Of a stretch of 64,000 nucleotides of DNA, positions 1 to 64,000 are shown piece by piece. This stretch comes from Opitutia bacterium (GTDB lineage Bacteria > Verrucomicrobiota > Verrucomicrobiia > Opitutales > Opitutaceae): positions 14,250-78,249 of the forward strand of contig JACQFT010000115.1 in assembly GCA_016199925.1 (NCBI GenBank), in the 5' to 3' direction. A model generated the notes under the pieces. The model searched no databases, was not told the origin of the DNA, and saw only the letters and a program-made list of their open reading frames with translations. Made by a program: the position numbers and the translations under genes. Numbering within the stretch: the first letter of the stretch is position 1; every line of letters begins with the position of its first letter.

Positions 1-776
1 CGTCGCTCGTCTTCCCGTCCGATTCCGCGGGCAGCTCGCCGTTCCCGTTCTATGACCGCTGGAGCGACACGTTCAACGTCACGACCGAGTTCGTGCATCT
101 CGACACCGCCCGCAGCCTCGTGGCTTACGCGGCGCTCGCGGCGCAGACCTCGCTCAAGACGCAGGCGTGGAAACCCACCGCCGCGACGATCACAGGATTG
201 CCCGTAACTCTCCTGGCCGGCACGTCGGTGACCGCGACGCTGACTGCGCCCGCGGGCATCGACCTCACCGGTGCGACCATCGTGTGGGAAGCCGCCGACC
301 AGGGATCGCACTACGGCGCGTCGTTCACGTTCACGCCCTCGGCCTACGGCCAGCAGTGGGTGGAGGCGGAAGCCACGCTGCCCGACGGCCGCCGCGTGTT
401 CGCGGTCCAAAATTTCTTTGCGGACAACGGCAAGGCCAACGTGAGCGTCGTGGCGACGGATGCCTCCGCGAAGATCTCCAATTCAGCGGACACCGCCGTC
501 TTCACGTTCACGCGCACCGGCGACACCAGCCAGGCGCTGACGGTCAACTTCTCGCTCGGCGGCAGCGCCGTGAAGTGGATCGACTACCGGCGGCCGCAGG
601 GCGACATGCCGAGCGCGGTGACGATTCCCGCCGGCGCGGCCTCGGTCACGCTCACGATCTACGCGGTCGCCAACTCGACCGGCGCGAATCCGGAAACCGT
701 GCTCGTCAGCGTGGTGCCCGACGCCACCTACAACGCCGGCTCGCCGGCGCTGGCCACGGCGACGATTACGAACTGA
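1..776 (+). CDS. 3' fragment (5' end outside the window) of a secreted GH9-like glycosidase paralog: conserved C-terminal region plus Calx-beta domain
   Basis: Frame 3 is open from base 3. The translation (SLVFPSDSAGSSPFPFYDRWSDTFNVTTEF...) aligns residue for residue with aa ~800-1040 of the 7801..11187 protein (FPDDGAAVAPYPYYDRWSDTYNVSTEF..., GQQWVEAEA..PDGRRVFAVQNF). Calx-beta-like block: VFTFTRTGDTSQALTVNFSLGGSAVKWIDY..VTIPAGAASVTLTI. Confidence 0.8.
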   Translation, partial: SLVFPSDSAGSSPFPFYDRWSDTFNVTTEFVHLDTARSLVAYAALAAQTSLKTQAWKPTAATITGLPVTLLAGTSVTATLTAPAGIDLTGATIVWEAADQGSHYGASFTFTPSAYGQQWVEAEATLPDGRRVFAVQNFFADNGKANVSVVATDASAKISNSADTAVFTFTRTGDTSQALTVNFSLGGSAVKWIDYRRPQGDMPSAVTIPAGAASVTLTIYAVANSTGANPETVLVSVVPDATYNAGSPALATATITN

Positions 777-821
777 GCACAAAAGAGCTTCCACAGAGGC
801 GACGATCGCGCCTCCGTCCCG

Positions 822-855
822 AGGCGGGGCCACTCCGGTGGCCCCGCCTTTTTTT
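822..855 (+). terminator. Rho-independent terminator after the GH9-paralog fragment
   Basis: Perfect 10-bp stem AGGCGGGGCC / GGCCCCGCCT with an 8-nt loop, followed by a run of 7 T, about 45 nt after the stop at 776. Confidence 0.8.
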
Positions 856-1036
856 GCGCGTCTGAGTTTGTCCTACGGGGAGTGCCGCTTTTTTTGGGGT
901 AAACACCGACTGTGGCGCTCCGGCGCGCCGTGTTAGCCTTTGCGTCCAGTCGCTGCGGCATCGCCCGCAGCTACTTTGGGGCCCGCGGAATCGGTCCGCG
1001 CCGGTCCCGGATCACCACCCAACCCGAAAACAAAAA

Positions 1037-1501
1037 ATGCCCATGAGAAACCCGACCCGACTAGTATTGGTTTGCGCCCTCGCCGCGACCGGAATTGTCC
1101 ACCTGTCCGCCCAGCTCGGCGTGACCGTCTCCGCCGGCGGCCGCAATCCGGCGACCGCCTCGTTGATCGTAGCCTCCGCCAGCGAGTCGATCCGCGCCTG
1201 CGCCTTCGAGGCGCGAAACCAGATGCTCTTCGATCTGGAGACCCGGCTGAAAACCGCGAAGGAACGCATCGAAGAGTTGCTGAGCGCCGGCAAAGCGCTG
1301 GCGGACGAAAAAAAGGGCGAATTTGAATCGGCCGCGCACGATCTCCGGGTCCAGGAAGCGGCCCTGCGGCTCGGCATGCAGGCCGCGGAGAAATCCTCGG
1401 CGGCCGACTGGCCGCGGGTCCGCGCTGCGCTGGCCTTCAGCTACGTCGACTATGTCGGCGTGGTGACGCGGCTGGAGAACCTCGTGGCCGGGCGAACCTG
1501 A
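1037..1501 (+). CDS. Hypothetical secreted protein (signal peptide, helical C-terminal part)
   Basis: ATG start. N-terminal hydrophobic signal: LVLVCALAATGIVHLSAQ. No recognisable catalytic motif. Its C-terminal motif (DWPRVRAALAFSYVDYV) resembles the next gene. Confidence 0.5.
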   Translation: MPMRNPTRLVLVCALAATGIVHLSAQLGVTVSAGGRNPATASLIVASASESIRACAFEARNQMLFDLETRLKTAKERIEELLSAGKALADEKKGEFESAAHDLRVQEAALRLGMQAAEKSSAADWPRVRAALAFSYVDYVGVVTRLENLVAGRT

Positions 1502-1537
1502 GCGCGCGCTCCGGCCGGTCCGGGTGGAGAAGCTTGC

Positions 1538-2032
1538 ATGATCCGAGTGGAAACAATCGTCCGGGTGGCGCGCAGCGCCGGTTTGCTGATGCTGGCGTCA
1601 TGTGCGGCGCAACCGCCGGCCCCCCGGGGGGGGCCGGCTCCGGACCTCGCGGCGGAGCGGCCGGGCCCGCGGCCGCCGCCCCGAGCCGGAACCGCGGGGC
1701 CGGGCGAACTGGTGTTGCAGATCGGGCGATGTCCGCCGGAAGACCGTGCGGCGCTGCTGGCCGTGCTGCGCAACCAGCGGGAGGAGCTGCGCATTATCCG
1801 GCAGAAGATCGATCGGCCGGGCGGGGCCATGTCGCCCGATGAGCGGGCCCGCTGGCTGATTCACCTGCCCGACTTGGAACGGCGGGGCGCCGAACTGGAC
1901 CGCTGCATCGAGGAGGCCCGCGCCGGCACGGCCGAGGACTGGCTGGCGTTGCGTCCGCGGCTCGCGGCGCTCTACGCGGAATACGCGAACGCCCGCATTC
2001 TGGCGGAAAGCTCCCGGCCCGCGGGAAAATAG
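1538..2032 (+). CDS. Hypothetical lipoprotein
   Basis: ATG preceded by GGTGGAGA about 8 nt upstream. Lipobox-like LLMLASC followed by a Pro/Gly-rich linker. The C-terminal motif DWLALRPRLAALYAEYA is similar to the preceding ORF. Confidence 0.5.
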   Translation: MIRVETIVRVARSAGLLMLASCAAQPPAPRGGPAPDLAAERPGPRPPPRAGTAGPGELVLQIGRCPPEDRAALLAVLRNQREELRIIRQKIDRPGGAMSPDERARWLIHLPDLERRGAELDRCIEEARAGTAEDWLALRPRLAALYAEYANARILAESSRPAGK

Positions 2033-2060
2033 TCGGGGTGCCCGCTCCGATGGCGGTCCC

Positions 2061-2738
2061 TCAGGCCGGGCCGAGGGCCGGCTTGGCTTCGATGATGCCC
2101 TTGGCCATCGCGTAGCGTGTGAGGCCGGCGATGTCGTGGATGTTCAGCCGGTCCATCACCTGCTGGCGGTGTTTCTCCACCGTCTTGACGCTGATCGAAA
2201 GGACGACGGCGATCTGCTTGTTGGTTTTGCCCTCGGCGATCAGTTGCAGGACTTCGCGCTCGCGGATGCTGAGCGATTCGGCGGATTTTCGCGCCGGCTG
2301 GCCGCTGAGAAAAGCGCGGCGGTAGTGGTCGAGCATCCGGCGCGAAATGGAGGGACTGAAATAGGCGTTGCCGAGTTTCGCTTCGCGGATGGCTTTGATG
2401 AGATCGTTGGCGGCGGTCTGCTTGAGCAGATAGCCGATGGCACCGGCCTCCGTGAGTTGCTCGACGTATTCGTCGTCGCTGTAGGACGAGAGGATGATGA
2501 CGCGGCACGACGGGATATCGCGGGTGATCTGGCGCGTGGCGTCGAGGCCGTTGAGGACGGGCATGGCGATGTCCATCACGATGACGTCGGGCAGAAATTT
2601 GCCGGCCAACTGGAGCGCCTGGCGGCCGGTTTCGGCTTCGCCGACGACTTCGATGTCGGGTTCGACGGCGAGCAGCGCGCGCAGGCCCTGGCGCATGACG
2701 GTGTGGTCGTCGGCGAGGAGAACAGTGATTTTTTGCAT
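2061..2738 (-). CDS. NarL/FixJ-family response regulator (REC + LuxR-type HTH)
   Basis: REC motifs: LLADDH, VIVMDIAMP (phospho-acceptor Asp), ILSSY, GYLLK. C-terminal LuxR HTH: LSIREREVLQLIAEGKTNKQIAVVLSISVKTVEKHRQQVMDRL. Confidence 0.93.
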   Translation of the reverse strand: MQKITVLLADDHTVMRQGLRALLAVEPDIEVVGEAETGRQALQLAGKFLPDVIVMDIAMPVLNGLDATRQITRDIPSCRVIILSSYSDDEYVEQLTEAGAIGYLLKQTAANDLIKAIREAKLGNAYFSPSISRRMLDHYRRAFLSGQPARKSAESLSIREREVLQLIAEGKTNKQIAVVLSISVKTVEKHRQQVMDRLNIHDIAGLTRYAMAKGIIEAKPALGPA

Positions 2739-2753
2739 AGGCGCGGAAGCAGG

Positions 2754-5141
2754 TTAAAGTGGTTTGACGGGAATGATGATGCGCAGGGTCGTGCCGCAGC
2801 CGGGAGCGGAGTCGACCAGGAAGTCGCCGTTGACGAGGCGGACGCGCTCGGCGATCCCGAGCAGGCCGAGGCGGTTGGAGCCGGCGCCCGACGCCTTGCC
2901 GTCGGTCAGGAATCCGCGGCCCTCGTCCCTGATCTCGAGCCGCACGCGGTGCTCCGAGTTGGCGAGGGTCACGGTGATCTGTTTGGCGTGCGCGTGCTTG
3001 GCGGCGTTGTTGAGCCCTTCCTGCACGACGCGGTAGATCACGGTCTTCCGCTCGGCGTCGAGTCGCTCGATGCCGTTGGCCCGCTCCGGTTGGAAGCGCA
3101 CGGCGATGCCGGTGCGCTCGGCGAAAAGCTTCACGTAGGAGCGGACCGCGGGCAGCAGGCCGAGGTCGTCGAGCATGGCCGGCCGCAACTCGCGGGCGAA
3201 GCGGTGCACGGTCTCCATCGTGTGCTCGAGCAGTTGCCGGGTGTCGGCGATGCGCTTCGTCGTCTCGGGCGGCGCGCCGCCGAGGGCGCGTTGGATCACC
3301 GCGAGGTTGACGTTGATGGCCGTGAGCGACTGGCCGACTTCGTCGTGCAGGTCGCGGCTGATGCGGGCGCGTTCCTGCTCCTGGATTTCGAGAATGCGGT
3401 TGGAGAGATTGCGCAGGTTCTCCTGCATCCGGTAGGCTTGGTGGAAAAGTTCGCGATAGTGTTCCTCGCTTTGGAGCACGGCTTCCTCGCTGCGCTTGCG
3501 CCCCGTGATGTCCCGTCCGGTGGCGATGATGATCCGTTGGCTCGACAGCGGCGAGGCGCTCCAGAGCGTCCATTTCACCGTGCCGTCCTTGCACGGGCAG
3601 CGGAGTTCGAGCGCGGCGATATCCTGCCCCTGTTGGAGCTTGCCGAGCTCGGCGAGCAGGGCGGGCCGGTCATCCGGATGGACGAACTCCACGTAGGGCC
3701 GGCGCAACAGCTCGGCGCTGTCGTAGCCGAGGGTGCGTTCCCAGGCCGGATTCACGCGCTTCAGGAATCCGTCGAAGCCGGCGAGACAGTGCATGTCGAT
3801 CGAACGGTTGAAGAAGCGGTCCAACTGTTCCTCCGTCCGTTCCCGGTGGCAGATGGCGCCGAGTTCGCCGGCGACGGCGTGCACCAGTGCGCGCCAGCGT
3901 TCGTCCGGCTGGAGGGCGACGGGGAGAAAAAAAGCCATGAGGCCGACCGTCAGCTCGTTGGCTTTGAGCGGCAGCACGAGCGCCGCCTTGAGGCCGGCGA
4001 GTTCGCTTTGCCGGGGGCGGAAAAAATCCGGTCCGGCGGCGAGATCGCCCTGCCAGTGCGGCTCGTTGATCTGCCAATGGCGGGCGGGCAAGTCGCGCTC
4101 CCGGTTGAAAACGCGCGAGGCGCTCGTCTCCTGGAATTTTGCCCATGCGGGCACATCGGGCAGATGCGCGGCGGCGAACCGGTGCAGCGTGCCGTCCGGC
4201 AGCGGCATCCAGACTTCGCCGACGGCCCAGCCCGCGACCTGGCAGAGATGGGCCAGCACCTTGGTGGTCGCGCCGGCGAGGTCGTCGCTCTGGCAAATGA
4301 TCTGGCCCGTCTCTAGCAGGAGCCGGAGGTCGGCCTCGGCGCGCTTGCGTTCGGTGATGTCGCGGCCGATGCCGCAGATGCCGGCGCGGCGGCCGTCCTT
4401 GATCTGCGGCGCCAGGGTGAATTCACCGACGGCGTATTCGCCGTCGTGTTTGCGGACGCGGTATTCGCGGCGGCGCGGCGGTTCGCCGCCTAGGATGGCG
4501 CGGAACCGCTCGAGCGCGACCGGCTGGTCCTCGGGGTGGAGCAGGGGGGCGAACGGCTGCCCGATCCACTCGGCGCGCGGCCAACCGGTGAGCGCCTCGA
4601 AGGCCGGGTTGAGCGCGGCGATGCGCCCGTCGATCGTGAGGAGGAAGATGACGTCGTTGGCGGACTCGATCAGCGCGCGGTAACGGTCCTCCGAGGCGCG
4701 CAGTTCGCTCTCGGCCGTCAGGAGCACGGTGATGTCGCGCGTGATGACGACGGCGCGGCGGACGCCGGGGCGATCCGCCTGCGGATAAAGGCTGACATCG
4801 AAATGGCGGAGGCCGGTGCGGGGAAATTCAAACCGCGCCTGGTAGTGGATTTCTTCGCCGGCGAGACAGCGGTCGAGTTGCGGGCGGATGCTGGCCTCGA
4901 AAATCTCGGCGCCCCAGACTTCGGCGACGGTGCGGCCGACGAGCTGTTGGCGGTCGAGTCCGTTGGCGCGGCAATAGGCGTCGTTCACCGCGAGGTAAAC
5001 GTAGTCCGAGTCGATCAGCGTGAAGTAGTCGGTCGAGGTGTTCACAATCGCCTCAAAGCGTTTCGGCAATTCGCCCCGGTCCGGCGACGGGGGGCCGGAG
5101 TCGGGGCGCACGCCCGTGGGCTGGATGGCGCTAACGTTCAT
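2754..5141 (-). CDS. Soluble multi-PAS/GAF sensor histidine kinase (HisKA_3 / NarX-DegS type)
   Basis: Repeated PAS-like blocks ending in RDIT (VITRDITV, GIGRDITERKRAE, ATGRDITGRKRSE), with a GAF-like middle region. H-box ERARISRDLHDEVGQSL. HATPase N and G boxes: QEGLNNAAKHA, RDEGRGF, GLLGIAERV. No TM segment. Start taken at the internal ATG (MNVSAIQ) at 5141, which overlaps the upstream stop by 11 nt. The ORF-track start at 5261 lies inside the upstream gene. Confidence 0.9.
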   Translation of the reverse strand: MNVSAIQPTGVRPDSGPPSPDRGELPKRFEAIVNTSTDYFTLIDSDYVYLAVNDAYCRANGLDRQQLVGRTVAEVWGAEIFEASIRPQLDRCLAGEEIHYQARFEFPRTGLRHFDVSLYPQADRPGVRRAVVITRDITVLLTAESELRASEDRYRALIESANDVIFLLTIDGRIAALNPAFEALTGWPRAEWIGQPFAPLLHPEDQPVALERFRAILGGEPPRRREYRVRKHDGEYAVGEFTLAPQIKDGRRAGICGIGRDITERKRAEADLRLLLETGQIICQSDDLAGATTKVLAHLCQVAGWAVGEVWMPLPDGTLHRFAAAHLPDVPAWAKFQETSASRVFNRERDLPARHWQINEPHWQGDLAAGPDFFRPRQSELAGLKAALVLPLKANELTVGLMAFFLPVALQPDERWRALVHAVAGELGAICHRERTEEQLDRFFNRSIDMHCLAGFDGFLKRVNPAWERTLGYDSAELLRRPYVEFVHPDDRPALLAELGKLQQGQDIAALELRCPCKDGTVKWTLWSASPLSSQRIIIATGRDITGRKRSEEAVLQSEEHYRELFHQAYRMQENLRNLSNRILEIQEQERARISRDLHDEVGQSLTAINVNLAVIQRALGGAPPETTKRIADTRQLLEHTMETVHRFARELRPAMLDDLGLLPAVRSYVKLFAERTGIAVRFQPERANGIERLDAERKTVIYRVVQEGLNNAAKHAHAKQITVTLANSEHRVRLEIRDEGRGFLTDGKASGAGSNRLGLLGIAERVRLVNGDFLVDSAPGCGTTLRIIIPVKPL

Positions 5142-5757
5142 GGTTCGCTTCCTTGAACCGGGCAACGAGAACGAGCGCGTCGTCCGTGCCTTTAGAATAT
5201 TTTTGCAAAAGATGGTCGGCGATCCGTTGTGGCGCGCTCTTGACCGGCACATCGTGCTCAAAGTCCGGGCGGATGCCGTCGCTGGCGAAAATGAGCACGT
5301 CGCCCGCGTAAACCGGAATCACGCTGGCGTAGATGACCGGCAACTGGGCGCCGACGGTGCCGCCTTTTTGCAGGGCGCGCTCGTTCGCGGCCCCGTTCGC
5401 CCCGTCGCCGCGCAGCAGCAAAGCCTCGACGTTGCCGATGCCGCACCACGTGACCGTGTGGTCGTGCTCGTCGAATTTGGCCAGGGACATCACGACGCCG
5501 CGGGTCGGGCCGAGCGTGATGTGGCAGCGGTTGATCAGCGAGTGCAGCGAGTCGTTCGGATACTGGCGCAACGACTCGGTGGCGGCGGTGGCGGCCCGGG
5601 TGGCCTCGGGCCCGTGCCCGATGCCGTCGACGACGGCGAGCAGCAGTCCGCGATCGTGGGACTGCACCAAGTGCAGATCGCCGGAGACGGCCTGTCCCGG
5701 CAGGGCGGATTGCGCGACCGCCCAGTCAACGCGAATGGTTGAGTTGGGAGTTTTCAT
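5131..5757 (-). CDS. rsbX: RsbX-like PP2C/SpoIIE-family serine phosphatase
   Basis: About 200 aa with the PP2C-type pattern GDLHLV...LLLAVVDGIGHGPEA...LIFASDGI, positioned directly after rsbT as in RsbRSTX modules. Confidence 0.8.
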   Translation of the reverse strand: MKTPNSTIRVDWAVAQSALPGQAVSGDLHLVQSHDRGLLLAVVDGIGHGPEATRAATAATESLRQYPNDSLHSLINRCHITLGPTRGVVMSLAKFDEHDHTVTWCGIGNVEALLLRGDGANGAANERALQKGGTVGAQLPVIYASVIPVYAGDVLIFASDGIRPDFEHDVPVKSAPQRIADHLLQKYSKGTDDALVLVARFKEANHER

Positions 5758-6169
5758 CTTTCACCCATTTTCGCATGGTGACCTTCGTGCCTTTGCCCAC
5801 GGCGGATTCGATTTCAAATTCGTCCATCAGCCACTTCGCGCCGGGCAGACCGACGCCGAGGCCGCGGCGCGTCGAGTAGCCGTATTGCATCGCGAGCCCG
5901 ATGTCGGCGATGCCGGGCCCCTGGTCGTTGGCGGCGACCTGCAAGCCGCGCTGGCTGCCGCGCTGCACAAAGGAGAAAACCACTTCGCCGCGCTTGGCGT
6001 GGTCGAGGATGTTGCGCGCGATTTCCGAAATCGCGGCCGCGACCAGCGTCACCTCGGCGCTGGACAGCCCCAACGCCATCGCCTGTTCGCGACCCTGCTG
6101 ACGGGCGGTGACGATGTCGATCGTCGAGCGAACCTCGACCCGGACCTCGCTATTTGGCGGGCTTTGCAT
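5726..6169 (-). CDS. rsbT: RsbT-like serine kinase / switch protein (GHKL ATPase fold)
   Basis: About 147 aa. ISEIARNILDHAKRG (N-box-like), NDQGPGIADI (G1), RRGLGVGLPGAKWLMDEFEI (G2). Size and position are typical of RsbT. Confidence 0.85.
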   Translation of the reverse strand: MQSPPNSEVRVEVRSTIDIVTARQQGREQAMALGLSSAEVTLVAAAISEIARNILDHAKRGEVVFSFVQRGSQRGLQVAANDQGPGIADIGLAMQYGYSTRRGLGVGLPGAKWLMDEFEIESAVGKGTKVTMRKWVKDENSQLNHSR

Positions 6170-6524
6170 GCACCTTGGTTTTCTGGTTCAGAAACGCCAA
6201 ACCTTCTTCCAAATCCAGCGCGGTGCCGACGCCTTCCAGCGTCAGGCCGAGCTGCACCATCGCAAAAGCCACTTCGGGTTGGATGCCGACAATCACGGTT
6301 TCGGCCCCGCGCAGATTCAGCATGTGCACCATGCCGCGCAGGGTGCGCGTCGCAAACGAGTCGATGACGTCGAGCACGGTCACGTCGATGATCACGCCGC
6401 GCGCGCGGAACTGGCCGACTTTGTCCGCGAGGTCGTCGCGGAGCTGCAGCATGTCCGCGTCGGAGAGCACGGCCTGAATGCTGGCAATCAGGTAGCTGCC
6501 TTGCTTGAGGATCGGGACTTGCAT
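6150..6524 (-). CDS. rsbS: RsbS-like single-domain STAS protein (stressosome scaffold)
   Basis: 124 aa, STAS only. Start MQVPILKQGSYLIASIQ. Conserved phosphorylatable Ser context VLDVIDSFATRTL. Confidence 0.85.
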   Translation of the reverse strand: MQVPILKQGSYLIASIQAVLSDADMLQLRDDLADKVGQFRARGVIIDVTVLDVIDSFATRTLRGMVHMLNLRGAETVIVGIQPEVAFAMVQLGLTLEGVGTALDLEEGLAFLNQKTKVHAKPAK

Positions 6525-6536
6525 GGTCCGCGGCGA

Positions 6537-7526
6537 TCAAGTGTCGATTTCAACTTCGGCCGCGGTGGAGTCGACGCTCTTGACCTTGTAGCCGAGCATT
6601 TTTTCCGCCAGTTCGATACCGCCCTGGAGATCGCCGACGGCGTTCATCTTGCTGAGGTCGACGCCGATGGTGACGAGGGTCTGCGCGATTTCGGACGACA
6701 GGCCGGTGATGATGACGCCGGCACCCATGAGACGCGAGGCCTCGACGGTCTGCACCAAGTGGTTGGCCACCGTCGAGTCGATCGTCGGCACACCGGTGAT
6801 ATCGACGACGACAACTTTGGCGCGGTTGTTGCGGATGCCGCGGAGGAGTTGCTCGGTGAGCTGCTTGGCGCGCTGGGAGTCGATGACACCGATGATCGGC
6901 AGAATCAGCAGACGTTCGCGCACCTGCAACACGGGGGTGGAGAGTTCGCGGATGGCCTCCTGCTGCTGGCGGATGATGCGCACGTTTTCCTGCACGAACG
7001 AGACGGCCACGGTGTTCGCGATGCGGTTGGCGGCGGGCTCGTAGGCGTCGAGCACGCGGTTGAGCAGGTTGAAGTCGTGCTGGTATTTTTTGAAGAGCGA
7101 GCGGGCGAGCACGTCGCGGAGAAGGAGCACGATGCCGATGACTTCGTCGGTTTCGACGCCGCGCGGGATGATACGCTCGGAGAGATTGCGGGCGTAGGCT
7201 TGCAGGGCGTCCACGCTGCCGGTCTCGAGCACTTCGACGTAGTTGTCATACACCGAGGTGACTTCGGAGAAAATCTCCTCCTTGCTCATTGCGGAGAGCA
7301 ACTTGGCGTCGAGAATGTTGCGGGCCCAGACTTCGCGCAATTGCGTGCGGTTCTCACGCAGGTGGGAGACCAGCTCGCGGAGCAGGGGATCGCTGTAGTT
7401 GACGGTCGGCTGCAGTTTGACCTGCGGCATGTTGCTGTTGTCCGAGGCGGACGGATCCTGGCGGGTGATCTCCGCTTTGCGGTGCGCTTTGGGTCGGTTG
7501 ACGTTCAATTCCGGGTTGCCCTTCAT
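6537..7526 (-). CDS. rsbR: RsbR-like stressosome sensor (N-terminal RsbR-type helical sensory domain + C-terminal STAS)
   Basis: C-terminal STAL/STAS signature ELSTPVLQVRERLLILPIIGVIDSQRAKQLTEQLL...VVVDITGVPTIDSTVANHLV...GAGVIITGLSSEIAQTL. The N-terminal ~170 aa are helical. An alternative start (MPQVKL) lies at 7430. Confidence 0.85.
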   Translation of the reverse strand: MKGNPELNVNRPKAHRKAEITRQDPSASDNSNMPQVKLQPTVNYSDPLLRELVSHLRENRTQLREVWARNILDAKLLSAMSKEEIFSEVTSVYDNYVEVLETGSVDALQAYARNLSERIIPRGVETDEVIGIVLLLRDVLARSLFKKYQHDFNLLNRVLDAYEPAANRIANTVAVSFVQENVRIIRQQQEAIRELSTPVLQVRERLLILPIIGVIDSQRAKQLTEQLLRGIRNNRAKVVVVDITGVPTIDSTVANHLVQTVEASRLMGAGVIITGLSSEIAQTLVTIGVDLSKMNAVGDLQGGIELAEKMLGYKVKSVDSTAAEVEIDT

Positions 7527-7638
7527 GGGGATGTTCCTTGGCGGGGTTGAGAGTTAGGAGCGTTGGGTGGTCGATTTCGATCCGCCGCAATTCGGCCTGA
7601 CCGAACTGCAACCATAGAACCAAGGGCATGGGTATTTG

Positions 7639-7658
7639 CCCAGTAGGTAAATACCCCA
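7639..7658 (-). promoter_or_regulatory. Copy of a recurrent upstream motif (GGGGT-ATTT-ACCTAC-TGGG, read on the minus strand) upstream of the stressosome operon
   Basis: The minus-strand 17-mer GGTATTTACCTACTGGG differs at one position from GGTATTCACCTACTGGG at 61222..61238. It lies about 115 nt upstream of ATG 7526 in a locally AT-richer intergenic region, inside a larger inverted repeat GGTATTT..AAATACC. Confidence 0.35.
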
Positions 7659-7800
7659 TTTGCCCCAAAAATCGACCCGGGAAGTTCGGATGCGGCCCCA
7701 CGCCTTGGCCTGCTGGGCCTCGGCGCCTCCGGTCCTTTTCGGCCGGATTGCGGGCCCTCACTCCATCGCCGGAGCATCAAAACCGTGCTTAAGTCGGAGC

Positions 7801-10800
7801 ATGAGAAAACATCGATTCCAATACCGCTACCGAAGCGTCCTCCGGTCATGTTTGCTCCGATTGCTCCTGCCGGGATTGTTCCTCGGCGCCGGCGGGAACG
7901 CGGTGCGCTTGACGGCGGAGACCGTCGCGCCCACTCAATTGCTCTTGTCGCTTCCCAATCCGGGCGACCACGGGTTGCGGATATTGACGCCCCGCGTCCT
8001 TGAGTTGGAGCTCGATCAGGTGAAAGCGCCGGACTCGGTCACGTTGGCCGGCTGGAACTTTGCCGGCTCCGGCACGCAGGTCGTGTCGCTCAGTGTTCCG
8101 CAGCTTGCCGTTTTGGCGGACGGGAATCCCGTCCTGGTCGAGGCCCTCGGATTCAAACGACGGGCGGCTTACGCGCCGCTCGTGCGGCGCGACCTGCGCG
8201 TCGCCAGTTTCCTCTACCTGCGGTTGGCCGGCCCCATCGGGCCGGGCCAGCGCGTCGAAGTCCGGAATCCGGACGGGCAACTTTGGTCGCCGGCAATTTC
8301 GTTTGTGACGCAGGCCGACGAGCTGCGCGTCAACCCCGCGATCCACGTCAACCAGGAGGGTTACCTGCCGTCGTTCCCGAAGAAAGCGATGGTCGGCTAT
8401 TATCTCGGCAGCCTCGGCGAAATGGAGGTGCCGGCCGGCAGCGGATTTTCCTTGGTCGACGCCGCCAGCGGCGCGGCGGTCTTCACGGGCGCGCTGCGGC
8501 AGCGTGCCGATATCGGTTACACCTACAGCCCGGCTCCGTATCAACTCGTCTACGAGGCGGACTTCAGCAGCTTCACGACGCCGGGCGTCTACCGCGTGGC
8601 CGTGCCGGGGATGGGCGCCTCGCTGCCGTTCCGCATCGACGAAGGCATGGCGATGAACTTCGCGCGCGTCTACGCGCTCGGCCTTTATCACCAGCGCTGC
8701 GGCACCGACAACGCGCTGCCGTTCACGCGCTTCACTCACGGCGCCTGCCACGTGGCGCCGGTCGCGGTGCCGACGCCGCAATCCGATTTTCCGGCCACGT
8801 GGAACTTCATCAGCCAAGTCAGCAGCGATTTCGCGGCGAACCCGCGGCACACCGCACCGCAGTTGCATAGCGAAGCGACGCAGCTCTACCCGTTCGTGCG
8901 GACCGGGACGATTGATGCCGCCGGCGGGCACCACGATGCCGGCGACTACAGCAAATACACGACGAACAGTGCTTCGCTGGTGCACACGCTCGTCTTTGCC
9001 GTGGATTCGCTGCCGGGCGTGGCGGCGCTCGACAATCTCGGTTTGCCCGAAAGCGGCGACGGCATTCCCGACCTGCTGCAGGAAGCGAAATGGGAAGCGG
9101 ATTTCCTCGCGAAACTGCAGGACAGCGACGGCGGTTTCTACTTCCTCGTCTATCCGCGCAACCGCGCCTACGAGAGCAATGTCTTGCCCGACCAGGGCGA
9201 CCCGCAGGTCGTCTGGCCGAAAAATACCGCTGCGACCGCGGCCGCGACCGCGGCGCTGGCGCAGGCGGCCTCGTCCCCGCGATTCCGGCAATTCTACCCG
9301 GACGCGGCGGCGCTCTATCTCCAGAAAGCCAAACTCGGCTGGCAATTTCTCACCAGCGCCATCGCGCGGTTCGGCAAAGACGGGGCCTATCAGAAGCTGA
9401 CGCACTACGGTGACAATTTCATGCACGATGACGAACTCGCCTGGGCCGCGACCGAGCTCTTCCTCGCGACCGGTGACGAGGCGTATCACCAGCAGCTCAA
9501 GCAGTGGTTCGATCCGGCGGATCCGGCGACTCGCCGTTGGGGCTGGTGGCGGATGAGCGAATGCTACGGCAACGCGATTCGCAGCTATGCCTTCGCGGCG
9601 CGCAGCGGCCGCTTGCCGGTCAGCCGCCTCGACTCCGTTTTCCTGCAAAAATGTGAACAGCAAATCGAGGGTGCCGGGCGCGACGCGCTGAAATGGTCCG
9701 ACCAAGGCGCCTACGGCAGCAGTTTTCCGGAGGAGACCAAACACGTGCGCGGTGGCGGCTGGTATTTTTCTCTCGGCCAAGCCTTCGACCTCATCGTCGC
9801 CGACCAACTCGATTATCCACCCGCCAGCGACCCGCGGCCCCGGTTCATGGAAGCATACCTGGCCAATCTGAACTACGAGGCCGGCTGCAACCCGGTAAAC
9901 ATCTCCTACATCACGGGAGTAGGCCGCAAACGCCAGCGCGAGATCGTGCACCAATACGCGCAGAACGACCGCCGGGTGATGCCGCCGAGCGGTTTCCCGC
10001 TCGGCAATATCCAGACCGGGCTCCCTTATCTCGACCTCTACAAGGGTGAACTCGGGGCGCTCTCGTTCCCGGATGATGGAGCCGCGGTGGCGCCGTATCC
10101 TTATTATGACCGGTGGTCCGACACCTACAACGTCTCGACCGAATTCGTCGTGGTCGACCAAGCTCGCGCGGTGGCGGGTCTCGCCTTCGTGGCTGCGCAG
10201 ACTTCGCTGCGCGATCAGCCGTGGCGCCCGGCTGCCGCGCAGATCACGGGATTGCCAACGACGACTCCGGTCGGTTCGGCGGTCACGGCGCGACTCCAGC
10301 CGCCGCCGGGCCTCGACTTGTCGGCCGCCACCGTAACTTGGGAAGCGCACGGACAGGATCCGTTGTCGGGCCCGTCGTTCACCTTCACGCCGCGCGCCAA
10401 CGGCCAGCAGTGGGTCGAAGCCGAGGCGTATTGGCCGGACGGCCGGCGTGTGTTTGCGGTGCAGAATTTCAAAGCGACCAACGGTCTGCCCGACGTCACG
10501 GTCACCGCGCCGGTGGCGCTCGCGACTGTGGCCGATTCGGGTCAGGGCAATTTTGTTTTCCGACGCACCGGCGATTTGTCGGGCCCGCTGACGGTGAGCT
10601 ACAACCTGCAGGGCACCGCGACCAAGTGGAACGACTACCGCCGTCCCGAAGGAGATATGCCCGATACCATCACGTTCCAAAGCGGCGCCGACTCCGTCAC
10701 ACTGACGATCGTGCCGGTGGCCTCGAGCCTCGCCGGGCAAACCAAAATTGTGACCTTGTCGCTAAAGACTGCGTCCGACTACAACCCCGAATCGCCGAGC

Positions 10801-11187
10801 TCGGCCAGCATAGTTCTTCAAGGTGCGGGCGGTCCTCAGCAACCCGCCCCGCCCCCGCCGTCGTCCAATCCGCCGCCGGACTCGAGTCCGCCTCCGGCCG
10901 ACAATCCGCCACCGTCAACCACCCCGCCGCCACCGTCAACCACCCCGCCGCCGCCGTCCACTACGCCGCCGCCGCCGCCGTCCACTACGCCGCCGCCGGC
11001 GGACACACCGCCGCCGTCAAGCAATCCGCCGCCGACCAATGTCCCGCCGCCGGTCGTCCCGCCGGCGCCAGCCAAGAACCCAAGCGGCAGCGGCGGTGCA
11101 CCGAGCGGATGGCTGACCGTGGCCCTGTTGGCGCTGACGTTCCTGCGTCTGCGGTTTGGCACGGCCACCCGCGACCGCTCGAAGTAA
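7801..11187 (+). CDS. Secreted glycoside hydrolase family 9-like enzyme with N-terminal Ig-like domain, Calx-beta domain, Pro-rich stalk and C-terminal hydrophobic anchor
   Basis: Signal peptide after ATG 7801 (MRKHRFQ...LLLPGLFLGAGG). GH9 hallmark AAGGHHDAGDYSKY and downstream (alpha/alpha)6-type blocks (DELAWAATELFLATGDEAY, ISYITGVG). Calx-beta block (FVFRRTGDLSGPLTVSYNLQGTATKWNDY...ITFQSGADSVTLTI). Tail ends GAPSGWLTVALLALTFLRLRF. The ORF-track start at 7660 adds an implausible leader. Confidence 0.88.
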   Translation: MRKHRFQYRYRSVLRSCLLRLLLPGLFLGAGGNAVRLTAETVAPTQLLLSLPNPGDHGLRILTPRVLELELDQVKAPDSVTLAGWNFAGSGTQVVSLSVPQLAVLADGNPVLVEALGFKRRAAYAPLVRRDLRVASFLYLRLAGPIGPGQRVEVRNPDGQLWSPAISFVTQADELRVNPAIHVNQEGYLPSFPKKAMVGYYLGSLGEMEVPAGSGFSLVDAASGAAVFTGALRQRADIGYTYSPAPYQLVYEADFSSFTTPGVYRVAVPGMGASLPFRIDEGMAMNFARVYALGLYHQRCGTDNALPFTRFTHGACHVAPVAVPTPQSDFPATWNFISQVSSDFAANPRHTAPQLHSEATQLYPFVRTGTIDAAGGHHDAGDYSKYTTNSASLVHTLVFAVDSLPGVAALDNLGLPESGDGIPDLLQEAKWEADFLAKLQDSDGGFYFLVYPRNRAYESNVLPDQGDPQVVWPKNTAATAAATAALAQAASSPRFRQFYPDAAALYLQKAKLGWQFLTSAIARFGKDGAYQKLTHYGDNFMHDDELAWAATELFLATGDEAYHQQLKQWFDPADPATRRWGWWRMSECYGNAIRSYAFAARSGRLPVSRLDSVFLQKCEQQIEGAGRDALKWSDQGAYGSSFPEETKHVRGGGWYFSLGQAFDLIVADQLDYPPASDPRPRFMEAYLANLNYEAGCNPVNISYITGVGRKRQREIVHQYAQNDRRVMPPSGFPLGNIQTGLPYLDLYKGELGALSFPDDGAAVAPYPYYDRWSDTYNVSTEFVVVDQARAVAGLAFVAAQTSLRDQPWRPAAAQITGLPTTTPVGSAVTARLQPPPGLDLSAATVTWEAHGQDPLSGPSFTFTPRANGQQWVEAEAYWPDGRRVFAVQNFKATNGLPDVTVTAPVALATVADSGQGNFVFRRTGDLSGPLTVSYNLQGTATKWNDYRRPEGDMPDTITFQSGADSVTLTIVPVASSLAGQTKIVTLSLKTASDYNPESPSSASIVLQGAGGPQQPAPPPPSSNPPPDSSPPPADNPPPSTTPPPPSTTPPPPSTTPPPPPSTTPPPADTPPPSSNPPPTNVPPPVVPPAPAKNPSGSGGAPSGWLTVALLALTFLRLRFGTATRDRSK
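10843..11078 (+). repeat. In-frame low-complexity proline-rich tandem repeats (PPPSTT/PPPSSN units) forming a stalk in the GH9 protein
   Basis: Translation PPPSTTPPPPSTTPPPPSTTPPPPPSTTPPPADTPPPSSNPPPTNVPPP. The DNA shows consecutive ~21-nt units (ccgccaccgtcaaccaccccg twice, ccgccgtccactacgccgccg twice). Confidence 0.8.
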
Positions 11188-11342
11188 ACCGGCGGGTTCT
11201 CCGCTCGTCGGCACGGTTGGTTTCGAGAGAGGCTGGACTGTTTTGCGAAAATCGCTCCGCGTTCTGGATCGAAAAAGACTCCATACGCCGGCCCGTTTGA
11301 CGCGCGGATGGCCGGGTCCGGTGGGTCCGGCGACCAGCCAAT

Positions 11343-11364
11343 GTGGGTCTTCACCCACTGGGGA
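11343..11364 (+). promoter_or_regulatory. Copy of the recurrent upstream palindromic motif (GTGGGT-CTTC-ACCCAC-TGGGGA) ahead of the polysaccharide operon
   Basis: Perfect 6-bp palindrome with a 4-nt spacer followed by TGGG, about 55 nt upstream of ATG 11419. It has the same architecture as 61219..61240, with compensatory A>G / T>C changes in the two half-sites. Confidence 0.4.
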
Positions 11365-11418
11365 GGATCGGCACTCCGTCGTAACCTGCGGGTCAGTGAC
11401 CTCCCGACTCATCCAGCA

Positions 11419-12618
11419 ATGAAACTGCTTTTCGTGCATGACCGTTTCGGCGCGCAAGCCGGCGCCGAATCCAATCTCTACCATACCGCGGCCGCCTTGC
11501 AGCGCCGGGGCCATCAGCTGGCTCTCGCGCACGGTCCGGGCACCGGCAAAGCGGAGGAGGATTGGGAAAAGGTTTTTCCGGAGCGCCTCCGGATTCTCGC
11601 GGAGAATTCGTCGTCGTCGATGGACGCCGCCCTGGATGCTTTTCTGCCGGAGGTTGTCTACCTGCATAACGCTCCCGATCTCGGCGTCGTCGAGGGCTTG
11701 GCAAAGTCCGCCGTGCCGACCGTCCGGATGGTGCACGATCACCGCTTGTTTTGCCTGCGCGGGTGCAAATATCCCGTGTGGAGCCGTCGGCCTTGCCCGC
11801 GGGCACTGTCGCCCTTCTGCCTCTTCCCCTGCGGCGGCCTGTTGCAGCGCGCCCCTGGCGGCTCGCGGAAATTCCAACTTGCCGGTTACCTCGCCAAGAA
11901 ACGCGAACTGGAGCTGCATCGCGGTTTCCGCCGGCTCCTCGTCGCGAGCGAATACATGCGGGCCGAATTGCTGCGCAACGGCATCCCCGCCGAGCGGATC
12001 GAGATTCATCCGCCGGTGCCGCCGGCCGCCGCGGCCCCGGCGCCGGACTTCGGTCCGCGCAACCTGATCGTGTTCGCCGGCCAGCTCGTGCGCGGCAAAG
12101 GCGTCGACGTGCTGCTGGAAGCGCTCGCGCTCGTGGAGGCGCCGTTTGAATGCGTGATTTTTGGCGACGGCCACCAGCGCGCAGAATGCGAAGCGCTCAG
12201 CCGGCGGCTCGGACTCGCCGGGCGGGTGGAGTTTCGCGGCTATCGGCCCCAGGCCGAATTGGCCGACTGTTACCGCGCGGCGTCGCTTGCGGTCGTCAGC
12301 TCGGTGTGGCCGGAGCCGTTCGGCGCAACGGGCCTGGAAGCCATGCGCTGCGGACTTCCCGTCGTCGCCTTCAATGTCGGCGGCATCAGCGAGTGGCTGC
12401 TGGATTTTGAGAACGGCCTGCTCGTGCCGTGGATGGATCGCGCGCTGTTTGCGCAGAGCATCGATCTGTTGCTGGCCGACAAGGCCCTCGCGCGGCACCT
12501 GGGCGCGCGCGGCCGGCAGTTGGCGAGCGAACGCTTTGATTTCGCCCGCTATGTCGATCGCCTGGAAGCGGTCTTTCTGCGCCTTGCAGAACGACGGGTC
12601 AGCGAGGGGGTGGCATGA
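11419..12618 (+). CDS. Glycosyltransferase family 4 (GT-B, RfaG-like)
   Basis: MKLLFVHDRFGAQAGAE... N-terminal GT4 domain. C-terminal EX7E region: VVSSVWPEPFGATGLEAMRCGLPVVAFNVGGISEWL. The internal ATG at 11419 was chosen because the longer ORF-track N-terminus is Arg/Gly-rich junk. Confidence 0.88.
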   Translation: MKLLFVHDRFGAQAGAESNLYHTAAALQRRGHQLALAHGPGTGKAEEDWEKVFPERLRILAENSSSSMDAALDAFLPEVVYLHNAPDLGVVEGLAKSAVPTVRMVHDHRLFCLRGCKYPVWSRRPCPRALSPFCLFPCGGLLQRAPGGSRKFQLAGYLAKKRELELHRGFRRLLVASEYMRAELLRNGIPAERIEIHPPVPPAAAAPAPDFGPRNLIVFAGQLVRGKGVDVLLEALALVEAPFECVIFGDGHQRAECEALSRRLGLAGRVEFRGYRPQAELADCYRAASLAVVSSVWPEPFGATGLEAMRCGLPVVAFNVGGISEWLLDFENGLLVPWMDRALFAQSIDLLLADKALARHLGARGRQLASERFDFARYVDRLEAVFLRLAERRVSEGVA

Positions 12619-13319
12619 ACTCCGCGAGCAAAGCCAGATTGGCGGCGATTGTCGGCGGCAGCGGTGCCGGCAAGAGTTGGCTGGCGGAAAAGCTGCACCT
12701 GCTGCTCGGTGAGCGGGCGGGGCGCCTTTCGCTCGATAATTTCTATCGCGACCGCTCGCACCTGCCGCCGTCGCGCCGGGCCCGGATCAACTATGACGAC
12801 CCGTCGGTGATCGAGTGGCCGTTGTTCGAGCGGGCGCTGCATGAAAGTGCGGCCGGCCGGCCGGCCGAGCAGCCGCGCTACGATTTCGCTACCCACTGCC
12901 GCGCCCACGCCGTCATCACGGTGCCGCCGCGTCCGGTCATGCTCGTGGACGGCCTCTGGCTGCTCCACCGCCCGGCCACGCGGCGGCTGTTCGACCTGAG
13001 AATCTACCTCGATTGTCCGGCCAAGCTGCGGCTGAGCCGGCGCATCGCGCGCGATTCGGCGGAACGCGGGCGCAACGCCGCCGGCATTCGCCGGCAGTTT
13101 CGCACTTCGGTGGCGCCGATGCATGGCCGGCACGTCGCGCCGCAGGTGCGGTGGGCGGACTTGGTGCTGCACCAGCCGCTCAGCGACACGGATATCCGCG
13201 CCCTGCACGATGCCCTCTGGCTGCTGCTGCAGAGCGGCTCGCTGTTGCCCGCGTGGATGCGGGAGACCTTCCGCGCCGAACTCACGGCGCTGCTCAAAGC
13301 CAAGGAGCAATTCGCATGA
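12615..13319 (+). CDS. Uridine kinase / phosphoribulokinase-family P-loop kinase
   Basis: Walker A IVGGSGAGKSWLAEKL. NYDDPSVIEWPLFERAL, PRYDFATH and FDLRIYLDCPAKLRLSRRIARDSAERGR follow the Udk motif order. The ATG overlaps the upstream stop (ATGA). Confidence 0.78.
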   Translation: MNSASKARLAAIVGGSGAGKSWLAEKLHLLLGERAGRLSLDNFYRDRSHLPPSRRARINYDDPSVIEWPLFERALHESAAGRPAEQPRYDFATHCRAHAVITVPPRPVMLVDGLWLLHRPATRRLFDLRIYLDCPAKLRLSRRIARDSAERGRNAAGIRRQFRTSVAPMHGRHVAPQVRWADLVLHQPLSDTDIRALHDALWLLLQSGSLLPAWMRETFRAELTALLKAKEQFA

Positions 13320-14047
13320 ACCCGATCTACACCAACCAGCACTTTGTCGCGCGGCGCTACCTGACCGTCGCGCATCCGTGGGGCCGGCGGCTCCTGTCGT
13401 TCCAATCCGCCTGCGAACGCGGCGCCTGGCGGCTGCAACTCGCGAGCGACGAGTTTGCCAAACGCGCATTTGATTGCGCCGCGAGCGCGCTGGCGTTGCT
13501 CCTGATCAGCCCGCTGTGGGCGCTGATCGCGCTGCTGATCAAACTCGAGGACGGCGGTCCCGTCGTCTTCGCCCAGACGCGGGTCGGCAAGCACGGCCGC
13601 GAATTCAAGATGTTTAAATTCCGCTCGATGCGGGCCGACGCCGAACAGCGGCTCCAGGATTTGCTCGCCAAAAATCACCATCAGACCGGCGTCACTTTCA
13701 AGATCAAGGACGACCCGCGGATCACCCGCGTCGGCCGCTGGCTGCGCAAGTTCTCCTTCGACGAACTCCCGCAGTTCGCCAACGTGCTGGCCGGCGACAT
13801 GTCGCTGGTCGGCCCGCGTCCGCCGTTGCCGCGCGAGGTGGCGCTCTACACGCTCGCCGACCGCCGGCGGCTGCTGGTCAGACCGGGGATCACGTGCCTC
13901 TGGCAAATCTCCGGCCGGGCGCAGATCGATTTTCACGGCCAGGTTGAGCTCGATGTCCGCTACATCGAGACCCGCACGTTCTGGTCGGACCTGCGCATCT
14001 TGGCCCGCACCGTGCCCGCGGTCCTTTCCGGCACCGGCGCCTACTGA
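13316..14047 (+). CDS. Undecaprenyl-phosphate sugar phosphotransferase (bacterial sugar transferase, WbaP/EpsL-like priming enzyme)
   Basis: KRAFDCAASALALLLISPLWALIALLIKLEDGGPVVFAQTRVGKHGREFKMFKFRSM...DPRITRVGRWLRKFSFDELPQFANVLAGDMSLVGPRPP are canonical family motifs. ATGA overlap with the upstream gene. Confidence 0.92.
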   Translation: MNPIYTNQHFVARRYLTVAHPWGRRLLSFQSACERGAWRLQLASDEFAKRAFDCAASALALLLISPLWALIALLIKLEDGGPVVFAQTRVGKHGREFKMFKFRSMRADAEQRLQDLLAKNHHQTGVTFKIKDDPRITRVGRWLRKFSFDELPQFANVLAGDMSLVGPRPPLPREVALYTLADRRRLLVRPGITCLWQISGRAQIDFHGQVELDVRYIETRTFWSDLRILARTVPAVLSGTGAY

Positions 14048-14049
14048 CG

Positions 14050-14949
14050 ATGAAAGCCCTGCTCTTTTGTCCCGTCGCTTCCCCGGAGATCGCCGCCCTT
14101 TCGGCGCGGGCGACGCCGGCGGCTCTGCCGTTGCTCGGCGAAACGCTGGCCGCGTATTGGCTGGTGCACCTCGCGAGTCTCGGGGCAAAAGAAGTGACGA
14201 TCCTCGCGCCGGACCGGCCGGAAGAAATCCGGCAGGCCGTCGGCGACGGCGCGCGCTGGGGCTTGCGGGTCGAAGTGGTGGCGGTCGCCGAGACGATGAC
14301 GCTCGCCGAAGCGCGCCCGAGTTTTCAGGGCGTGGGCCACTCGGAATGGCTGCCCGCGCCCAACGATCTGATTTTGATGGACCGTCTGCCCGGGTTGCCC
14401 GGAGCGGGCCTGTTCGGCAGCTACGCCCAATGGTTCGCGGCCTCGCAGTCATGGATGTCGCGCGCCCTTACGCCGGACCGGGTCGGCGCGCACGAGATCC
14501 GGCCCGGAATCCGCGTCGGCTTGCACGGCCGGATTCCCGCCGACGCAGTGCTCAACCCTCCGTGCTGGATCGGCGACCAAGTCTTTCTCGGTGCGGGCGT
14601 GACCGTCGGACCGATGACGGCTTTGGAAAACCGGGTGGTGGTCGAGGCCGGCGCGGAAATTTCCCACAGCATCGTCGGCCCGGATACTTTTGTCGGCCGC
14701 CTGGCCGAACTCCACGACTCGATCGCGTGGGGCGACACCCTCATCAACTGGAAGAGCGGTTCGAGCCTGCGCGTGACGGCCGGCTTCTTGCTCAGCTCGC
14801 TGGGCGACGATCAACGGACCCCTCCGCCCGCGCTGCGCCGGCCGGCGTGGAACCTTTCCCGGCTGTGGTCGCCGCCGGAGCCGCCCGCCGTCTCGCCGGC
14901 GCTGGTGCCCCCGTTCGGCGCCGCTGAGCGCGACCGCTACTACAAATGA
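14050..14949 (+). CDS. Nucleotidyltransferase-like protein with C-terminal left-handed beta-helix (hexapeptide) domain; NTP-binding loop degenerate
   Basis: The N-terminal alpha/beta region resembles sugar-1-P nucleotidyltransferases (PLLGETLAAYWLVHLASLGAKEVTIL) but has no GxGTRL loop. C-terminal hexapeptide-like repeats: IGDQVFLGAGVTVGPMTALENRVVVEAGAEISHSIVGPDTFVG. Confidence 0.5.
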   Translation: MKALLFCPVASPEIAALSARATPAALPLLGETLAAYWLVHLASLGAKEVTILAPDRPEEIRQAVGDGARWGLRVEVVAVAETMTLAEARPSFQGVGHSEWLPAPNDLILMDRLPGLPGAGLFGSYAQWFAASQSWMSRALTPDRVGAHEIRPGIRVGLHGRIPADAVLNPPCWIGDQVFLGAGVTVGPMTALENRVVVEAGAEISHSIVGPDTFVGRLAELHDSIAWGDTLINWKSGSSLRVTAGFLLSSLGDDQRTPPPALRRPAWNLSRLWSPPEPPAVSPALVPPFGAAERDRYYK

Positions 14950-15275
14950 ACATCGAAATCGACCGAGACACCGTTCGCGTCACCGGACTGCCCGCTCTGG
15001 ACCGACCGACCGCCGAGGCATTTGCGGAGCAAGTCTCCGCCGCGTTGCCGCCGCGGCCCGAAACCATCGAGGTCGATCTCGCGGAAACCGGCAAGGTCGA
15101 CTGCATCGGCTTGGGCGCGTTGGTGGAAGTCTTCGACCAAGCCCAGCGCCGGAACCGCGCGGTGACGCTGCGCGTGATCGATCCCACGCCGCCCGCCCGG
15201 CAGTTGCTCGAACTGACGCGGCTGCACCGGATCTTCCCGGTCGTCCAGCGCAAGAAACCGGAGGCCGCGGGATGA
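14946..15275 (+). CDS. Stand-alone STAS-domain protein (anti-sigma-factor-antagonist fold)
   Basis: 109 aa. IEVDLAETGKVDCIGLGALVEV...VTLRVIDPTPPARQLLELTRL matches the SpoIIAA/RsbV topology. ATGA overlaps on both sides. Confidence 0.8.
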   Translation: MNIEIDRDTVRVTGLPALDRPTAEAFAEQVSAALPPRPETIEVDLAETGKVDCIGLGALVEVFDQAQRRNRAVTLRVIDPTPPARQLLELTRLHRIFPVVQRKKPEAAG

Positions 15276-16474
15276 AAAAGATTCTGCCGCTCTTCGTTTT
15301 CGTCGACGCCTGCGGGTGGGAGATCATCCGCCACGACCGGTTCGGCGCGGACTTTGCCCCGGCACGCCGGCGCCTGCGTTCGGTGTTCGGCTACAGTTCG
15401 GCGTGCATCCCGTCGATCCTCTCCGGCCGCTGGCCGGCGGAGCACCGCAACTGGTGTTACTTCGTCTATGATCCCGCCCGTTCGCCGTTCCGTTTGCTCC
15501 GCCCGTTCCGCTGGCTGCCGCGGGCCGTCACCGGCCGGCGGATCTTCCGGCGCTGGCTCTCGAAGTTTCTCCGCGGCCCTTTGAAATTCCGCGGCTACTT
15601 CGACCTCTACAACCTCGCGTTCCGGCACATCTCGCTCTTCGACTTCACCGAGAAAAAGAATCCTCTGCAGCCGGGCGGCCTGAACCGCGGGCCGAACATT
15701 TTTGATTTTCTCGCCGCGCGCCGCATCCCGTATCACGTCAGCCGGCCGGCGCGGACCGAGGAAGAAAATCTGGCCGCGCTCCGCGCCGACATCGCGGCGG
15801 AGAGCATCGATTTTGCCTTTCTCTACTGGCCCGATCTCGACGGTCTCCTGCACCGCGTCGGCAATCTTTCGCCCGAGGTGCCTGCGAAACTGCGCCAATA
15901 CGAACGCCGGCTGCGCGCGCTGCTCGACCACGCGGCGCAGCACTATGACGAGGTGCGGCTGTATGTGTTCAGCGACCACGGCATGGCGAACTGCGACCGC
16001 TATCTCGACCTGCGGGCGCGGCTCGCCGCGCTGCCCGTGCGCATGCCGGAGGATTACGCGGCCGTTTTCGATTCGACGATGGCACGGTTCTGGTTTTTCA
16101 ACACGCGCGCGCGCACCGAGGTCACGGCGTGTCTCGAGCAGGTCGGCCTCGGCCGCATCCTGCCGGATGCCGAACTCGAAGAACTCGGCGCATTTTTTCC
16201 CGACGGTTATTTCGGCGAGCTGATCTACCTCGTGCCCGAAGGCGTGCTGATCGTGCCCAGCGACATGGGCGAGCGGCCCATCCGCGCGATGCACGGCTAC
16301 CATCCCGACGATCCGCACAGCTACGCCGCATTGCTCACCAACGTGGCGGATACGCCGGCGTGCATCACGGCGATTCCGCACCTGCACACGCTGATGGTGC
16401 GCGATGCCGAGCTCGCGCACGCGGCGAACGCGACCGAGGCGGAGGTCCCGGATATTGCTCCGGCCATCCGGTGA
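15272..16474 (+). CDS. Alkaline-phosphatase-superfamily protein (type I phosphodiesterase / nucleotide pyrophosphatase-like)
   Basis: N-terminal metal/nucleophile region VFVDACGWE...GYSSACIPSILSG. Downstream FLYWPDLDGLLHRVG and VFSDHGM blocks are typical of NPP/AlkP-fold enzymes. Confidence 0.72.
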   Translation: MKKILPLFVFVDACGWEIIRHDRFGADFAPARRRLRSVFGYSSACIPSILSGRWPAEHRNWCYFVYDPARSPFRLLRPFRWLPRAVTGRRIFRRWLSKFLRGPLKFRGYFDLYNLAFRHISLFDFTEKKNPLQPGGLNRGPNIFDFLAARRIPYHVSRPARTEEENLAALRADIAAESIDFAFLYWPDLDGLLHRVGNLSPEVPAKLRQYERRLRALLDHAAQHYDEVRLYVFSDHGMANCDRYLDLRARLAALPVRMPEDYAAVFDSTMARFWFFNTRARTEVTACLEQVGLGRILPDAELEELGAFFPDGYFGELIYLVPEGVLIVPSDMGERPIRAMHGYHPDDPHSYAALLTNVADTPACITAIPHLHTLMVRDAELAHAANATEAEVPDIAPAIR

Positions 16475-16488
16475 TTGGCGGTGGCCGA

Positions 16489-17304
16489 TCAGCGCGCCGG
16501 CACCGCGTGGCGCGCCAGATCCGAAAAGCCGATCACCCGGAGATCCGGTTCGCCGGCGAGAAATTCCGCCGTCCGGTGGAGCACGGCGATAAACTCTTCG
16601 TCGGGCCGGCCGTCGGGAAAATATTCCCACCAGTGGGTGACGAGCACCGTCAGCGGTTGCGCCGCGACGGTGCGCCGGATGTTTTCCAGCATGCTCTCGC
16701 GCGGCCGGAACCGCGAAAGCAGGCAACCCGGATGCGAGAGCAGCCGCGTCGCGCCGATCCGCCAGTGGGCGGTCGCGGCGAGTTTCTTCCCGGCGTAGGC
16801 GGGCCACCAGCCCAGCGGCAGCCGGCGCAACTCGAACCAACCGGTGGAGACGACGCCGAAGCGCGCCGCCGTCAGGCGCAACGCCGCCGCCGAGAACCGG
16901 TCGTAAGGCGCGACGAACGCGCTCGGCCGCGCGAAGCCGGCGGCCGCGAGGAGTTGGGCGCCCTTGTCGAGCCGCCGTTTCAGATCGCGCGTGTCGCGGC
17001 TCCCGAACTCGTCGAGCGAGTGGTCGTAGCCGTGCTGGGCGATTTCGTAACCGGAGTTTTCCTGGAGATAGGCCACGAGTTCGCGGTTGGCACCGATCCA
17101 GACGCGCGGTTTGGCCGGGTCGGGCCGGCCGAACACGAATTCTTCGGGCCGCCCGTCGGCGCGCCGGGCGTCGGTGCGCACGTGCGGGATCGTTGCGAGA
17201 TTGACCGGCAGATGCCGCGCGAGAAACGGCCGGTAGAGCTGCTCGAGGCAACCGGCCGGCGTAGTCGCATTGGTGTCGTCGTCACGCAGGATTACGTAGC
17301 GCAT
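16489..17304 (-). CDS. Polysaccharide-deacetylase-like (DUF2334-type) protein
   Basis: MRYVILRDDDTN... and EIAQHGYDHS motifs resemble the DUF2334/deacetylase fold. The start overlaps the 3' end of the upstream GT4 gene by 23 nt. Confidence 0.6.
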   Translation of the reverse strand: MRYVILRDDDTNATTPAGCLEQLYRPFLARHLPVNLATIPHVRTDARRADGRPEEFVFGRPDPAKPRVWIGANRELVAYLQENSGYEIAQHGYDHSLDEFGSRDTRDLKRRLDKGAQLLAAAGFARPSAFVAPYDRFSAAALRLTAARFGVVSTGWFELRRLPLGWWPAYAGKKLAATAHWRIGATRLLSHPGCLLSRFRPRESMLENIRRTVAAQPLTVLVTHWWEYFPDGRPDEEFIAVLHRTAEFLAGEPDLRVIGFSDLARHAVPAR

Positions 17305-18550
17305 TTTTTTCCTCGATGAGGTTGGCGTAGAGAGCGTGGAGGCGGCCGGCGAGAACGGCGGTGTCGTAATCGCGCTCGACCATCTGCCGGCCGGCGCGCG
17401 CCTGCTGGACGCACAGGGCGGGTTCGGTCATCACCCGGTTCAGCGCGGTGTGGAAACCGAGCGGATCCCCCGTCGCGAACAGCCAGCCGTTCTTCCCGTG
17501 CTCGATCAGCGCCGTCGCGCCCGAGGTGCGCGTGGCGATCACCGTAGCGCCGGCGGCCCACGCCTCGAGGATGACCAGGCCGAAGGTCTCGGACAGCGAC
17601 GGTAGGATGACGGCGCGTGCTGCCTGCATCAGACCGACGAGCCGCGTGTCGCCCGGCGGCAAACCGCCCGTGAAGAGCACGTGCGCGGCGAGGCCCTGCT
17701 CGGCGACTTCCTGTTCCAGCGTGGCGCCGTAAACCGGATCGGTGCAGGCGCCGGCGAACACGATCATGGCGTCGGGATAGCGGCGGAGAATCTGCGGCGC
17801 GCGTTGGACGAGCCACGCCTGGTTTTTCACGGCGTCGATCCGGCCGACGCACAGCAGCAGCGACCGCCCGGAAGTGCGCGGAAACGCCGCGAGCGCGGCC
17901 CCGCGATGGTCGGCCCGGAACTGCGGCAGGTGGACGCCGTGCGGTTGCACCACCACGCGCCGGTCGGGATATCGCCGGCGGAGCAGCCCGGCTTCCGTCG
18001 GATTGCAGGTCAGGATGGCGTCGGCTTCGGCGAGCACCCGGCGCGCGCCCCACCACCAGCCGAAAAATTTTCCCCACTCGAGCCCCTCGCGCGCGGGCGT
18101 GTTGAGTTCGCGGTGCAACGCCGCCGGCAGGTCGAGCACGCCGCCGTGGATCGTGACGACGAACGGCCGCCGCCGCCGCCGCGCGACCGTCCGCGCGATC
18201 CCGCCGAGCCGGCCCAGGGCGTGGGTGTGGATGACGTCCACCGCCGGCTCGCGCGCGAGTTGGCGCGGCAGGTCGAACGAAAGCAGGTTGCCGCCGACGG
18301 CGAGCAACTGCCGGCGCCGGGTGACCGGCAGGCCCCAGACCGGCACGCACGCGCGGAAACGCCGCACCTTGCATCCGGCGGCGGCGAGCGGATCGGGCAG
18401 CGCCGTGGCCGGACTGCCGCCGAGCGCCGGGCAAAAGACGACCGATTCGGCGCCGTGCCGGCGCAGGCCCTCGGTGAGGCGCTGGAGCGCGGTTTCGGTG
18501 CCGCCCCATTCGGCCGGATCGAATTTGCGGAGAACGTGGGCGATGCGCAT
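17282..18550 (-). CDS. Glycosyltransferase family 4
   Basis: MRIAHVLRKFDPAEWGGTETALQRL... N-terminal domain. C-terminal ILPSLSETFGLVILEAWAAGATVIATRTSGATALIEHGKNGWL (EX7E). The internal ATG at 18550 sits 3 nt after the upstream stop. Confidence 0.88.
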   Translation of the reverse strand: MRIAHVLRKFDPAEWGGTETALQRLTEGLRRHGAESVVFCPALGGSPATALPDPLAAAGCKVRRFRACVPVWGLPVTRRRQLLAVGGNLLSFDLPRQLAREPAVDVIHTHALGRLGGIARTVARRRRRPFVVTIHGGVLDLPAALHRELNTPAREGLEWGKFFGWWWGARRVLAEADAILTCNPTEAGLLRRRYPDRRVVVQPHGVHLPQFRADHRGAALAAFPRTSGRSLLLCVGRIDAVKNQAWLVQRAPQILRRYPDAMIVFAGACTDPVYGATLEQEVAEQGLAAHVLFTGGLPPGDTRLVGLMQAARAVILPSLSETFGLVILEAWAAGATVIATRTSGATALIEHGKNGWLFATGDPLGFHTALNRVMTEPALCVQQARAGRQMVERDYDTAVLAGRLHALYANLIEEKNALRNPA

Positions 18551-18552
18551 GG

Positions 18553-20004
18553 CTAGATCGCGATCGGCTCGGCCGGCGGGGCCGGGACGGGTTCCGGCGC
18601 GGATTCCGGCTGCAACTGCGCCGGGCGCCGGGCGTGCCTCAGGCCCGCGAGCACACCGACGAGAAAATGAAACGTCAGGAAAATTTGGGTCTGCCGGAAT
18701 ACCCATTCGGTCTGGCTCTGCATGAACACTCCGACGCAGCCGAAGAAAATGCCGGTGCCCAACCGGTGCATCGGGTCGGGTCCGCGGTCGCGCAGAAACC
18801 CGGCGCCCACCTGGAGCCAGCGCGCCCAGAGCAGCAGAAACAGCCCGAGCCCGAGCCAGCCCAATTCTCCCGCGGTGAGCGCCTCGAGATTGTGCGCGGG
18901 CGCGGCGTAGCGATACATCGGCAGCAAATCGTTCGGCGGCGCAAACGCGATGTCGTCATAGGTTTCGTAATGCATGTCGAGGTCGTGGCCGTAGCGTTTG
19001 CTGACCCAGTAGGACCAGTTGTTCAGGCCGACGCCGAAAGGTTTGTCCTCGAGGATGACCTCGGCCTGCCGCAGATAGTAGCCGCGCCCCTCCGAATTGT
19101 CGTCGAGGTATTCCTCCTTCAGCGAGGCGGACTCGTAGCGCGCCGCGAGCAGGTCCCAGGACTTCCACACCAGCAGCGAGACCCCGGCGCCGATCAGGCC
19201 CGCGATCAGGAGGTTTTTGAACGTGATCCGCCACGAACAGGTGCAGGCCGCCGCGCCGCCGACCGCCAACGCGAAGGCCGGGATGCCCGCGCGCGAGAGC
19301 GTCAGCATCACGGCGGCGGCGGCGGCGGCCAGGGCCAGCCAGCAGCCGCGGCGGAGCGCGTCCGGCAGCGCCGCACTGCCGGCGGCGACGAGCACCGGCC
19401 CGACGAGACACAGATACATCGACAGACTGTTCGCGTGGTCGAGCGTGCCGGTCACGCGGTAGATTCCGCCGAGGTAACGCTGCCGCAGGGCGTCGGTGCC
19501 TTCGAGCAGCGCCGCGCCGGCCAGCGCCAGCACGACGATCCGCAGTTCGCGTTCGCTCCGCACGAAGTAGGCGGCCAACAAAAAGAACATTGCCCCGCGC
19601 AGGAGCTTGGAGAGTTCATACCAGCCGAACACGCTCGGCGTCGCCAGCGCCACCGACAGCGTGGCGTAGCCGAGAAATACCAGCAGCGGGGTGAGTCCGG
19701 CCGGCCAGAACCACGCGGCCGAACCGGGGCGCGGCCGCACCAGCGCGCTGAACAGGAGCGCCAGCGCGAGCACGTCGATAAACGTGACCTCAAACCCTCG
19801 CGTGGTGCCGCGATACCAGTAGGCGCCGTAGAAATCGATGTCGAGCTTCTCGGTCAAAACCGCGCCGCTTATCATCGCGAACAGCGCGAGGTCCCGCAGG
19901 CGCTCGGAAAAAACCAAAAATGCAGTCGCGATTCCGGTGCCCGCGAGCAGCAGCGCGGCCCCGATAAAATCTTTCGTTTCAAAACTGATCGGCAATTGGT
20001 TCAT
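18553..20004 (-). CDS. O-antigen ligase / Wzy-like polymerase family membrane protein
   Basis: About 10-12 predicted TM helices, with the characteristic periplasmic loop after LTLSRAGIPAFALAV and a large loop before the last helices. Confidence 0.78.
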   Translation of the reverse strand: MNQLPISFETKDFIGAALLLAGTGIATAFLVFSERLRDLALFAMISGAVLTEKLDIDFYGAYWYRGTTRGFEVTFIDVLALALLFSALVRPRPGSAAWFWPAGLTPLLVFLGYATLSVALATPSVFGWYELSKLLRGAMFFLLAAYFVRSERELRIVVLALAGAALLEGTDALRQRYLGGIYRVTGTLDHANSLSMYLCLVGPVLVAAGSAALPDALRRGCWLALAAAAAAVMLTLSRAGIPAFALAVGGAAACTCSWRITFKNLLIAGLIGAGVSLLVWKSWDLLAARYESASLKEEYLDDNSEGRGYYLRQAEVILEDKPFGVGLNNWSYWVSKRYGHDLDMHYETYDDIAFAPPNDLLPMYRYAAPAHNLEALTAGELGWLGLGLFLLLWARWLQVGAGFLRDRGPDPMHRLGTGIFFGCVGVFMQSQTEWVFRQTQIFLTFHFLVGVLAGLRHARRPAQLQPESAPEPVPAPPAEPIAI

Positions 20005-20019
20005 GGCCGGCCGGCGCCG

Positions 20020-21183
20020 CTAACCGGGCATGGCCGGACGCGGCACGTTCACCGGTCCCTCCGCCGGTTTCCGGGACGGCGGCTTTTTGTCGGGCCAGCA
20101 GGCCCGGTGCCCGCGGCGCAACGAACGCAGGGCAAGCCAGCAGGCGGCCAGCGTGACCGCCTCGCCGGCCAGCGCCGCCGGGAAGTGCAGGATTTTTTTG
20201 GCGACGGGCATCGGCGCGAGCCGCCGGAAGCGGAAGACCAGCGCGTCGGGAAACAGCCGCCAGAACCGGCGCGTGCGCCGCAGATGTTCGTCCATCAGGC
20301 GGCGCAGCCATCCCGGGCTTTGCTCGTCGAGCCGCCGTATCGCGCGGCCGAGCCCGGCGCGGTCTTGGGGCGGCAGGGTCGGGAGGAAGCGGTCGACCAG
20401 CAGGTGGACGTAGGTCTGGCCGATCATCTGCCGCTTCTGGTTGCGCAGCACTTCGCCGGCGGACACGTAGGCGCTGAAAATATGCGAAGCGTGCCGGGCG
20501 CGGACGATGCGGCCGGGCTCGGACTCCTTCGTCAGAAAATCGGTGCAGACGAGAGTCTTGATGAAGCCGTCTTCGCACGCGGCCAGTTCGCCCGGCAGGT
20601 AGATGCGGCGCGCCGTCTCCGCGCGGATGCAGTAGAGTTGGCCGGTGAGCTGGGCCGGCGCCGACTGCGTCATGCGCGAGGTCGCGAGCGAAACCCGCTC
20701 GCCGAGCGTGAGGTGTTTCTTCCGCGCGATGTCTTTCACCGGCCGGCCGACCGAGACGTGGGCGTGCGAATGCTGTTCGAGCGCCTGGCAGAGCGCCCAC
20801 AGGGTGGCGGTGTGGCCGAACTGGATGTCGGCGTCCATCAGGATGAGGTAGGCGGCGCGCGGCGCCGACACCTGGTGGACAAAAAGATTCCACGCGTTGA
20901 TCTTGCCGGCCTCGGGCACGGTCAGGACGCAGGCGGTGAAACAGTGGCGCTGCGGATGCAGCAGGCATTGTTCCTCAAAGATGCGCCCGGCCACGTCGGC
21001 GGTCGTGTCGGTGCAGCCGTTGGCCACGCACCAGATTTCCGCGGAGAGCCGGCGCTGTTCGAGTTCGGCGAAAAGCGTTTGCCGGAAGAGCGATTCGAGG
21101 GCGGTCCCGATGGAGTGCTCCTCGTTGCGGGCGATGATGCCGACGGAAACCCACGGTATCAGAGCGGACTCAACGGTCTTCAT
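20020..21183 (-). CDS. Glycosyltransferase family 2
   Basis: VSVGIIARNEEHSIGTALESL... and LILMDADIQF (DxD-like) of the GT-A fold, plus a C-terminal hydrophobic segment. An alternative GTG start lies at 21213. Confidence 0.8.
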   Translation of the reverse strand: MKTVESALIPWVSVGIIARNEEHSIGTALESLFRQTLFAELEQRRLSAEIWCVANGCTDTTADVAGRIFEEQCLLHPQRHCFTACVLTVPEAGKINAWNLFVHQVSAPRAAYLILMDADIQFGHTATLWALCQALEQHSHAHVSVGRPVKDIARKKHLTLGERVSLATSRMTQSAPAQLTGQLYCIRAETARRIYLPGELAACEDGFIKTLVCTDFLTKESEPGRIVRARHASHIFSAYVSAGEVLRNQKRQMIGQTYVHLLVDRFLPTLPPQDRAGLGRAIRRLDEQSPGWLRRLMDEHLRRTRRFWRLFPDALVFRFRRLAPMPVAKKILHFPAALAGEAVTLAACWLALRSLRRGHRACWPDKKPPSRKPAEGPVNVPRPAMPG

Positions 21184-21345
21184 GGATGTTGGAGAGACGG
21201 ATGAAAGGGTCACGGAGCGTCGCCGTCACGGGCGTCCCGGTATCCTAGGTCGCCGGCCGCCGCGGGGTGATGGGGTGCCCGACCCGAATCGATGGAGGCT
21301 CTCACCCCATACGGCGAAACCGGTTCCCGCCGTAGAATCGTGCGC

Positions 21346-22302
21346 ATGGAAGAGCCCCTGGTCAGCATCATCATCCGTTCGTTCAACGAAGGCTGGGCGC
21401 TGCGCGACACGCTCCCGGCACTTCAGGCGCAGGATTTCCGCAACCGGGAACTGATCGTCATCGACTCCGGTTCCACCGACGGGTCGGTCGATCTCATCCG
21501 GCAAGCCGCCCCGCGCCGTTTCATCGCGATCAAACCGCACGAATACCACGCGCCGCGCGTGATGAATCTCGGCATGCGTCTCGCCGCGTCCAACTACGTG
21601 ATCTTTCTCAACGCCGACGCCACGCCGGTGGACGGCCACTGGCTCCGGCCGCTCGTGCGCGCGCTGTTCAACCCGCAGGTCGCCGCGGTCTACGGCAGCC
21701 AGCTCCCGCGGCCGGACTGCCGCGCGGTGTTCGCGAGCGACTACGACGCGTGCTTCGGCGAGCACCGGGCCGCCGCGGTCAGCCGCGGATTTTTCAGCAT
21801 GGTCAGCAGCGGCGTGCGCAAAGACATCTGGCAGCGGCGCGGCTTCAACGAAGCGCTGCAATACTCCGAGGACGCCGAATACGTCCGCTGGTGCCGCTCG
21901 CAGGGCTTCCGCGTCGTCTATGCGCCGCAATCGACCGTGGTGCACTCGCACAACTACACGCCGTCGCAGGCGGCCCGCCGCAGTTTCGGCGAAGGCCGGG
22001 CCGAGGCCGCCGTGTGGGCCGGCAGTCCGCGGCGGTTCAACTTCGTCCGCACCGTGATGCTGGGCTGGATCAACGATGTCCGCCGCGACCTGGCATTTTG
22101 CCTGCGCACCGGACGCATCGCCGAGTGGCCGCACGCCTGGCTCATCCGCGCACACCAACGTTCCGCCCGCCTCCTCGGCTTCCGCGACGGCTGGCGCACC
22201 TACCGGACCGCCGCTTCGGGCCGCGGCTTCACCGCGCCGATCTGGGCGTCCTTCCGCAGCGACGAAAACAGCCGTGCCCAGGTCGACCCGTCCACCGCTT
22301 GA
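21346..22302 (+). CDS. Glycosyltransferase family 2
   Basis: VSIIIRSFNEGWALRDTLPALQAQDFRNRELIVIDSGSTDGS...VIFLNADATP. Classical GT2 N-terminal motifs. Confidence 0.85.
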   Translation: MEEPLVSIIIRSFNEGWALRDTLPALQAQDFRNRELIVIDSGSTDGSVDLIRQAAPRRFIAIKPHEYHAPRVMNLGMRLAASNYVIFLNADATPVDGHWLRPLVRALFNPQVAAVYGSQLPRPDCRAVFASDYDACFGEHRAAAVSRGFFSMVSSGVRKDIWQRRGFNEALQYSEDAEYVRWCRSQGFRVVYAPQSTVVHSHNYTPSQAARRSFGEGRAEAAVWAGSPRRFNFVRTVMLGWINDVRRDLAFCLRTGRIAEWPHAWLIRAHQRSARLLGFRDGWRTYRTAASGRGFTAPIWASFRSDENSRAQVDPSTA

Positions 22303-23525
22303 TCTTCGCACCCGACAGAATTTCTTTCTCCGCCAACCGGCCGCGGCGCACCCCGTGCCCGCCGCCTGACGGCCGACCGCGTTTCACGCTCGACGGCGAT
22401 CTCGCGCTCGAAAACCGGCTCGCGGAAATTTGCCGGCAAGTGCGCGAACGGCTCGGCAAAATTGTTCCGCGCCGCCGGCTCGAAGCCATCATGCTGGGCG
22501 GCGGTTACGGCCGCGGCGAGGGCGGCGTCCTCCGCACCGTCGCGGGCGACCGGCCCTACAACGATCTGGAATTTTATGTGTTCGTGCGCGGCCATCCCCG
22601 GCTCAATGAGCGGACCTACGGCGCGGCGCTGCACGCGGTCGCCGAAGAACTCACGGCCGCCGCCGGCGTCGATGTGGAATTCAAGCTCGACTCTCTGGCC
22701 CGGCTCCGGCGCAGCCCGGTGACGATGTTCACCTACGACCTGGCGATGGGGCACCGCTGGGTGCTCGGCACCGAGGAACTGCTCGCGGGTTGCGCGCATC
22801 ACCGCCGGGCCGCCGACATCCCGTTGCACGAGGCGACGCGCCTGCTGCTGAACCGCTGCACCGGCCTGCTCCTCGCCCACGAGCGGCTGCAACGCCCGGT
22901 GCTCACGGCGGACGAGGCGGATTTTGTCACGCGCAACCTCGCGAAGGCGCGGCTCGCGCTCGGAGACGTGCTGCTGGCGGCCGTGGGCCGCTACCATTGG
23001 AGCTGCCGCGAGCGCGGCCGGCTCATCGCCGAAGACGAAGCGGCCGACTTGGCCGTCTGGCCGTGGTTCCCGGCGGTGAGAGAACAGCACCGGCGCGGCG
23101 TGGAATTCAAACTGCGGCCGGAGCGTTCGCTGGCCACGGCCGCGCAGTTGCGCGCCGAATGGGAAACGGTTTCGTTGCTCGCCCGGCATCTCTGGCTGTG
23201 GATCGAGGGCCGGCGGTTGCAACGCCGCTTCCGCCGTCCGCGCGAATACGCCCTGTGCGCCGCGGACAAATGTCCGGAGACTTCGCGGCTCCGCAATTTC
23301 GCGCTGAACCTGTGGCGGCGCGGGCTGCGTGCGCTGTGGGCGTGCGGGGCCACGCGCTATCCGCGGGAACGGCTGCTGCGCACGCTCCCGCTGCTGCTGT
23401 GGGAACCGGCGGCGCTGTCCCAGTCGGTTTTGCTCCGGCATCTGCGCCGCGAACTGGATTCGACCGCCGAGGCGTTCTCCGGCTTCGTGTCCGACTACAC
23501 CCGCCTCTGGGCGCGCTATCGCTGA
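22299..23525 (+). CDS. Pol-beta-superfamily nucleotidyltransferase-domain protein with helical C-terminal domain
   Basis: LGGGYGRGEGGV...PYNDLEFYVFV fits the G[SG]-x(n)-DxD/E NTase pattern and is followed by ~280 aa of helical sequence. No ATG lies at the N-terminus, so the start is tentatively TTG 22299, overlapping the upstream stop. The start is uncertain. Confidence 0.5.
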   Translation: MIFAPDRISFSANRPRRTPCPPPDGRPRFTLDGDLALENRLAEICRQVRERLGKIVPRRRLEAIMLGGGYGRGEGGVLRTVAGDRPYNDLEFYVFVRGHPRLNERTYGAALHAVAEELTAAAGVDVEFKLDSLARLRRSPVTMFTYDLAMGHRWVLGTEELLAGCAHHRRAADIPLHEATRLLLNRCTGLLLAHERLQRPVLTADEADFVTRNLAKARLALGDVLLAAVGRYHWSCRERGRLIAEDEAADLAVWPWFPAVREQHRRGVEFKLRPERSLATAAQLRAEWETVSLLARHLWLWIEGRRLQRRFRRPREYALCAADKCPETSRLRNFALNLWRRGLRALWACGATRYPRERLLRTLPLLLWEPAALSQSVLLRHLRRELDSTAEAFSGFVSDYTRLWARYR

Positions 23526-23533
23526 GGTCCGCC

Positions 23534-24103
23534 ATGAACCCGCGGTTGTTCCTGCTCTTCGCCTTGCTCGCCGCGCCGGGGTCCGCCCAACCGCGGCCCG
23601 CGGTCCTCGACGCGCTGGTGCGCGATTCGCCGTTTCTCCCGTCCGGCGCGACGGCGGCGGCGGACGGCGACACCGCGGCGCTGGAATTCCGCGGCGTCGT
23701 CGCCGAGTCCGGCGGCTATCTTTTCAGCATCTACGACCCAGGCCGCCGCGCGACCGACTGGGTGAAACTCGGCGAGTCCGGCCGCCCGTTCGTGGTGCGG
23801 CGCTTTGATCCCGGGCGCGACACGCTGGTGCTCGAACGTGGCGGCCAGACGCTGACCCTCGCGCTCAAGCGCGCGCGCGTGCAGGCGCTCGCGATGTCCG
23901 CGCCGCCGGCCGCGCCGCCGCCGCTGCCGACGAACACCGGCGGGAACCAGCCGGGAAATTACGGTGCGACTCCGCCGCCCTCGACCAATGCCACCAACGC
24001 CCAGGAGGCGCAGCGGCTCCAAAACATGGCCGACGAGATTCGGCGGCGCCGCGCGCTTCGCCCACTCCCGCCGCCTCCCGGCAGACCGACCGACAGATCC
24101 TGA
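23534..24103 (+). CDS. Secreted GspC/PilP-like protein with Pro-rich C-terminus
   Basis: Signal peptide MNPRLFLLFALLAAPGSAQ. The small beta-rich core LEFRGVVAESGGYLFSIYDPGRRATDWVKLGE..FVVRRFDPGRDTLVLERGGQTLTLAL resembles the GspC HR / PilP fold. Assignment rests mainly on context. Confidence 0.4.
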   Translation: MNPRLFLLFALLAAPGSAQPRPAVLDALVRDSPFLPSGATAAADGDTAALEFRGVVAESGGYLFSIYDPGRRATDWVKLGESGRPFVVRRFDPGRDTLVLERGGQTLTLALKRARVQALAMSAPPAAPPPLPTNTGGNQPGNYGATPPPSTNATNAQEAQRLQNMADEIRRRRALRPLPPPPGRPTDRS

Positions 24104-24173
24104 AATGAAAACGCGCAACCCAGCTCCGCGGGGCGTCGGTCGCCTGAGCCGGTGATACTCGGCGGACTGATCC

Positions 24174-25304
24174 ATGGACACGAACGCCACCCCGAACTCA
24201 CCCGAGCCGCGGCGATTGGTGCTGCTGCCGTCCGACCGGCTTTTTGTGCAGACCGTGCCGCTGGATGCCGCGGCCGAGCCGGGAACGCAGATTGAATTGG
24301 CACTCGAGGCGAACGCGCCGTTCCCGCTTGCGCAGCTTTACTACGGCTATCTCGCTGCTCCTGACCGCGGTCTGGCGCTCGTGTTCGCGGCGTATCGCCG
24401 CCGGTTCGTCGCCGGCGAGACCGAGACCTGGACCGCCGCCGAAGCGGTGTTGCCGGCGCTGTTGGCCCTGACGGGCGATGCCGCCCGCGGCGCCGAATTC
24501 GTGCTGCACACCGACGACCGGGTTTTGACGGGCGTGGCGTGGGACGGGAAACATCCGCTGCCGGTCATGATTCTGACGCAAGCCGCGGCGCCGCCACCGG
24601 AGGAAGCCCGGCGCGCGGCGCTGGTGGCTGAACTGCGGGGCGGCACCGGCCTGACGCAAGCCCCCACCCGGGTGCTCGAAGGTCCGATCACGGTCGAACC
24701 GGACGAGCAGGGCGGTGTGGTTTTCAAAATCGCCGGCACTGAAACGGTGCGACTGGCCGCCGCTGCCGTGGCAACCGCCGACGTGCGCGACAAAGGATTT
24801 CTGGCGGAGCAACAGCGGTTGCGGCGGCGCGATCTCCGGCTGTGGCGGATCGTGCTCGGTGCCGCCGCCGCGGCGGTGCTCGCGGCCGGATGCGATCTGG
24901 CCGCGCTCGCTCTCGGCGGCTGGAACGCTCGTGTCCGCCGCGCCATCGACGCCGCGACGCCGCAGGTCCAGCGCATCGCGACCGCCCAGACGCTCGCCAC
25001 GCGCATCGAGGAAATATCGAGCCGACAATTCCTGCCGTTTGAGATGCTGGGACTGCTGAGCGAACATCGCCCACGCTCGATCCAGTTTCTTCGCGCGGCG
25101 ACGAAGGGACTCCACACACTTGAGATCGAAGCCCAGACACCCTCCGCAACCGATGTCGGCGTCTACGAAGCAACATTGCGCGGTTTGGCCGGCGTCGGAG
25201 GGCTGGAGATCCGCGACCTGCGTTCGCGCGAAGGGCTTACCTCGTTCCAGCTCGCGGTGACTTTCAAGCCGGCGGCGGTGCCGGTTTCGGGAGGTGCCTG
25301 GTGA
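24174..25304 (+). CDS. GspL / PilM-PilN-like bitopic assembly protein
   Basis: ~220-aa cytoplasmic domain, a single TM (LWRIVLGAAAAAVLAAGCDLAALALGGW) and a ~120-aa periplasmic ferredoxin-like domain. This matches GspL-type architecture, and it sits next to a GspM-like gene. Confidence 0.5.
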   Translation: MDTNATPNSPEPRRLVLLPSDRLFVQTVPLDAAAEPGTQIELALEANAPFPLAQLYYGYLAAPDRGLALVFAAYRRRFVAGETETWTAAEAVLPALLALTGDAARGAEFVLHTDDRVLTGVAWDGKHPLPVMILTQAAAPPPEEARRAALVAELRGGTGLTQAPTRVLEGPITVEPDEQGGVVFKIAGTETVRLAAAAVATADVRDKGFLAEQQRLRRRDLRLWRIVLGAAAAAVLAAGCDLAALALGGWNARVRRAIDAATPQVQRIATAQTLATRIEEISSRQFLPFEMLGLLSEHRPRSIQFLRAATKGLHTLEIEAQTPSATDVGVYEATLRGLAGVGGLEIRDLRSREGLTSFQLAVTFKPAAVPVSGGAW

Positions 25305-25837
25305 AAGCGCGTTTCCTCTCCCGCTCACTGCGCGAAAAGTTGCTCGTGCTGGGCTGTGCGGCCGCGTTCGGGGTGGTGTGGCTGATCGGAGCGAGCGGGA
25401 GATTGGTGCAACAAACCCGGGTGTGGCGCGGGCTGGCCGCCGCGCGATCCGAACAGGAGCAGTGGTTCGTCAATCGCAGCGCCATCGAAGCGCGGGCCGC
25501 GCGCGCCGCCCGGTCCCTCGAACCCGGCCGCACGCTCGACGCGACTCATCTCATCGGCGAGGTGTCGGCGCTGTCGGCGGCGAGCGGCCTCGCCCCGGGG
25601 ATCGATTCGCCGCGCACCGAGCGCGCAGGCCCGTTTGCCTATCACAAGGTGCAGGTGAATTTCCGCCGGGCCGATCTCGGGGCGCTGGTGAATTTCTACG
25701 AGGCGCTCGGCCGGCGGGCGCCTTACCTGGCGCTCGAGCAGTGCGCGCTCACCGCCGACCGGGCGAACCCGGCGCAACTCAACGCTTACTTCACGATCTT
25801 CTCGGTCGAAGTCTCGCCGGGTGACGCCACGAACTGA
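25301..25837 (+). CDS. GspM / PilO-like bitopic assembly protein
   Basis: GTG start overlapping the upstream stop (GTGA). N-terminal TM (LLVLGCAAAFGVVWLIG), a coiled segment, and a C-terminal domain FAYHKVQVNFRRADLGALVNFYEAL. Confidence 0.45.
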   Translation: MKARFLSRSLREKLLVLGCAAAFGVVWLIGASGRLVQQTRVWRGLAAARSEQEQWFVNRSAIEARAARAARSLEPGRTLDATHLIGEVSALSAASGLAPGIDSPRTERAGPFAYHKVQVNFRRADLGALVNFYEALGRRAPYLALEQCALTADRANPAQLNAYFTIFSVEVSPGDATN

Positions 25838-25876
25838 CGAAGCCGCCGCCGGCCGCGGCGACCGCGCGGCGCGCGT

Positions 25877-27562
25877 TCAATTCTCGTTGATCGTGATCAC
25901 GCGCAACAGTTCGTCGAGCGTGGTGAGTCCGGCGCGCACCTGATCCCAGCCGGACTGCTGGAGCGTGCGGTTGCCGTGCGCGCGGGCGCTGCGCGCGAGG
26001 GTCTGGGTGGATTCGCGTTGGACGATGAGGTCGTGCATTTCCTTCGGCCGGAGAATTTCAAACAGTCCGATGCGCCCGCGGAAACCCGTGCTGCGGCAGC
26101 GTTGGCAGCCGACGGGCACGGCGAGCTCGCGCACGTCGGCCGCGACGGCGGGATCGAGCTCGAGCGCGGCGAGCGTGTCGCGCAACGCGGCGCCATCGAC
26201 TGCGGTGCGGGCGGCGCAGTCGGCGCACAGCCGGCGCACGAGCCGCTGCGCGATGACGAGCTCGACGGCGGAGGCCACGAGAAACGGTTCGATGCCCATG
26301 TCGATCAGCCGCGTGACGGCGCCGGGCGCGTCGTTGGTGTGCAGCGTGGAGAAGACCAAGTGGCCGGTGAGCGAGGCGCGGATGGCGATGTCGGCGGTTT
26401 CGCGGTCGCGGATTTCGCCGACCATGATGACGTCGGGGTCCTGCCGGAGCACGTGGCGGAGTGCGCCGGCGAACGTGAGCCCGATGTCGGGGCGGACTTG
26501 CATCTGGTTCGCGCCGGGCACTTCGTATTCGATCGGGTCTTCGATCGTGATGATGCGCAGCTCGGGCGAATTGATCTTGCGCAGAAACGCGTTCAACGAA
26601 GTCGATTTGCCGGAGCCGGTCGGGCCGGTGACGAGGACGAGGCCGTGGGGCGAGTCGAGCACGCGGCCGATCTGCGTCTGCTCGGCGGGCGACATGCCGA
26701 GGCGGTCCATCGTGTAGGCTTCGCGCCGCTGGTTGAGGAGACGGAGGCTGACGCTCTCGGCGTAGATCGTGGGGATGGTGGAGACGCGGATGTCGAGCGA
26801 GGTGCCGCCCTGTTTGAAATTGATCCGGCCGTCCTGCGGCAGGCGTTTCTCCGAGATGTTGAGACGCGCCATGATTTTCAGCCGCGAGATGATCGCGTCC
26901 TGAAAGCGCAGGAGATTTTCGGGCACGGGCACGGGCACGAGCAGACCGTCGACGCGGTAACGGATGCGGAGTTGGTCTTCCTGCGGCTCGAAATGGATGT
27001 CGGTCGCCGCGTCGGTGATCGCCTGGGCAATGATGTCGGTGACGAAGTGCACGACCGCGGCGTCGGCATCGACCTCGGCCTCGGTCGCGGCGACGGCGGC
27101 GTCGGGAACCTCCTCGTCGTCGAGGCTGCCGGCGCCGACGCCGAAATTTTCGACGATGAGCTGGCGGATGCGGGCGGGCTCGGCCAGATGCCAGCGCACG
27201 CGGCGCGGAGTGAACGTGGCGATCCAGCGGTTCATGTGCGTCTCGGGCGGCCAGCAGGTGGCGACGTGGAGTTCGCCCGCCTCGGTGTCATCGGGCAGGG
27301 CGAGCGGCAGCACTTGGAAATCGTGCACAAGCCGCGCGGGGAGCAGCGGCAAGGCGGTGCGGGCGACGACGGGCGCGGCGGCGACCTCGAGATCGGCGGC
27401 GCTGGCCAGCACGACGAGCGCGGCGGTCTCGTCGAGGGCGAGCGCTTCGGCGAGGAGCGCGAGGCGTTGCGCGCGCGGCGCTTCGCCGAGTTGCTGGCGC
27501 TGGGCTTCGCTCAGACGCGCGGCGAGTTCGGCGGGCAGCACATCTTGCAGGGGTGCGACCAT
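25877..27562 (-). CDS. Type II secretion / type IV pilus assembly ATPase (GspE/PilB family)
   Basis: Walker A VTGPTGSGKSTSL. Asp box, Walker B and His box (IMVGEIRDRETADIAIRASLTGHLVFSTLHTNDA). Tetracysteine CADC...CQRC. N-terminal T2SSE_N-like region. Confidence 0.93.
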   Translation of the reverse strand: MVAPLQDVLPAELAARLSEAQRQQLGEAPRAQRLALLAEALALDETAALVVLASAADLEVAAAPVVARTALPLLPARLVHDFQVLPLALPDDTEAGELHVATCWPPETHMNRWIATFTPRRVRWHLAEPARIRQLIVENFGVGAGSLDDEEVPDAAVAATEAEVDADAAVVHFVTDIIAQAITDAATDIHFEPQEDQLRIRYRVDGLLVPVPVPENLLRFQDAIISRLKIMARLNISEKRLPQDGRINFKQGGTSLDIRVSTIPTIYAESVSLRLLNQRREAYTMDRLGMSPAEQTQIGRVLDSPHGLVLVTGPTGSGKSTSLNAFLRKINSPELRIITIEDPIEYEVPGANQMQVRPDIGLTFAGALRHVLRQDPDVIMVGEIRDRETADIAIRASLTGHLVFSTLHTNDAPGAVTRLIDMGIEPFLVASAVELVIAQRLVRRLCADCAARTAVDGAALRDTLAALELDPAVAADVRELAVPVGCQRCRSTGFRGRIGLFEILRPKEMHDLIVQRESTQTLARSARAHGNRTLQQSGWDQVRAGLTTLDELLRVITINEN

Positions 27563-27577
27563 GGCGGAGAATACGGT

Positions 27578-29629
27578 TCAGTCGCGGGGCTTCCGGCCGG
27601 GCGGGCGATAGTGCGGGTCGAGGGCGGAGCGGATCTCGTCGCGTTGCGGGCCCGCGTCGATGCGTCGCATGGCCTCGGCGTTGTCGGCCGAGGTGTTGGC
27701 GAGCACGACGGGCCGGAGGAAGAACACGAGTTCGGTGCGGACGTTCTCGCGTTTGCGCGTGCCGAAGAGGTCGCCGATGATCGGCAACGGGCCGAGGCGG
27801 TTGGTGTTTTTCGTGCGCGAGTTGCGCTGCAGTCCGCCGAGCACGATGATCTCACCGCTTTTCACGCTGACAAAAGACTCGGTCTGCCGGCGGCCGATGA
27901 TCGGCTGCTCGTTGCCGTCAAGCGTGATGTTGCCGGTGACGTCGTTGACCTCCTGTTTGATCTCGAGCTGCACCGAACCGTCGTCGCCGATCAGCGGGGT
28001 GACTTCGAGATCGATGCCGATATCCTTGGAGGTGACGGTGGAACGGTAGCCGGTGCCGAGCGCCCCGCCGGTCGTGGCGGAGTCGTTGAGGTAGCTGCTG
28101 ATGACCGGACGCTGTTCGCCGACAAAGATCGTGGCCTTCTTGTTGTGGGTCGTGACGATGTTGGGCATCGAAAGAATGTTGGCGCTCGTTTTGCGCGGCG
28201 TCGTCGCGAGGCTGATGATGCCCGCGAGCGAGCCGGAGCCGGCGACCGAGGCGAAGCCGGTCGGTTTCCCGCTCGGATCGATCCCGCCCACAGTCGTGCC
28301 GGAACCGCTGCCGGCGATGCCGATGAGGCGGTTGGAAAATACCTGGAGACCGAGCGCGTCGATGCCGCTTGTCTGGCTGTCGCCCAGCGTGACCTCCGCG
28401 ATGACGACTTCGATGCGGACCTGCGCGAGGAGCACGTCGATCTGGTTGACGAGGTCGCGGATCAGGCGGATGTCGTCGACGGTTCCGGAAACGACGATGG
28501 AGTTGCTGCGGACTTCCGGGAGGATGGTGAGGAGATTGCTGAATTCGCGCGAAGCGGGAGCGTCGAGCGACCGGCTCGCCGGCAACAGATTTCCCGGCAC
28601 CGGGCCGGCGGGAAGATTGGCGTTGGTCGCGGCCGGGCTGGGCCGCGAAGAATCTTGGCCGGCGGCGTGGGCCGCGTTGTTTTGTCCTGACACCAACTGG
28701 CTCAGCAGGGTGGCGACGTCTTTGGCGGCGGCGTGCTTGAGGAAAATGACTTCGTTGCGCGTGTTGGGATCGGCCTTCACGTCGAAGCGCGCGATGAGCT
28801 GGTCGAACAACGCGGTCTGCCGCGGGTCTGAGATGAGGACGATCTGGTTGGTGCGGTCATCGGCCTGGTAGCTCGTGGTGGCGCCGAGCTGCATCTGGAG
28901 CGGACCGGAGAGAATGGCGCGGAGTTTGTTGACGACGTCGCTGGCTTTGGCCGACCGCAGCGGATAAAACTTCGGCGCGTTGTTGGTGAGGATCGGCTGG
29001 TCGAGGCGCGCCAGCAGCGTCTCGATGCGCTGGAGGTTGCTGATCGAGTCGGTGATGAGCGCGGAGTTGGATTTTTCGAAGAGCACCGGGGCGGCGCCGA
29101 GGTTGGGGTTGAGGATGCCGGCGATCTGGGGCAGAAATTCCGAGACGCGCAGAAACTGGAGGTGGAAAAGTTTGCTCGCGACGCGGCCGCTCGGCGGCAG
29201 CCCGTTCAGCGGGCCGTCGATAAACTCCGGCGCTTCGGCCCGCGCGAGATTGAGCGAAGTGATCTTGAGAAAACGGCTGCCGAGCGGCGACACGGCGACG
29301 CCGTTCATGTTCAGCAGCGTTTCGAGCGCGAGGACGGCTTCGTCCTTTTTCACCGCGTGGTCGAGCGTGAGCGTGTAGGTATTGGCCGGGAGCGCCTGCG
29401 GCCGGAGAATGGTTTTGCCCGTCCAGCGTTCGAGCAGCTCGAGCACCTGGTCGACGCTGTCGTCGCGCAGTTTGATCAGACCGACGGAGTCGTCGTTGAC
29501 GGGCAGGGCGGCCGGCTGCGCGCCCGTCTGAGCGTGCATCCGAAGGACAAGGAGGAGCGTCCAGACCAAGCCGGCCGCGAGACACCGGGCGCGTCCGGAA
29601 AGCCTGCGTTGGTGGCGGTCCGTTTCCAT
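27578..29629 (-). CDS. Secretin (GspD/PilQ family outer-membrane channel)
   Basis: Signal peptide after ATG 29629. N0/N1-type repeats (LKHAAAKDVATLLSQL, IVVSGTVDDIRLIRDLVNQID). C-terminal secretin core (VSVKSGEIIVLGGL...LGPLPIIGDLFG...TELVFFLRP). An alternative GTG start lies at 29677. Confidence 0.9.
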   Translation of the reverse strand: METDRHQRRLSGRARCLAAGLVWTLLLVLRMHAQTGAQPAALPVNDDSVGLIKLRDDSVDQVLELLERWTGKTILRPQALPANTYTLTLDHAVKKDEAVLALETLLNMNGVAVSPLGSRFLKITSLNLARAEAPEFIDGPLNGLPPSGRVASKLFHLQFLRVSEFLPQIAGILNPNLGAAPVLFEKSNSALITDSISNLQRIETLLARLDQPILTNNAPKFYPLRSAKASDVVNKLRAILSGPLQMQLGATTSYQADDRTNQIVLISDPRQTALFDQLIARFDVKADPNTRNEVIFLKHAAAKDVATLLSQLVSGQNNAAHAAGQDSSRPSPAATNANLPAGPVPGNLLPASRSLDAPASREFSNLLTILPEVRSNSIVVSGTVDDIRLIRDLVNQIDVLLAQVRIEVVIAEVTLGDSQTSGIDALGLQVFSNRLIGIAGSGSGTTVGGIDPSGKPTGFASVAGSGSLAGIISLATTPRKTSANILSMPNIVTTHNKKATIFVGEQRPVISSYLNDSATTGGALGTGYRSTVTSKDIGIDLEVTPLIGDDGSVQLEIKQEVNDVTGNITLDGNEQPIIGRRQTESFVSVKSGEIIVLGGLQRNSRTKNTNRLGPLPIIGDLFGTRKRENVRTELVFFLRPVVLANTSADNAEAMRRIDAGPQRDEIRSALDPHYRPPGRKPRD

Positions 29630-29735
29630 AGCGCCGAAGCTTAATCCAAGGCGCGTTCGCCGACATGGGGTGTCCACCGTAAACTCGCCTCCAAATCCAC
29701 CTGTGCGCCGGGCGGGCGCTGGCGCAACGGACTCG

Positions 29736-30482
29736 TCAAGGCGCAGTTTTAGGCACCCATTCGTAGACGTGCAAACGGGGATCGCCCTCGGCGAAAGCGA
29801 CTGCGGCGGCGTAACCGACTGCCGGTTGAAGCAGGATCACGTGCCACGCCTGCTCGGCGAAAGGCTGCCCGCTGCCGGCCCAGGGCCGGCGACTGTCCGA
29901 GGACGCGGGCAGGGTGTCGTCGAGGTGGGTGCCGCGGGCTTTGACCCGCGCCTCGTGCTGCGTCCAGAGTTGGTAGAATGTTTCGCAGCGTCGGCCGGGT
30001 TCGATCTGCTGCAGCAATTCCGCTTCGGCCGGGACGAAGTAGCGCGCGGCGATCGTGTCGATGTTTTCGATCGGGCGGATTTCCTCGAGGTCGACGCCGA
30101 CCGGACGCCGCCACGCGAGCGCGAACAAGGCCAGCGCGCCCGAATGGGAAAGGTTGAACTGCAGGTCGCGGCCGGCGCCGGGTTCGCGCAGTTCCGGTTT
30201 GCCGTTCGGGCCGTAAGCGAACCGCAGGTCGACGGGCCGGACGCCGAGGTAGCAGGCGAGGATCTCGCGCAGCAGACTCCGCGCGACGGCGTAGCGGCGG
30301 CGGTTGACGGGAAAATGCAGCCGCTGCGCGCGCGTGCGTTCGTCGTCCGACAGCGAGCCGAGGAGATCGGCCAGTTCGCCGCCGACGCGGTCGAGCGCCG
30401 CGCACCACCCGTGCGCTTCGCCGACGGACAGCCGGGGCGGAACGGGGCACGGCGGCCACAGGATTTCCGGAGCGGTCGGCAT
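29736..30482 (-). CDS. Sfp-type 4'-phosphopantetheinyl transferase
   Basis: LSDDERTRAQRLHFPVNRRRYAVARSLLREILA, FNLSHSGALALFA, VGVDLEEI and WTQHEARVKARG are PPTase motifs P1-P3. The internal ATG at 30482 was chosen because the longer ORF-track form runs through the ABC gene in another frame. Confidence 0.88.
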   Translation of the reverse strand: MPTAPEILWPPCPVPPRLSVGEAHGWCAALDRVGGELADLLGSLSDDERTRAQRLHFPVNRRRYAVARSLLREILACYLGVRPVDLRFAYGPNGKPELREPGAGRDLQFNLSHSGALALFALAWRRPVGVDLEEIRPIENIDTIAARYFVPAEAELLQQIEPGRRCETFYQLWTQHEARVKARGTHLDDTLPASSDSRRPWAGSGQPFAEQAWHVILLQPAVGYAAAVAFAEGDPRLHVYEWVPKTAP

Positions 30483-30496
30483 GGACGGGAAACCCG

Positions 30497-32167
30497 CTAG
30501 CGGCCGGGTGCCACCGCCAGCGCGGACCGGACGGGCCCGGTTTCCTGGGCCGGAGCGGCGACGAGCTGGCCGTAGTCGAGCTTGAGGACGCGGTCGGCGA
30601 GATGGAAATAGCGGTCGTCGTGCGTGATCACGAGGACGGTCTTGCCGCGGTTGCGCAGTTCGGGTAGGAGCTGCCGGTAGAAAATGTCTTTGAACAACGG
30701 GTCCTGGTCGGCGGCCCATTCGTCGAAGACGTAGCACGGCCGGTCTTCGAGATAGGCGGTGAGCAGCGCGAGGCGCTTGCGCTGGCCCTGCGAGAGCGCG
30801 GTGGTGGAGAGACGGCCGTCGACGACATTCACTTTGTGGCGCAGGTGCAATTGCGCGAGATAGCCGGCCGCGTGCGCGTCGAGATCGGGCGTCGGCAGGC
30901 CGAGCAGGCTGTCGAAGAGGAAGAAATCGGCGAACACGGCGGAGAAGAGCTGGCGGTAGTCGTCGCGGTTGGCGTCGTCGACCGGACGGCCGTCGAGCCG
31001 GATTTCGCCGGTTTCGGGCGGGTAGAGTCCGGTGACGATTTTCGCGAGCGTCGACTTGCCGCCGCCGTTGCCGCCGACAAGGAACACCAGTTCGCCGGCG
31101 TGCAGGGTGAGGTTGAGCGGGCCGAGCACGAAATGGTCGTCGCACTGCTCGCGATGATACGCGTGCGTGACGCCGGCGAGTTCGAGCCGGACAAACGAGG
31201 GCGCGGCGGAGTGCGCCGGGGCGGATTCGCGATCGCGGCCGCGGGCGCCGAGCGACATGCCGAGCGCTTCGACTTTGCGCAGCGCGAGATCCGCGCGGGA
31301 GAAAACCGAAAGACTGCTCATCACGCCGGCGAGCGGGCCCATGAGATAGAGCGTCGTCAGCACGTAGCCGGTCATGGTCTTGGTGTTCACCTGCTCGTAG
31401 ACCGGGAGGAGAAACAGGATCAGGCCGATCAGGCAGTAGAAGAGGAGATGCGCCCAGTTATGCGCGAAGATGAAGCGCGTCTCGGCGGCGACGGTGTGGC
31501 GCTGGAATTCGCCGGTCGTGGCGTCGAGCCCCTGGTGCAGGAACGCGCTGCGGCGGTCGCGGTGGAGTTTCAGTTCCTTGACGCCGTCGGTGAGCGCCCG
31601 GAAGAGCGCGAAGAGTTTGTCCTCGGCTTCGCGGGCGAGGTGCAGCGACCGGAATCCGCTCGTGATGAAAAGCCGGTAGAAGCACGCGCCGAAAAGGATG
31701 AACAGGCCCATCACGAGGAGCAGATGCCACGACAGCCACCCGAGATAGATCGAGCCGCCGAGGAGAATCGCGGTGTTCACCGAGAGGGTGGGGAAGCCGA
31801 AGAGCGCGGCGGTGAGCGAGGTGACGTCTTCGGTCAACGCGGCCATGAGCCGCGGGGCGCCGAGTTCCTCGAGCTGGCGGAGCGGCACCGCGAGGATTTT
31901 GCGGACGAGTTCGCCGCGGAGGTCGGACACCGCCTGCTGCGAAAAGCGGATCAGCCAGACCTGGGAGAAATAGCCGGTGACGATCTTGCCGGCGACGAGC
32001 GCGACGAAGCCGAGCAGCAACGGGCGGGTGAGCGAGGCGGGTTCGTTGACGATGGTGTTGATGAGGGCGATCAAGCCGGCGTTGCAAACGCCGCTGAACA
32101 GGGCGGTGAGGGCGGTGACGGCGACCATGCCGCGGCATTTCAGGAGGAGAAACCGGATGAGGTTCAT
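30497..32167 (-). CDS. Cyclic-peptide-type ABC exporter (fused TMD-NBD; SyrD/PvdE/YojI-like)
   Basis: Six-helix TMD starting MNLIRFLLLKCRGM. NBD with Walker A GGNGGGKSTLAKI, signature LSQGQRKRLAL and Walker B CYVFDEWAADQDP. ATGA overlap with the NRPS gene upstream. Confidence 0.9.
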   Translation of the reverse strand: MNLIRFLLLKCRGMVAVTALTALFSGVCNAGLIALINTIVNEPASLTRPLLLGFVALVAGKIVTGYFSQVWLIRFSQQAVSDLRGELVRKILAVPLRQLEELGAPRLMAALTEDVTSLTAALFGFPTLSVNTAILLGGSIYLGWLSWHLLLVMGLFILFGACFYRLFITSGFRSLHLAREAEDKLFALFRALTDGVKELKLHRDRRSAFLHQGLDATTGEFQRHTVAAETRFIFAHNWAHLLFYCLIGLILFLLPVYEQVNTKTMTGYVLTTLYLMGPLAGVMSSLSVFSRADLALRKVEALGMSLGARGRDRESAPAHSAAPSFVRLELAGVTHAYHREQCDDHFVLGPLNLTLHAGELVFLVGGNGGGKSTLAKIVTGLYPPETGEIRLDGRPVDDANRDDYRQLFSAVFADFFLFDSLLGLPTPDLDAHAAGYLAQLHLRHKVNVVDGRLSTTALSQGQRKRLALLTAYLEDRPCYVFDEWAADQDPLFKDIFYRQLLPELRNRGKTVLVITHDDRYFHLADRVLKLDYGQLVAAPAQETGPVRSALAVAPGR

Positions 32168-35100
32168 GGGGAAAAATAGTCCGCAGCGGGAGAAGTTGCG
32201 CCGGCTTGCGCCGCGTCGAGACACCGGCGCAGCCGCGCGCTGAGCACGCGGACGTGCGGCTCCATGAAAATGTTTTCGTGCGCGCCGGGGACGTTGACGA
32301 CGTCGACGCCGCCGGCGGCGAGCGCGCCCCAGCCGAACTGCGGGTCGAACGAGCAGAGGAACGGCTGGCCGCGCGTGCGGAAGAGCGTCACGCGGCCGGC
32401 GTAGCGGCCTGACTGGTGCGTCCACAGCGCGCGCAGGTGGGTTTTCCAGAGCTGCACTTCGATTTCGGGGAAGAGCGCGACGTCGATGACTTCGTCGAGA
32501 TCGAAATCCTCCGCACTCGGCGGCCGGCTCCGGTGCGCGAGCGAACGGGTGAGCCGCCGCCACAGGGTGCGGAATTTGCGGCGCACGAACCGGCGGCGTT
32601 CAACCGGAGTCTGGTGGAGAAAATCCTGCAGCCAATAGACCGTGTTGACGGTAAACCGGAACAGAAAGACCGGCCGCCACCACGGGATCCGCCGGTAGCT
32701 CTCGTCGACCGGCGCGCTGTCGAGCAGCGCCAGCAGCGCCACCAGTTCGCCCGCGTCGGCGAGTTGGCGCGCCATCTCGTAGGCGACGTTGCCGCCGAAA
32801 CAGTAGCCGCCGAGCAGGTAGGGTCCGTGCGGCTGCACCGTCCGGATTTCGCGCACGTAGCTCGCGGCCATTTCGTCGAGGCGGGCGAACTCCGCGCCTC
32901 CGCGCATCGCGCGCGACTCGAGCGCGTAGATCGGCTGGTCGGGACCGAGATGCGGCACGAGGTTGGTGTAAGTCCACAGATTGCCGCCGCCGGCGCCGTG
33001 CACGAAAAAGACCGGCGGCCGCGCGCCCTTCTGTTGCAGTGCCACGAGCGACGAGCAGTCGGCGGCGGCGGACTCGCTTTGGGCGATGAGGCGGGCGAGC
33101 TGGGCGACCGTCGGCGCCTGGAAGAGCGAAGCGAGAGGAAGTTTCCGCCCGAACTCCGCCTCGATGTGCGCGAAGAGCCGCCCGCCCGCCAGCGAGTGGC
33201 CGCCGAGTTCGAAAAAATTGTCGTGCACGCTCACGCGATGGACGCCGAGCACGCGCGCCCAAAGCGCGGCGAGGCGCGTCTCGGTGGGATTGCGCGGCGC
33301 GCAGAACTCGGGGCCGGCGCCCGCTCCGGTGTCGCCCGGCACCGGCAGGGCCGCGCGGTCGATTTTGCCGTTGGCCGTGAGCGGGAGCCGTTCGAGCCGG
33401 ACGACAGCGGCGGGCACCATGTGGTCCGGGAGAAATTCCTGCAGGTGCATCCGCAAGGCCGCCGGGTCCGGCGCCGGCGTCCGGCACACGGCGTAGGCAA
33501 TAAGTTTTTTATCGCCGGTGCCGGCCGGATGCGCGACGACGACCGCCTGCGCGACGGCGGGATGGCGCGCGAGCACGGTTTCGATTTCCTCCAACTCGAC
33601 GCGGAAGCCGCGGATTTTGACCTGCTGGTCGATCCGCCCGAGAAATTCGATCGAGCCGTCGGCCCGCCAACGCGCGCGGTCGCCCGTGCGGTAGAGGCGC
33701 GCCCGGGGTTGCGCGCTGAACGGGTGCGGCACGAATTTTTCGCGCGTCAATTCCGGCTGGCGCAGATAACCGTCGGCCAGTCCGTCCCCGCCGGCGTAGA
33801 GTTCGCCCGGCACACCGGCGGGCACCGGTTGCAGCGCGGCGTCGAGAATGAAGACCTCGGTGTTGGCAACGGGGCGCCCGATCGGCACTGCGCTGCGCTC
33901 GGCGGGCGCGGCGTGGAAGCGGTGGCAGCAGGTGAACGTCGTGTTTTCCGTCGGACCGTAGCCGTTGATCAGCGTCGTGCCGGGGAGTTGTTCCAGGACG
34001 CGCCTGATATGGTCGGCCGAGAGCACGTCGCCGCCGGCCAAGAGCTGGCGCACGCCGCGCAAATCTTCCAACTGGTGGTCGACCATGTGGTGGAAAAGTC
34101 CGGCGGTGAGCCAGAGCGTGGTGACTTGGTGCTCGCGGATGAAGCGTCCGAACTCGGCCAGCGACGGCATCCCCGGCGGGTGGATGACGAGGCGCGCGCC
34201 GTTGAGCAGCGCGCCCCATATCTCCAGCGTCGACGCGTCGAACGACACCGGCGCGAATTGCAGGAATGTCTCGTCCGGGCCGAAGTGCGCGTAGTCGGTG
34301 TCGATGACCAGGCGCACGACGCCGCGGTGGCTGACGCAGACGCCTTTGGGTTGGCCGGTCGTGCCCGACGTGTAGCACACATAGGCCAGCGACTCGGCGG
34401 TGGCCGCGGGCGGCGGCGCGGCGGCGTCCTCGGCCGCGAGTTCGGCCGCGAGTTTGTCCAACCACACGAGCGGCGGCGCGGCGACGGCCGGCGGCGATTC
34501 GAGAGCGAGGCTGAGCGCGGGGCGGAAATTCTCTTCGGACACGACGGCGGCGACCTGCGAGTCCCGCAGCATGAACGCCAGACGGGCCGGCGGAAAGGTC
34601 GGGTCGAACGCTACGTAAGCCGCGCCCGCTTTGAGAATGCCGAGCAATGCGGCGATGAGATCGGGCGAACGCTCCAGACAGACGCCGACCAACGCTCCGG
34701 GTTTGACTCCGAGCCGCTGGAGGTGACGGGCGATCCGGTTGGCGCGGGCGTCGAGTTGCCGGTAGCTGAGCTGTCCGTCCCGGTGGACCAGCGCGACGGC
34801 GTCGGGAATCGCGGCGGCTTTTTCGGCAAAGAGCCCGGGAATCGTCGCGTCGCGCGGGTAGTCCGTTCGCTCGCCGCGCCACAGGCCGACGATCTGGTGG
34901 CGTTCGCTCGCGGTCAGCAGCGGCAGGAGGGAAATCTTTTGCTGCGGTTCCGCGGCTGCGCCGGTGAGCAGCGTGCGGAAATGCCCGAGCATTCGGACGA
35001 CGGTGTCGTGCGCGAAAAGATCCGTGCTGTATTCGGCCGTCGCGTGCAGGCCCGCCGCCGACTCGGTCAGGGAAAGCGTGAGGTCGAATTTCGCCGTGCC

Positions 35101-36369
35101 GTTGTCGAATTCGAGCGGCTGGATTTCGAGTCCGGCCAGAGCGGGCAAGGCGGCGGCGGCGCTTTGCAGGACAAACATCACCTGGAAGAGCGGATTGCGA
35201 CCCGGGCGGCGGTCGGGGTGCAGTTCCTCGACGAGTTTTCCGAACGGCAGTTCCTGGTGCGCAAAGGCGCCGAGCGTCGTCTCGCGGGTCCGGGCGAGCA
35301 GATCGGCAAACGTCGGATCGCCGGCGAGGTCGGCGCGGAAAACCACGGTGTTGACGAAAAAGCCCACGAGTTTTTCCAGATCGAGCTGCGGCCGGCCGGC
35401 GACACACGAGCCGAGGGCAAAGTCCGGTTGCCCCGAGTAGCGGAAGAGCAGCGTTTGAAACGCGGCGAGCAGGGTCATGAACGGCGTGACGCCCGCGCGC
35501 TGGCTCAGCGCCTTCGCTGCCTGGACCACGGTGGCCGGGAGCAGGATCGTGTGCGTCGCGCCGTGTGTGCTCGGCGCCGGCACGCGCGGCCAGTCGGCGG
35601 GCAGTTCCAAAGCGGGAACGCCGGCGAGTTGCGCGCGCCAATACGCGAGCGATTTCTCGGTGTCGGCGGAGCGCCCGCCGGCCCGTTCCCACACGGCGTA
35701 GTCCGCGAACTGCACGGGCAGCGGCGCCGGCGCGGCCGCGTCGCCGGCGGCGTGGGCGGCGTAGCGTTCGGCCAACTCGCGGAAAACGATGCCGAGCGAC
35801 CAGCCGTCGGAAACGATATGGTGCATCGTCAGGAGCAGCGCGTGCTCGGTCGGCCCGAGGCGCACGAGCAGCACGCGCAGCAGCCGGTCGTCGGTCAGCG
35901 CGAACGGCCGCGCGGCTTCGCGGCGGAGCAGCCGCAACAGTTCGCCGGGGCGCGCCGCTTCGGAAATTCCGGACAGATCGGCGGTGGCGGGCGCGACCGG
36001 GCCGGCGGGCAGCACGGTCTGCACCGGCTCGCCCTCGTCAACCGCGAAGGTGGTGCGGAAGACTTCGTGCCGCTGCACGAGGTCGTTGAGGCTGCGCTCC
36101 AGCGCGGGCGAGTCGAGCGGCCCGCGCAGCCGCGCAGCCTGGTAGACATTGTAGATGGCTTGGCCGGGATTGAGGCGGTCGAGAAACCACAGCCGCTCTT
36201 GGGCAAAAGAGAGCGGGATGCGCGCGCCCGGCGGCCGCGGCGGGATGGCGGCCCGCCCCAAATCGGCGGACCGCGCGGTCTGGCGCGCGCTTTGCAAGCG
36301 GCGTTCGAGCAGCGCCTGCTGGGAGCTGCTGAGATTCTGCCGGCGGAGAGTGGCTTGTTCGTTGGTCAT
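32164..36369 (-). CDS. NRPS termination module C-A-T-TE
   Basis: C: LSFAQERLWFLDRL, HHIVSDGWS. A: LAYVCYTSGTTGQPKGV, FDAS, NGYGPTENT, YRTGDRARW, NGKIDR. T: FFELGGHSLAG. TE: VFFVHGAGGGN, GYCFGG. Hand-read specificity residues are DALWLGGTFK (Val-like). Start at ATG 36369 (MTNEQ), 4 nt after the upstream stop. Confidence 0.93.
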   Translation of the reverse strand: MTNEQATLRRQNLSSSQQALLERRLQSARQTARSADLGRAAIPPRPPGARIPLSFAQERLWFLDRLNPGQAIYNVYQAARLRGPLDSPALERSLNDLVQRHEVFRTTFAVDEGEPVQTVLPAGPVAPATADLSGISEAARPGELLRLLRREAARPFALTDDRLLRVLLVRLGPTEHALLLTMHHIVSDGWSLGIVFRELAERYAAHAAGDAAAPAPLPVQFADYAVWERAGGRSADTEKSLAYWRAQLAGVPALELPADWPRVPAPSTHGATHTILLPATVVQAAKALSQRAGVTPFMTLLAAFQTLLFRYSGQPDFALGSCVAGRPQLDLEKLVGFFVNTVVFRADLAGDPTFADLLARTRETTLGAFAHQELPFGKLVEELHPDRRPGRNPLFQVMFVLQSAAAALPALAGLEIQPLEFDNGTAKFDLTLSLTESAAGLHATAEYSTDLFAHDTVVRMLGHFRTLLTGAAAEPQQKISLLPLLTASERHQIVGLWRGERTDYPRDATIPGLFAEKAAAIPDAVALVHRDGQLSYRQLDARANRIARHLQRLGVKPGALVGVCLERSPDLIAALLGILKAGAAYVAFDPTFPPARLAFMLRDSQVAAVVSEENFRPALSLALESPPAVAAPPLVWLDKLAAELAAEDAAAPPPAATAESLAYVCYTSGTTGQPKGVCVSHRGVVRLVIDTDYAHFGPDETFLQFAPVSFDASTLEIWGALLNGARLVIHPPGMPSLAEFGRFIREHQVTTLWLTAGLFHHMVDHQLEDLRGVRQLLAGGDVLSADHIRRVLEQLPGTTLINGYGPTENTTFTCCHRFHAAPAERSAVPIGRPVANTEVFILDAALQPVPAGVPGELYAGGDGLADGYLRQPELTREKFVPHPFSAQPRARLYRTGDRARWRADGSIEFLGRIDQQVKIRGFRVELEEIETVLARHPAVAQAVVVAHPAGTGDKKLIAYAVCRTPAPDPAALRMHLQEFLPDHMVPAAVVRLERLPLTANGKIDRAALPVPGDTGAGAGPEFCAPRNPTETRLAALWARVLGVHRVSVHDNFFELGGHSLAGGRLFAHIEAEFGRKLPLASLFQAPTVAQLARLIAQSESAAADCSSLVALQQKGARPPVFFVHGAGGGNLWTYTNLVPHLGPDQPIYALESRAMRGGAEFARLDEMAASYVREIRTVQPHGPYLLGGYCFGGNVAYEMARQLADAGELVALLALLDSAPVDESYRRIPWWRPVFLFRFTVNTVYWLQDFLHQTPVERRRFVRRKFRTLWRRLTRSLAHRSRPPSAEDFDLDEVIDVALFPEIEVQLWKTHLRALWTHQSGRYAGRVTLFRTRGQPFLCSFDPQFGWGALAAGGVDVVNVPGAHENIFMEPHVRVLSARLRRCLDAAQAGATSPAADYFSP

Positions 36370-36373
36370 GCGT

Positions 36374-39300
36374 TCAGTCGGTGGCGTGGGCGGAGACGAT
36401 TTCGGAAATTCGCCCGTCGGTTTCCGGAGCCTGGGCGGCAATCTCGGCGATCAGGGCTTGTTCGACCGCAGCGGCCAACTGGGCGATGGTCGGCGACTCG
36501 AAAGCGCGGCGGAGCGGCAGGTTGGTCTGAAACGCCTGGCGCACGCGCGCGAGAACCTGCGCGACCAGCAGCGAGTGTCCGCCGAGGTCGAAAAAATTGT
36601 CGTGCACGCCGACGCGGTCGCGGCCGAGCACGGCGCACCAGATTTCGGCGAGCACTTCTTCGGTGGTGGTGCGCGGCGCGACGAACGTTTCCGCCGGCGC
36701 GGCCCGGTCGTGATCGGGTGCGGGCAACGCGCGGCGGTCGAGTTTTCCATTCGGGGTGCGCGGGAGCCGGTCGAGCTGCACGAAGGCCGCGGGCAACATG
36801 TGGTCGGGCAGCGTCCGGGCGAGCGCCTGCCGCAACGCCGTCCGGTCGGGCGCCGCGGTGCCCGCGGTGAAATAGGCCACCAGACCGCGGTTGCCCGGCT
36901 GGTCCTCGCGCACGACGACGGCGCTGTCGCGCACGCCCGGTTGCTGCGCGAGCTGCGCGGCGATTTCGTCGAGCTCGATGCGGTAGCCGCGGATCTTCAC
37001 CTGGTGGTCGAGCCGGCCGAGATATTCGAGCGAGCCGTCGGGCAAATGCCGCGCCAAATCGCCGGTGCGGTAGAAGCGCGCCGGCTCGCCGCCCGCGACG
37101 GCGAGCGTCACGAATTTTTCCGCGGTCAACTCCGGCCGGTGCAGGTAGCCGCGGGCGACTCCGGCGCCGCCGATCCAAATTTCCCCTGGCAGACCCGGCG
37201 GAACAAGTTCGCGGTGGCGGTCGAGCAGGACGATTTGGGTGTTGGCGATCGGACGGCCGATCGTCACGGGGCCGTCGGGCCGGCGGAGCGCGACGGTCGA
37301 GTAGGTCGTGGTCTCGGTCGGTCCGTAGAGATCGTAGACTTTCTGCACCGACGGCAACGCGGCGAGCTGGCGCACGAGCGCGGCGGAAAGCGGTTCGCCG
37401 GCGAGATTGACCGTGCGCACGGAGACGGGAATCGCTTCGGTGCGCACCAACTCGGTGACGGCCGAGGGCACGGAGTTGATCAGCGTGACTTCGTCGCGCG
37501 CGGGCAGCGCGGAAAGTTGCAGCGCGTTGTCGGCGAGGATCACGGCCCCGCCGCGGGTCAGCGGGACAAAAATCTCGAAGACCGACAGATCGAAGCACAG
37601 CGACGTGGCCGCGAGCACGCCGCGCAATTCCTCGGCCGTAAACACATCGTGCGCCCAGTGCGCGAACGCCACGGTGTTCCGGTGTTCGATCGCGACGCCT
37701 TTGGGCCGGCCGGTGGAACCTGACGTGTAGATCACATAGGCGAGGTCGCCGGGCGTGACGCTGTCGGCGGGCTCGTCGGTTTTTTCCCCGGCCAGTTGCT
37801 CCGTCCAATGTTCGTTAAGCCGCAGCACGGCGGCGGCGGGCAGCGCCGGCGGCAACGGAAACTCCGGCGCGTGGTCGGCGACCAGCGCCGCGGCGCCCGA
37901 ATCTTCCAGCATGAACGCCAGGCGCTCGGCCTGATACGCGGGATCGAGCGGCACGTAGGCCCCGCCGGCTTTGAGAATGCCGAGCACGCCGGCGATCATC
38001 GCGGGCGTGCGCGCCGTGCAGAGGCCGACGAGGCTGCCCGCGTTCACGCCGAGCTTCCGCAGGCGGTGCGCAATCTGGTTGGCGCGGCGGCTCAGATCGC
38101 GGTAAGTCCAGCGTGTCGCGCCGTGGACGAGCGCCACCGCCGCAGGGGAACGGCGAGCCTGCTGCGTGAACATCGCGTGCAGGCAGACGCCGGCCGGGTA
38201 GTCGGCTGCCGTGCGGTTCCAGTCCACGGTCAGTTGCCGGAGTTCGTCCGGCGTCAGCAGCGGCAGCCGGTGCACGGTTTGCGCGGGCTGTTCGGCGGCG
38301 GCGCGCAAGAGCATTTCGTAGCGCTCGAGCATCCGCCCGACCGTGGCGCGGTCGAACAGCTCGGTGCTGTAGTGGCAGTCGACGGTCAAGGATCCGTCGG
38401 CGTCGGTGACGTTGAAGTTGAGGTCGAAGTTGACGAACCGTTTCGGGCCGCCCGCGAGCTGCACCTTCGTCTCGCCGTAGTGCAGGGCGCCGTGCTGCCG
38501 GCCGAGATTGAAAGTCACGTTGGTCAGCGGCACGCGGTTCGGGTCGCGCGGCAGATTCAGGCGGCGCAGCAGGGCACCGAACGGATGCTGCCAGTGTTCG
38601 AACGCGTCGAGCACGCGGCGGCGGGTGGCGTCGAGAAAATCCGCCGCGGTTTCGTTTTCGCCGAGCCGGCTGCGGATCGGCAGCAAGTTGACGCAATGCC
38701 CCGCGAGGTTCTGGCAGCCGCCGAGAATCTGCGCGGCGGCCGGCACGCCGACGACGACATCGTCCTGCCCGCTGAGCCGGTGGAGCAGCGTCGTGAACGC
38801 GGCCAGGAGGACGGTGAAGATCGTGCAGCCGTGGGCGGCGCTGTGGCGGCGGACGAGGTCGGCGAGATCGGCGGGCAGCGGCCGCGAACAATGCGCCCCG
38901 GCGTAACTGCGCCGGGCCGGGCGCGGCCGGTCGGACGGCAGGTCGAGCACCGGCACTTCGCCGGCGAACTGTGCGAGCCAAAATGTTTCCGCCGCGGCGT
39001 AGGCCGGAGTATTTCTTCGTTCGGTTTCGTGCAGGGCAAAGACGCCGAAGAGCGCCGGCGCCGGCAGTTGGGCGGTGTGGCCTCGGCGCAATGCGGTGTA
39101 GAGCTGCCCGAGTTCGTAGGCGAGCAGGCGCAGCGACCAGCCGTCGCAGACGATGTGGTGCGCGACCAGCACGAGCGCATGGCGTTCGCCGCCGAGCCGC
39201 GCGAGCCGCAGCCGCCAGAGCGGACCCCGGACCAGATCGAACGGCTCCTCGACGGCGCGGTCGACGAAGCGCGCGAGCGCCGGATTCTCGCCGCCGTTTT

Positions 39301-42300
39301 CCGTCGGCGCGCCGAGAGCCGTGACGGGCAGCTCGAACCACGCGGCCGCGGCGATGCGCTGCCGGTCGCCCGCGGGGCTGAACGTCGTGCGCAAGGAGTC
39401 GTGCCGGTCGACGAGCTGTTGCACGGCAAAATGGAGCGACTGAAGATCGATCAGGCCGTGCAGGTGCACAATGCAGGACTCGTTGTAGGCCGCGGAGACG
39501 GCTTCGTCCATCTGCGCGGCAAACCAGATCTCGGTCTGCGCTTCGGTCAGCGGCACCGCGCCGTCGGGCGCGATCGCGGCCGGCGGCAAAGGCGCCGGCT
39601 CGGCGGAGGGCAGGGGCGGCGGCGTCGCGGCGACCCGGCCGAGATGGTCGGCAAGTTTTCCGAGCGTCGAACATTCTTCCTGCAATTGGCGCATCGAAAT
39701 CTCCGCGCCGAACTGTTCCTTCAGCGCGAGACTCGCCTGCGTCAGAAAAAGCGAATCGAACCCGAGTTCGCTGAAACTCGCCTGCGCCCCGGTGTCCTTC
39801 AGGTCGGTGCCCGACAAGTCCGCGAACAGACGGCGGAGCCGGTCGAGCCATGCGCTGTCGTTTCGCACCGGAACCGGATCGGGCAAAGTCGCCACCGTCG
39901 CGGCCTCGAACGGGTGGCGCGACAACTCTCCGTTGCGCGCCGGCGCGAACGCGGGCGACAGCGCGGGCGGTTCGATCCAGCAGCGTTTGCGCTCGAAGGG
40001 ATAGGTGGGCAGCGCGACGCGGTGGCGTTGCGCGGGAGCGTGCAGCGCGGCCCAGTCGACCGCGACGCCGGCGAGCCAGAGTTTGCCCAACGCGGTGAGC
40101 CACGCCGCGGAGTCGTCGGGGGTTTCTCCCGGCCGGCCCAACGAGCACACGACCGGATGCGCGGCGCCGACGGACGGATGTTGGCGCGCGAGCGGCCCGA
40201 GCGTCTGTCCCGGCCCGACCTCGAGGAGGACTGAGCGCGAATCCTGGAGCAACGCCGCGACGCCGCCGGCAAACCGCACCGGCTGCCGCAAGTGCGACGC
40301 CCAATACGCCGGATCGGTCGCCTGCTCCGGTTTGAGCCAGTCGCCGGTGATGTTTGAGACCAGACTGATCGCAGGCGGGTGAAGTTTCACGCGGCGAACT
40401 TCGGCGAGAAACGCAGCCACCGCCGGTTCCATCATTTCGGAATGGAAAGCGTGCGAGGTCGCGAGCCGGCGCGAGACCGTGCCGGCGGCGGAAAGTTTTT
40501 CTTCGAGCGCGACGATGTCCGGCACCGGCCCCGAGATGACGCAGAGCGTCGGAGCGTTCACCGCGGCGAGCGACAGGCGCGGAGCGAGCAGCGCGGCGAC
40601 TTCCGCTTCGGTCACGCGCACGGCGACCATCGCGCCAGGCGGCTGCTGTTGCACGAGGCGGGCCCGCGCCGCGACGAGCGTGAGCGCATCGGGCAAAGTG
40701 AAAACGCCGGCGAGACACGCGGCGACGTATTCGCCGAGACTGTGTCCGAGCAGCGCACGCGCCCGGATGCCGCGGCTCATCCACAATTGCGCGAGCGCAT
40801 ACTCCGTCACGAACAGCGCCGGCTGCGTGAGGGCCGTTTGGCCGAGTAGCCGCGCGGCTTCGTCCCGCCGGGTAGCGTCGGGATAAAGGATGTCGCGCAA
40901 ATCCAATCCGAGCGGGTCACGCAGAATCTCGCAGCAACGGTCGACCGTTTCGCGGAACACCGGCTCGGATTCATAGAGCCCGCGGCCCATGCCGACGTGC
41001 TGTGCGCCTTGGCCGGGAAACAAAAACGCGACGGGCGCGTCGGTCTCGGCGGACTCGGTTTCGAAAATGCGTTTGGAGTCGCCGCTCCGGAGCAGCGCGA
41101 CGGCGTCGGTTGTTTCGCGGCAGAGACACACCCGGCGGTGCGGAAAAAGTTTCCGGCCGGTCTGCAACGTCCACGCCACGTCGGCGAGCGCGGGTGCCGG
41201 CTGTGCCGCCAGACAGTCGGCGAGATTTGCGGTCATCGCGTCGAGAGCGGTGCGGGACTTGGCCGACCAGACGAGCAGTTGCGGCGAGCCGGTCGGCTCG
41301 GCCGGGGGCGCGGCGGGTGCTTCCTCGAGCACGACGTGCGCGTTGGTGCCGCCGATGCCGAAGGAGCTGACGCCGGCGCGGCGCGGAGTGGCGGCGGCGG
41401 GCCAGTCGCGCAAGCGAGCATTCGGCACGAACGGACTGGCGGCGAAATCGATTTTGGAATTCGGCTCGCGGAAATGGAGCAGCGGCGGCAATTGCCGGTG
41501 CTGGAGCGCGAGCACGGTTTTGATCAGGCCCGCAACGCCCGCGGCGGTGTCGAGGTGCCCGATGTTGGCTTTGGTCGCGCCGAGCGCGCAGTAGCCGGTG
41601 GCACGGGTGCCGAACGCTTTGGTCAGTCCGGCAATCTCGATCGGGTCGCCGAGCGGCGTGCCCGTGCCGTGGGTCTCGACATACGAAACGGTTTCCGGCG
41701 CGACGCCGGCCTGGGCGAGCGCGAGCGCGATCACCTCGGCCTGGCCGGCGATGCTCGGCGCAGTGTAGCCGATTTTCAGCGCGCCGTCGTTGTTGACGGC
41801 ACTGCCGCGGATGACGGCGCAGATCGGATCGCCGTCGGCGAGCGCCTCTGACAACCGCTTCAGCACGACGAGGCCCGCGCCGTCGCCGGGCACGGTGCCC
41901 GCCGCCGCCTGGTCGAACGGCCGGCAGTGGCCGTCGGGCGAAACGATGCCGCCCTCCTGGTGCAGCAGCGCGCGTTTTTGCGGAAACGAAACCGACACCC
42001 CGCCGGCGAGCGCGAGGTCGCACTGGTAACCGAGCAGGTGCTGGCACCCGAGGCAGACGGTGACCAGCGACGTGGAGCACGCGGTCTGCACGTTGAGGCT
42101 CGGGCCGCGGAGATTGAGTTTGTAGGAAATGCGCGTCGTCAGGAAATCCTTGTCGCTGGCGAGCAGCGTCTGGAATCCGCCGGCGCGGCGCAGCGCGGCG
42201 CCCTCGGGCAGAATGTTGGCGAGCAGATAGGTGTTGAGACTCGCGCCGGCGAAAACTCCGATCGCGCCCGGGAACTTGTCGGGATTGACGCCCGCGTGTT

Positions 42301-42622
42301 CGAGGGCCTCCCATGCGCACTCGAGCAGGAGACGGTGCTGCGGGTCCATCAGCTCGGCTTCGCGCGGATTGATGCCGAAAAAGGCGGCGTCGAACCACTC
42401 CGGCTGCGCGAGCAGCGCGCGCGCTTTCACCAGATGCGGATCGTGCGCCGGCACGGGTCCGTCGAGTGGCGACGGCTGCAATTCGTCCGCGGAGAAGAAC
42501 GTGACCGACTCGACGCCGTCGCGGAGGTTGCGCCAGAATTCGGCGAGATCGCGCGCGCCGGGGAAACGGCCGGCCAGCCCGATGATCGCGATGTCTTCGC
42601 GGGTTGACGCTTCCGGGCTCAT
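36374..42622 (-). CDS. Hybrid type-I PKS / NRPS: KS-AT-ACP-C-A-T
   Basis: KS: DIAIIGLAGRFPGA, TACSTSLV, ETHGTGT, NIGHLDTAAG. AT: GHSLGEY plus HAFHS (malonyl-type). ACP: LGFDSLFL. C: PLTEAQTEIW, HHIVCDGWS. A: LAYVIYTSGSTGRPKGV, FDLS, LYGPTETT, NGKLDR. T: FFDLGGHSLL. No KR, DH or ER was seen. Specificity residues are DLFNNALTYK (Ala-like). The real start is ATG 42622, overlapping the upstream stop (ATGA). The ORF-track start at 43747 is an out-of-frame extension. Confidence 0.93.
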   Translation of the reverse strand: MSPEASTREDIAIIGLAGRFPGARDLAEFWRNLRDGVESVTFFSADELQPSPLDGPVPAHDPHLVKARALLAQPEWFDAAFFGINPREAELMDPQHRLLLECAWEALEHAGVNPDKFPGAIGVFAGASLNTYLLANILPEGAALRRAGGFQTLLASDKDFLTTRISYKLNLRGPSLNVQTACSTSLVTVCLGCQHLLGYQCDLALAGGVSVSFPQKRALLHQEGGIVSPDGHCRPFDQAAAGTVPGDGAGLVVLKRLSEALADGDPICAVIRGSAVNNDGALKIGYTAPSIAGQAEVIALALAQAGVAPETVSYVETHGTGTPLGDPIEIAGLTKAFGTRATGYCALGATKANIGHLDTAAGVAGLIKTVLALQHRQLPPLLHFREPNSKIDFAASPFVPNARLRDWPAAATPRRAGVSSFGIGGTNAHVVLEEAPAAPPAEPTGSPQLLVWSAKSRTALDAMTANLADCLAAQPAPALADVAWTLQTGRKLFPHRRVCLCRETTDAVALLRSGDSKRIFETESAETDAPVAFLFPGQGAQHVGMGRGLYESEPVFRETVDRCCEILRDPLGLDLRDILYPDATRRDEAARLLGQTALTQPALFVTEYALAQLWMSRGIRARALLGHSLGEYVAACLAGVFTLPDALTLVAARARLVQQQPPGAMVAVRVTEAEVAALLAPRLSLAAVNAPTLCVISGPVPDIVALEEKLSAAGTVSRRLATSHAFHSEMMEPAVAAFLAEVRRVKLHPPAISLVSNITGDWLKPEQATDPAYWASHLRQPVRFAGGVAALLQDSRSVLLEVGPGQTLGPLARQHPSVGAAHPVVCSLGRPGETPDDSAAWLTALGKLWLAGVAVDWAALHAPAQRHRVALPTYPFERKRCWIEPPALSPAFAPARNGELSRHPFEAATVATLPDPVPVRNDSAWLDRLRRLFADLSGTDLKDTGAQASFSELGFDSLFLTQASLALKEQFGAEISMRQLQEECSTLGKLADHLGRVAATPPPLPSAEPAPLPPAAIAPDGAVPLTEAQTEIWFAAQMDEAVSAAYNESCIVHLHGLIDLQSLHFAVQQLVDRHDSLRTTFSPAGDRQRIAAAAWFELPVTALGAPTENGGENPALARFVDRAVEEPFDLVRGPLWRLRLARLGGERHALVLVAHHIVCDGWSLRLLAYELGQLYTALRRGHTAQLPAPALFGVFALHETERRNTPAYAAAETFWLAQFAGEVPVLDLPSDRPRPARRSYAGAHCSRPLPADLADLVRRHSAAHGCTIFTVLLAAFTTLLHRLSGQDDVVVGVPAAAQILGGCQNLAGHCVNLLPIRSRLGENETAADFLDATRRRVLDAFEHWQHPFGALLRRLNLPRDPNRVPLTNVTFNLGRQHGALHYGETKVQLAGGPKRFVNFDLNFNVTDADGSLTVDCHYSTELFDRATVGRMLERYEMLLRAAAEQPAQTVHRLPLLTPDELRQLTVDWNRTAADYPAGVCLHAMFTQQARRSPAAVALVHGATRWTYRDLSRRANQIAHRLRKLGVNAGSLVGLCTARTPAMIAGVLGILKAGGAYVPLDPAYQAERLAFMLEDSGAAALVADHAPEFPLPPALPAAAVLRLNEHWTEQLAGEKTDEPADSVTPGDLAYVIYTSGSTGRPKGVAIEHRNTVAFAHWAHDVFTAEELRGVLAATSLCFDLSVFEIFVPLTRGGAVILADNALQLSALPARDEVTLINSVPSAVTELVRTEAIPVSVRTVNLAGEPLSAALVRQLAALPSVQKVYDLYGPTETTTYSTVALRRPDGPVTIGRPIANTQIVLLDRHRELVPPGLPGEIWIGGAGVARGYLHRPELTAEKFVTLAVAGGEPARFYRTGDLARHLPDGSLEYLGRLDHQVKIRGYRIELDEIAAQLAQQPGVRDSAVVVREDQPGNRGLVAYFTAGTAAPDRTALRQALARTLPDHMLPAAFVQLDRLPRTPNGKLDRRALPAPDHDRAAPAETFVAPRTTTEEVLAEIWCAVLGRDRVGVHDNFFDLGGHSLLVAQVLARVRQAFQTNLPLRRAFESPTIAQLAAAVEQALIAEIAAQAPETDGRISEIVSAHATD

Positions 42623-45600
42623 GGAGGGACGGCGGCGACGGGGGCGGGTTTGCGGGGGCGGACCGAGCGCTGGCGCTGGGCGCGCGCGGACGCCTGCGCG
42701 TGAAGCGGATCGGGCGCGGACGGTTCGCCGAGGCAGCGCGCGAGCGAACGGATGGTCGGATACTGGAAGAGCGCGAGCAGCGGCAGCGTGCGGCCGAGCT
42801 TCTCCTGCAGCAGCGTCTGCACCTGGGCGACGCGCAGCGAGTGGCCGCCGAGGTCGAAAAAGTTGTCGTCGGCGCCGGGGTGCTTCACGTGGAGGACGCG
42901 GCTCCAGATCTCGGCGATGGCCTGCTCGGTGCCAGCGTGCGGGGCCGAGTAAGCAGTCGCCAACCCCGGCCGGGCCGAGCCGGGCTCGGGCAGAGCAGCG
43001 CGGTCGATTTTGCCGTTGGGCGTGAGCGGCAGGCGGTCGAGCATGACGTAGGTGGCCGGCACCATGTAGTCCGGCAGATGGCCGCCGAGGAACCGGCGCG
43101 GGTTTTCGACGACGGGCGCGGGCGTCGCCGCGAGGTAGGCGATGAGCTGCTGGTCGCCGGCGTCGTCGGGCCGCGCCACGACCACGCAGTCGCGGACGCC
43201 GGGGAAGCGCAGTAGCACGCCTTCGATTTCGCCGAGCTCGACGCGGTGCCCGCGGATCTTGACCTGATGGTCGAGGCGGCCGAGAAACTCCAGTTCGCCG
43301 TTTGCGCGGAAGCGCACGCGGTCGCCGGTGCGGTAGATCCGAGCGCCGGGTTCGCCCACGAACGGATCGGGCAAGAACTTTTCCGCGGTCAGTTCCGGCC
43401 GCTGCCAGTAGCCGGCGGCCACGGATGCGCCGCCGATGCAAAGTTCGCCCGGCACGCCGATGGGCACGGGCTGCAGGTGCGCGTCGAGCACGTAGAGACG
43501 GGTGTTGGCGATGGGCCGGCCGAGCGGGATGGTCGCGCCGATCGTTTCCAAGCGATGGACGGTGGACCACACGGTCGTCTCGGTCGGGCCATACATGTTG
43601 CAGACGCGGCCCGGCAGCCCGTGGTGCAACTGTTCCGCGAGCGGCACCGGCAGCGGCTCGCCGCCAACGAGCAACCGGCGGAGCCGGCGCAACGCGGCGC
43701 GCGCGGCGGGCGTCGCGACGAGGGACTTCGCCAGCGACGGCGTGCATTGGAGGTGGGTGATCCCATGGTGGATGATCTGCTCCGCGACCGAGCGGGGCGG
43801 CACCGCGACGCGGGTCCGGCTGCGCTCATCGCATAGAAGTTTCAGACGATGGAGGTGCGGCAGGCCCGCCAGCACGGCGTCGGTGGCGACGCCAAAATCG
43901 ATGAGACAGGCGATTTCGTCGACGCCGAGACTTTTCATCCGTTCGATCGTTTCCACGCAGGACTCCGGGCTTCCGAACAAGCCGTGGCTTTCAAAGTAGC
44001 GGTCGAACGCCGCGGCGATATGCGCCGCCAGCTCAGCGGCGGAGAAGGGCACGCCCGATCCGTCCGTCGGCTGGTCGGTCAGCGAACGAACGAGATCGGC
44101 CGACTGTCGGAGAAAGGCGCAGAGCGGCCCGCGCACGGTTTCGCGGACGGCGGCGTCGTCGGGCCCGACGAAAGTGTGCAGCATGAGCGTGACGGTGCCT
44201 TTTTCCGGATCGTGCCCGTGGGCGCGCCGCGCTTCGCGGTAGACGCGGATTTTTTCCGCGAGTTCGGCGAAGCTCTGCCCGAGCAGATGGGTCAGGACGT
44301 TCGCACCCAGTTCGCCGGCCTTGCGAAATGTTTCCGGCTGGCCGGACGCGGTGAGCCAAACCGGGAGCTCCGCCTGGCAGGGGCGCGGATGGATGGCGAC
44401 TTCGATGTCGGCGTTGCTGCCGCTCGGCAAGCGCACCGACTCGCCGCGCCAGAGCCGGCGCACGACGGCGATATTGTTTTCCAAAACTTGGCGGCGGTGC
44501 GGGAAATTGTCCGGAGCCAGCGCGAAATCCCGGTCGTGCCAACCGCTCGCGAACGCCACGCCGGCGCGGCCGTGCGAGAGATTGTCGACGACCGCCCACT
44601 CCTCGGCGACGCGGAGCGGGTTGTGCAGCGGCAGCACGATGCTGCCCGCGCGCACGGCGACGCGCGAAGTGACCGCTGCCACGGCCGCGCCGGTAACGGC
44701 GGGATTGGGAAACAGGCCGCCGAACGCATGGAAGTGCCGCTCGGGCGTCCACACCGCCGAGAAGCCGTGCCGGTCGGCGAACTTGGCGCCCTCGAGCAGC
44801 AGCCGGTATTTGTCCGCCCCGTCGGCCGAAGATTCTGCGTCGCTCGCGAAGTAGAGCAGGCCGAAGTCGATTGTTTTTGCCAGCGCCGGGGCCCCGGCAA
44901 TCGGGGCCGAGGCGGCGCCTTCGGCATGGATGACGACCTTGAAGCCCCGCGTGAGCGTCCAGAAGAGTTCGAGCACCGAGATGTCGAAGGAGATCGTGGT
45001 CACCGCGAGCCAGCAGCCGGGAGCGGAGCCGGCGGGAGTTTCGGTGCCGAGCGCGCGGTCCATGCCGGCGAAAAAATTCACGATGTTGCGGTGCGTGACG
45101 ACCACGCCCTTTGGCTGGCCGGTCGAGCCGGAGGTGTAGATCACGTAGGCCGAATCGGCGGGACCGGACGCCGGCGCGGGCGACGCGGCGCCCGCATCGT
45201 TGGCATCAACCGGTTCGTCGAGGCAAACGGGGCGGACTTTCGCGCCGGCGAGGAGTCCGAGAAATTTTTTCTGCGTGAGCACGACGCCGGCACCCGAGTC
45301 GCGGACGATGTAGGCCAAGCGAGCGGCCGGGAAATTTGGATCGAGGGGGACGTAGGCGCCGCCGCTCCGCAGAATGCCGAGCAATCCGACCACCATGGCC
45401 GCGGAGCGTTCGACGCAGATGCCGACGAGCTGGCCGGGACCGATGCCGAGCGCGCGGAGGTGTTGCGCCAAGCGGGCGGCGCGCCGGTCGAGTTCGCGGT
45501 AGGAAAGCGTTTCATCGCCGCCGACCACGGCCGGCGCGTCGGGCATGCGGTCCGTCTGCGCGGCGATCAGGCCATGCACGGTCTGGTCCGACGGAAACTC

Positions 45601-47010
45601 CGCCGCGGTCTGGTTCCAGTCGACGAGAAGTTGCTGGCGCTCCGAACCCGTGAGCATGGGGAGTTTGGCAACAGGCTGTTCGGCGTCGATGGCGACGGCC
45701 TGCAGAACGGTTTCAAAGTGGAGCAGCAGCCGGCGAATCGTCGAGAGGTCGAACAGGTCGGAATCGTATTCGGCGCGGACCGCGAGGCCGAGGGCGCTGT
45801 CGACGAGGTAAAGCGTGAGGTCGATCTTCGCGGTGCCGGAATCGAGTTCGAGCTGCTCGAGGCGCAGGCCGTCCCAGGCGACGGATTCGAGCGCGGCCCG
45901 TTCGTAGGCGAACATGACCTGGAAGAGCGGAGCGCGGCTGAGCGTGCGCGCGGGCGACAGTTTCTCGACGAGTTTCTCGAACGGCACCTCGTCGTGCGCG
46001 AGCGCGTCGAGCACGGAGGCGCGGACGCGGGCGAGCAGTTCGCGGAACGTCGGGTTGCCGGTCAGGTCGGCGCGGAGGGCGAGCGGGTTGATGAAGAGGC
46101 CGACGAGAGCTTCGGTTTCCTTGCGGTGGCGGCCGGCGACGGGCGTGCCGACGAGGAAGTCGCTCTGGCCGGTGTGCCGGTGGAGCACGACCTGAAACGC
46201 GGCGAGCAACGTCATGAAAAGCGTGGCGCCTTGGCTCCGGCTAAAATTTTCGAGCGGAGCCCGGAGGTTGCCCGCGAGAGCCAGCGTCTCGACGCGGCCG
46301 TGGCAATGCTGCACGGCGGGACGCGGCCGGTCGGTGGGAAGTTCCAGGGCCGGGAGCTTGCCGGCGAGGCGATGTTTCCACCAGGCGAGTTGGGACGACA
46401 GCGCCTTGGAGCGTTCGCGTTGCCACCCGGCGTAGTCGCCGTATTGGACGGCCAGGTCGGGGAGGAGCGGGGCGCGGACGGCGCGGCGGGCGGTGCAGAC
46501 CGCCGCGAGTTCGCGGAAGAGAACCGTGAGCGACCAACCGTCGAACACGAGGTGGTGCACGTTCAGCACGAAGATGTGCTCGGTGGCGGAGAGGCGGATC
46601 AGCCGGGTGCGGAAAAGCGGTGCGTGCCGGAGGTCGAAGGGTTGCCGGGCCTCTTCGCGGGCGAGCGCGCAAGCCTGGGCTTCGCGGGCGTCGTCCGGCC
46701 GGAGCCGCAGGTCGGTCACCGGAAGCGGCACGGTCAGTTGCGGCGCGACGATCTGCACCGGCTGGCCGTCGCGCAGAGCGAAGGAAGTGCGGAGAACCTC
46801 GTGGCGGGCGACGACGACGTTGATCGCGGCCTCGAGTTCCGCGGCTTCGATCCGGCCGGTGAGGCGCACCGCGACCGGGACGTTGTAGATCGCGCGGCCC
46901 GGCAGCAACTGGTCGAGAAACCACAGGCGTTGCTGGGCGGAGGAGGCCGGGAAAAAATAGTCGCCGTCGGCGGACCGAGCGGCTGCGGCAGTGGTGTTCG
47001 CAGAATCCAT
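42619..47010 (-). CDS. NRPS module C-A(MOx)-T with a luciferase-like monooxygenase domain inserted in the adenylation domain
   Basis: C: SSAQQRLWFLDQL, HHLVFDGWS. A-N: SAYVIYTSGSTGQPKGV, ISFDISVLE. Then ~340 aa of LLM-like sequence (IDFGLLYFAS..., FSAVWTPERHF, SIVLPLHNPLRVAEEWAVVDNLSHGR, VDEIACLIDFG). A resumes with NMYGPTETT, YRTGDRVRF, NGKIDR. T: FFDLGGHSLR. Specificity residues are DILQLGMVWK (Gly-like). Confidence 0.93.
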   Translation of the reverse strand: MDSANTTAAAARSADGDYFFPASSAQQRLWFLDQLLPGRAIYNVPVAVRLTGRIEAAELEAAINVVVARHEVLRTSFALRDGQPVQIVAPQLTVPLPVTDLRLRPDDAREAQACALAREEARQPFDLRHAPLFRTRLIRLSATEHIFVLNVHHLVFDGWSLTVLFRELAAVCTARRAVRAPLLPDLAVQYGDYAGWQRERSKALSSQLAWWKHRLAGKLPALELPTDRPRPAVQHCHGRVETLALAGNLRAPLENFSRSQGATLFMTLLAAFQVVLHRHTGQSDFLVGTPVAGRHRKETEALVGLFINPLALRADLTGNPTFRELLARVRASVLDALAHDEVPFEKLVEKLSPARTLSRAPLFQVMFAYERAALESVAWDGLRLEQLELDSGTAKIDLTLYLVDSALGLAVRAEYDSDLFDLSTIRRLLLHFETVLQAVAIDAEQPVAKLPMLTGSERQQLLVDWNQTAAEFPSDQTVHGLIAAQTDRMPDAPAVVGGDETLSYRELDRRAARLAQHLRALGIGPGQLVGICVERSAAMVVGLLGILRSGGAYVPLDPNFPAARLAYIVRDSGAGVVLTQKKFLGLLAGAKVRPVCLDEPVDANDAGAASPAPASGPADSAYVIYTSGSTGQPKGVVVTHRNIVNFFAGMDRALGTETPAGSAPGCWLAVTTISFDISVLELFWTLTRGFKVVIHAEGAASAPIAGAPALAKTIDFGLLYFASDAESSADGADKYRLLLEGAKFADRHGFSAVWTPERHFHAFGGLFPNPAVTGAAVAAVTSRVAVRAGSIVLPLHNPLRVAEEWAVVDNLSHGRAGVAFASGWHDRDFALAPDNFPHRRQVLENNIAVVRRLWRGESVRLPSGSNADIEVAIHPRPCQAELPVWLTASGQPETFRKAGELGANVLTHLLGQSFAELAEKIRVYREARRAHGHDPEKGTVTLMLHTFVGPDDAAVRETVRGPLCAFLRQSADLVRSLTDQPTDGSGVPFSAAELAAHIAAAFDRYFESHGLFGSPESCVETIERMKSLGVDEIACLIDFGVATDAVLAGLPHLHRLKLLCDERSRTRVAVPPRSVAEQIIHHGITHLQCTPSLAKSLVATPAARAALRRLRRLLVGGEPLPVPLAEQLHHGLPGRVCNMYGPTETTVWSTVHRLETIGATIPLGRPIANTRLYVLDAHLQPVPIGVPGELCIGGASVAAGYWQRPELTAEKFLPDPFVGEPGARIYRTGDRVRFRANGELEFLGRLDHQVKIRGHRVELGEIEGVLLRFPGVRDCVVVARPDDAGDQQLIAYLAATPAPVVENPRRFLGGHLPDYMVPATYVMLDRLPLTPNGKIDRAALPEPGSARPGLATAYSAPHAGTEQAIAEIWSRVLHVKHPGADDNFFDLGGHSLRVAQVQTLLQEKLGRTLPLLALFQYPTIRSLARCLGEPSAPDPLHAQASARAQRQRSVRPRKPAPVAAVPP
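43830..44880 (-). other. Luciferase-like (FMN-dependent, MupA/MtaG-MOx-type) monooxygenase domain embedded between A-domain cores A4 and A5
   Basis: Bounded upstream by FDISVLELFW (A4) and downstream by NMYGPTETT (A5). The internal sequence shows TIM-barrel LLM hallmarks. Boundaries are approximate, mapped from KTIDFGLLYF (~44877) to LHRLKLLCDE (~43825). Confidence 0.8.
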
Positions 47011-47013
47011 CGG

Positions 47014-50000
47014 TCAGTTTTTCGGAGCGGCGCGGACGGGTTTGGGCGTGCCGGCCGCGGCGGGCCGATACGGCCGCCGGCGCAAGCGCACGATGCCGCC
47101 CGCCGTGCGCCGCGCTTTGGGCCGGCCGGATTTTTGTTCGAGCGCGCGGGCGAGCGCGCCGACAGTCGGGTGTTCGAAAAGACTGCGGACCGACAGCGTG
47201 CTTTGAAATTCCGAGTTGAGGCGCGAGATGACCTGGGCGGCGCGCAGCGACTGGCCGCCGAGCGCGAAGAAATCATCCTGGGCGCCGATGCCGCCGCGGC
47301 CGAGGACCTCGCCCCAGATGCGCGAGATGATTTTCTCGGTCTCGCTCGCCGGGGCGGCGAAGGGCGGGGCGGAGTCGCGGCCGAGTTTGTCGGGCCGGGG
47401 CAAGCGGGCGCGGTCGACTTTGCCGTTGGCCGTCAGCGGCCACCGGGTCACGTGGACGAAGGCGGCCGGCACCATGTGGGAGGGCAGGCGCCCGCGCAGC
47501 AGTTGGGCGAGTTCGCGCGGCGCGGGCGGGTCTTGGTCGGCCTCGGTCTGGAAATAGGCGACGAGATGAATCTGGCCGGTGCCGTCGTCGTGCGCGGCGA
47601 CCAGACATTCCTGCACGGCGCGGTGGGTTTGCAGGACGGATTCGATTTCGGCCGGCTCGATCCGGTGTCCGCGGATTTTGACCTGCTGGTCGAGGCGGCC
47701 GAGAAATTCCAACTGTCCGTCGGCGTGCCAGCGCACGAGATCGCCGGTGCGGTAGAGGCGCGCGCCGGGTTGGAAAGGATGCGGCACGAACTTTTCGCGG
47801 GTGAATTCGGGCTGATGGTGATAGCCGCGGGCGAGCCCGAGTCCGCCGAGATAGAGTTCGCCCGGCACGCCGACCGGCAGCGGCTGGCGGTGCGGATCGA
47901 GCACATACGCCTGCGTGTTGGCGATGGGGGCGCCGATCGGCGGCGCCGCCAGATGTTTGCTCGCGGTGGCCACCGGCAGCCGAGTGGCGACCACGGTGGT
48001 CTCCGTCGGCCCGTAGTGGTTGACCAGCATGCAGGGCAATTTTTCTCCGGGCCACCGGCGGAGACGGTCGCCGCCGGTGAGGATGGCGCGCAGGGCGGTG
48101 TCCGCCGGCCAGGCGACATCCATCGTCGCCTCCGCCAGCGGCGTCGGGAGGAAACAGAGGGTGATCTGCCGGTTCGCAAGCCACAGCGCCAACTGCGCGG
48201 GGTCGGCGCGGATCTCGTCCGGCGGAATGTGGACGCTCGCACCCGCGGTAAGATACGGCCAGATTTCCCAGCCCGAGGCGTCGAAGGCGGGGCTGGCGAT
48301 CTGGGTCGCCCGATCGTGCGCGGTGATCTGATAGGTCCGCTGGTGCCACGCGATGAGATTGACGAGGCTGCGGTGCTGGATCGCCACGCCTTTGGGTGTC
48401 CCGGTCGAGCCGGAGGTGTAGATGACGTAGGCGAGATGATCGGGACTCGAGAGAGCCGTCGTCGCCACCACGGTCTCCGGCGGCGAGGAGAAGGCGAGGA
48501 CGTCGTCGACGGAAACGATGCGGGAAGGACCGGCGGCAAAAACCCCGGCGAGCCGGCTCTGCGTGATCAGCACCGGCGCCTGCGCGTCTTTCAGCATGAG
48601 GGCCTGGCGCTCCGCCGGATATTCCGGATCCAGCGGCACGTAGGCCCCGCCGGTTTTCAGCACGGCGAGCAGGCTGACGACAAAGTCCACCGAGCGCGGC
48701 AGGCACACGCCGACGCAAACTTCCGGGCCGACACCGAGCAAAAGCAGCCGGCGGGCCAGAGTGTTGGCCTGCAAATTCAGGTCGCGGTAAGTCACATGCC
48801 GGCGCTGGTCGACGACGGCCACGGCATCGGGCGTGCGCGCCGCCTGTTTCTCGAACAAGTGGTGGACGCAGAGAATCTCGTCGCAGTCGGCCTCCGTCCG
48901 GTTCCATTCGAGCAGAATGCGATGGCGCTCGGCCGGCGTGAGCAGCGGGAGTGCGCTGATCGGCGCTTCCGGATGTTCGGTGAAGCCGTGCAGCAGCGTG
49001 ACGAGGTGGCCGAGCATGCGGCCGACGGTCTCGTCGTCGAAGCGCAACGGATCGTAGAGGAGGCGGAGCGAGAGTTCGTCGCCGCCGACGGCGTCGAGCG
49101 CGAGCGGATAACTCGGCTGGCTGCGGATGCCGAAACGCCGGCGCCGCCAGACGCCGCCCTGGGCTCTCAGGGCCTGGTCCCAGCTCGGTTCCTGATAGTT
49201 GACGATGCTCTCGAACAGCGGCGTGCCGCGCGGGACATCGGTCCAGCCCTGCAGCTCGGTGAGCGGAGTGTTTTCGTAAGGCCGCAGCGCGGTCCAGAAT
49301 TCGCGCAGCGCCTGCAGCCACACGACGGCGCTCTGCGTCGGCGGCAGCGCCACGCGGACGGGCACGGTGTTGATGAGCAGCCCGACGATGGATTCTGCAT
49401 TCTCCACCGTCGTGTGCCGGCAGGCGCGCACGGCGCCAAAGACCACGTTGTCCTCGCCGCTGTAGCGGCCGAGAAGCAGGGCCCACGCGCCCTGGATGAG
49501 CGTGTTCAGCGTCAGGCCGTGCCGGTGCGCGAATTGTTTCATCGTCGCGTGGCGCGCCGCCGGGAGCGTGAGCTCGCGTCCGCGGTGCACGGAGAGTTCG
49601 GCGGGCGCCGCGGCGGAGACGCTCTTCGCGCCGGGCAACGGCGTCGGCGAACCGAATCCCCGCAGCACGCGGCGCCAGAAAATCTCGGCGTCGCCCCAGT
49701 CGAGCGTCTGCAACCAGTCGATGTAGTGGCGATAGTCGACCGGTGGCGCGACCGCGGGTTCGCCGCCGATCCGGAACGTGTCGCTCGCCGCGAAAACTTC
49801 CGCGAGCAGGATCGCCAACCCGCGCCCGTCGAGCAGCAGGTGGTGGAACGTGAACACGACGCGGTGTTCGTGGTCGCCGGTCTGCGCGACGGCGACCCGC
49901 CAGAGCGGCGCCTGGTCCGGGGCAAAGCCGCGGGCGCGGTCGGCGGCGAGCAGCTCCTCCCACTGGCGCTCGCGCTCGGCGGGGCGCGCCGCGCGCCAGT

Positions 50001-50289
50001 CGTGCCAGACGATTTGTGGCGACACCTCCGCGTTGACGACCTGCCGCGGCTGCCCGGATTCTTCCCGGTGAAACGAGGTGCGCAGGATGGCGTGCCGTTG
50101 CGCGGCCCAGCGCCAGGCCCGCTCGAAGGCCGCGAGTTTCAACGGTTCCGGGAGCGTGATCAGCAGTTGCTCCACATCCACTCCGGGCCGCGGGGCGAAC
50201 GTGCTGTGAAACAACATTCCCTGCTGCATGGGCGAGAGTGGGTAGGCGTCGTTCAACTGGGCCAGCGGCATGGGGCGGTCGGATTTCAC
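47014..50289 (-). CDS. NRPS module C-A-T (first gene of the assembly line)
   Basis: C: YPLSPMQQGMLFHS, HHLLLDGRG. A: LAYVIYTSGSTGTPKGV, FDAS, NHYGPTETT, YRTGDLVRW, NGKVDR. T: FFALGGQSLR. Specificity residues are DAWFLGHVVK (closest to Leu-type DAWFLGNVVK). The codon at 50289 is GTG. An alternative ATG (MPLAQL) lies at 50271. Confidence 0.92.
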   Translation of the reverse strand: MKSDRPMPLAQLNDAYPLSPMQQGMLFHSTFAPRPGVDVEQLLITLPEPLKLAAFERAWRWAAQRHAILRTSFHREESGQPRQVVNAEVSPQIVWHDWRAARPAERERQWEELLAADRARGFAPDQAPLWRVAVAQTGDHEHRVVFTFHHLLLDGRGLAILLAEVFAASDTFRIGGEPAVAPPVDYRHYIDWLQTLDWGDAEIFWRRVLRGFGSPTPLPGAKSVSAAAPAELSVHRGRELTLPAARHATMKQFAHRHGLTLNTLIQGAWALLLGRYSGEDNVVFGAVRACRHTTVENAESIVGLLINTVPVRVALPPTQSAVVWLQALREFWTALRPYENTPLTELQGWTDVPRGTPLFESIVNYQEPSWDQALRAQGGVWRRRRFGIRSQPSYPLALDAVGGDELSLRLLYDPLRFDDETVGRMLGHLVTLLHGFTEHPEAPISALPLLTPAERHRILLEWNRTEADCDEILCVHHLFEKQAARTPDAVAVVDQRRHVTYRDLNLQANTLARRLLLLGVGPEVCVGVCLPRSVDFVVSLLAVLKTGGAYVPLDPEYPAERQALMLKDAQAPVLITQSRLAGVFAAGPSRIVSVDDVLAFSSPPETVVATTALSSPDHLAYVIYTSGSTGTPKGVAIQHRSLVNLIAWHQRTYQITAHDRATQIASPAFDASGWEIWPYLTAGASVHIPPDEIRADPAQLALWLANRQITLCFLPTPLAEATMDVAWPADTALRAILTGGDRLRRWPGEKLPCMLVNHYGPTETTVVATRLPVATASKHLAAPPIGAPIANTQAYVLDPHRQPLPVGVPGELYLGGLGLARGYHHQPEFTREKFVPHPFQPGARLYRTGDLVRWHADGQLEFLGRLDQQVKIRGHRIEPAEIESVLQTHRAVQECLVAAHDDGTGQIHLVAYFQTEADQDPPAPRELAQLLRGRLPSHMVPAAFVHVTRWPLTANGKVDRARLPRPDKLGRDSAPPFAAPASETEKIISRIWGEVLGRGGIGAQDDFFALGGQSLRAAQVISRLNSEFQSTLSVRSLFEHPTVGALARALEQKSGRPKARRTAGGIVRLRRRPYRPAAAGTPKPVRAAPKN

Positions 50290-50499
50290 GCATCAAACTA
50301 TCCGGTTCCGGACAAATTCCGAAGTGGGTGATGACCTGATGCCCCCCGGTTAAAAACCCCAGTCCGGGTGGCGATCCGGCCGCGCGCCGCCGCGAAAGCG
50401 GGCACAGTCCCCATCGCCGGAAAAACGCTCCGCCGCTATTTTCCAACGGTGCAACGCCGCCCGGCCGACGATTTCCACCGCTTCCACCACGAACGCTCC

Positions 50500-51672
50500 A
50501 TGGCGAACCGCCCCAACATTGTCTCCGGCGACCCCGCGGCCGTGTCGGAGCGCGCAGATTGTTCCACCGGACACTTGCCCGTGGCGATTCTCGGCGTGCC
50601 GATCGATCCGCTGACGGTGGAGAGTGCGATCGGGCGGCTGGAGCAACTGGTGGACGGACGCGCCCCGGCGTATGCCGTGACCCCGAACGTGGATTTTCTC
50701 GTGCAGGCGCGCCGGGACACGGAGCTGCGCGAAATCCTGCTCGAAGCCGACCTCGTGCTCTGCGACGGCCAGCCGCTCGTGTGGGCCTCGCGCTGGCTGG
50801 GCAATCCGCTGCCCGAGCGCGTGGCCGGCGCGGATCTCGTGCCGCGTTTCGTCGCCCGCGCGGCGCAACGGGGTTACCGGCTCTTTCTGCTCGGGGCCGG
50901 GCCGGAGGCAAACGACGCCGCGGCGGCGCGCCTGCGTGCGCAGCATCCCGCGCTTGTGATCGCCGGAAATTACGCGCCGCCTTTCCGCCCGCTGGCGGAA
51001 ATGGACAACGGCGACATCGCGCGGCGCATCCGGGCCGCGCAGCCCGACGTCGTGCTCGTGTCGTTCGGTTGTCCGAAGCAGGAAAAGTGGATCGCGCGGA
51101 ACTACCGCGCGCTCAGGGTGCCGGTGTGCCTCGGGGTCGGCGCCACGATCGATTTTCTCGCCGGGCGCATGCGGCGCGCGCCGCGCTGGATGCGGCGCAC
51201 GGGACTCGAGTGGGTTTTCCGGCTGGCGCAGGAACCCGGCCGGCTGGGCCGCCGTTACGCCGACGATCTCCGCTGTTTCGGCGGAGCGATCTTCGCCCAA
51301 TGGTGGCGCCTCGGGCGGAAGCGCGGGGAAAAAAATCCGCCAGGGGCGGTGACGATCACCGGGCAGGGCGGGCCGTGGCAACGCGCGCGGGTCACCGGCC
51401 ACCTTGACCGGCCGGCGATCGAGCGGCACGTGGCGGTGTGGCGGCGGATCGGCGGCGAAGGACGCGACTGCCGTCTCGATCTCGCGTGGGTGGATTTCGT
51501 CGACAGCACCGGAGTCGCGCTGTTGGCGGCGTTGCAAAAACAATTCCACCGGGGCGGCCGCCGGCTCGCGCTGTGCCGGCCGAGCAACGCGGTGCGGCGA
51601 GCGTTCGGGCAGCTCGGCCTGCTCGGCTACTTCGAGCTGCTGCCGGGAAAAGCGGAGAGCGGACCGGCGTGA
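50500..51672 (+). CDS. WecG/TagA/CpsF-family (GT26) glycosyltransferase fused to a C-terminal STAS domain
   Basis: GT26 motifs: ILGVPIDPLT, VTPNVDFLV, LVLCDGQPLVWASRW, FLLGAGPE, VLVSFGCPKQEKWI, VCLGVGATIDFLAGRMRRAPRWMRRTGLEWVFRLAQEP. C-terminal ~105 aa STAS: RLDLAWVDFVDSTGVALLAAL...RLALCRPSNAVRRAFGQLGL. Start at the internal ATG 50500. Confidence 0.85.
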   Translation: MANRPNIVSGDPAAVSERADCSTGHLPVAILGVPIDPLTVESAIGRLEQLVDGRAPAYAVTPNVDFLVQARRDTELREILLEADLVLCDGQPLVWASRWLGNPLPERVAGADLVPRFVARAAQRGYRLFLLGAGPEANDAAAARLRAQHPALVIAGNYAPPFRPLAEMDNGDIARRIRAAQPDVVLVSFGCPKQEKWIARNYRALRVPVCLGVGATIDFLAGRMRRAPRWMRRTGLEWVFRLAQEPGRLGRRYADDLRCFGGAIFAQWWRLGRKRGEKNPPGAVTITGQGGPWQRARVTGHLDRPAIERHVAVWRRIGGEGRDCRLDLAWVDFVDSTGVALLAALQKQFHRGGRRLALCRPSNAVRRAFGQLGLLGYFELLPGKAESGPA

Positions 51673-52817
51673 ACATCGGACTGTCGACCTCCGTCATCCA
51701 GCGCGGCCGGAGCGGCGTGGCCCAGTATGTTTTTTCTCTCCTGCGCGCCATGCTGCCGCTGGCCGGCCGGCACCGCTTCACGCTTTTCGTGCTGGAGGAA
51801 GACTTGCCGCTGTTCCGTTTTGCCGCGCGGGCGGCGGAGCTGGTGCCCGTCGCCGAGCGCCACCGCGCCCCGATGCGCGACATCGTGTGGCACCAGACCG
51901 TGCTGCCGAAATTGGCGGCGCAGCACGCGCTCGACGTGCTGCATGTGCCCAGTTACCGGCGGATGCTGCGGGCGGCCCCGTGCGCGCTGGTGGCGACGAT
52001 CCACGACCTCGCGCCGTTTCATTTGCCCGGCAAATACGATTGGCCGCGCATGATCTACGGACGGGTGGTGGCGCGCCGGCTCGCCCGGCGACAAGACCGC
52101 ATCATCGCCGTCAGCCGGGCGACCGCGCTGGACATCAGCCGGTTTTTCCAGGTCGCGCCGGAGAGAATCGACATCATTCCCAACGGCGTGGACCACTCGC
52201 GGTTTTTCCCAGCCCCCGCAGCCGGCGCGAAATCGTGGGCGGCCCACTGCGGAGTCAGGAAGCCGTTTTTTCTCTACGTCGCGCGGCTGGAACACCCGGG
52301 GAAGAACCACGTGCGCCTCATCGAGGCCTTCAACGGCTTCAAGCGCGCGACGCGGTCGGATTGGCAACTGGTGCTCGGGGGCAGCGACTGGCACGGGGCC
52401 GAGGCGATCCACGAGGCGGTGCGCCGCTCGCCCTACGCCGACGACATCCGCCGGCTCGGATTTGTGCGCGAGGCCGAACTGCCGCATTGGTATCTGGCGG
52501 CCGATGCATTTGTTTTTCCGTCGCTCTTTGAGGGCTTCGGTCTGCCGCCGCTCGAAGCGATGGCGTCGGGCTGCCCGGTGCTGTGCTCGACGCGCGGATC
52601 GCTGGGCGAAACCGTGGGCGAAGCGGCCGCGCTTGCCGACCCCGAGGACATCGGCGGGATGCAGCAGCAGCTCGCCCGATTGGCCGGCGATGCCGCCTGG
52701 CGCGCGACGCTGCGCGCCGCGGGCCTGAAGCGCGCGCAGGAATTCGACTGGGAGAAATCGGCCGCGGCCACCCTCGCGACTTACGAGACCGCCGCAACGT
52801 TGGGGTGCGCGAAATGA
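51669..52817 (+). CDS. Glycosyltransferase family 4
   Basis: GTG start overlapping the upstream stop (GTGA). VNIGLSTSVIQRGRSGVAQY..., HVPSY, IIAVSRATALDI, VFPSLFEGFGLPPLEAMASGCPVLCS (EX7E). Confidence 0.88.
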   Translation: MNIGLSTSVIQRGRSGVAQYVFSLLRAMLPLAGRHRFTLFVLEEDLPLFRFAARAAELVPVAERHRAPMRDIVWHQTVLPKLAAQHALDVLHVPSYRRMLRAAPCALVATIHDLAPFHLPGKYDWPRMIYGRVVARRLARRQDRIIAVSRATALDISRFFQVAPERIDIIPNGVDHSRFFPAPAAGAKSWAAHCGVRKPFFLYVARLEHPGKNHVRLIEAFNGFKRATRSDWQLVLGGSDWHGAEAIHEAVRRSPYADDIRRLGFVREAELPHWYLAADAFVFPSLFEGFGLPPLEAMASGCPVLCSTRGSLGETVGEAAALADPEDIGGMQQQLARLAGDAAWRATLRAAGLKRAQEFDWEKSAAATLATYETAATLGCAK

Positions 52818-53000
52818 AGAACTGGGGCGATTGCACCAGCGGATAATTTCCCCGTCCGGCCCTGTGCCCGGAGGGTTTCAACTGCGGTAGTTTTCTGTCC
52901 CGACCCGATGCCGCGGCGGCAGCGACTCTCCTATGGTTCCCGCCGACCGGTCGCCGACGCGGCCGGTCGAGCAACAATCGAAACCAACAAGGATACCATC

Positions 53001-54095
53001 ATGAATACAGTTTGTCGGCGTCTCGGACGCTTGTTCTCCGCGGCCGCACTCGCGATTTTTGCGGGCGGCCTCCTCAACCACGCGGCGACCGCCGCCGTCA
53101 CCACGGCCTCGACCACCTACAAAGGGCAGGCGAGCATCGTCGTGATCACCGACAGCACGTCGATCCCCGGCGGCTCCCTGCTGCTGTGCGACACCGGCAT
53201 GCTGCCGAGCACCGGCGGTTCCCTCGAGCAGACCATCTCGGACGTCAACGTCGCCGACGGCGGACTGCTCATCAAGTCGGCGCTCGCGTCGACCGTCGGC
53301 TCCGGCCCGCAGACCGTGTCGGACACGGCGATCACCGGACTGAGCGTGGAACTGATGCCGCCCAACGGCGGCATGTCGTTTGTCACCGCCGATTTTGTCG
53401 GCGGCACGGCGAACGCCACGTGCGATGCGAACGGCAAGGTCACGCTCACCGGCGGCGTGAACATCCAGAACCTCGTCCTCAACGGCCAGCCCGTCACCGT
53501 GACCGGCCAGCCGAACCAGGTCGTCGAGTTTCCCGGCGGCCGGATGATCATCAACGAACAGGCGAGCGATCTCGGTGACGGCACCGGCGAGATTGTCGTG
53601 ACCGCGCTGCACATCGTCGAGGACGGCTGCCTCAACGGCCTCTTCGGCTATGCGCAGGCCGGCATCACCTGCGGCAGCAAGCCCCCGGGCGAGAGCGACT
53701 GCGGCAAACTCACTGGCGGCGGCTGGATCACCGGCACGCCCACCGGTGCGAAAGGCACCTTCGGCGTCAGCGGCGGCATCCGGCGCGGCGAGTTCTGGGG
53801 CCACCTCAACTACATCGACCACGGCACCGGCATGCACGTGCGCTCCACGGCGGTGACCGGCTTCACGGTCGACCCGAACGACGCCGATTGCCGGATCATC
53901 ACCTACAACGTGCTGATCAACGACGCGACGGGCACGGCCACGGTCCGCGCTTGCGACAAAGGCGAACCCGGCCGCGACGACATCTTCGAGATCACGCTCT
54001 CCGACGGTTACCGGGCCGGCGGCGACCTCGGCGGTGCGCGTCCGGGCGGCGGCAACATCCAACTGCACAAGTGCCCTCCCGGTTGGGCGAGATAG
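53001..54095 (+). CDS. Secreted protein of unknown function (beta-rich, two-domain)
   Basis: ATG preceded by AAGGA. Signal peptide MNTVCRRLGRLFSAAALAIFAGGLLNHAATA. Gly/Thr/Val-rich beta-type sequence with conserved Cys pairs. The C-terminal half (CGKLTGGGWI...GTFGVSGG...GHLNYIDHG) resembles domains seen after some 'choice-of-anchor' modules, but this is unverified. Confidence 0.6.
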   Translation: MNTVCRRLGRLFSAAALAIFAGGLLNHAATAAVTTASTTYKGQASIVVITDSTSIPGGSLLLCDTGMLPSTGGSLEQTISDVNVADGGLLIKSALASTVGSGPQTVSDTAITGLSVELMPPNGGMSFVTADFVGGTANATCDANGKVTLTGGVNIQNLVLNGQPVTVTGQPNQVVEFPGGRMIINEQASDLGDGTGEIVVTALHIVEDGCLNGLFGYAQAGITCGSKPPGESDCGKLTGGGWITGTPTGAKGTFGVSGGIRRGEFWGHLNYIDHGTGMHVRSTAVTGFTVDPNDADCRIITYNVLINDATGTATVRACDKGEPGRDDIFEITLSDGYRAGGDLGGARPGGGNIQLHKCPPGWAR

Positions 54096-54214
54096 TTCCG
54101 CGCCGACTCTCCGGCCGTCGGACCGGAGGCGCGCCGTGCCGTCGCGCGCGTCCGGTCACGCGGCCGCTCTGTTCGCTCCGGAGTTCCAGAACCCCCAAAA
54201 CTTGAAAATGCGGA

Positions 54215-54760
54215 ACTAACTCCTTTTTTCGGCCCGCTGCTGCTCGGGCTCGTCGGCCCCCTCCCGCGTGCTGATTTCGTCACTGATTGGAACAACGTCG
54301 CGCTCGACGTGAACGCCCGTTTGTTGGCCCTGCTCAAGCTCGCCGAAGCCGACGCCGCCATCATGCATGGAAACGCAAATACGCGCTCCGCTTCTGGCGG
54401 CCGGTGACGGCGATCCGCGACGCCGACCGCGACGGCCATCCCGACACGCAGCCCGATGCGGCGTGGACGCCGCTGCTGGTCGCGCCGCCGTTCCCGAAAC
54501 ACATCTCCGGGTGCCGCACGTTCAGCGGAGCAACGGCAGCGATGCCGGCCGAAATGTCCGTGACCGATGAAATTTGTTTCACCACCGCGCAAGGTCTGTG
54601 GGAATCGCCGCGAGGTTCTCCGTCGTTCGGTGCGGCCGCGGCCGAGGCCAGCCTGAGCCGCATCTACGGCGGCATCTGTTTCATGTCCGCCAGCCGCAAC
54701 GGACTCGAGTCGGGCGCGGCGCTCGGCCGTTATGTCGCGGACAGTTTTCGCCGGCCCCAT
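54215..54760 (+). pseudogene. Decayed remnant of a PAP2 / vanadium-haloperoxidase-like gene
   Basis: Two frames together give ...DFVTDWNNVALDVNARLLALLKLAEADAAI / AWKRKYALRFWRPVTAIRDADRDGHPDT..WTPLLVAPPFPKHISGCRTFSGA...SRIYGGICFMSA. Family motif order is preserved, but there is no start codon, a frameshift near 54360, a missing central ~150-200 aa, and no stop before the next gene. Confidence 0.6.
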
Positions 54761-54910
54761 CCCGGCTGTTCGCACCGCGGGCATCGCCTGCATGGAGCCG
54801 GACCCCGCTCGCGCCGGGGTGCTTCGCCCCCCGCAGAGCAGGCGTTCACCCAGCGGCGGCGTCCGGCGCGCTGTGCTATTGATGAGGAGGCTCAAACCAC
54901 TCCTTCCACC

Positions 54911-56674
54911 ATGAACGCTCCCACTATTCTCCTTTTGCGTCGCAACAGTTTTCTCGCGCAGACTTTGCTGCATCTCGCCGCCGGTGTGCTGGCACTTTTG
55001 CTTTGCACGGGTGTGTCGGCTCACGCGCAGGAGGCGACCGTTGCGCCTGCTCGGCCGGACCGTCTGCTGGTGAAGCCGCTCGCCGGGGCCGATCTGGCGG
55101 CGCTGAACGCCGCGCTGGGCACGACGACGCTGAATATTTTCCCGGACATCGGCGGCTTGGAAATCGTGCAGTTGCCCGCCGCCGCCAACGCCACCGACCT
55201 GATCGCGGCCTACCGGCAGAGCGGCCTGGTGGAATACGCCGAGCCCGACTACCTCGTGCGCGCCCTCGCCGATCCGAACGATTTTCGCTACTGGGACGGC
55301 ACGCTCTGGGGCCTGCGCAACACCGGCATTTACGGGGGCACGCCCGGTGCCGACATCAAAGCGGCGCAAGGATGGGACGTGCAGAACTCCGCGGCCAGCA
55401 TCATCGTGGCCGTCACCGACACCGGCGCGCGCCTCTCGCACGAAGATCTTGCCGGCAATCTCTGGACCAATCCCGGCGAAAGCGGGCGCACCGTTCTCGG
55501 GCTCGACAAAGGCATGAACGGCATCGACGACGACGGCGACGGTTACGTCGACGACGTGCACGGGATCAACGTGCTGCTCGGCACCGGCCTGCCGGCCGAC
55601 GACTATGGGCACGGCACGCATGTCAGCGGCACGATCGGCGGCGTGGGCAACAATTCCGTCGGCGTGGTCGGCGTCGCCTGGCGCGTCCAGTTGATGGAAT
55701 GCAAGTTCATCGACTCGGCGGGCCACGGCAGCATTTCCGACGCGATCACCTGCCTGAACTACGCGCGGCAGAAAGGTGCGCGCATCGTCAACGCCAGTTG
55801 GGGCGACTACGGTTTCAATTCGACGGCGCTGTATGACGCCATCGACAGCCTGCGGCGGGCGGGGATTCTTTTCGTCGCGGCGTGCGGCAACGACAATACC
55901 GACAACGACGCGCGGCCGCTCTATCCCGCGAGCTACAATCTCGACAACATCATCGCGGTTGCCGCCACCGACCGCACCGACGCCAAAGCGTGGTTCTCGA
56001 ACTACGGCGCGCGCACCGTGCATCTCGGCGCGCCCGGCGCGGGGATTTTCTCCGCGTGGAACGGCTCCGACTCGGACTACCGTTACTACGACGGGACCTC
56101 GATGGCGGCGCCGCAGGTCGCCGGCGCCTGCGCGCTCGTCTGGGCGCATTTCCCGACGGAAAACTACCGGCAGATCCGCAGCCGGATTCTGGCGAGCACC
56201 GATCCGCTGCCGTCCTTGTTCGGGCGGACCGTCACCGGCGGCCGGTTGAATCTCTACCGGGCCCTGACCTCGTCGTCGAACCCGCCGCCGTCGCTGCCGG
56301 TCGTCACGATCGTCGCCAGCGATCCCAATGCCGCGGAGGCCGGCAGCGATCCGGGTGTGTTCACGGTCACGCGCACCGGCAGCACCAAGAATTCGATCAC
56401 GGTCTGTTACGCGCTCGACGGCACCGCGCAAAACGGAACCGATTATCAGACGCTCTCCGGCGCGGTGACGATTCCGGCGGGCGCAAATTCGGCCACCGTC
56501 ACGGTGCGCCCGATCGACGACTCCCAGGTCGAGGGCACCGAGACCGTCGTCGCCACGCTGTCAGCCAACAGCGCCTACGCGGTCGGCTCGGCGGCGCAGG
56601 CGTCCGTGTCCATCGCGGACAACGACAGCAACCCGCCGCCACCGTCCCCGTTGCCCCTGCCGCTGCCGATCTGA
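54911..56674 (+). CDS. Secreted subtilisin-like serine protease (S8) with I9-type propeptide and C-terminal Calx-beta domain
   Basis: Signal peptide from ATG 54911. Propeptide (LLVKPLAG...YAEPDYLV). Catalytic triad contexts VAVTDTG, HGTHVSG, GTSMAAP. Asp-rich insert DDDGDGYVDDVHG. Calx-beta: VFTVTRTGSTKNSITVCYALDGTAQNGTDY..VTIPAGANSATVTV. Confidence 0.92.
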   Translation: MNAPTILLLRRNSFLAQTLLHLAAGVLALLLCTGVSAHAQEATVAPARPDRLLVKPLAGADLAALNAALGTTTLNIFPDIGGLEIVQLPAAANATDLIAAYRQSGLVEYAEPDYLVRALADPNDFRYWDGTLWGLRNTGIYGGTPGADIKAAQGWDVQNSAASIIVAVTDTGARLSHEDLAGNLWTNPGESGRTVLGLDKGMNGIDDDGDGYVDDVHGINVLLGTGLPADDYGHGTHVSGTIGGVGNNSVGVVGVAWRVQLMECKFIDSAGHGSISDAITCLNYARQKGARIVNASWGDYGFNSTALYDAIDSLRRAGILFVAACGNDNTDNDARPLYPASYNLDNIIAVAATDRTDAKAWFSNYGARTVHLGAPGAGIFSAWNGSDSDYRYYDGTSMAAPQVAGACALVWAHFPTENYRQIRSRILASTDPLPSLFGRTVTGGRLNLYRALTSSSNPPPSLPVVTIVASDPNAAEAGSDPGVFTVTRTGSTKNSITVCYALDGTAQNGTDYQTLSGAVTIPAGANSATVTVRPIDDSQVEGTETVVATLSANSAYAVGSAAQASVSIADNDSNPPPPSPLPLPLPI

Positions 56675-56862
56675 CGGTGCGGCGCGTGGCAGATAAAATT
56701 CTCCGTCCGGTCCGATCGTCCGGAAACTGGGGAATGCTTTTCCGGATCGGCGCATTGACGCACCACCCAAGGCGGTGGTTGCCGCCTAGGGAAAGCGGGC
56801 CGTTGCGCGCACCCCGGTGCGCTCCGCGGATCTCAACCAACCAATACACGGAAATCTGCATC

Positions 56863-58264
56863 GTGAACAGAATCCTCCAGGCTACGACTCTCTGCGCGGT
56901 CCGCCGCGTGTTTCGACTGGAAATCACGGCAGTGCTGTTCGGCGCGGTCCTCCTCGCCGCCGCCGACTTACCGCGCCGACCGCGTGCTGGCGCAGCCGAA
57001 ACCCGACGCCGCGGTCACCGAGCTCTACCGCCGCCTCGGCGTCCGGATTCGCGAATCGTTCGACCCAATCGGCCGCTCGCAGGTGCTCGAACTGCCGGCA
57101 AGGGCCGACGTGCCGGAAAGTTTCCGCGCTCTGCGGCGCAGCAATCTCGTCGTCCATGCCGAGCCGGATTGCTTGGTGCACCTGCAGGCGGAGCCGAACG
57201 ACTTCCGCTAATTGGGACGGCTCGCAGTGGGGCCCGCACAACACCGGGCGATACGGCGGCACGCCCGGGGCGGACATCTGAGCGGCGCGAGCGACAACAA
57301 CTCCGTGGGCATCACCGGCGGGCCGCGGCAGGCCCGGCCGATGAACTGCAAGTTCGTCGACGCGCAGGGCCAAGGCTCGCTGTCGGACGCGATCACCGCG
57401 ATGGACCACGCCCGGGCCAAAGGCGCGCGCGTCATCAACGCCGGTTGGGCGACGACGATTTCACTTCCGTCGCCTTGCGCGCCGCCGTGAACTCGCGGCG
57501 CGATGCGGGCGTGCTCTTCGTCGCCGCGCGCGGCAACGACGCCAACGACAACGACGCGCGCCCGCTGTTTCCGGCGAGCCGCGAACACGGCAACGTCGTC
57601 TCGGCCTCCGCCGCCGACCGCACCGACGCCAATGCGTCGTTCTCCCGTTTCGGCGGCACGCCGGTGAAGCTCGGCGCGCCTGGCTCGGCGCGCTGTTCTC
57701 GTGCCGGAACGGCTCCGTCGGCGATTGCCGCGCAGCCGGCGTCCGAGATTGCCGCCGAGACTTTGTGGACCGACGAAATTTTGCCGACCGGAGCCGAACC
57801 GGGCACCGCCGGCGGTGACGAGCGGACGTGGTTCGGCACGAATCCCGCGCCGGGCCCGGACACGCCCGCCCATCTGTCGGCACCGGCGGCGGGGATGCAC
57901 CGACGCTATTTCACCAAAGCAAGGGAAACGCTTTCGGTCTACGTCGACGACACGCGGTTCGCCTGGGTTTAGGCCGATCCGGCGAATTTGCCGCGCGAGA
58001 TCGTGCGCTCGTGGAACGACGGCTGTCGGGAACACTGCGCGTGTTGGAGCGAGGACCACGTTCCTTACGGCGAGAGCGGCGCCGGCAGCCGGCTCGATCT
58101 GGGCGCGCGGCCGCCGGCCGGGGAGCTGGGTGGAATTGCAGGTGCCGGCCGCGGCCCTCGGGCGGAAAGGCGCCCGGGTGCGCGGCGTGAGCTTCATGCT
58201 CGTCGACGGTGCGGCTGCGTGGGACGCCGGCGGGCGCCACTCCGGTCCGCCGGCCGCCCTGTGA
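56863..58264 (+). pseudogene. Decayed S8 protease paralog (multiple frameshifts, in-frame stops and deletions removing all three catalytic regions) with a different, also decayed, C-terminal domain
   Basis: Homologous pieces are scattered over three frames: signal/propeptide (VNRILQ..., YRADRVLAQPKPDAAV..., AEPDCLVHLQAEPNDFR then TAA); WDGSQWGPHNTGRYGGTPGADI then TGA; NNSVGITGG..MNCKFVDAQGQGSLSDAI..ARVINAGW; DDFTSVALRAAVNSRRDAGVLFVAARGNDANDNDARPLFPAS...LGAPGS. The D, H and S triad contexts are absent. The tail (..WVELQVPAAALG..VSFMLVDGAAAWD) is also frameshifted. Confidence 0.8.
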
Positions 58265-58353
58265 TCTGCCCGCGCCCACGTTGTCCTACAACGCCGCGCG
58301 CGACCGACAGGTCGAGGCGCGGCGGTTGCTGGGGCGCAACGCCGGGCCGATTC

Positions 58354-58373
58354 GGGTTTTCACCCAGTCGTGG
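58354..58373 (+). promoter_or_regulatory. Weaker copy of the recurrent upstream motif (GGGT-TTTC-ACCC-AGTCGTGG)
   Basis: A 4-bp palindrome with an NTTC spacer, similar to 11345..11358 (GGTTTTCACCCAGT versus GGGTCTTCACCCAC). It lies about 85 nt upstream of ATG 58458. Confidence 0.25.
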
Positions 58374-58457
58374 AATCCGCGCCGGTCCGGTAACTTTTCT
58401 CCGCCTCGCGCCACCGCGAAAAATCCCGCGCGCGGGGCACCAACTTCCAACCCTCAC

Positions 58458-61106
58458 ATGAAATCCCTTCGACCGACCGTTTCTCCCGCCAACCGAATTC
58501 CCGAAGCGCGCCTGCTCCGTCTGATCCTCCCGACGCTGTTCGCTATTCTTCTCTGGGCCGCGCCTTCGCCCGTCGCGGCCGTCCAGTTGATCGGCACGGC
58601 GGCGGCCGATTACCGGGCCGACCGCGTGCTCGTGCGGCCGAAACCCGGCGTCGATCTCGGCGTGTTGAGTCTGCCGCTCGGCATCACGCTCATCCGGCAG
58701 TTTCCCGACCTCGGCAATCTGCAGGTCCTGCATCTTCCCCCGGGCACGCCGGTGCTGTCGGTCGTTTCTTATTACCGGCAAAGCGGTCTCGTCGACTACG
58801 CCGAGCCCGACTATCTCGTGCACCTGCTGCGCACCCCGAATGATTTCCGCTACTTTGACGGCTCGCTCTGGGGGCTGCACAACACGGGCAATCTCGGCGG
58901 CAAAGCCGGGGCCGATATCAAAGCTCCGGACGCGTGGGACCTCCAGAACACGGCGGACGGAATCGTCGTCGCCGTCGTGGACACCGGCGTGCGGCTCACG
59001 CACGAGGACGTGGCGGCGAACCTGTGGACAAACCCGGGCGAGACCGGCCGCGATGCACAGGGCCTCGACAAGGCGACGAACGGGATTGACGACGACGGCG
59101 ACGGCTACGTCGACGATGTGCACGGCATCAACACGCTCACCGGCAGCGGCGACCCGTCGGACGACTTCGGTCACGGCACGCACGTCAACGGCATCATCGG
59201 CGGCGTGGGCAACAACTCCGTGGGCGTCGTCGGCGTGGCTTGGCGCGTGCAGTTGATGAACTGCAAATTCATCGACGCGCAGGGCAACGGTTCGATCTCC
59301 GACGCGGTCACCTGCATCGATTACGCCCGGAGCAAGGGCGCCCGCACCATCAACGCCAGTTGGGGCTCCACCGATTTTCAGTCCGCCGCCCTCCGCGATG
59401 CGATCGCCGGGGCGCGCGACGCGGGCATTCTCTTCGTGGCGGCGGCGGGAAACTCCCACGGCGACAACGACGCCAATCCGCTTTATCCGGCGAGCTACGA
59501 CCTCGACAACATCGTCTCCGTCGCCTCCACCAACCGGCAGGACAATCTCTCGTTCTTCTCCAACTTCGGAGCGACGACCGTCGACCTCGCGGCTCCCGGC
59601 GAAGATATCTTCTCGTGCTGGAACGGCAGCGACAGCGACTACGAATACGCCAGCGGAACGTCGATGGCCGCCGGTTTTGTTTCCGGGGCCGCCGCCATCC
59701 TGATGGCGCATTCCCCGGGCGACAACTACGCGGCGATCAAGCGAAGCATCCTCGAAGGAGTCGAGCCGTTGCCGGCCCTGCAGGGCCGCGTCGCGAGCGG
59801 AGGCCGGCTCGATCTTTTCGCCTCGCTGGGTGCGGGCGGGCCGCCGCCGCCGACCGTGCCGGCTGCGCCGAGCAACATGGGCGCGACCGCGACCTCGTCG
59901 AGCGCGATCAACCTGCGGTGGTCCGACAACGCCGACAATGAAGACGGGTTCCGAATCGAACGTTCGACCGACAATTCGAACTTCACCGAGATCGCGACCG
60001 TCAACGCAAACGCCACCAGCTACACCGACAACGGCCTGAGCGCGTCGACGAGATATTACTACCGCGTGCGGGCGTTCAACTCCGCCGGCAACTCCGACTT
60101 CTCCAACACCGCGGACGCGACGACGCAGGAAACTCCGCCGCAACCGCCGACCGTGCCGGCCGCGCCGAGCAACCTGGGCGCGACCGCGACCTCGTCGAGC
60201 GCGATCAATCTGCGCTGGTCCGACAACTCGGACAACGAAGACGGCTTCAGAGTCGAACGTTCGACGAACAACTCGAACTTCACCGAGATCGCGACCGTCG
60301 GCGCGAACGCCACCAGCTACACCGACAACGGCCTGAGCGCGTCGACGAGATATTTCTACCGCGTGCGCGCGTTCAACACCGCCGGCAACTCCGACTTCTC
60401 CAACACCGCGGACGCGACGACGCAGGAAACTCCGCCGCCGCCGCCGACCGTGCCAGCCGCGCCGAGCAACCTGGGCGCGACCGCAACGTCGTCGAGCGCG
60501 ATCAATCTGCGCTGGTCCGACAACGCCGACAACGAAGACGGCTTCCGAATCGAACGCTCGACGAACAACGCGAACTTCACCGAGTTCGCGACCGTCGGCG
60601 CGAACGCCACCAGCTACACCGACAACGGCCTGAGCGCGTCGACGACATATTACTACCGCGTGCGGGCGTTCAACTCCGTCGGCAACTCCGGTTACTCGAA
60701 CACCGCGAGCGCGGCGACGCAGGCTCCGCCGCCGCCGCCGGAAATCGCGACCGTCACGGTGTTCGCCACCGGGCTGATCGCCAATGAGGCGGGAACGAGT
60801 CCGGGTGAATTCACCATCCGCCGCTCTGGCAGCACGGCCGCAGAGTTGAACGTGCAGTATTCCATGGGCGGCACGGCCGGCAACGGGCGCGACTACCAGA
60901 CGCTGAGCGGACTGGTCACGATTCCCGCCGGGGCGGCCTCGGTCAAAGTGCGGCTCGTGCCGATCGACGACCGCGAGGTCGAAGCCCCGGAACTCGCTGT
61001 GCTGAGCCTCGCCGCGCGCCCGGGCTATCGAGTCGGCACCCCGGGCTCGGCGGCGGTCACGATTCTGGACAACGACTTGCTCGGAATCTCCGGACTCCCC
61101 CTGTAA
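58458..61106 (+). CDS. Secreted subtilisin-like serine protease (S8) with propeptide, three tandem FN3 domains and C-terminal Calx-beta domain
   Basis: Signal peptide from ATG 58458 (LILPTLFAILLWAAPSPVAA). Triad contexts VAVVDTG, HGTHVNG, GTSMAAG. Three 99-aa FN3-like repeats (LRWSDN.DNEDGFR.ERST.N.NFTEIATV.ANATSYTDNGLSASTRY.YRVRAFN). Calx-beta: EFTIRRSGSTAAELNVQYSMGGTAGNGRDY..VTIPAGAASVKV. Confidence 0.92.
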   Translation: MKSLRPTVSPANRIPEARLLRLILPTLFAILLWAAPSPVAAVQLIGTAAADYRADRVLVRPKPGVDLGVLSLPLGITLIRQFPDLGNLQVLHLPPGTPVLSVVSYYRQSGLVDYAEPDYLVHLLRTPNDFRYFDGSLWGLHNTGNLGGKAGADIKAPDAWDLQNTADGIVVAVVDTGVRLTHEDVAANLWTNPGETGRDAQGLDKATNGIDDDGDGYVDDVHGINTLTGSGDPSDDFGHGTHVNGIIGGVGNNSVGVVGVAWRVQLMNCKFIDAQGNGSISDAVTCIDYARSKGARTINASWGSTDFQSAALRDAIAGARDAGILFVAAAGNSHGDNDANPLYPASYDLDNIVSVASTNRQDNLSFFSNFGATTVDLAAPGEDIFSCWNGSDSDYEYASGTSMAAGFVSGAAAILMAHSPGDNYAAIKRSILEGVEPLPALQGRVASGGRLDLFASLGAGGPPPPTVPAAPSNMGATATSSSAINLRWSDNADNEDGFRIERSTDNSNFTEIATVNANATSYTDNGLSASTRYYYRVRAFNSAGNSDFSNTADATTQETPPQPPTVPAAPSNLGATATSSSAINLRWSDNSDNEDGFRVERSTNNSNFTEIATVGANATSYTDNGLSASTRYFYRVRAFNTAGNSDFSNTADATTQETPPPPPTVPAAPSNLGATATSSSAINLRWSDNADNEDGFRIERSTNNANFTEFATVGANATSYTDNGLSASTTYYYRVRAFNSVGNSGYSNTASAATQAPPPPPEIATVTVFATGLIANEAGTSPGEFTIRRSGSTAAELNVQYSMGGTAGNGRDYQTLSGLVTIPAGAASVKVRLVPIDDREVEAPELAVLSLAARPGYRVGTPGSAAVTILDNDLLGISGLPL
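59850..60740 (+). repeat. Three in-frame tandem 297-bp repeats encoding near-identical FN3 domains
   Basis: The unit start CCGACCGTGCC recurs at 59850, 60147 and 60444, an exact 297-bp period. Repeats 1 and 2 differ at about 8 of 99 residues by my count. Confidence 0.9.
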
Positions 61107-61130
61107 GAAAGAAAACCGACCGTTCAATTA

Positions 61131-61194
61131 GGCGCCGGCCCGCCATGGAACCAACCAACCTCGATCATATCCTCCAGCGAGGCGGGCCGGCGCC
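61131..61194. repeat. Perfect 14-bp inverted repeat with 36-nt AT-richer spacer (possible terminator-like stem or protein-binding site)
   Basis: GGCGCCGGCCCGCC (61131..61144) and its exact reverse complement GGCGGGCCGGCGCC (61181..61194), 25 nt after the protease stop. No U-tract follows. Confidence 0.5.
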
Positions 61195-61218
61195 GCTGCG
61201 GGGTTGAACGCGCGATCC

Positions 61219-61240
61219 GTAGGTATTCACCTACTGGGAA
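61219..61240 (+). promoter_or_regulatory. Reference copy of the recurrent upstream palindromic motif (GTAGGT-ATTC-ACCTAC-TGGGAA)
   Basis: Perfect 6-bp palindrome with a 4-nt spacer followed by TGGG, about 50 nt upstream of ATG 61289. Confidence 0.4.
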
Positions 61241-61288
61241 CGGCGCGGAATCGCGCTAAGCTGGGCGGGCCTGCTCGACCCTTCCTCC

Positions 61289-61909
61289 ATGCTGACCGCG
61301 CGAAAAATCTTGGTCGTCGAAGACGCCGCCGCCGATTTCGAATTGATCTCGGCTGAGCTGGGCCGCGACAGCGGATGGCTCGACGTGAAGCGCGTCGATT
61401 CCTGCGCGGCGTTGGCGGAGGAACTGGAACACGAACTGCCGCACGTCGTGCTGTGCGATCACGGCAGCGCCCGGTGGGACAGCCTCGCCGTGCTCGCGCA
61501 GGTGCGCGCCCGCGACACCGACCTGCCGTTCATCATCGTGACGGGAACGATCCCCGCCGCCACCGCGCAGCAGGCTTTTGCGCACGGCGTGGACGACGTG
61601 GTGCTGAAAGACCAACTGCATTGCCTGCGCCCGGCAGTCCGCCGGGCCCTGCATTTGGCGGAGGAGATCGCAGCGCGGCGCAAGGTAGAGCAGGAACGCG
61701 ATCATCTGGCCGTGGAATTGCTGACGGTCCGCCGGCAACTTTCGGCGCGGCTCGGGATGGTGCGGATCTGCTCGAGCTGTAAGCGGATTCCGGAAGCCGC
61801 CGGCCAATGGGTCCAGTTGGAGGAATATCTCCACCGCCATCTCGCGATCGATTTCACGCACGGCCTGTGTCCGGAGTGCGTGCGGAAATACCTGCCGGCG
61901 CTGCCGTAA
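61289..61909 (+). CDS. Response regulator: REC domain, coiled linker and C-terminal four-cysteine (CxxC...CxxC) domain
   Basis: REC: ILVVEDAAAD, VVLCDHG (acceptor Asp), FIIVTG, VVLKD. C-terminus: VRICSSCKRIPEAAGQWVQLEEYLHRHLAIDFTHGLCPECVRKY. Confidence 0.88.
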   Translation: MLTARKILVVEDAAADFELISAELGRDSGWLDVKRVDSCAALAEELEHELPHVVLCDHGSARWDSLAVLAQVRARDTDLPFIIVTGTIPAATAQQAFAHGVDDVVLKDQLHCLRPAVRRALHLAEEIAARRKVEQERDHLAVELLTVRRQLSARLGMVRICSSCKRIPEAAGQWVQLEEYLHRHLAIDFTHGLCPECVRKYLPALP

Positions 61910-61941
61910 AGCTCCGGCTGGGGCGCAGGCGCCGGCAGTTT

Positions 61942-61960
61942 CAGGTAATCACCTACTTAG
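61942..61960 (+). promoter_or_regulatory. Partial copy of the recurrent upstream motif (CAGGT-AATC-ACCTAC-TTAG)
   Basis: Shares GGTA.TCACCTACT with 61222..61235 and has a 4-bp palindrome AGGT/ACCT. It lies about 75 nt upstream of ATG 62033. Confidence 0.3.
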
Positions 61961-62032
61961 CGTGCGGAGGCTCCGGGCATACATTGGTTTGGAGCGAATC
62001 GCCGAGCGAGTCGCCCCGACAATGGAGATTGC

Positions 62033-64000
62033 ATGAAGAAGGAGCTATACGTGCTCATCATCGAAGATGTGTCCGCGGATGTCGTCCTCATCAACCACGA
62101 GTTGCGTCGAGGCGGCTTGGCTTTTCGTTCCAAACGGATCGGCACCAAGGACGAGTTTCTGGAGGAGCTGCGGCACGGTCCGCCGGACCTGATTCTTTCG
62201 GACCACGGGCTGCCCGAGTTCGACGGCTTCAGCGCGCTCGCCATCGCGCAGAACGAGTGCCCCGAGGTGCCGTTTGTCTTTGTCACCGGTTCGATGGGCG
62301 AGGAGGTCGCGATCGACAGCCTCAAGGGCGGCGCGACCGATTACGTTCTGAAAAACCGGCTGTCCGGGTTGCTGCCGGCGGTGACGCGCGCGCTGCGCCT
62401 CGCCGACGAGCGGCGCTTGCGGCTGGCGGCCGAGCACGCCCTCAGCCAGAGCGAAGATCATTTCCGCTCGCTGGTCGAGGGTGTCAAAGACTACGCGATC
62501 TTCATGGTCGGCCTCGACGGCAACATCGCGACGTGGAACACCGGCGCCGAGTGGATCATGGGCTATCCGGCCGCCGAGATTGTCGGCCGCTCGCACGAAT
62601 GCACTTTTCTGGCGGCCGACGTGGCGAACGGCGAACCGGCGCGGCTGTTGCGGCTCGCGGCGGCGCAGGGCCGCAGCGAACGCGAAGGCTGGCGGCTGCA
62701 GAAGGGCGGGGCGCAATTCTGGGCCAACACCATCGTCACCGCGCTGCCGGGCGCGCAGGGGTTGCGCGGCTACGCGGTCGTGACCCGCGACATCACCGAA
62801 TGGCGCCGCGCCGAGGACGGCCTCCGCCAGAGCCAGGCCCGCAAGGGCGCGATCCTGGAAGCGGCGCTCGACGGCATCATCATGATCGACGCCACGGGTT
62901 GCGTCACCGAATGGAATCCGGCGGCGCAACGGATTTTCGGCTACAGCCGGGCCGACGTGCTCGGGCGAGAGCTCGCGGAGCTGATCATCCCGCCCGTTCA
63001 CCGGGAAGCCCACCGGAAAGGTTTCGCCAAATATCTGGCGACCGGCGAAGGCCCGCTGATCGGCCGGCGGGTCGAGACCGTCGCGCAACGCGCCGACGGC
63101 GCGGAGATCCCGGTCGAACTGGCAATCGCGCCGACCACCACGCTGGTGTCGCCGACGTTCATCGGCTACGTGCGCGACCTGACCGAGCGGGACAAGACGC
63201 GCGCGGCGCTCGCGGAGAGCATGGCGCGCCACACCGCGATCATGGAGGCGGCGCTCGACGCCATCATCTCGCTCGACCAGGAGGGTGTCGTGCACGACTG
63301 GAACGCCGCCGCCGAGCGGATGTTCGGCTACCCGCGCGCGGCGGCGGCCGGCAAGAAAGTGGACGCGCTGATCATCCCGCAGGCTCTGCTGGACATCTAC
63401 CGCGACGGGCTCGCGCAATACCTGACGCTTGGGGCCGGCAGCCTGATCGGCCGCCCCGTCGATTTGACGGCGCGCCGGGCGGACGGCTCGGAGTTTGCCG
63501 TCGAACTCGGCGTGACGCCGATCGCCGCGACCGACCCGCCGCTCTACACGGCGATCATCCGCGACATCACCGCGCGCAAAGCGGCCGAGGCCGAAGTGCG
63601 GCGCTTGAACGCCGAGCTGGACCAACGCGTGCGCGCCCGCACCGCCGAGCTGGAGGCGGCGAATCAGGAACTTGAGTCGTTCAGCTATTCGGTGTCGCAC
63701 GATCTGCGCGCCCCCTTGCGGCACATCACCGGTTTCATCGAGATGCTGCGGGCCCGCGCAGAGCCGGTGCTCGACGGCGAGAGCCGGCGGCTGGCGAGCA
63801 ACATCGCGAGTTCGGCCGAGCGCATGACGCGCCTGATCGACGCGCTCCTCGGCTTCTCCCGGCTGGGCCGCGCGGACTTGCGGAAAGTGCGGGTGTCGCT
63901 CGAGGCCCTGGTCCGCGGCGCCCGGCTCGAATTGCGCCATGAGTCGCGCGACCGCAAAATCGTGTGGGTGGCCGAAAAACTGCCCGAGGTCGACGGCGCC
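62033..64000 (+). CDS. Hybrid sensor histidine kinase, N-terminal REC + three PAS domains + HisKA (3' end outside the window)
   Basis: Frame 2 is open from ATG 62033 to the window end, so it is absent from the ORF track, which needs a stop. REC: VLIIEDVSAD, LILSDHG, VFVTG, YVLKN. PAS blocks end in VTRDITEWRRAE, YVRDLTERDK, IIRDITARKAAE. H-box: ESFSYSVSHDLRAPLRH. Confidence 0.9.
   Translation, partial: MKKELYVLIIEDVSADVVLINHELRRGGLAFRSKRIGTKDEFLEELRHGPPDLILSDHGLPEFDGFSALAIAQNECPEVPFVFVTGSMGEEVAIDSLKGGATDYVLKNRLSGLLPAVTRALRLADERRLRLAAEHALSQSEDHFRSLVEGVKDYAIFMVGLDGNIATWNTGAEWIMGYPAAEIVGRSHECTFLAADVANGEPARLLRLAAAQGRSEREGWRLQKGGAQFWANTIVTALPGAQGLRGYAVVTRDITEWRRAEDGLRQSQARKGAILEAALDGIIMIDATGCVTEWNPAAQRIFGYSRADVLGRELAELIIPPVHREAHRKGFAKYLATGEGPLIGRRVETVAQRADGAEIPVELAIAPTTTLVSPTFIGYVRDLTERDKTRAALAESMARHTAIMEAALDAIISLDQEGVVHDWNAAAERMFGYPRAAAAGKKVDALIIPQALLDIYRDGLAQYLTLGAGSLIGRPVDLTARRADGSEFAVELGVTPIAATDPPLYTAIIRDITARKAAEAEVRRLNAELDQRVRARTAELEAANQELESFSYSVSHDLRAPLRHITGFIEMLRARAEPVLDGESRRLASNIASSAERMTRLIDALLGFSRLGRADLRKVRVSLEALVRGARLELRHESRDRKIVWVAEKLPEVDGA

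Follow-up and report, generated by a model that had tools for sequence, protein, structure and literature searches.

Stressosomes wired to two-component systems have been described before, as have kinases that bear an RsbU_N domain (Pane-Farre 2005; Heinz 2022; Ho and Bradshaw 2025). RsbU_N is the domain of Bacillus subtilis RsbU on which RsbT docks, and activation of RsbU by RsbT goes through RsbU_N and a linker (PMC12143880). Stressosome operons can encode RsbU_N-bearing kinases (PMC12143880; PMC9237108). Outputs other than SigB had also been catalogued, as a preliminary description of the present locus stated, in section 10 of PMC9237108 and in Pane-Farre 2005 as cited there. In a comparable Vibrio system without RsbU_N, Heinz et al. 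did not detect an interaction between VvRsbT and VvD1 (PMC9237108). Here we analyzed a 64,000-nucleotide stretch of DNA (the window) from an Opitutaceae bacterium of the Verrucomicrobiota. Its source habitat is groundwater, and the sequencing runs that we found are of DNA from groundwater.

Six minus-strand genes lie in a chain in this window, encoding RsbR, RsbS, RsbT, RsbX, a HisKA_3 histidine kinase, and a NarL-type response regulator (Table 1). rsbS and rsbT overlap by 20 nt, rsbT and rsbX by 32 nt, and rsbX and the kinase gene by 11 nt; gaps of 15 nt and 12 nt separate the kinase from the regulator gene and rsbR from rsbS. Our ORF calls reproduced every figure of the tight chaining given in the preliminary description, and the National Center for Biotechnology Information (NCBI) annotation of Opitutus sp. 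GAS368 has identical gene calls and overlaps. GC3 is 0.81–0.87 across all six ORFs, and the operon ends inside the window, bounded by a divergently transcribed GH9 gene and by ORFs that converge on it. Cotranscription of the RsbRSTX set with the kinase and regulator genes is supported.

Table 1. Positions of the operon genes, other STAS proteins, and motif copies in the window
Feature	Position	Strand	Basis or context
RsbR gene	6537-7526	-	ORF call
RsbS gene	6150-6524	-	ORF call
RsbT gene	5726-6169	-	ORF call
RsbX gene	5131-5757	-	ORF call
Histidine kinase gene	2754-5141	-	ORF call, ATG start
Response regulator gene	2061-2738	-	ORF call
Standalone STAS protein	14946-15275	+	Pfam; polysaccharide locus
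WecG-STAS fusion	50368-51672	+	Pfam; polysaccharide locus
Motif GGGGTATTTACCTACTGGG then second half-site AAATACCCAT	7624..7657	-	Conserved in relatives
Motif copy TGGGTCTTCACCCACTGGG	11344..11362	+	56 nt before 11419, the likely true start of the exopolysaccharide operon
Motif copy	896..914	+	Upstream of small secreted-protein ORF 1037-1501
Motif copy TAGGTATTCACCTACTGGG	61220..61238	+	50 nt upstream of REC-only gene 61289-61909

Each of the six proteins has the domains anticipated for it, as well as homologues with solved structures. Pfam searches bore out the earlier domain calls for STAS, HATPase_c_2/HATPase_c, and SpoIIE, with RsbRD_N only weakly matched (20.2 vs. 24.3 bits needed). RsbR combines a variable N-terminal sensor with a C-terminal STAS domain (58.6 bits) and aligns with residues 4–267 of Listeria monocytogenes RsbR (E = 4.5e-32). 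Its two phosphorylatable residues, Ser217 and Ser251, are the equivalents of L. monocytogenes T175 and T209, so that Ser stands in place of both phospho-Thr residues of Listeria/Bacillus RsbR. RsbS, a predicted single-STAS antagonist, aligns over its full length with the RsbS proteins of L. monocytogenes, B. subtilis, and Moorella thermoacetica (E = 5e-27 to 3e-21) and retains the phospho-acceptor, Ser56, at L. monocytogenes Ser56. RsbT matches HATPase_c_2 and has 2832 homologues, many named RsbT by JGI; its N-box (E49..N53), G1 box (D82-G-P-G), and GLGVGLPG motif are invariant among 16 homologues. By sequence it is a GHKL-type serine kinase and switch protein. RsbX is a single SpoIIE domain (E = 6e-14), predicted to be a PP2C feedback phosphatase, and its only two matches among solved structures are M. 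thermoacetica MtX (3zt9, E = 7e-16) and B. subtilis RsbX (3w40, E = 1e-13). We found no paralogue of RsbR, RsbT, or RsbX in the window.

The kinase has the Pfam order PAS_4, PAS, GAF, PAS_3, HisKA_3 (59 bits), and HATPase_c (48 bits), with N and G boxes and an H-box, HDEVGQ, at His599. No transmembrane segment was predicted, so that the enzyme is expected to be soluble. These domains agree with the membrane-less PAS-PAS-GAF-PAS architecture proposed earlier, with the GAF domain below its gathering score (20.6 vs. 22.4 bits) in a region that aligns with the clear GAF_2 of a relative (L039). A longer form of the kinase starting at a TTG codon at 5261 is possible, if unlikely. The regulator consists of Response_reg (98.8 bits) and GerE (69.6 bits) and belongs to the NarL/FixJ family; the acidic pocket and phospho-Asp can be read in the translation of its REC domain, and its NCBIfam matches are to generic NarL/UvrY/MctR types, each under its cut-off. 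The 15-nt gap and the conservation of the pairing in all loci suggest phosphotransfer from this kinase to this regulator.

The cluster is kept in about 60 species-level genomes, nearly all from Verrucomicrobiota, and about 45 complete loci, each of a different species, preserve the six-gene order. A further pattern comes from six loci that hold RsbT, kinase, and regulator without RsbR, RsbS, or RsbX, which marks these three as a conserved functional unit. Forty-seven orthologous kinases carry an N-terminal RsbU_N (77–106 bits with our clade-specific HMM, built from 45 orthologous RsbU_N segments); PF08673 was found in all five orthologues tested (37–44 bits vs. a gathering score of 25.5), and a Colwelliaceae (gammaproteobacterial) outgroup kinase carries the domain as well. 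Since RsbU_N is the docking domain for RsbT in B. subtilis RsbU, a direct RsbT–kinase link is expected in most of these orthologues. The window kinase is different. PF08673 gave no match in it at E ≤ 0.01, at the N terminus or elsewhere, and the clade-specific HMM none in the kinase or any other window ORF. Twelve close relatives (Opitutus, Lacunisphaera, Nibricoccus, and Oleiharenicola) also lack the domain, and no RsbU_N-like ORF lies within ∼8 kb in these sister loci. Together the 13 loci span four named genera and unclassified MAGs, and all keep the gene order and overlapping frames. Residues 24–794 of the window kinase are colinear with 135–907 of the 910-residue L039 kinase (45% identity), whose first 134 residues have no counterpart. 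Because 47 relatives and the outgroup have RsbU_N, this absence is a secondary loss: the alignment indicates that RsbU_N and its linker (∼134 residues) were deleted in the window's Opitutaceae subclade and that the kinase is a derived form. The locus had been put forward as a clean example for the route from RsbT to a kinase, a role that does not suit the window kinase in its derived form. With RsbU_N absent from the kinase and its surroundings, RsbT lacks here the one docking route that has been documented. The natural comparison of loci with and without the domain is useful.

Our preferred reading, to which we give a probability of roughly 0.55, is that the locus encodes a full stressosome module with an ancestral, cotranscribed two-component output, that RsbT still modulates the kinase, and that the regulator binds the motif upstream of rsbR. 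RsbR and RsbS would form the scaffold, with RsbT as switch kinase, RsbX as feedback phosphatase, and the soluble HisKA_3 kinase and NarL-type regulator as output. In the wider family, stress would lead RsbT to phosphorylate RsbS and RsbR and be released; freed RsbT would bind RsbU_N at the kinase N terminus, order the dimeric linker, and switch kinase activity, leading to phosphorylation of the regulator. A large RsbR:RsbS complex that holds RsbT, and release of RsbT from it, would likewise be presumed at the present locus. In the window subclade, RsbU_N and the linker are gone, yet the cluster, the overlaps, and a strongly constrained RsbT have been retained. Any coupling of RsbT to the kinase in this clade might pass through Ser/Thr phosphorylation of the kinase by RsbT or a new contact with the membrane-proximal-equivalent PAS/DHp core, and the PAS/GAF array could provide independent extra inputs.

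The kinase–regulator pair might instead respond to signals of its own, received by PAS and GAF, and only control, or be coexpressed with, the stressosome, with RsbT acting on a target elsewhere. The clean deletion of docking domain and linker is consistent with this, as are the free shuffling of sensor domains among the RsbU_N-less kinases (PAS_4-PAS-PAS, PAS_4-GAF-PAS, or GAF-PAS, with no conserved replacement docking domain evident), a motif upstream of rsbR that fits a regulator controlling the operon rather than controlled by it, and the negative RsbT–D1 result in Vibrio (PMC9237108). However, the six-gene order and overlapping frames persist in 13/13 RsbU_N-less loci, and constraint on RsbT is not relaxed: its substitutions in this clade are conservative only, with no notable relaxed sites. 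Moreover, no other RsbU_N-bearing ORF lies within ∼8 kb, and a scan of these genomes found no second RsbT locus. We consider an uncoupled output possible, if on the unlikely side. Within the preferred reading of continued modulation, we propose only tentatively that RsbT in this subclade acquired RsbU_N-independent control of a histidine kinase, either by Ser/Thr phosphorylation or by docking of its clade-specific 6–12-residue C-terminal tail onto the PAS/DHp core. If true, this would be a second, undescribed mechanism of stressosome-to-two-component coupling, and it could also explain Vibrio-type loci without RsbU_N.

A classical cascade could also act in trans, if genes beyond the window encode an RsbU-type phosphatase, RsbV, RsbW, and an alternative sigma factor; the adjacent two-component system would then be unrelated. 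No RsbU, RsbV, RsbW, or group-3 sigma factor is linked to rsbRST in the operon or window. The preliminary description was right that sigma factor, RsbU, and RsbW are missing, as no plausible ORF of the 64 kb encodes them, but it overlooked two unrelated STAS domains (Table 1), and its denial of anything like RsbV in the window is not fully accurate. Only 64 kb of this genome is visible, STAS proteins are encoded within it, and in relatives a HATPase_c_2-GAF-SpoIIE protein adjoins a STAS gene in the neighboring exopolysaccharide operon. Against this, the standalone STAS protein of the window has Cys where phospho-Ser is expected, and the precomputed Pfam gene tables for the 20-kb contexts of two relatives contain no RsbU, RsbV, RsbW, or sigma factor. 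Furthermore, RsbU_N is fused to the adjacent kinase in 47 relatives and the outgroup, which identifies the kinase as the ancestral target of RsbT. We judge a cascade in trans to be quite improbable.

The motif upstream of rsbR lies about 113 nt before the start codon, in the divergent intergenic region that rsbR shares with the GH9 gene. It occupies the same position in loci of the window clade and takes a variant form in many loci of the RsbU_N clade. The palindrome GGGT-N4-ACCY has four copies in the window (0.35 expected), each 50–125 nt ahead of a gene that reads in the same direction. The TGGGTCTTCACCCACTGGG copy recurs in L001 and L004 before the orthologous GT4 operon, and variants of it occur on the opposite strand 300–470 nt from rsbR in L021, L030, L034, and L048. 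L001 has an equivalent of the copy at 896..914 upstream of a convergent small gene, and the REC-only gene at 61289 is followed by a REC-PAS-HisKA kinase starting at 61961. It is plausible that this motif is the operator of the response regulator; if so, the phosphorylated regulator probably binds it, autoregulates the operon, and may control the neighboring exopolysaccharide operon and two other promoters. Alternatively, another transcription factor could bind the motif, or it could be a promoter element for an alternative sigma factor: a sigma-70 consensus scan of 1400–8200 gave no promoter-like site, other regulators are encoded in the window (REC proteins at 61289 and 61961), and GGGTAT resembles the SigB-type −10 hexamer. 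Nevertheless, the core has the two-fold symmetry (TGGGT-CTTC-ACCCA; TAGGT-ATTC-ACCTA) that is typical of sites for dimeric helix-turn-helix proteins. A TAnnnT-like hexamer follows about 19 nt downstream, which places the motif where a class II activator site would lie. The motif also accompanies the operon in both clades, and the half-site TACCCAT fits the NarL heptamer, TACYYMT. We therefore think a site for some other factor, or a promoter element, rather unlikely.

Compared with the SigB stressosome of B. subtilis and L. monocytogenes (RsbR-S-T-U-V-W-SigB-X), the window has homologous RsbR, RsbS, RsbT, and RsbX with phospho-acceptor positions and kinase motifs kept, but it lacks RsbU, RsbV, RsbW, and SigB, places rsbX directly after rsbT, and has a single RsbR with Ser instead of Thr at the phospho-sites. 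M. thermoacetica MtR-MtS-MtT-MtX (Quin et al. 2012, as cited in PMC12143880) shares an RSTX-type module with a nonsigma output, and among solved structures MtX gives the best match to the window RsbX; as that citing account has it, the Moorella output, MtG, is an RsbU_N-GAF-GGDEF diguanylate cyclase, whereas the window has a kinase–regulator pair without RsbU_N. RsbU_N-fused kinases are known as an NreB type from a gammaproteobacterium (Ho and Bradshaw 2025, PMC12143880, Fig. 5E) and as the "Dogia, Ruegeria" types (Heinz 2022). The 47 Verrucomicrobiota orthologues share precisely their layout, with RsbU_N, optional PAS/GAF, and a HisKA_3 core encoded directly after rsbX or rsbT; the window kinase, without RsbU_N and linker, does not. 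Vibrio vulnificus VvRsbR-S-T-X-D1-D2 (Heinz et al. 2022, PMC9237108) shares the RSTX order with RsbX directly after RsbT, the lack of RsbU and a sigma factor, and a downstream PAS-bearing two-component protein without RsbU_N. Its RsbR has a haem globin N terminus, whereas the window RsbR is of the non-haem RsbR/RsbRD_N type, and its output is a hybrid kinase with a GGDEF protein (two-component/c-di-GMP) in place of a HisKA_3 kinase and a NarL-type DNA-binding regulator. The window, in contrast, comes from Verrucomicrobiota, and the absence of RsbU_N from its kinase is demonstrable as a secondary loss.

From the ORF listing and a GC3 filter, we delimited six chained minus-strand genes encoding RsbR, RsbS, RsbT, RsbX, a histidine kinase, and a NarL-type response regulator. 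Every gene call was backed by Pfam, and the ORF coordinates exactly matched the spacings in the preliminary description (overlaps of 20, 32, and 11 nt and a 15-nt gap between the kinase and regulator genes), confirming the six-gene observation. STAS, HATPase_c, and SpoIIE domains were all recovered; the RsbRD_N match in RsbR was weak. In comparisons with solved structures, nearly the whole of Listeria monocytogenes RsbR aligned with the window RsbR (E = 4.5e-32), RsbS aligned with its Listeria, Bacillus, and Moorella counterparts, and RsbX aligned with Moorella MtX and Bacillus subtilis RsbX. The phospho-acceptor positions are filled by Ser56 in RsbS and by Ser217 and Ser251 in RsbR, where model organisms have Thr at both RsbR sites, and the ATP-binding boxes of RsbT showed no variation among homologues. 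The GAF match of the kinase fell under the Pfam gathering score, and the region is colinear in alignment with a clear GAF_2 domain of a relative's kinase. A search of the kinase for a hydrophobic segment able to span the membrane found none, and NCBIfam returned only generic matches under cut-off for all six proteins.

Coordinates of the stressosome operon, motif copies, and other features of the window
Feature	Position	Strand	Domains or remarks
Response regulator	2061-2738	-	Pfam Response_reg + GerE
Histidine kinase	2754-5141	-	Pfam 3x PAS + HisKA_3 + HATPase_c
rsbX	5131-5757	-	Pfam SpoIIE
rsbT	5726-6169	-	Pfam HATPase_c_2
rsbS	6150-6524	-	Pfam STAS
rsbR	6537-7526	-	Pfam STAS + weak RsbRD_N
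Motif copy	896-914		precedes small ORF 1037-1501
Motif copy	61220-61238		precedes REC-only and REC-PAS-PAS-PAS-HisKA pair
Small ORFs	1037-1501, 1538-2032	+	high GC3, no Pfam match, convergent with regulator gene
GH9 cellulase-like gene	7660-11187	+	likely true start near 7801
Standalone STAS protein	14946-15275	+	within exopolysaccharide operon
Phosphodiest-family gene	15272-16474
NRPS/PKS cluster	30497-50289	-	ABC exporter adjacent
WecG/TagA-family glycosyltransferase	50368-51672	+	C-terminal STAS fused
Intact protease genes	54287-56674, 58209-61106		S8 + Calx-beta
Two short ORFs	56984-57490	+	Fervidolysin pro-domain and Peptidase_S8 fragment
REC-only protein, then REC-PAS-PAS-PAS-HisKA kinase	61289-64000	+	kinase extends off the window

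Two alternative gene models were rejected. An ORF at 7523-7849 (-), overlapping the rsbR start, had low coding signal, was missing from relatives' gene calls, and spans the conserved non-coding motif; starting the kinase at the TTG of position 5261 would add 40 residues inside rsbX without homology. A scan of 1400-8200 for sigma-70 promoters and terminators found nothing exceeding chance.

On one side the operon borders a divergent GH9 gene and on the other convergent small ORFs; it cannot run past the window edge. Pfam scans of all plausible window ORFs agreed with the description in finding no sigma factor, RsbU, or RsbW, and no RsbT or RsbX paralogues were found in the window. The six genes, their overlaps, and the divergent GH9 gene are all repeated in Opitutus sp. 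GAS368 and a Lacunisphaera metagenome-assembled genome (MAG); precomputed Pfam gene tables for the 20-kb contexts of both hold no sigma factor or RsbU/V/W. The window RsbT shares 81% identity with its Opitutus sp. GAS368 counterpart and has further close relatives in Lacunisphaera and other Opitutaceae. Scanning a single genome per species yielded 68 loci, Verrucomicrobiota almost throughout; local phmmer searches of these loci with the window proteins as queries recovered the order R-S-T-X-kinase-regulator in nearly all. The source is a groundwater metagenome, and the sequencing runs found to hold the locus were groundwater DNA only, with no RNA-seq run among them.

Six relatives' loci (L015, L016, L022, L027, L042, and L053) carry an orphan trio of RsbT, a HisKA_3 kinase bearing RsbU_N (PF08673, the RsbT docking domain of B. 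subtilis RsbU), and a NarL-type regulator; RsbR, RsbS, and RsbX were not found nearby. These trios adjoin the same exopolysaccharide operon and GH9 gene. The GH9 gene, in which a CelD_N domain is joined by a Pro/Thr-rich linker to a hydrophobic anchor at the C-terminus, is a conserved neighbor of the RsbT-kinase-regulator unit in several loci, although its placement relative to that unit varies; it was identified by Pfam in L003 and L016 and by N-terminal sequence similarity in L027, L042, and L053. The kinase of another relative, L047 (8664-10589 (+)), has two tandem RsbU_N-like segments. In L069, the gammaproteobacterial (Colwelliaceae) outgroup, two tandem RsbT paralogues (7484-8363 (+)) lie ahead of rsbX, and the kinase is an RsbU_N-HisKA-HATPase_c-REC hybrid.

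The orphan-trio kinases open with sequence reading like RsbU's N-terminal domain; an HMM made from these segments matched the N-terminus of 47 orthologous kinases (77-106 bits). The same HMM found no match in the window kinase, in the kinases of 12 close relatives (Opitutus, Lacunisphaera, Nibricoccus, and Oleiharenicola), or in other window ORFs, nor did it find a separate RsbU_N ORF within ~8 kb in the 12 relatives. Pfam PF08673 exceeded its gathering score in five of five HMM-positive kinases tested and in none of five from the window's clade. When the RsbU_N segment of the kinase in a relative's locus, L039, was used as a query for trans-encoded RsbU_N proteins in the clade genomes, only 19 fragments were returned. 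Residues 24-794 of the window kinase align with residues 135-907 of the L039 kinase (RsbU_N-PAS-PAS-GAF-PAS-HisKA_3-HATPase_c; 910 aa) with 45% identity and no more than 12 gaps, and this colinearity indicates the same protein without RsbU_N and linker. The kinase after rsbX in the outgroup also bears RsbU_N. In a six-protein concatenated neighbor-joining tree, the 13 RsbU_N-less loci were monophyletic (93/100); single-gene trees did not recover this clade (RsbT, 6/100; kinase core, 18/100), and a BLOSUM-distance kinase-core tree, which carries no support values, nested it among RsbU_N-bearing kinases. Given the presence of RsbU_N in orthologues and outgroup, the L039 colinearity, the concatenated tree, and the RsbU_N-bearing kinases of proteobacterial stressosome operons (Heinz et al. 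2022, PMC9237108; Ho and Bradshaw 2025, PMC12143880), the parsimonious reading of these sequences is that RsbU_N was lost in the window's clade.

The B. subtilis RsbT attaches to RsbU_N plus linker and thereby orders a dimeric coiled coil, which activates the effector; the same activation was proposed for RsbU_N-bearing kinases (PMC12143880). This docking model fits the 47 relatives, and it cannot be applied unchanged to the window kinase. The wiring proposed in the preliminary description is partly supported: the identity of the module stands, and the RsbU_N link appears to have been lost in the window kinase. Clade-specific substitutions in the RsbT of the RsbU_N-less clade are all conservative, and two arginines are kept that we take to be the RsbU-contacting R19 and R23 (B. 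subtilis numbering). These RsbTs also have a 6-12-residue C-terminal tail that is missing in most RsbTs of the RsbU_N clade. Because the RsbU_N-less kinases differ from one another in their N-terminal sensor arrays, no domain stands out as a docking substitute. Retained coupling by another route, in which RsbT would act on the kinase via a new contact or phosphorylation, is in our ranking a little more probable than functional decoupling of RsbT from the kinase. The window kinase (795 aa) and the L039 kinase (910 aa) form a matched pair of orthologues for experiments, without and with RsbU_N; they are otherwise colinear in sensor array and kinase core and differ by a 134-residue module, and could bear on whether RsbT signaling needs RsbU_N.

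A GGGT-N4-ACCY element, GGGGTATTTACCTACTGGG then AAATACCCAT, lies ~113 nt upstream of rsbR, at the same position across the window's clade and in a variant form in the RsbU_N clade. Allowing up to three mismatches, the window holds four copies (0.35 expected), every one 50-125 nt upstream of a same-strand gene, with a TAnnnT-like hexamer ~19 nt past it. This gives four targets: rsbR, the exopolysaccharide operon, a gene for a small secreted protein (ORF 1037-1501, which starts with a hydrophobic stretch resembling a signal peptide), and the REC/hybrid-kinase pair. The exopolysaccharide copy is kept 5′ of the GT4 operon in two relatives' loci, L001 and L004, and four more loci (L021, L030, L034, and L048) have variants at 300-470 nt from rsbR on the opposite strand. 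In L001, the position of ORF 1037-1501 is taken by a similarly sized small gene (157 aa) with a motif copy upstream. The motif core is palindromic, and its half-site resembles the NarL heptamer; the operon's own NarL-type regulator is the obvious candidate for its binder. Together, the targets, the palindromic core, and the NarL-like half-site suggest autoregulation and control of surface polysaccharide by this regulator. The conserved motif ties the system to the exopolysaccharide operon and the GH9 gene, making cell-surface polysaccharide a candidate output in this lineage, which is common in groundwater and soil.

Elsewhere in the window, Pfam identified glycosyltransferases and a polysaccharide operon, a type II secretion secretin and ATPase, an NRPS/PKS cluster, subtilases, and a second two-component pair. 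Two more STAS domains had been overlooked in the preliminary description. The standalone STAS protein has Cys (VDCIG) at the usual phospho-Ser position; the orthologue in relatives (L016 4618-4923 (-)) keeps DSSG. The gene that comes after it in those relatives encodes a 623-aa HATPase_c_2-GAF-SpoIIE fusion (L015 2717-4588 (-)), a self-contained partner-switching module, in whose place the window has the Phosphodiest-family gene. The STAS domain fused to the WecG/TagA-family glycosyltransferase retains the canonical Ser (VDFVDSTG) and might be phosphorylated by a kinase of the RsbW/RsbT type. The NRPS/PKS modules read C-A-T-TE; KS-AT-T-C-A-T; C-A with an embedded luciferase-like monooxygenase, then T; and C-A-T. 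The two short ORFs flanked by intact protease genes look like the remains of a disrupted third subtilase gene.

Two-component outputs of stressosome modules appear in the catalogues of Heinz et al. 2022 (PMC9237108) and, as cited there, of Pane-Farre et al. 2005, in line with the earlier statement that non-SigB outputs had been catalogued. We found no paper on Opitutaceae stressosomes, and little is understood of the outputs that stressosomes have beyond Firmicutes (PMC9237108). Most RSTX loci in the catalogues have a downstream partner with neither RsbU_N nor a demonstrated RsbT interaction (PMC9237108); such a partner is commonplace, as in Vibrio, and the window kinase is likewise without RsbU_N. 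Both the stressosome-to-two-component wiring and RsbU_N-bearing kinases are already known. What makes the window locus valuable is a demonstrable secondary loss of RsbU_N inside an otherwise orthologous family.

Follow-up and report, generated by a model that had tools for sequence, protein, structure and literature searches.

A minimal KS-AT-ACP module within an NRPS line is known from NosB of nostopeptolide biosynthesis. It extends the peptidyl chain by a single malonyl unit without a KR, keeps the beta-keto group, and hands over to a C domain. Among terminal NRPS thioesterases, ObiF (obafluorin) has GxCxG in place of GxSxG. With this Cys, ObiF turns a beta-hydroxy amino acid into a beta-lactone; its Asp is found on strand beta6.

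Monooxygenases can also sit inside an A domain. In MtaG and MelG (myxothiazol and melithiazol), which read C-A(MOx)-T-TE, a Gly A domain is broken at A4-A5 by a MupA/Atu3671 monooxygenase (TIGR04020); for MtaG the insertion between A4 and A5 is described in PMC10204066. Both are the last module of their line, with the TE next, and hydroxylation leads to terminal amide release. In solanimycin biosynthesis (Dickeya solani), module 4 of SolF is an internal Gly module in which a flavin monooxygenase is embedded at a8-a9. Solanimycin B retains the internal alpha-hydroxyglycine that this in-module enzyme makes (PMC10204066), and the chain is extended past it. The hydroxylation is optional (solanimycin A versus B). 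The pathway further has a polyene PKS, then an iterative Ser module.

The locus at 29736-50289 of the window (the whole stretch of 64,000 nucleotides that was analysed, from the MAG of an uncultured member of the Opitutae, Verrucomicrobiota) is, to judge by its sequence, a real and intact six-gene factory for an uncharacterised small peptide-polyketide. The best explanation is a native, intact hybrid NRPS / cis-AT type-I PKS cluster with a five-module colinear assembly line. Taken whole, including the chemistry proposed below, this is rated as probable, with moderate confidence.

All six genes are on the minus strand and together span 20.5 kb (Table 1). The megasynthase ORFs are uninterrupted and every catalytic motif is intact, which makes a chance feature impossible. 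The initial annotation had described six co-directional, tightly packed genes, and its coordinates are reproduced by the ORF list and the junction sequences. There is a gap of 3 nt at 47014/47010 (TGA CCG ATG) and one of 4 nt at 36374/36369, while 42619/42622 and 32164/32167 are ATGA overlaps. The colinear module order claimed earlier is exactly what Pfam gives: C-A-T, C-A(MOx)-T, KS-AT-ACP-C-A-T and C-A-T-TE, then the ABC exporter and the PPTase. The GC content of the cluster is 0.691, near the 0.673 and 0.678 of its flanks, and the cluster therefore looks native.

Table 1 Genes and selected domains of the cluster, in order of biosynthesis; substrate codes are predictions.
Feature	Coordinates	Strand	Basis
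NRPS1, module 1: C(DCL-like)-A-T; code DAWFLGHVVK, Leu-like	47014..50289	-	Pfam, code alignment, HHLLLDG, C-domain typing
NRPS2, module 2: C-A(MOx)-T; code DILQLGMVWK, Gly	42619..47010	-	Pfam, NCBIfam, A4-A5 spacing
MOx domain, FMN-dependent luciferase-like monooxygenase, NRPS2 residues 716-1057	43840..44865	-	TIGR04020
Hybrid PKS/NRPS3, modules 3 and 4: KS-AT-ACP, C-A-T; code DLFNNALTYK, Ala	36374..42622	-	Pfam, motifs, code
NRPS4, module 5: C-A-T-TE; code DALWLGGTFK, Val	32164..36369	-	Pfam, code
TE domain with Cys nucleophile, GGYCFGG	32167..33015	-	Sequence motif, 7CRN alignment, family conservation
ABC exporter, fused permease and ATPase, cyclic-peptide-export family (SyrD/PvdE/YojI type)	30497..32167	-	TIGR01194, Pfam
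Sfp/HetI-like 4'-phosphopantetheinyl transferase, probable ATG start 30482	29736..30482	-	PF01648 and PF22624

The modular NRPS parts contain four HHxxxDG motifs (kept in 4/4 C domains), four sets of A3, A4 and A5, and four GK(I/V/L)DR motifs with the A10 Lys. The phosphopantetheine-attachment Ser of the T domains is found in LGGHSL three times and in LGGQSL once. The four substrate codes, earlier read by hand, came out identical when recomputed; they derive from alignment to a reconstructed GrsA PheA segment, and are predictions only. Compared with the canonical Leu code, the first code has one changed pocket position, where a conserved His replaces Asn. Its substrate may, on this reading, be a Leu analogue.

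The PKS module matches PF00109, PF02801, PF00698 and PF00550, as a cis-AT type I PKS does. Its KS has Cys182 in TACSTS (codon 42077-42079), HGTGT and NIGH. The AT has GHSLGEY and HAFHS, of the malonyl type, and the ACP has Ser957 in GFDSL. Recomputed motifs thus match both earlier claims, of a malonyl-type AT and of the KS Cys/His/His residues. Pfam finds no KR, DH or ER in the module, and the roughly 230 residues between HAFHS of the AT and the Ser of the ACP leave no room for one; Pfam and spacing agree with the absence claimed before. The likeness to NosB is one of domain order, and the flanking modules differ.

By its sequence the cluster belongs to a family that is common in soil Verrucomicrobia although uncharacterised; it has about 20 loci, probably with the cultured Opitutus sp. 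GAS368 among them. Two features of the cluster are uncommon, but they do not make it a new kind of system. Its gene order is found again, at 44-74% amino acid identity, in metagenome contigs and in MAGs of Opitutales, Opitutaceae and Lacunisphaera. The family keeps modules 1 and 2 and the minimal PKS module; its C-terminal residues vary. The first A domain reads DAWFLGHVV in 12 of 16 family loci, and module 2 has a Gly code. The family PKS is always KS-AT(HAFHS)-ACP-C without a KR. The MOx insertion is found in nine family loci and is absent from five otherwise colinear ones, which argues for an optional tailoring hydroxylation and against obligatory chain-splitting.

The MOx domain scores 495.4 bits against TIGR04020 (cut-off 244.45) and covers profile positions 1-341 of 341. 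Pfam places PF00296 (Bac_luciferase) at NRPS2 residues 721-1032, splitting the A domain, and with TIGR04020 this bears out the A(MOx) assignment in module 2. FDIS is at residue 675 and NMYGPTE at 1138, an A4-A5 spacing of 463 residues; the other three A domains have roughly 88-92. This places the insertion at the MtaG/MelG position, after A4 and before A5 in a Gly-code A domain. Unlike MtaG and MelG, NRPS2 is the second module of five, and the domain next to it is not a TE but a KS, some 1.2 kb downstream, to which it passes the chain. The remaining pathway is unrelated to theirs. As in SolF the module is internal, and the optional hydroxylation of solanimycin is paralleled by the sister clusters with and without MOx. 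The solanimycin pathway itself was considered and rejected: matches to the SolG model reach 553 and 542 bits where 2200 are needed, and the insertion site differs. A junction of A(MOx)-T to KS also occurs in Burkholderiales, Pseudoduganella and Pseudorhodobacter loci.

The initial annotation was silent on chain cleavage of the MtaG type. In that reading the Gly C-alpha is hydroxylated and the carbinolamide collapses. An (acyl-)Leu-NH2 primary amide is released, and a glyoxylyl thioester becomes the starter for the KS, Ala and Val modules. One line would then give two products, or modules 1 and 2 would be a sacrificial leader only. The shared NCBIfam family and A4-A5 position speak for it, as do the accepted proposal of carbinolamide cleavage for myxothiazol and melithiazol and the intrinsic lability of acyclic alpha-hydroxyglycine amides. 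But the MOx module is internal, with a KS after it and not a TE, and solanimycin B shows that extension past a hydroxyglycyl intermediate is possible. The five colinear sister clusters without MOx also keep modules 1 and 2 and the same downstream modules, a poor fit with a mere cleavable leader. Scission, together with its two-product or leader corollary, is considered unlikely.

Release by a TE had been claimed earlier. A TE is indeed present; what had been missed is that Cys1190 (codon 32800-32802), in GYCFG, replaces the usual Ser. In the alignment to 7CRN, a skyllamycin-type TE (GWSLG), it falls on the nucleophile position, and the nucleophile is Cys in all seven family TEs seen. Asp1217 and His1364 are candidates for the rest of the triad. 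The motif is that of ObiF, but the Asp comes about 27 residues past the nucleophile, as is usual, and Val is the predicted last residue. An ObiF-like TE forming a beta-lactone or beta-lactam does not fit the last A code (Val), which predicts no C-terminal beta-hydroxy or beta-amino residue. In one sister cluster (L084) the last module has a Thr code.

In the favoured account of a colinear line with an optional hydroxylation, the first C domain would use an acyl-CoA or acyl-ACP of primary metabolism to N-acylate Leu. The (acyl-Leu-)Gly thioester on the T domain would then be hydroxylated at C-alpha by the MOx domain, and the KS would add one malonyl unit, with the beta-keto group kept. The predicted intermediate is R-CO-Leu-NH-CH(OH)-CO-CH2-CO-Ala-Val-S-T. 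The hydroxyl would be retained, as in solanimycin B, because the sister clusters without MOx are otherwise identical. The Cys-TE would free the chain and probably cyclise it, with the attacking nucleophile coming from the conserved N-terminal half. The operon is completed by a PPTase of the Sfp type and an ABC exporter of the SyrD/PvdE type.

A more speculative view, to which only low confidence is attached as a combined statement, is that the family scaffold lacks a described relative and is the first natural-product class from free-living Opitutaceae. It would place a retained internal alpha-hydroxyglycine beside an unreduced beta-keto group and have an unusual ring closed by the invariant Cys-TE; or else the MtaG-type MOx would be a mid-line self-cleavage device. 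If the former is true, ring closure could go through the oxygen of the carbinolamide or of the enol, or through the active methylene. If self-cleavage is true, the recurring A(MOx)-T-to-KS junction would be a general, still-uncharacterised biosynthetic motif.

NRPS1 starts at GTG 50289 or ATG 50271; the JGI gene call of a 69%-identical homologue corresponds to the latter. Its C domain opens the first module and there is no loading A-T in the cluster, as in surfactin-type lipoinitiation. Unlike the surfactin case, it groups with DCL domains by similarity. It scores 303 bits against the first C domain of McyB, versus 160 bits against the SrfA-A starter C domain, the latter being no different from its score against the DCL domain of SrfA-C. 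Outside the orthologues, the relatives nearest to it are found behind E domains. In the roughly 20 orthologous loci NRPS1 always comes first, the right position for lipoinitiation, and no NRPS, E domain, FAAL or ACP is found upstream. N-acylation by this domain, the "lipo" start, is presumed here: it is a reading and not a result, because the domain is DCL-like.

Conversely, the product may not be a lipopeptide. The N-terminal C domain would be silent or use a small non-fatty donor, and the Cys-TE would join the free Leu amine to Val to give a head-to-tail cyclic peptide-ketide. The DCL-like typing fits this, as does an exporter from a "cyclic peptide export" family. No FAAL, acyl-CoA ligase or ACP gene for fatty-acyl activation is found in the cluster or the 64-kb window. 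However, surfactin-type starter C domains likewise draw acyl-CoA from primary metabolism and need no cluster-encoded ligases. The HHLLLDG motif is intact and conserved among orthologues, and a 450-residue C domain kept at the start of some 20 orthologous lines implies a function. This alternative is rated as decidedly unlikely, more so than chain scission.

The ABC exporter scores 508.3 bits against TIGR01194 (cut-off 286.2), with residues 3-537 on profile positions 8-549 of 554, and the cyclic-peptide type assigned earlier thereby clears the curated cut-off. The PPTase matches PF01648 and PF22624 (ACPS domain and AASDHPPT N-terminal domain) above their cut-offs, as fits the Sfp-type label it had been given. 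Against the HetI equivalog model it reaches 165 bits where 370 are needed. By these scores it is probably Sfp-type, without being a HetI equivalog. Its start is most likely ATG 30482, 14 nt past the ABC stop, rather than 30500.

Beyond NRPS1, a divergent WecG/TagA-STAS gene and a GT4 gene adjoin the cluster in about 20 family loci. Past the PPTase lie genes for a secretin and a GspE-like ATPase, as they also do in a Lacunisphaera MAG, and the rest of the window is full of EPS glycosyltransferase, STAS, SpoIIE and PAS-kinase genes. From these neighbours it could be argued that the cluster is functionally part of an exopolysaccharide / partner-switching locus, with a surface-active or signalling product tied to EPS or biofilm. 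However, the WecG-STAS/GT4 pair is also found without any NRPS in two other contigs (L167 and L168; one of them from a Verrucomicrobiae MAG), and the synteny with Lacunisphaera extends to the wider gene order. Shared ancestry explains the linkage without functional coupling, and such coupling is rated improbable.

The initial annotation did not recognise the domain order as a characterised pathway. The literature, in which subscription journals were thinly covered, likewise yielded no characterised pathway with this gene and domain order, and neither NRPS2 nor PKS/NRPS3 has a homologue with a product-specific name among its 120 best. Of the product-specific NCBIfam models, even the best, SolG (solanimycin), AusA (aureusimine) and MxcG (myxochelin), stay far below their cut-offs. 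That the cluster is already characterised, with a product in MIBiG or in thinly covered subscription-journal papers, is very improbable in view of these results. On the strength of literature and homologues, the cluster is probably undescribed. Opitutus sp. GAS368, which is cultured and has a public genome, carries homologues of two of the genes, NRPS2 and PKS/NRPS3, at about 72%.

The cluster is a real find, and the reading of it in the initial annotation is essentially right. The window has roughly 69% G+C, and the minus strand of 29736-50289 holds six long open reading frames with the high third-position GC of real genes. They had been described as co-directional and tightly packed, which the junction sequences bear out. 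Pfam reproduces the proposed domain order, together with the exporter and the PPTase. It also agrees that there is no KR, DH or ER: none is detected, and the stretch between AT and ACP is the usual post-AT linker only. No methyltransferase domain was detected by Pfam in the cluster proteins, and a six-frame motif search found no MbtH-like gene. The result is a compact cluster of 20 kb that encodes its own PPTase and exporter.

Genes, junctions and neighbouring features of the cluster
Feature	Position	Strand	Length	Remarks
NRPS1		minus	1091 aa	C-A-T (Pfam)
NRPS1 stop / NRPS2 start	47014/47010	minus		3-nt gap
NRPS2		minus	1463 aa	C-A-T, A domain split by Bac_luciferase (Pfam)
NRPS2 / PKS-NRPS3 junction	42619/42622	minus		ATGA overlap
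PKS/NRPS3		minus	2082 aa	KS-AT-ACP-C-A-T (Pfam)
PKS-NRPS3 / NRPS4 junction	36374/36369	minus		4-nt gap
NRPS4		minus	1401 aa	C-A-T-TE (Pfam)
NRPS4 / ABC junction	32164/32167	minus		ATGA overlap
ABC exporter		minus		Permease/ATPase fusion (Pfam); SyrD/PvdE/YojI family
ABC stop to first PPTase ATG	30497 to 30482	minus		14 nt between
PPTase		minus		ACPS-type (Pfam)
GspD-like secretin, then GspE/PilB-like ATPase	25877-29677	minus		58-112 nt after PPTase, same strand
WecG/TagA/CpsF-STAS fusion	50368 or 50449 to 51672	plus		Upstream of NRPS1, divergent
WecG/TagA/CpsF-STAS (anti-sigma antagonist) and GT4 glycosyltransferase pair	50368-52817	plus		
Choice-of-anchor-P (COAP) / post-COAP-1 protein, two large subtilisin-like proteases, RR/PAS block	52908-61106	plus		Proteases of 795 and 971 aa
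Polysaccharide/regulatory region	2061-25300			LuxR-type response regulator, PAS histidine kinase, SpoIIE-type phosphatase, STAS protein, GH9 cellulase with CelD_N, several GT2 and GT4 glycosyltransferases, hexapeptide acyltransferase, phosphodiesterase, DUF2334 protein, O-antigen-ligase-like protein

The four A domains were aligned to the A4-A5 segment of GrsA PheA. The codes that had earlier been read by hand came back exactly: DAWFLGHVVK, DILQLGMVWK, DLFNNALTYK and DALWLGGTFK. The first is the canonical Leu code except at position 322, where His takes the place of Asn, and the remaining three are the standard Gly, Ala and Val signatures, in that order. These predicted assignments come from established code tables. 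As claimed, the AT is malonyl-type (GHSLGEY and HAFHS), and the KS has its catalytic Cys/His/His (Cys182, HGTGT, NIGH). GFDSL is found in the ACP, and HHxxxDG is kept in all four C domains. By sequence, there are five colinear modules with every catalytic residue present.

This is an orphan cluster with two uncommon features that its family conserves: an internal MtaG-type monooxygenase domain (MOx) that feeds a KS, and a terminal thioesterase with a Cys nucleophile (Cys-TE).

The MOx matches TIGR04020 over its full length, with 495 bits where the cut-off is 244; the model describes FMN-dependent luciferase-like monooxygenases of the MupA/Atu3671 family. In NRPS2 the insertion separates A4 (FDIS, residue 675) from A5 (NMYGPTE, residue 1138). 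These motifs are therefore 463 residues apart, versus some 88-92 in each of the three A domains elsewhere in the cluster. MtaG and MelG have their monooxygenase in this A4-A5 position too, and for these it is proposed that Gly is hydroxylated at C-alpha, after which the carbinolamide is cleaved to a terminal amide and glyoxylyl-S-T (PMC10204066). The MOx-Gly modules of MtaG and MelG are terminal however, while the one here is internal, with the KS as the next domain. In solanimycin SolF, the monooxygenase is between a8 and a9, and the alpha-hydroxyglycine stays within the chain (PMC10204066). An internal hydroxyglycine, as proposed here, is an idea common to both systems, but the insertion site and the pathway differ. 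The solanimycin SolG model scores far under its cut-off on the cluster.

An A(MOx)-T that leads directly into a KS also occurs in three unrelated lines, from a Burkholderiales MAG (L043), Pseudoduganella flava (L054) and a Pseudorhodobacter MAG (L055). There the end of the MOx and the start of the KS are around 1.2-1.3 kb apart. All three were picked by PKS-gene similarity, which biases any tally of such junctions.

Fused 2500-aa C-A-T-C-A(MOx)-T proteins from Acidobacteria and Gemmatimonadota (52% identity) were considered as orthologues of NRPS1 plus NRPS2, and rejected. The relationship is confined to the MOx module; their first module, at 36% identity, resembles the LCL type. One example, L082 (ENA contig_109, 284 kb), is a different and much larger line. 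It starts with a FAAL-ACP-initiated 4964-aa NRPS, followed by the fused protein, which is 52% identical to NRPS2. Then come methoxymalonyl-ACP-type genes (3HCDH, ACP, acyl-CoA dehydrogenase, HAD/FkbH-like, methyltransferase) and a KS-AT-KR PKS.

The second feature had been overlooked in the initial annotation. The nucleophile motif of the TE in NRPS4 is GGYCFGG, with the Cys codon at 32800-32802. In an alignment with 7CRN, the closest solved TE, this Cys falls on the position of the nucleophile (GWSLG). A candidate Asp follows 27 residues after the Cys, and the histidine of a GAHE motif is near the C-terminus. Within the family, all seven TEs that are visible have the Cys nucleophile. An association of Cys-TEs with demanding cyclisations has been described (PMC6668435). 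TEs of the ObiF type share the nucleophile, but the beta-hydroxy C-terminal residue of ObiF is not predicted here.

How the chain starts is less clear-cut. The very first domain of NRPS1 is a C domain, and no NRPS, E domain, FAAL or ACP precedes NRPS1 in any orthologous locus with upstream sequence. The C domain scores 303 bits with McyB C1, 220 with the acyl-accepting C domain of PvdL, 208 with BacC and 176 with TycB. The SrfA-A starter C domain scores 160, and the DCL domain of SrfA-C does equally well. Among the loci compared, the best non-orthologous matches come after E domains. By similarity the domain belongs with the DCL domains, as a putative member. An active C domain in first position most simply means N-acylation, with a donor from primary metabolism. 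The "lipo" in the proposed product class is putative.

The cluster is no singular oddity: it belongs to a verrucomicrobial family that is widespread and has many copies. Proteins encoded on an 85-kb contig of "MAG: Opitutae bacterium" (MBI3885789.1) match NRPS2 and PKS/NRPS3 at 100% identity. Among the closest relatives is L081, a JGI soil-metagenome contig with the same four megasynthase genes at 69-74% identity. The cultured Opitutus sp. GAS368 has 72% homologues of two genes, NRPS2 (SDS42466.1) and PKS/NRPS3 (SDS42428.1). The same gene order is found in about 20 loci at 44-74% identity, labelled Opitutales, Opitutaceae, Lacunisphaera or Verrucomicrobia. These were gathered from scans of species-representative genomes and metagenomes, plus look-ups of single homologues. 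The genome-contig scan with PKS/NRPS3, from whose set both GAS368 and the source genome are absent, gave mostly generic PKS/NRPS matches, and recovered the syntenic Opitutales loci. A megablast of the PKS/NRPS gene against a plasmid database returned just short generic matches of 70-80%, and no related cluster. GC content is 0.691 in the cluster and 0.673 and 0.678 in the flanks, a similarity that argues against recent import.

Conservation was compared over 16 loci plus the window. In module 1, 12 of the 16 share the code DAWFLGHVV, and DAWTLGHVV, DAWFFGHVV and DAWFLGNVV occur as variants. Module 2 has a Gly-type code in all compared loci. The PKS module is invariably KS-AT(GHSxGEY/HAFHS)-ACP-C, and a KR would not fit. 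Nine loci have the MOx insertion; it is missing from five that are otherwise colinear (L083, L084, L087, L092 and L117), where the A4-A5 spacing in module 2 is some 90 residues; in three of these five, two pocket residues have changed too (DILAFGL[VI]W). Variation is seen in the two final A codes, which are Ala/Val in the window, L081 and L083, and elsewhere DLFNFAGTF, DIFSAALVY, DVFSNAVVY or DALFIGATI. From this pattern, X-Leu-Gly(±OH)-beta-keto-C2 (X being the proposed group on Leu) and the Cys-TE would be constant, and the C-terminal peptide variable.

Two loci stand apart. An Opitutales MAG (L001, 7155-14928) has an extra C-A-T (DYGFMGATI) between the PKS/NRPS and TE-bearing genes, making it a longer family variant. 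In L084 (16384-19140), the code of the final module, DFWNIGMVH, is the canonical one for Thr, and the contig stops short of the TE; Thr and the family Cys-TE would fit ObiF-like beta-lactone formation. NCBI labels the L084 MAG (protein P0129) "Candidatus Angelobacter sp.", in Acidobacteriota in its taxonomy, although the WecG-STAS/GT4 neighbours on the contig are those of Verrucomicrobia. Faulty binning or labelling would explain the mismatch, as would transfer of the entire block.

In its workings the cluster is an ordinary colinear hybrid of NRPS and cis-AT PKS, built from known domain types on a known overall logic. In the proposed route, an acyl group would be passed onto Leu. Condensation with Gly would follow, and C-alpha of the T2-bound Gly would be hydroxylated. 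The KS would accept this chain and add one malonyl unit, for a predicted 4-(acylamino)-4-hydroxy-3-oxobutanoyl unit. Ala and then Val would be joined, and the chain would move to the TE cysteine for release. The main rival is scission as in MtaG, yielding acyl-Leu-NH2 and a glyoxylyl-primed ketide-dipeptide. Retention of the hydroxyl is favoured, because the sister clusters that lack the MOx keep all other modules, and because solanimycin A and B show that hydroxylation can be optional while the chain is still extended (PMC10204066). A cyclising release is weakly favoured, given the ties of Cys-TEs to demanding ring closures (PMC6668435) and the candidate nucleophiles in the never-varying part of the molecule. 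That the cluster yields a new scaffold, or uses an in-line self-cleavage mechanism, seems to us rather improbable. A siderophore is rejected, as no chelating residues are predicted and the window has no TonB-dependent receptor or uptake genes.

Full-text literature searches found no characterised pathway with this domain order. Nothing beyond the precedents given above, and no pathway that matches, came out of searches on MOx domains, on hydroxyglycine and on NRPs of Opitutaceae, Lacunisphaera and Verrucomicrobia. Among the listed homologues, no name points to a specific product. Verrucomicrobia are plentiful in soil and chemically almost unexplored, and the products located in these searches are from marine symbionts only (palmerolide). 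The cluster is compact and self-contained, with homologues of two of its genes in a cultured strain and the family present in some 20 metagenomic loci, which makes it a practical target for heterologous expression. Sister clusters with and without the MOx offer a natural comparison for the role of a non-terminal A4-A5 luciferase-like monooxygenase. The same comparison could bear on what an invariant Cys-TE is for when there is no beta-hydroxy residue. The interest is mainly to natural-product specialists.

The cluster is embedded in a polysaccharide and regulatory neighbourhood. A sigma-70 promoter scan of the operon ends gave none in the NRPS1/WecG intergenic region, and a terminator scan gave no minus-strand intrinsic terminator between the PPTase and secretin genes; both scans are uninformative. 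The WecG-STAS/GT4 pair adjoins NRPS1 divergently in about 20 family loci (the window, L081, L083, L084, L086-L100, L117, L121, L003, L009, L004 and L166). Functional coupling to the cluster is weakened by two other contigs (L167 and L168, one a Verrucomicrobiae MAG) that have the pair without any NRPS. The right-hand gene order is also entirely shared with Lacunisphaera, so the linkage is best read as inherited synteny, and is no proof of shared function. The COAP protein and subtilases separate the GT4 gene from a pair of response regulator and PAS hybrid kinase. This protease block is variable, since one family locus (L009) has the kinase immediately after the GT4 gene. On the other side, the GspD-like secretin scores 290 bits, under the equivalog cut-off of 351, and no further type II secretion components were seen near it and its ATPase. 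The order ABC-PPTase-secretin-ATPase recurs in a Lacunisphaera MAG (L085).

Follow-up and report, generated by a model that had tools for sequence, protein, structure and literature searches.

An internal glycine module with an embedded luciferase-like monooxygenase precedes a ketosynthase in an Opitutae NRPS-PKS operon

In the terminal modules of myxothiazol and melithiazol biosynthesis, MtaG and MelG (C-A-MOx-A-T-TE), a monooxygenase is inserted between core motifs A4 and A5 of the adenylation (A) domain (PMC10204066, PMC11411415). It has been assigned the C-alpha hydroxylation of glycine, and these last, TE-fused modules release a terminal amide and glyoxylate. The DNA analysed here, a stretch of 64,000 nucleotides (the window), encodes a glycine module with an insert at the same point that is followed by a ketosynthase (KS), which raises the question of what becomes of the glycyl unit in the middle of an assembly line.

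A five-module operon with a ketosynthase after the glycine module

The window carries a compact, colinear five-module NRPS-PKS line, and the host genome is Verrucomicrobial (Opitutae). The operon reads Cs-A(Leu-like)-T, C-A(LLM,Gly)-T, KS-AT(malonyl)-ACP-C-A(Ala)-T, C-A(Val-like)-T-TE(Cys) and ABC transporter, LLM being the luciferase-like monooxygenase, and locus comparison found this organisation to be common to three Opitutaceae relatives.

50368..51672, + strand, WecG-STAS glycosyltransferase, divergent from the operon (domain search)
51438..52817, + strand, GT4 glycosyltransferase ORF (domain search); the pair spans 50368..52817
47014..50289, - strand, geneA, module 1, C(starter/DCL-clade)-A-T, 1091 aa (Pfam, motifs, specificity code)
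42619..47010, - strand, geneB, module 2, C-A(LLM)-T, 1463 aa (translation, Pfam, NCBIfam)
42619..42622, - strand, ATGA overlap of geneB stop and geneC start (ccATGAgc; sequence)
36374..42622, - strand, geneC, module 3 KS-AT-ACP and module 4 C-A-T (Pfam, motifs)
41471..42598, - strand, geneC KS, Cys-His-His triad intact (TACSTS, ETHGTGT, NIGHLD)
40208..41026, - strand, geneC AT, malonyl type (GHSLG...HAFH)
about 39659..39871, - strand, geneC ACP (GFDSL)
32164..36369, - strand, geneD, module 5, C-A-T-TE (Pfam, motifs, code)
32242..33015, - strand, geneD TE, nucleophile elbow GGYCFGG with Cys as the residue
30497..32167, - strand, geneE, ABC transporter (Pfam), its ATG overlapping the geneD stop

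The four biosynthetic genes are all tightly coupled in the order A-B-C-D. As the first gene of the operon, geneA has the divergent, plus-strand WecG gene upstream of it; its A-domain code, read off the motif anchors, is DAWFLGHVVK (Leu-like). The best PDB matches of its condensation (C) domain are the McyB C domain, the PvdL C domain that follows FAAL-T, and TycB/SrfA-C, so that it is not of the LCL type. The A domains of geneC module 4 and geneD carry the codes DLFNNALTYK (Ala) and DALWLGGTFK (Val-like), respectively. Both glycosyltransferases are kept beside the operon in relatives, at 72-74% identity in locus L082 and 52-57% in locus L044, and may be part of the cluster.

The first-pass annotation had described the glycine module as internal and coupled through an ATGA junction to an intact KS-AT-ACP. 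This description holds: the ccATGAgc overlap is present, the KS, AT and ACP motifs are intact, and all parts of an elongating NRPS-to-PKS interface were found, namely a KS with its catalytic triad, a cognate AT and an ACP. A Pfam search of module 3 found no KR, DH or ER.

The insert is a full-length luciferase-like monooxygenase

The protein encoded by geneB, 100% identical to P0001 of the NCBI MAG 'Opitutae bacterium', has its A domain in two parts on either side of the insert:

45625..46953, - strand, C domain, LCL-type N-terminus SSAQQRLWFLDQL, HHLVFDG intact
44875..45561, - strand, A domain, N-terminal part, motifs A1-A4, ending after FDISVLELFWTLTRGFKVVIH
43840..44865, - strand, embedded LLM, aa 716-1057 (TIGR04020 by NCBIfam, PF00296 by Pfam)
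44113..44115, - strand, codon 966, TTT (Phe) in place of a near-invariant family Tyr (family alignment)
42991..43797, - strand, A domain, C-terminal part, the code position 278 region ITHLQCTPS, then A5-A10
42730..42924, - strand, T (PCP) domain, GGHSL, the protein ending 36 aa beyond it

Pfam matches cover Condensation (aa 20-462), a divided AMP-binding domain whose first part lies at aa 484-700, AMP-binding_C (aa 1261-1334) and PP-binding (aa 1363-1427), and the NCBIfam adenylation model TIGR01733 picks up again at aa 1072; the E-values of the domain matches in geneB and geneC far exceed chance. Motif A4 is ISFDISVLELFW (FDIS) at aa 675 and A5 is NMYGPTETT at aa 1138, which places the LLM between them, as first proposed and at the site published for MtaG and MelG (PMC10204066, PMC11411415). 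A motif scan found A3, A4, A5, A7, A8, A10, the GGHSL of the T domain and the HHxxxDG of the C domain all intact. The specificity code, likewise read off the motif anchors, is DILQLGMVWK, which we take from established code tables to be the classical Gly code, in agreement with the glycine specificity suggested at first.

The luciferase-like segment, originally located at about 43830..44880, gave positive profile searches on both counts. Bac_luciferase (PF00296) matches aa 721-1032 with an E-value of 1.7e-54, and TIGR04020, the model of MupA/Atu3671 FMN-dependent LLMs, scores 495 bits over its entire 341 positions against a cut-off of 244 bits. Along its whole length the segment shares approximately 57% identity with the Ox domain of PuwE (PDB 6KET; E 5.6e-119). 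The insert is a true and complete member of the natural-product LLM subfamily.

That subfamily, TIGR04020, also includes the PuwE Ox domain of puwainaphycin biosynthesis, OnnC, NazB, CalD, MndB and the enzyme of palmerolide module 9. The LLMs of PKS lines in it are assigned hydroxylation alpha to the carrier-protein thioester (PMC8739492), in the case of PuwE on an ACP-bound acyl chain (PMC4219810). Unlike the geneB LLM, they stand alone, as domains or as proteins, between PKS/NRPS domains and outside A domains, and they act on ketide or beta-amino acyl chains, not on glycine.

Family-conserved residues of the monooxygenase and two departures

In the first-pass annotation, an insert lacking conserved FMN-binding residues would have counted as an inactive relic, and this point is touched in part. 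The LLM keeps 91 of the 93 family positions that are at least 95% conserved, including the WTPERHFH motif, and His759, which is invariant across the family; the departures are Y966F and G866N, the latter at a 96%-conserved position. A Tyr stands at position 966 in 131 of 132 family proteins and in 79 of 81 loci. In geneB the site has a rare Phe codon (TTT), and it aligns with Trp250 of LuxA, reportedly a flavin/aldehyde-binding residue of the active site. The activity of the geneB LLM may be reduced because of this Tyr-to-Phe change at a site aligned with LuxA Trp250.

Were the LLM inactive or often skipped, the line would make acyl-Leu-Gly-(malonyl)-Ala-Val, and the insert would be a relic, or its hydroxylated product only a minor congener, on the pattern of solanimycin A and B. 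We regard this as unlikely. Both substitutions speak for it, Y966F falling at a 99%-conserved position, as do solanimycin A, the product of skipped hydroxylation, and a scan of the operon genes and large window ORFs that turned up no flavin reductase gene. Weighing against it are the retained near-invariant positions, His759 and the full-length matches to TIGR04020 and 6KET; moreover, Tyr to Phe is a conservative change, and close relatives of the same architecture (P0002, P0005 and L044) have Tyr at this position.

Modules of this type commonly precede a separate ketosynthase

At the outset the terminal, amide-forming module was treated as the norm and the internal one as the exception. Counting 150 cluster representatives that carry an A4/A5 insert reverses this picture: A(LLM)-T is fused to a TE in the manner of MtaG in only 6, leads on to a C domain in 39 and closes the protein in 91. 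Since TE fusion is a minority arrangement, the internal module of geneB is no exception to a terminal norm.

In a survey of 80 genomic neighbourhoods, T-ending A(LLM) proteins typically had a separate KS gene after them, directly in 18 loci from many phyla and beyond one intervening gene or cassette in 9 more; in about 23 further loci a PKS gene lay just upstream. Loci L044 and L082 have an architecture identical to the geneB/geneC pairing. An LLM-bearing Gly module ahead of a KS is a layout common in genomes. A comparison of the KSs found no special similarity between that of geneC and the others that follow A(LLM)-T, a point against the route proposed below.

Widespread two-gene systems pair F-A(LLM)-T with KS-AT-KR-DH-ACP-TE, in clusters that also hold a glycosyltransferase, in Rhodobacteraceae, Comamonadaceae, Sphingobium and others. 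They share with geneB the A4/A5-LLM A domain, the protein end past T and the KS on a separate protein, but differ in that the N-acyl group is formyl rather than a peptidyl chain, and in a PKS module that is reducing and carries the TE. As they consist of only two genes, no order is possible in them except T to KS. Together with the ATGA coupling of geneB and geneC, the architecture of L044 and L082 and the 18 loci with a KS directly after, these systems support a predicted T-to-KS hand-off.

Fused homologues of the form C-A-T-C-A(LLM)-T were also found, and the order is accordingly geneA then geneB. A biosynthetic order that departs from the gene order, for example geneC, geneA, geneB, geneD, in which the KS would start from a fatty acyl donor and Gly(LLM) would pass to the C domain of geneD, seems very improbable. 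The starter/DCL-clade C domain of geneA could take its donor from another T, and the 39 family members that hand to a C domain fit such a route; against it stand the tight A-B-C-D coupling, the adjacency of A(LLM)-T and KS in at least 18 unrelated loci, including two-gene systems with T to KS as the sole route, and the lack of an E domain in geneC to justify a DCL acceptor.

A C domain precedes A(LLM) in 101 of the 150 representatives, and Pfam places a formyltransferase there in both C-less proteins checked (n=2). Because an N-acylating domain precedes A(LLM) wherever one is identifiable, the N-acyl group is probably meant to stay on the hydroxylated Gly.

Proposed route and fate of the glycyl unit

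The most likely mechanism, which we put at somewhat better than even, is alpha-hydroxylation of the N-acyl-glycyl thioester on the module-2 T, after which the KS would extend the carbinolamide. Module 1 would condense an acyl or other starter to a Leu-like residue, and module 2 would add glycine. The embedded FMN-dependent LLM would then hydroxylate the Gly alpha-carbon after condensation, with the N-acyl-glycyl thioester on the T domain; this matches the generic reaction of its subfamily, alpha to a carrier-protein thioester. The N-acyl-alpha-hydroxyglycyl thioester would be kept and pass from one protein to the next, reaching the geneC KS, whose KS-AT-ACP would add malonate without reduction to give a 4-acylamino-4-hydroxy-3-oxobutanoyl unit. 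The last two modules would attach Ala and a Val-like residue, and the Cys-type TE would free the product. A point against this route is that a beta-keto-gamma-hydroxy thioester of this kind could self-cyclise.

It is improbable that the LLM instead performs another oxidation on the tethered Gly, giving an alpha-keto/imine (oxalyl-type) unit, or acts at a later stage on a returning intermediate. Baeyer-Villiger and epoxidation chemistry occur in the LLM family according to review text (PMC8739492), and nothing found here fixes the outcome of the reaction; yet every one of the nearest characterised relatives is assigned plain alpha-hydroxylation, and the LLM is built into the same protein as the module-2 T domain.

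Carrying such a unit forward had been thought to lie outside textbook logic. For a C domain this does not stand: in solanimycin B, alpha-hydroxyGly from the internal module 4 of SolF is carried forward (PMC10204066). This module of the Dickeya solani line resembles that of geneB, which has three further modules downstream in the operon: both are internal, take Gly, contain a built-in flavin monooxygenase and have the line continue past them. Its alpha-hydroxyglycine is retained and its hydroxylation can be skipped (PMC10204066). It differs from geneB in the site of the insert (a8/a9 versus a4/a5) and in the next domain (C versus KS), and the solanimycin line is far larger; inserts of the a8/a9 type also exist among the homologues (P0019 and P0091). 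For a KS, our literature search found no paper describing a hydroxylated Gly unit handed to a KS and no biochemical study of any KS-feeding A4/A5-LLM module.

The pederin family has an oxygenated Gly-derived carbon flanked by ketide carbons. By description, the N-acyl aminals of the pederin/onnamide type and the alpha-hydroxyglycine of skyllamycin resemble the proposed unit in that the oxygenated Gly-derived carbon persists. They differ in that the oxygenases act in trans, that of skyllamycin being a stand-alone flavin monooxygenase (PMC10204066), and the PKSs of the pederin family are trans-AT.

MtaG and MelG, the sole characterised A4/A5 cases, suggest by analogy the opposite fate. By description they are alike in the LLM between A4 and A5 of a Gly A domain and in the presumed C-alpha hydroxylation of a tethered N-acyl-glycine, and there the hydroxylated unit fragments. 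In geneB, which shares this insertion site and Gly code, the carbinolamide would collapse on T and acyl-Leu-NH2 would leave, while the glyoxylyl thioester would be lost or serve as KS starter, so that one operon would yield two products. We consider this distinctly unlikely. Unlike MtaG and MelG, the geneB protein stops past T, with KS-AT-ACP and two NRPS modules downstream of it; TE fusion is rare in the family, and the downstream modules and the T/KS pairing are conserved. In the F-A(LLM)-T systems it would seem purposeless to discard the formyl group at once as formamide. In animals, peptidyl-alpha-hydroxyglycine is stable enough that a dedicated lyase is needed, and solanimycin B retains its alpha-hydroxyGly, which likewise argues against collapse.

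Implications

On a tentative reading, less likely than not, A4/A5-LLM Gly modules that end their protein before a separate KS may form a large cross-phylum class of assembly lines dedicated to N-acyl-hemiaminal (carbinolamide) ketides, with the new hydroxyl as a functional handle. The WecG/GT4 or GT2 glycosyltransferases conserved nearby could, for example, glycosylate that handle, or the Cys-type TE could use it to close a ring. In Opitutae this would mean a lipopeptide-ketide of a new structural type, either glycosylated or cyclised.

Domain organization of geneB and of its operon

The luciferase-like monooxygenase (LLM) is carried by geneB, module 2 of a minus-strand NRPS-PKS operon of five genes, whose junctions all overlap or are spaced by a few base pairs. 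The window is matched with 100% identity by an NCBI MAG labeled 'Opitutae bacterium'.

Features of the operon and its divergent neighbor (window positions)
47014..50289, minus strand: geneA, C-A-T (condensation, adenylation, carrier)
42619..47010, minus strand: geneB, 1463 aa, C-A(LLM)-T
36374..42622, minus strand: geneC, KS-AT-ACP-C-A-T (KS, ketosynthase; AT, acyltransferase; ACP, acyl carrier)
32164..36369, minus strand: geneD, C-A-T-TE (TE, thioesterase)
32242..33015, minus strand: TE domain of geneD, nucleophile elbow Cys, not Ser (GPYLLGGYCFGGNVAYEMA)
30497..32167, minus strand: geneE, ABC transporter
50368..52817, plus strand: WecG-type glycosyltransferase-STAS fusion and GT4 glycosyltransferase, divergent from the operon

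Pfam analysis of geneB revealed Condensation at aa 20-462, an AMP-binding match split in two, AMP-binding_C, PP-binding, and Bac_luciferase (PF00296) at aa 721-1032 (E 1.7e-54). TIGR04020, the NCBIfam model for the MupA/Atu3671 family FMN-dependent luciferase-like monooxygenase (cut-off 244 bits), matched from end to end over aa 716-1057 with 495 bits, and the NCBIfam adenylation-domain model picked up again behind the LLM at aa 1072. The insert is flanked by core A4 (ISFDISVLELFW, aa 675) and core A5 (NMYGPTETT, aa 1138), and A3, A7, A8, A10, the T-domain serine motif and the HHxxxDG motif of the C domain are intact. The first-pass annotation had described an LLM splitting this A domain between A4 and A5, and both profile searches bear it out at the positions given there, with E-values far beyond chance. 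An AlphaFold2 model of aa 470-1345, built on a 6-row alignment, was too poor to use (mean pLDDT 51, pTM 0.35).

The glycine specificity proposed in that annotation agrees with the code DILQLGMVWK (residues taken from motif anchors), which is a glycine code in the Stachelhaus table. Its ATGA junction was likewise found, the stop codon of geneB overlapping the start ATG of geneC, which opens with a KS carrying an intact Cys-His-His triad, followed by a malonyl-type AT (GHSLG/HAFH), an ACP and a C-A-T module; no reductive domain was detected in the KS-AT-ACP module. The remaining A-domain codes are Leu-like for geneA (DAWFLGHVVK), Ala for geneC (DLFNNALTYK) and Val-like for geneD (DALWLGGTFK).

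geneA is the first gene of the operon, its upstream neighbor being the divergent glycosyltransferase. Its C domain falls into the DCL/starter clade, with the C domains of McyB and of PvdL behind the fatty-acyl ligase-T as top PDB matches, suggesting that the line is likely primed by an acyl group delivered in trans. Elsewhere in the window, the large ORFs that were scanned encode polysaccharide, secretion and protease functions, and no further NRPS, PKS or fatty-acyl-ligase gene was present among them. The genes at 1..30000 and 52900..64000 place the operon in a cell-envelope and polysaccharide neighborhood.

Other features of the window
2754..5261, minus strand: PAS histidine kinase
7660..11187, plus strand: GH9 cellulase-like protein
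11308..12618, plus strand: GT4 glycosyltransferase
17282..18706, minus strand: GT4 glycosyltransferase
18553..20004, minus strand: Wzy-like protein
25877..29677, minus strand: T2SS ATPase and secretin
54287..56674, plus strand: large subtilase with Calx-beta/FN3 domains
58209..61106, plus strand: large subtilase with Calx-beta/FN3 domains

A 2160-aa ORF at 43849..50331 (plus strand) and other long antisense ORFs were rejected as artefacts of high GC content (69% G+C), because the ORF at 47273..50911 (minus strand) and several other alternative-frame ORFs scanned had no Pfam match.

The domain that follows A(LLM)-T

A search of 1.84 billion cluster representatives (E <= 1e-30) returned 2213 matches, and both A-domain flanks of the A4-LLM-A5 arrangement were covered in 148 of the best 150. 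These 150 representatives (P0241-P0390) were classed by their next domain using probes from the window. The protein ends after A(LLM)-T in 91 of them, 39 continue into a C domain, and 6 have a TE at this point. A genome scan with one genome per species yielded at least 561 loci, 80 of which (L002-L081) were examined. In each A4/A5-type locus that offers enough sequence and has A(LLM)-T as the closing module of its protein, the C-terminus lies 13-64 aa beyond T. A KS-first gene is directly next in 18 loci, which are spread over Acidobacteriota, Gemmatimonadota, Chloroflexota, Actinomycetota, Bacteroidota, Verrucomicrobiota and several proteobacterial classes; it lies one gene away in 8 more and beyond a five-gene cassette in L001. 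A KS fused behind A(LLM)-T was found in none of the 150 representatives and in none of the 27 loci with a downstream KS, so that the hand-off to the KS, as read from these architectures, would always occur between proteins. About 23 loci, mostly from Rhodobacteraceae, have a PKS gene just upstream of A(LLM)-T.

The genes between T and KS in the gapped loci encode a PLP decarboxylase, an amino-acid kinase, GT2, GT4 and a GDSL lipase, with no shared accessory enzyme besides recurring glycosyltransferases. The L001 cassette (17641..22020), which lies between the A(LLM)-T gene and a KS-AT-KR gene, is of the methoxymalonyl-ACP type and encodes a 3-hydroxyacyl-CoA dehydrogenase, an ACP, an acyl-CoA dehydrogenase, an FkbH-like HAD protein and a methyltransferase. 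We also looked for a dedicated KS clade behind A(LLM)-T; identity to the window KS was 41-62% for the KSs following A(LLM)-T and for others alike, and was thus uninformative.

Were gene order not the biosynthetic order, the glycine module could feed the C domain of geneD instead. This appears very unlikely, since fused C-A-T-C-A(LLM)-T homologs, such as the 52% identical protein of L001, fix geneA before geneB, and the kept adjacency of T and KS speaks for geneB before geneC.

The module had been regarded as an exception to a terminal norm because it is internal and feeds a KS. That view does not survive the census, in which a TE follows in only 6 of 150 representatives and a KS gene stands directly next in 18 loci; the internal, KS-coupled reading itself stands. 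Monooxygenases within A domains are taught as a means to terminal amides. The census suggests that such use is a minority, that most A(LLM) modules are internal, and that in the most frequent layout a KS on a separate protein receives the product.

A C domain precedes A(LLM) in 101 of the 150 representatives, and Pfam identified a formyltransferase (F) in both C-less proteins checked; an N-acylating domain, C or F, thus lies upstream in every identifiable case. These two proteins represent a cluster type combining F-A(LLM)-T, KS-AT-KR-DH-ACP-TE and a family-2 glycosyltransferase. With the LLM at A4/A5, it occurs in L033 (502..12460, Thalassovita litoralis DSM 29506), which additionally carries Wzz, in L012 (7793..20094) and in about 23 further loci from Rhodobacteraceae and others. 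In such two-gene systems, the hand-off from T to KS is the sole possible route. The cluster type is very widespread and apparently undescribed, no description having been found in the searchable literature, outside which most subscription journals lie.

Relation to known systems and state of the LLM

MtaG and MelG share the a4/a5 insertion with geneB but have a TE-fused layout. Their sequences were absent from the homolog matches listed and from the 80 genome loci, so the comparison of insertion sites rests on published statements (PMC10204066). The MOx domains of both are assigned hydroxylation of the glycine alpha-carbon (PMC10204066). SolF module 4 of solanimycin is an internal glycine-activating module with an embedded flavin monooxygenase, whose a8/a9 insertion its authors set against the a4/a5 site of MtaG/MelG (PMC10204066). 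Solanimycin B keeps the SolF alpha-hydroxyglycine through further peptide and polyketide extension, making carry-forward of this residue documented chemistry, and solanimycin A is the un-hydroxylated congener in which the step is skipped; the alpha-hydroxyglycine of skyllamycin is made by a stand-alone enzyme (PMC10204066). Two homologs, P0019 and P0091, carry an LLM of the same subfamily at a late, SolF-like position past A8 and ahead of A10, indicating that LLMs entered A domains at two different sites. P0044 and P0115 end, after C-A(LLM)-T-C, in a TauD-type dioxygenase domain (PF02668), a second oxygenase within the same protein. No characterized A(MOx)-T with a KS as next domain was found in the searchable literature, which is weak evidence as most subscription journals lie outside it.

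The geneB LLM aligns from end to end with the PuwE Ox domain (PDB 6KET; ~57% identity, E 5.6e-119), which is assigned the alpha-hydroxylation that gives puwainaphycins their 3-amino-2-hydroxy acyl unit (PMC4219810). For further TIGR04020 LLMs of PKS lines, the assigned reaction is likewise a hydroxylation at the position alpha to the thioester (PMC8739492). An oxidation with another outcome in geneB appears quite unlikely.

Of 93 positions conserved to 95% or more across 132 family LLM domains, the geneB LLM retains 91, departing at G866N and Y966F. These departures touch in part on the concern that the insert might lack conserved residues. Position 966 is Tyr in 131 of the 132 family proteins, and 79 of 81 genomic loci, those of close relatives included, have Tyr there too; a weak fragment alignment, in agreement with the full-length match, puts it on alpha-Trp250 of Vibrio harveyi LuxA, a residue involved in flavin and aldehyde binding. 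Codon 966 (44113..44115, minus strand) is TTT (Phe), a rare codon for a 69% G+C genome. Phe966 could have arisen by recent mutation, stem from an assembly error or mark a functional attenuation. Y966F favors a reading in which the LLM is inactive or often skipped, which we regard as a minor possibility; the domain looks functional from its conserved residues, full activity not being assured given G866N and Y966F.

Proposed mechanism

The likeliest route, to which we give a little better than even chances as a whole, runs as follows. Glycine would be adenylated and loaded onto the T domain of geneB, and the geneB C domain would link it to the acyl-Leu chain. The embedded LLM, with FMNH2 from a cellular reductase, would then hydroxylate the tethered N-acyl-glycyl thioester at its glycine alpha-carbon. 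The geneC KS, acting in trans, would take over the resulting carbinolamide and extend it with malonate without reduction, Ala and then a Val-like residue would be appended, and the Cys-type TE would free the product. What each domain is, its motifs and codes, the coupling of the genes and the conserved pairing are read from the sequence; that the glycine is hydroxylated, at which stage, that the hemiaminal survives and what product results are inferred.

Hydroxylation is placed after condensation, with the N-acyl group retained, because every domain that could be identified ahead of A(LLM) is an N-acylating one and because peptidyl-alpha-hydroxyglycines are stable, their cleavage in animals needing a dedicated lyase. 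The hydroxylated intermediate might instead fragment mid-line into an acyl-Leu-amide and a glyoxylyl starter, an outcome we consider unlikely.

The five-module architecture recurs with the divergent WecG-STAS/GT4 pair in L082, a 74%-identical metagenomic relative, and in L044, a more distant uncultured Opitutaceae genome. The pair is kept in all three Opitutaceae loci at 52-74% identity (window; L082 1842..4180; L044 about 1951..4673), and WecG, GT2 or GT4 genes also lie near the unrelated A(LLM) loci L012, L020, L033, L041, L052 and L055. The WecG-STAS/GT4 genes may be cluster members, for example glycosylating the new hydroxyl. The elbow Cys of the geneD TE is kept in L082, and the L012, L026 and L080 TEs likewise have Cys; 37 other TEs of related loci have Ser. 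Cys-TEs are linked to strained-ring or unusual release chemistry, as in obafluorin (ObiF) and sulfazecin (SulM).

geneB is best read as a MtaG/MelG-type A4/A5 monooxygenase-glycine module in an internal, KS-coupled role. The A4/A5-LLM clusters among which it falls form a large group across phyla, for which no experimental study was found in the searchable literature. The operon is small (~20 kb, five genes) and thus a tractable test case for heterologous expression. Arguably of more interest than this one module is the wider pattern, in which no KS is fused to A(LLM)-T, glycosyltransferases turn up repeatedly in the vicinity and F-A(LLM)-T clusters abound. If the KS extends the hydroxylated glycine, these lines would hold a built-in route to N-acyl hemiaminal/beta-keto motifs. 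Such a motif would be unusual here, and groups of this kind are reactive, pharmacologically interesting and related to the N-acyl aminal of the pederin type. Hundreds of orphan clusters would then encode the route, among them clusters that are very common in marine Rhodobacteraceae.
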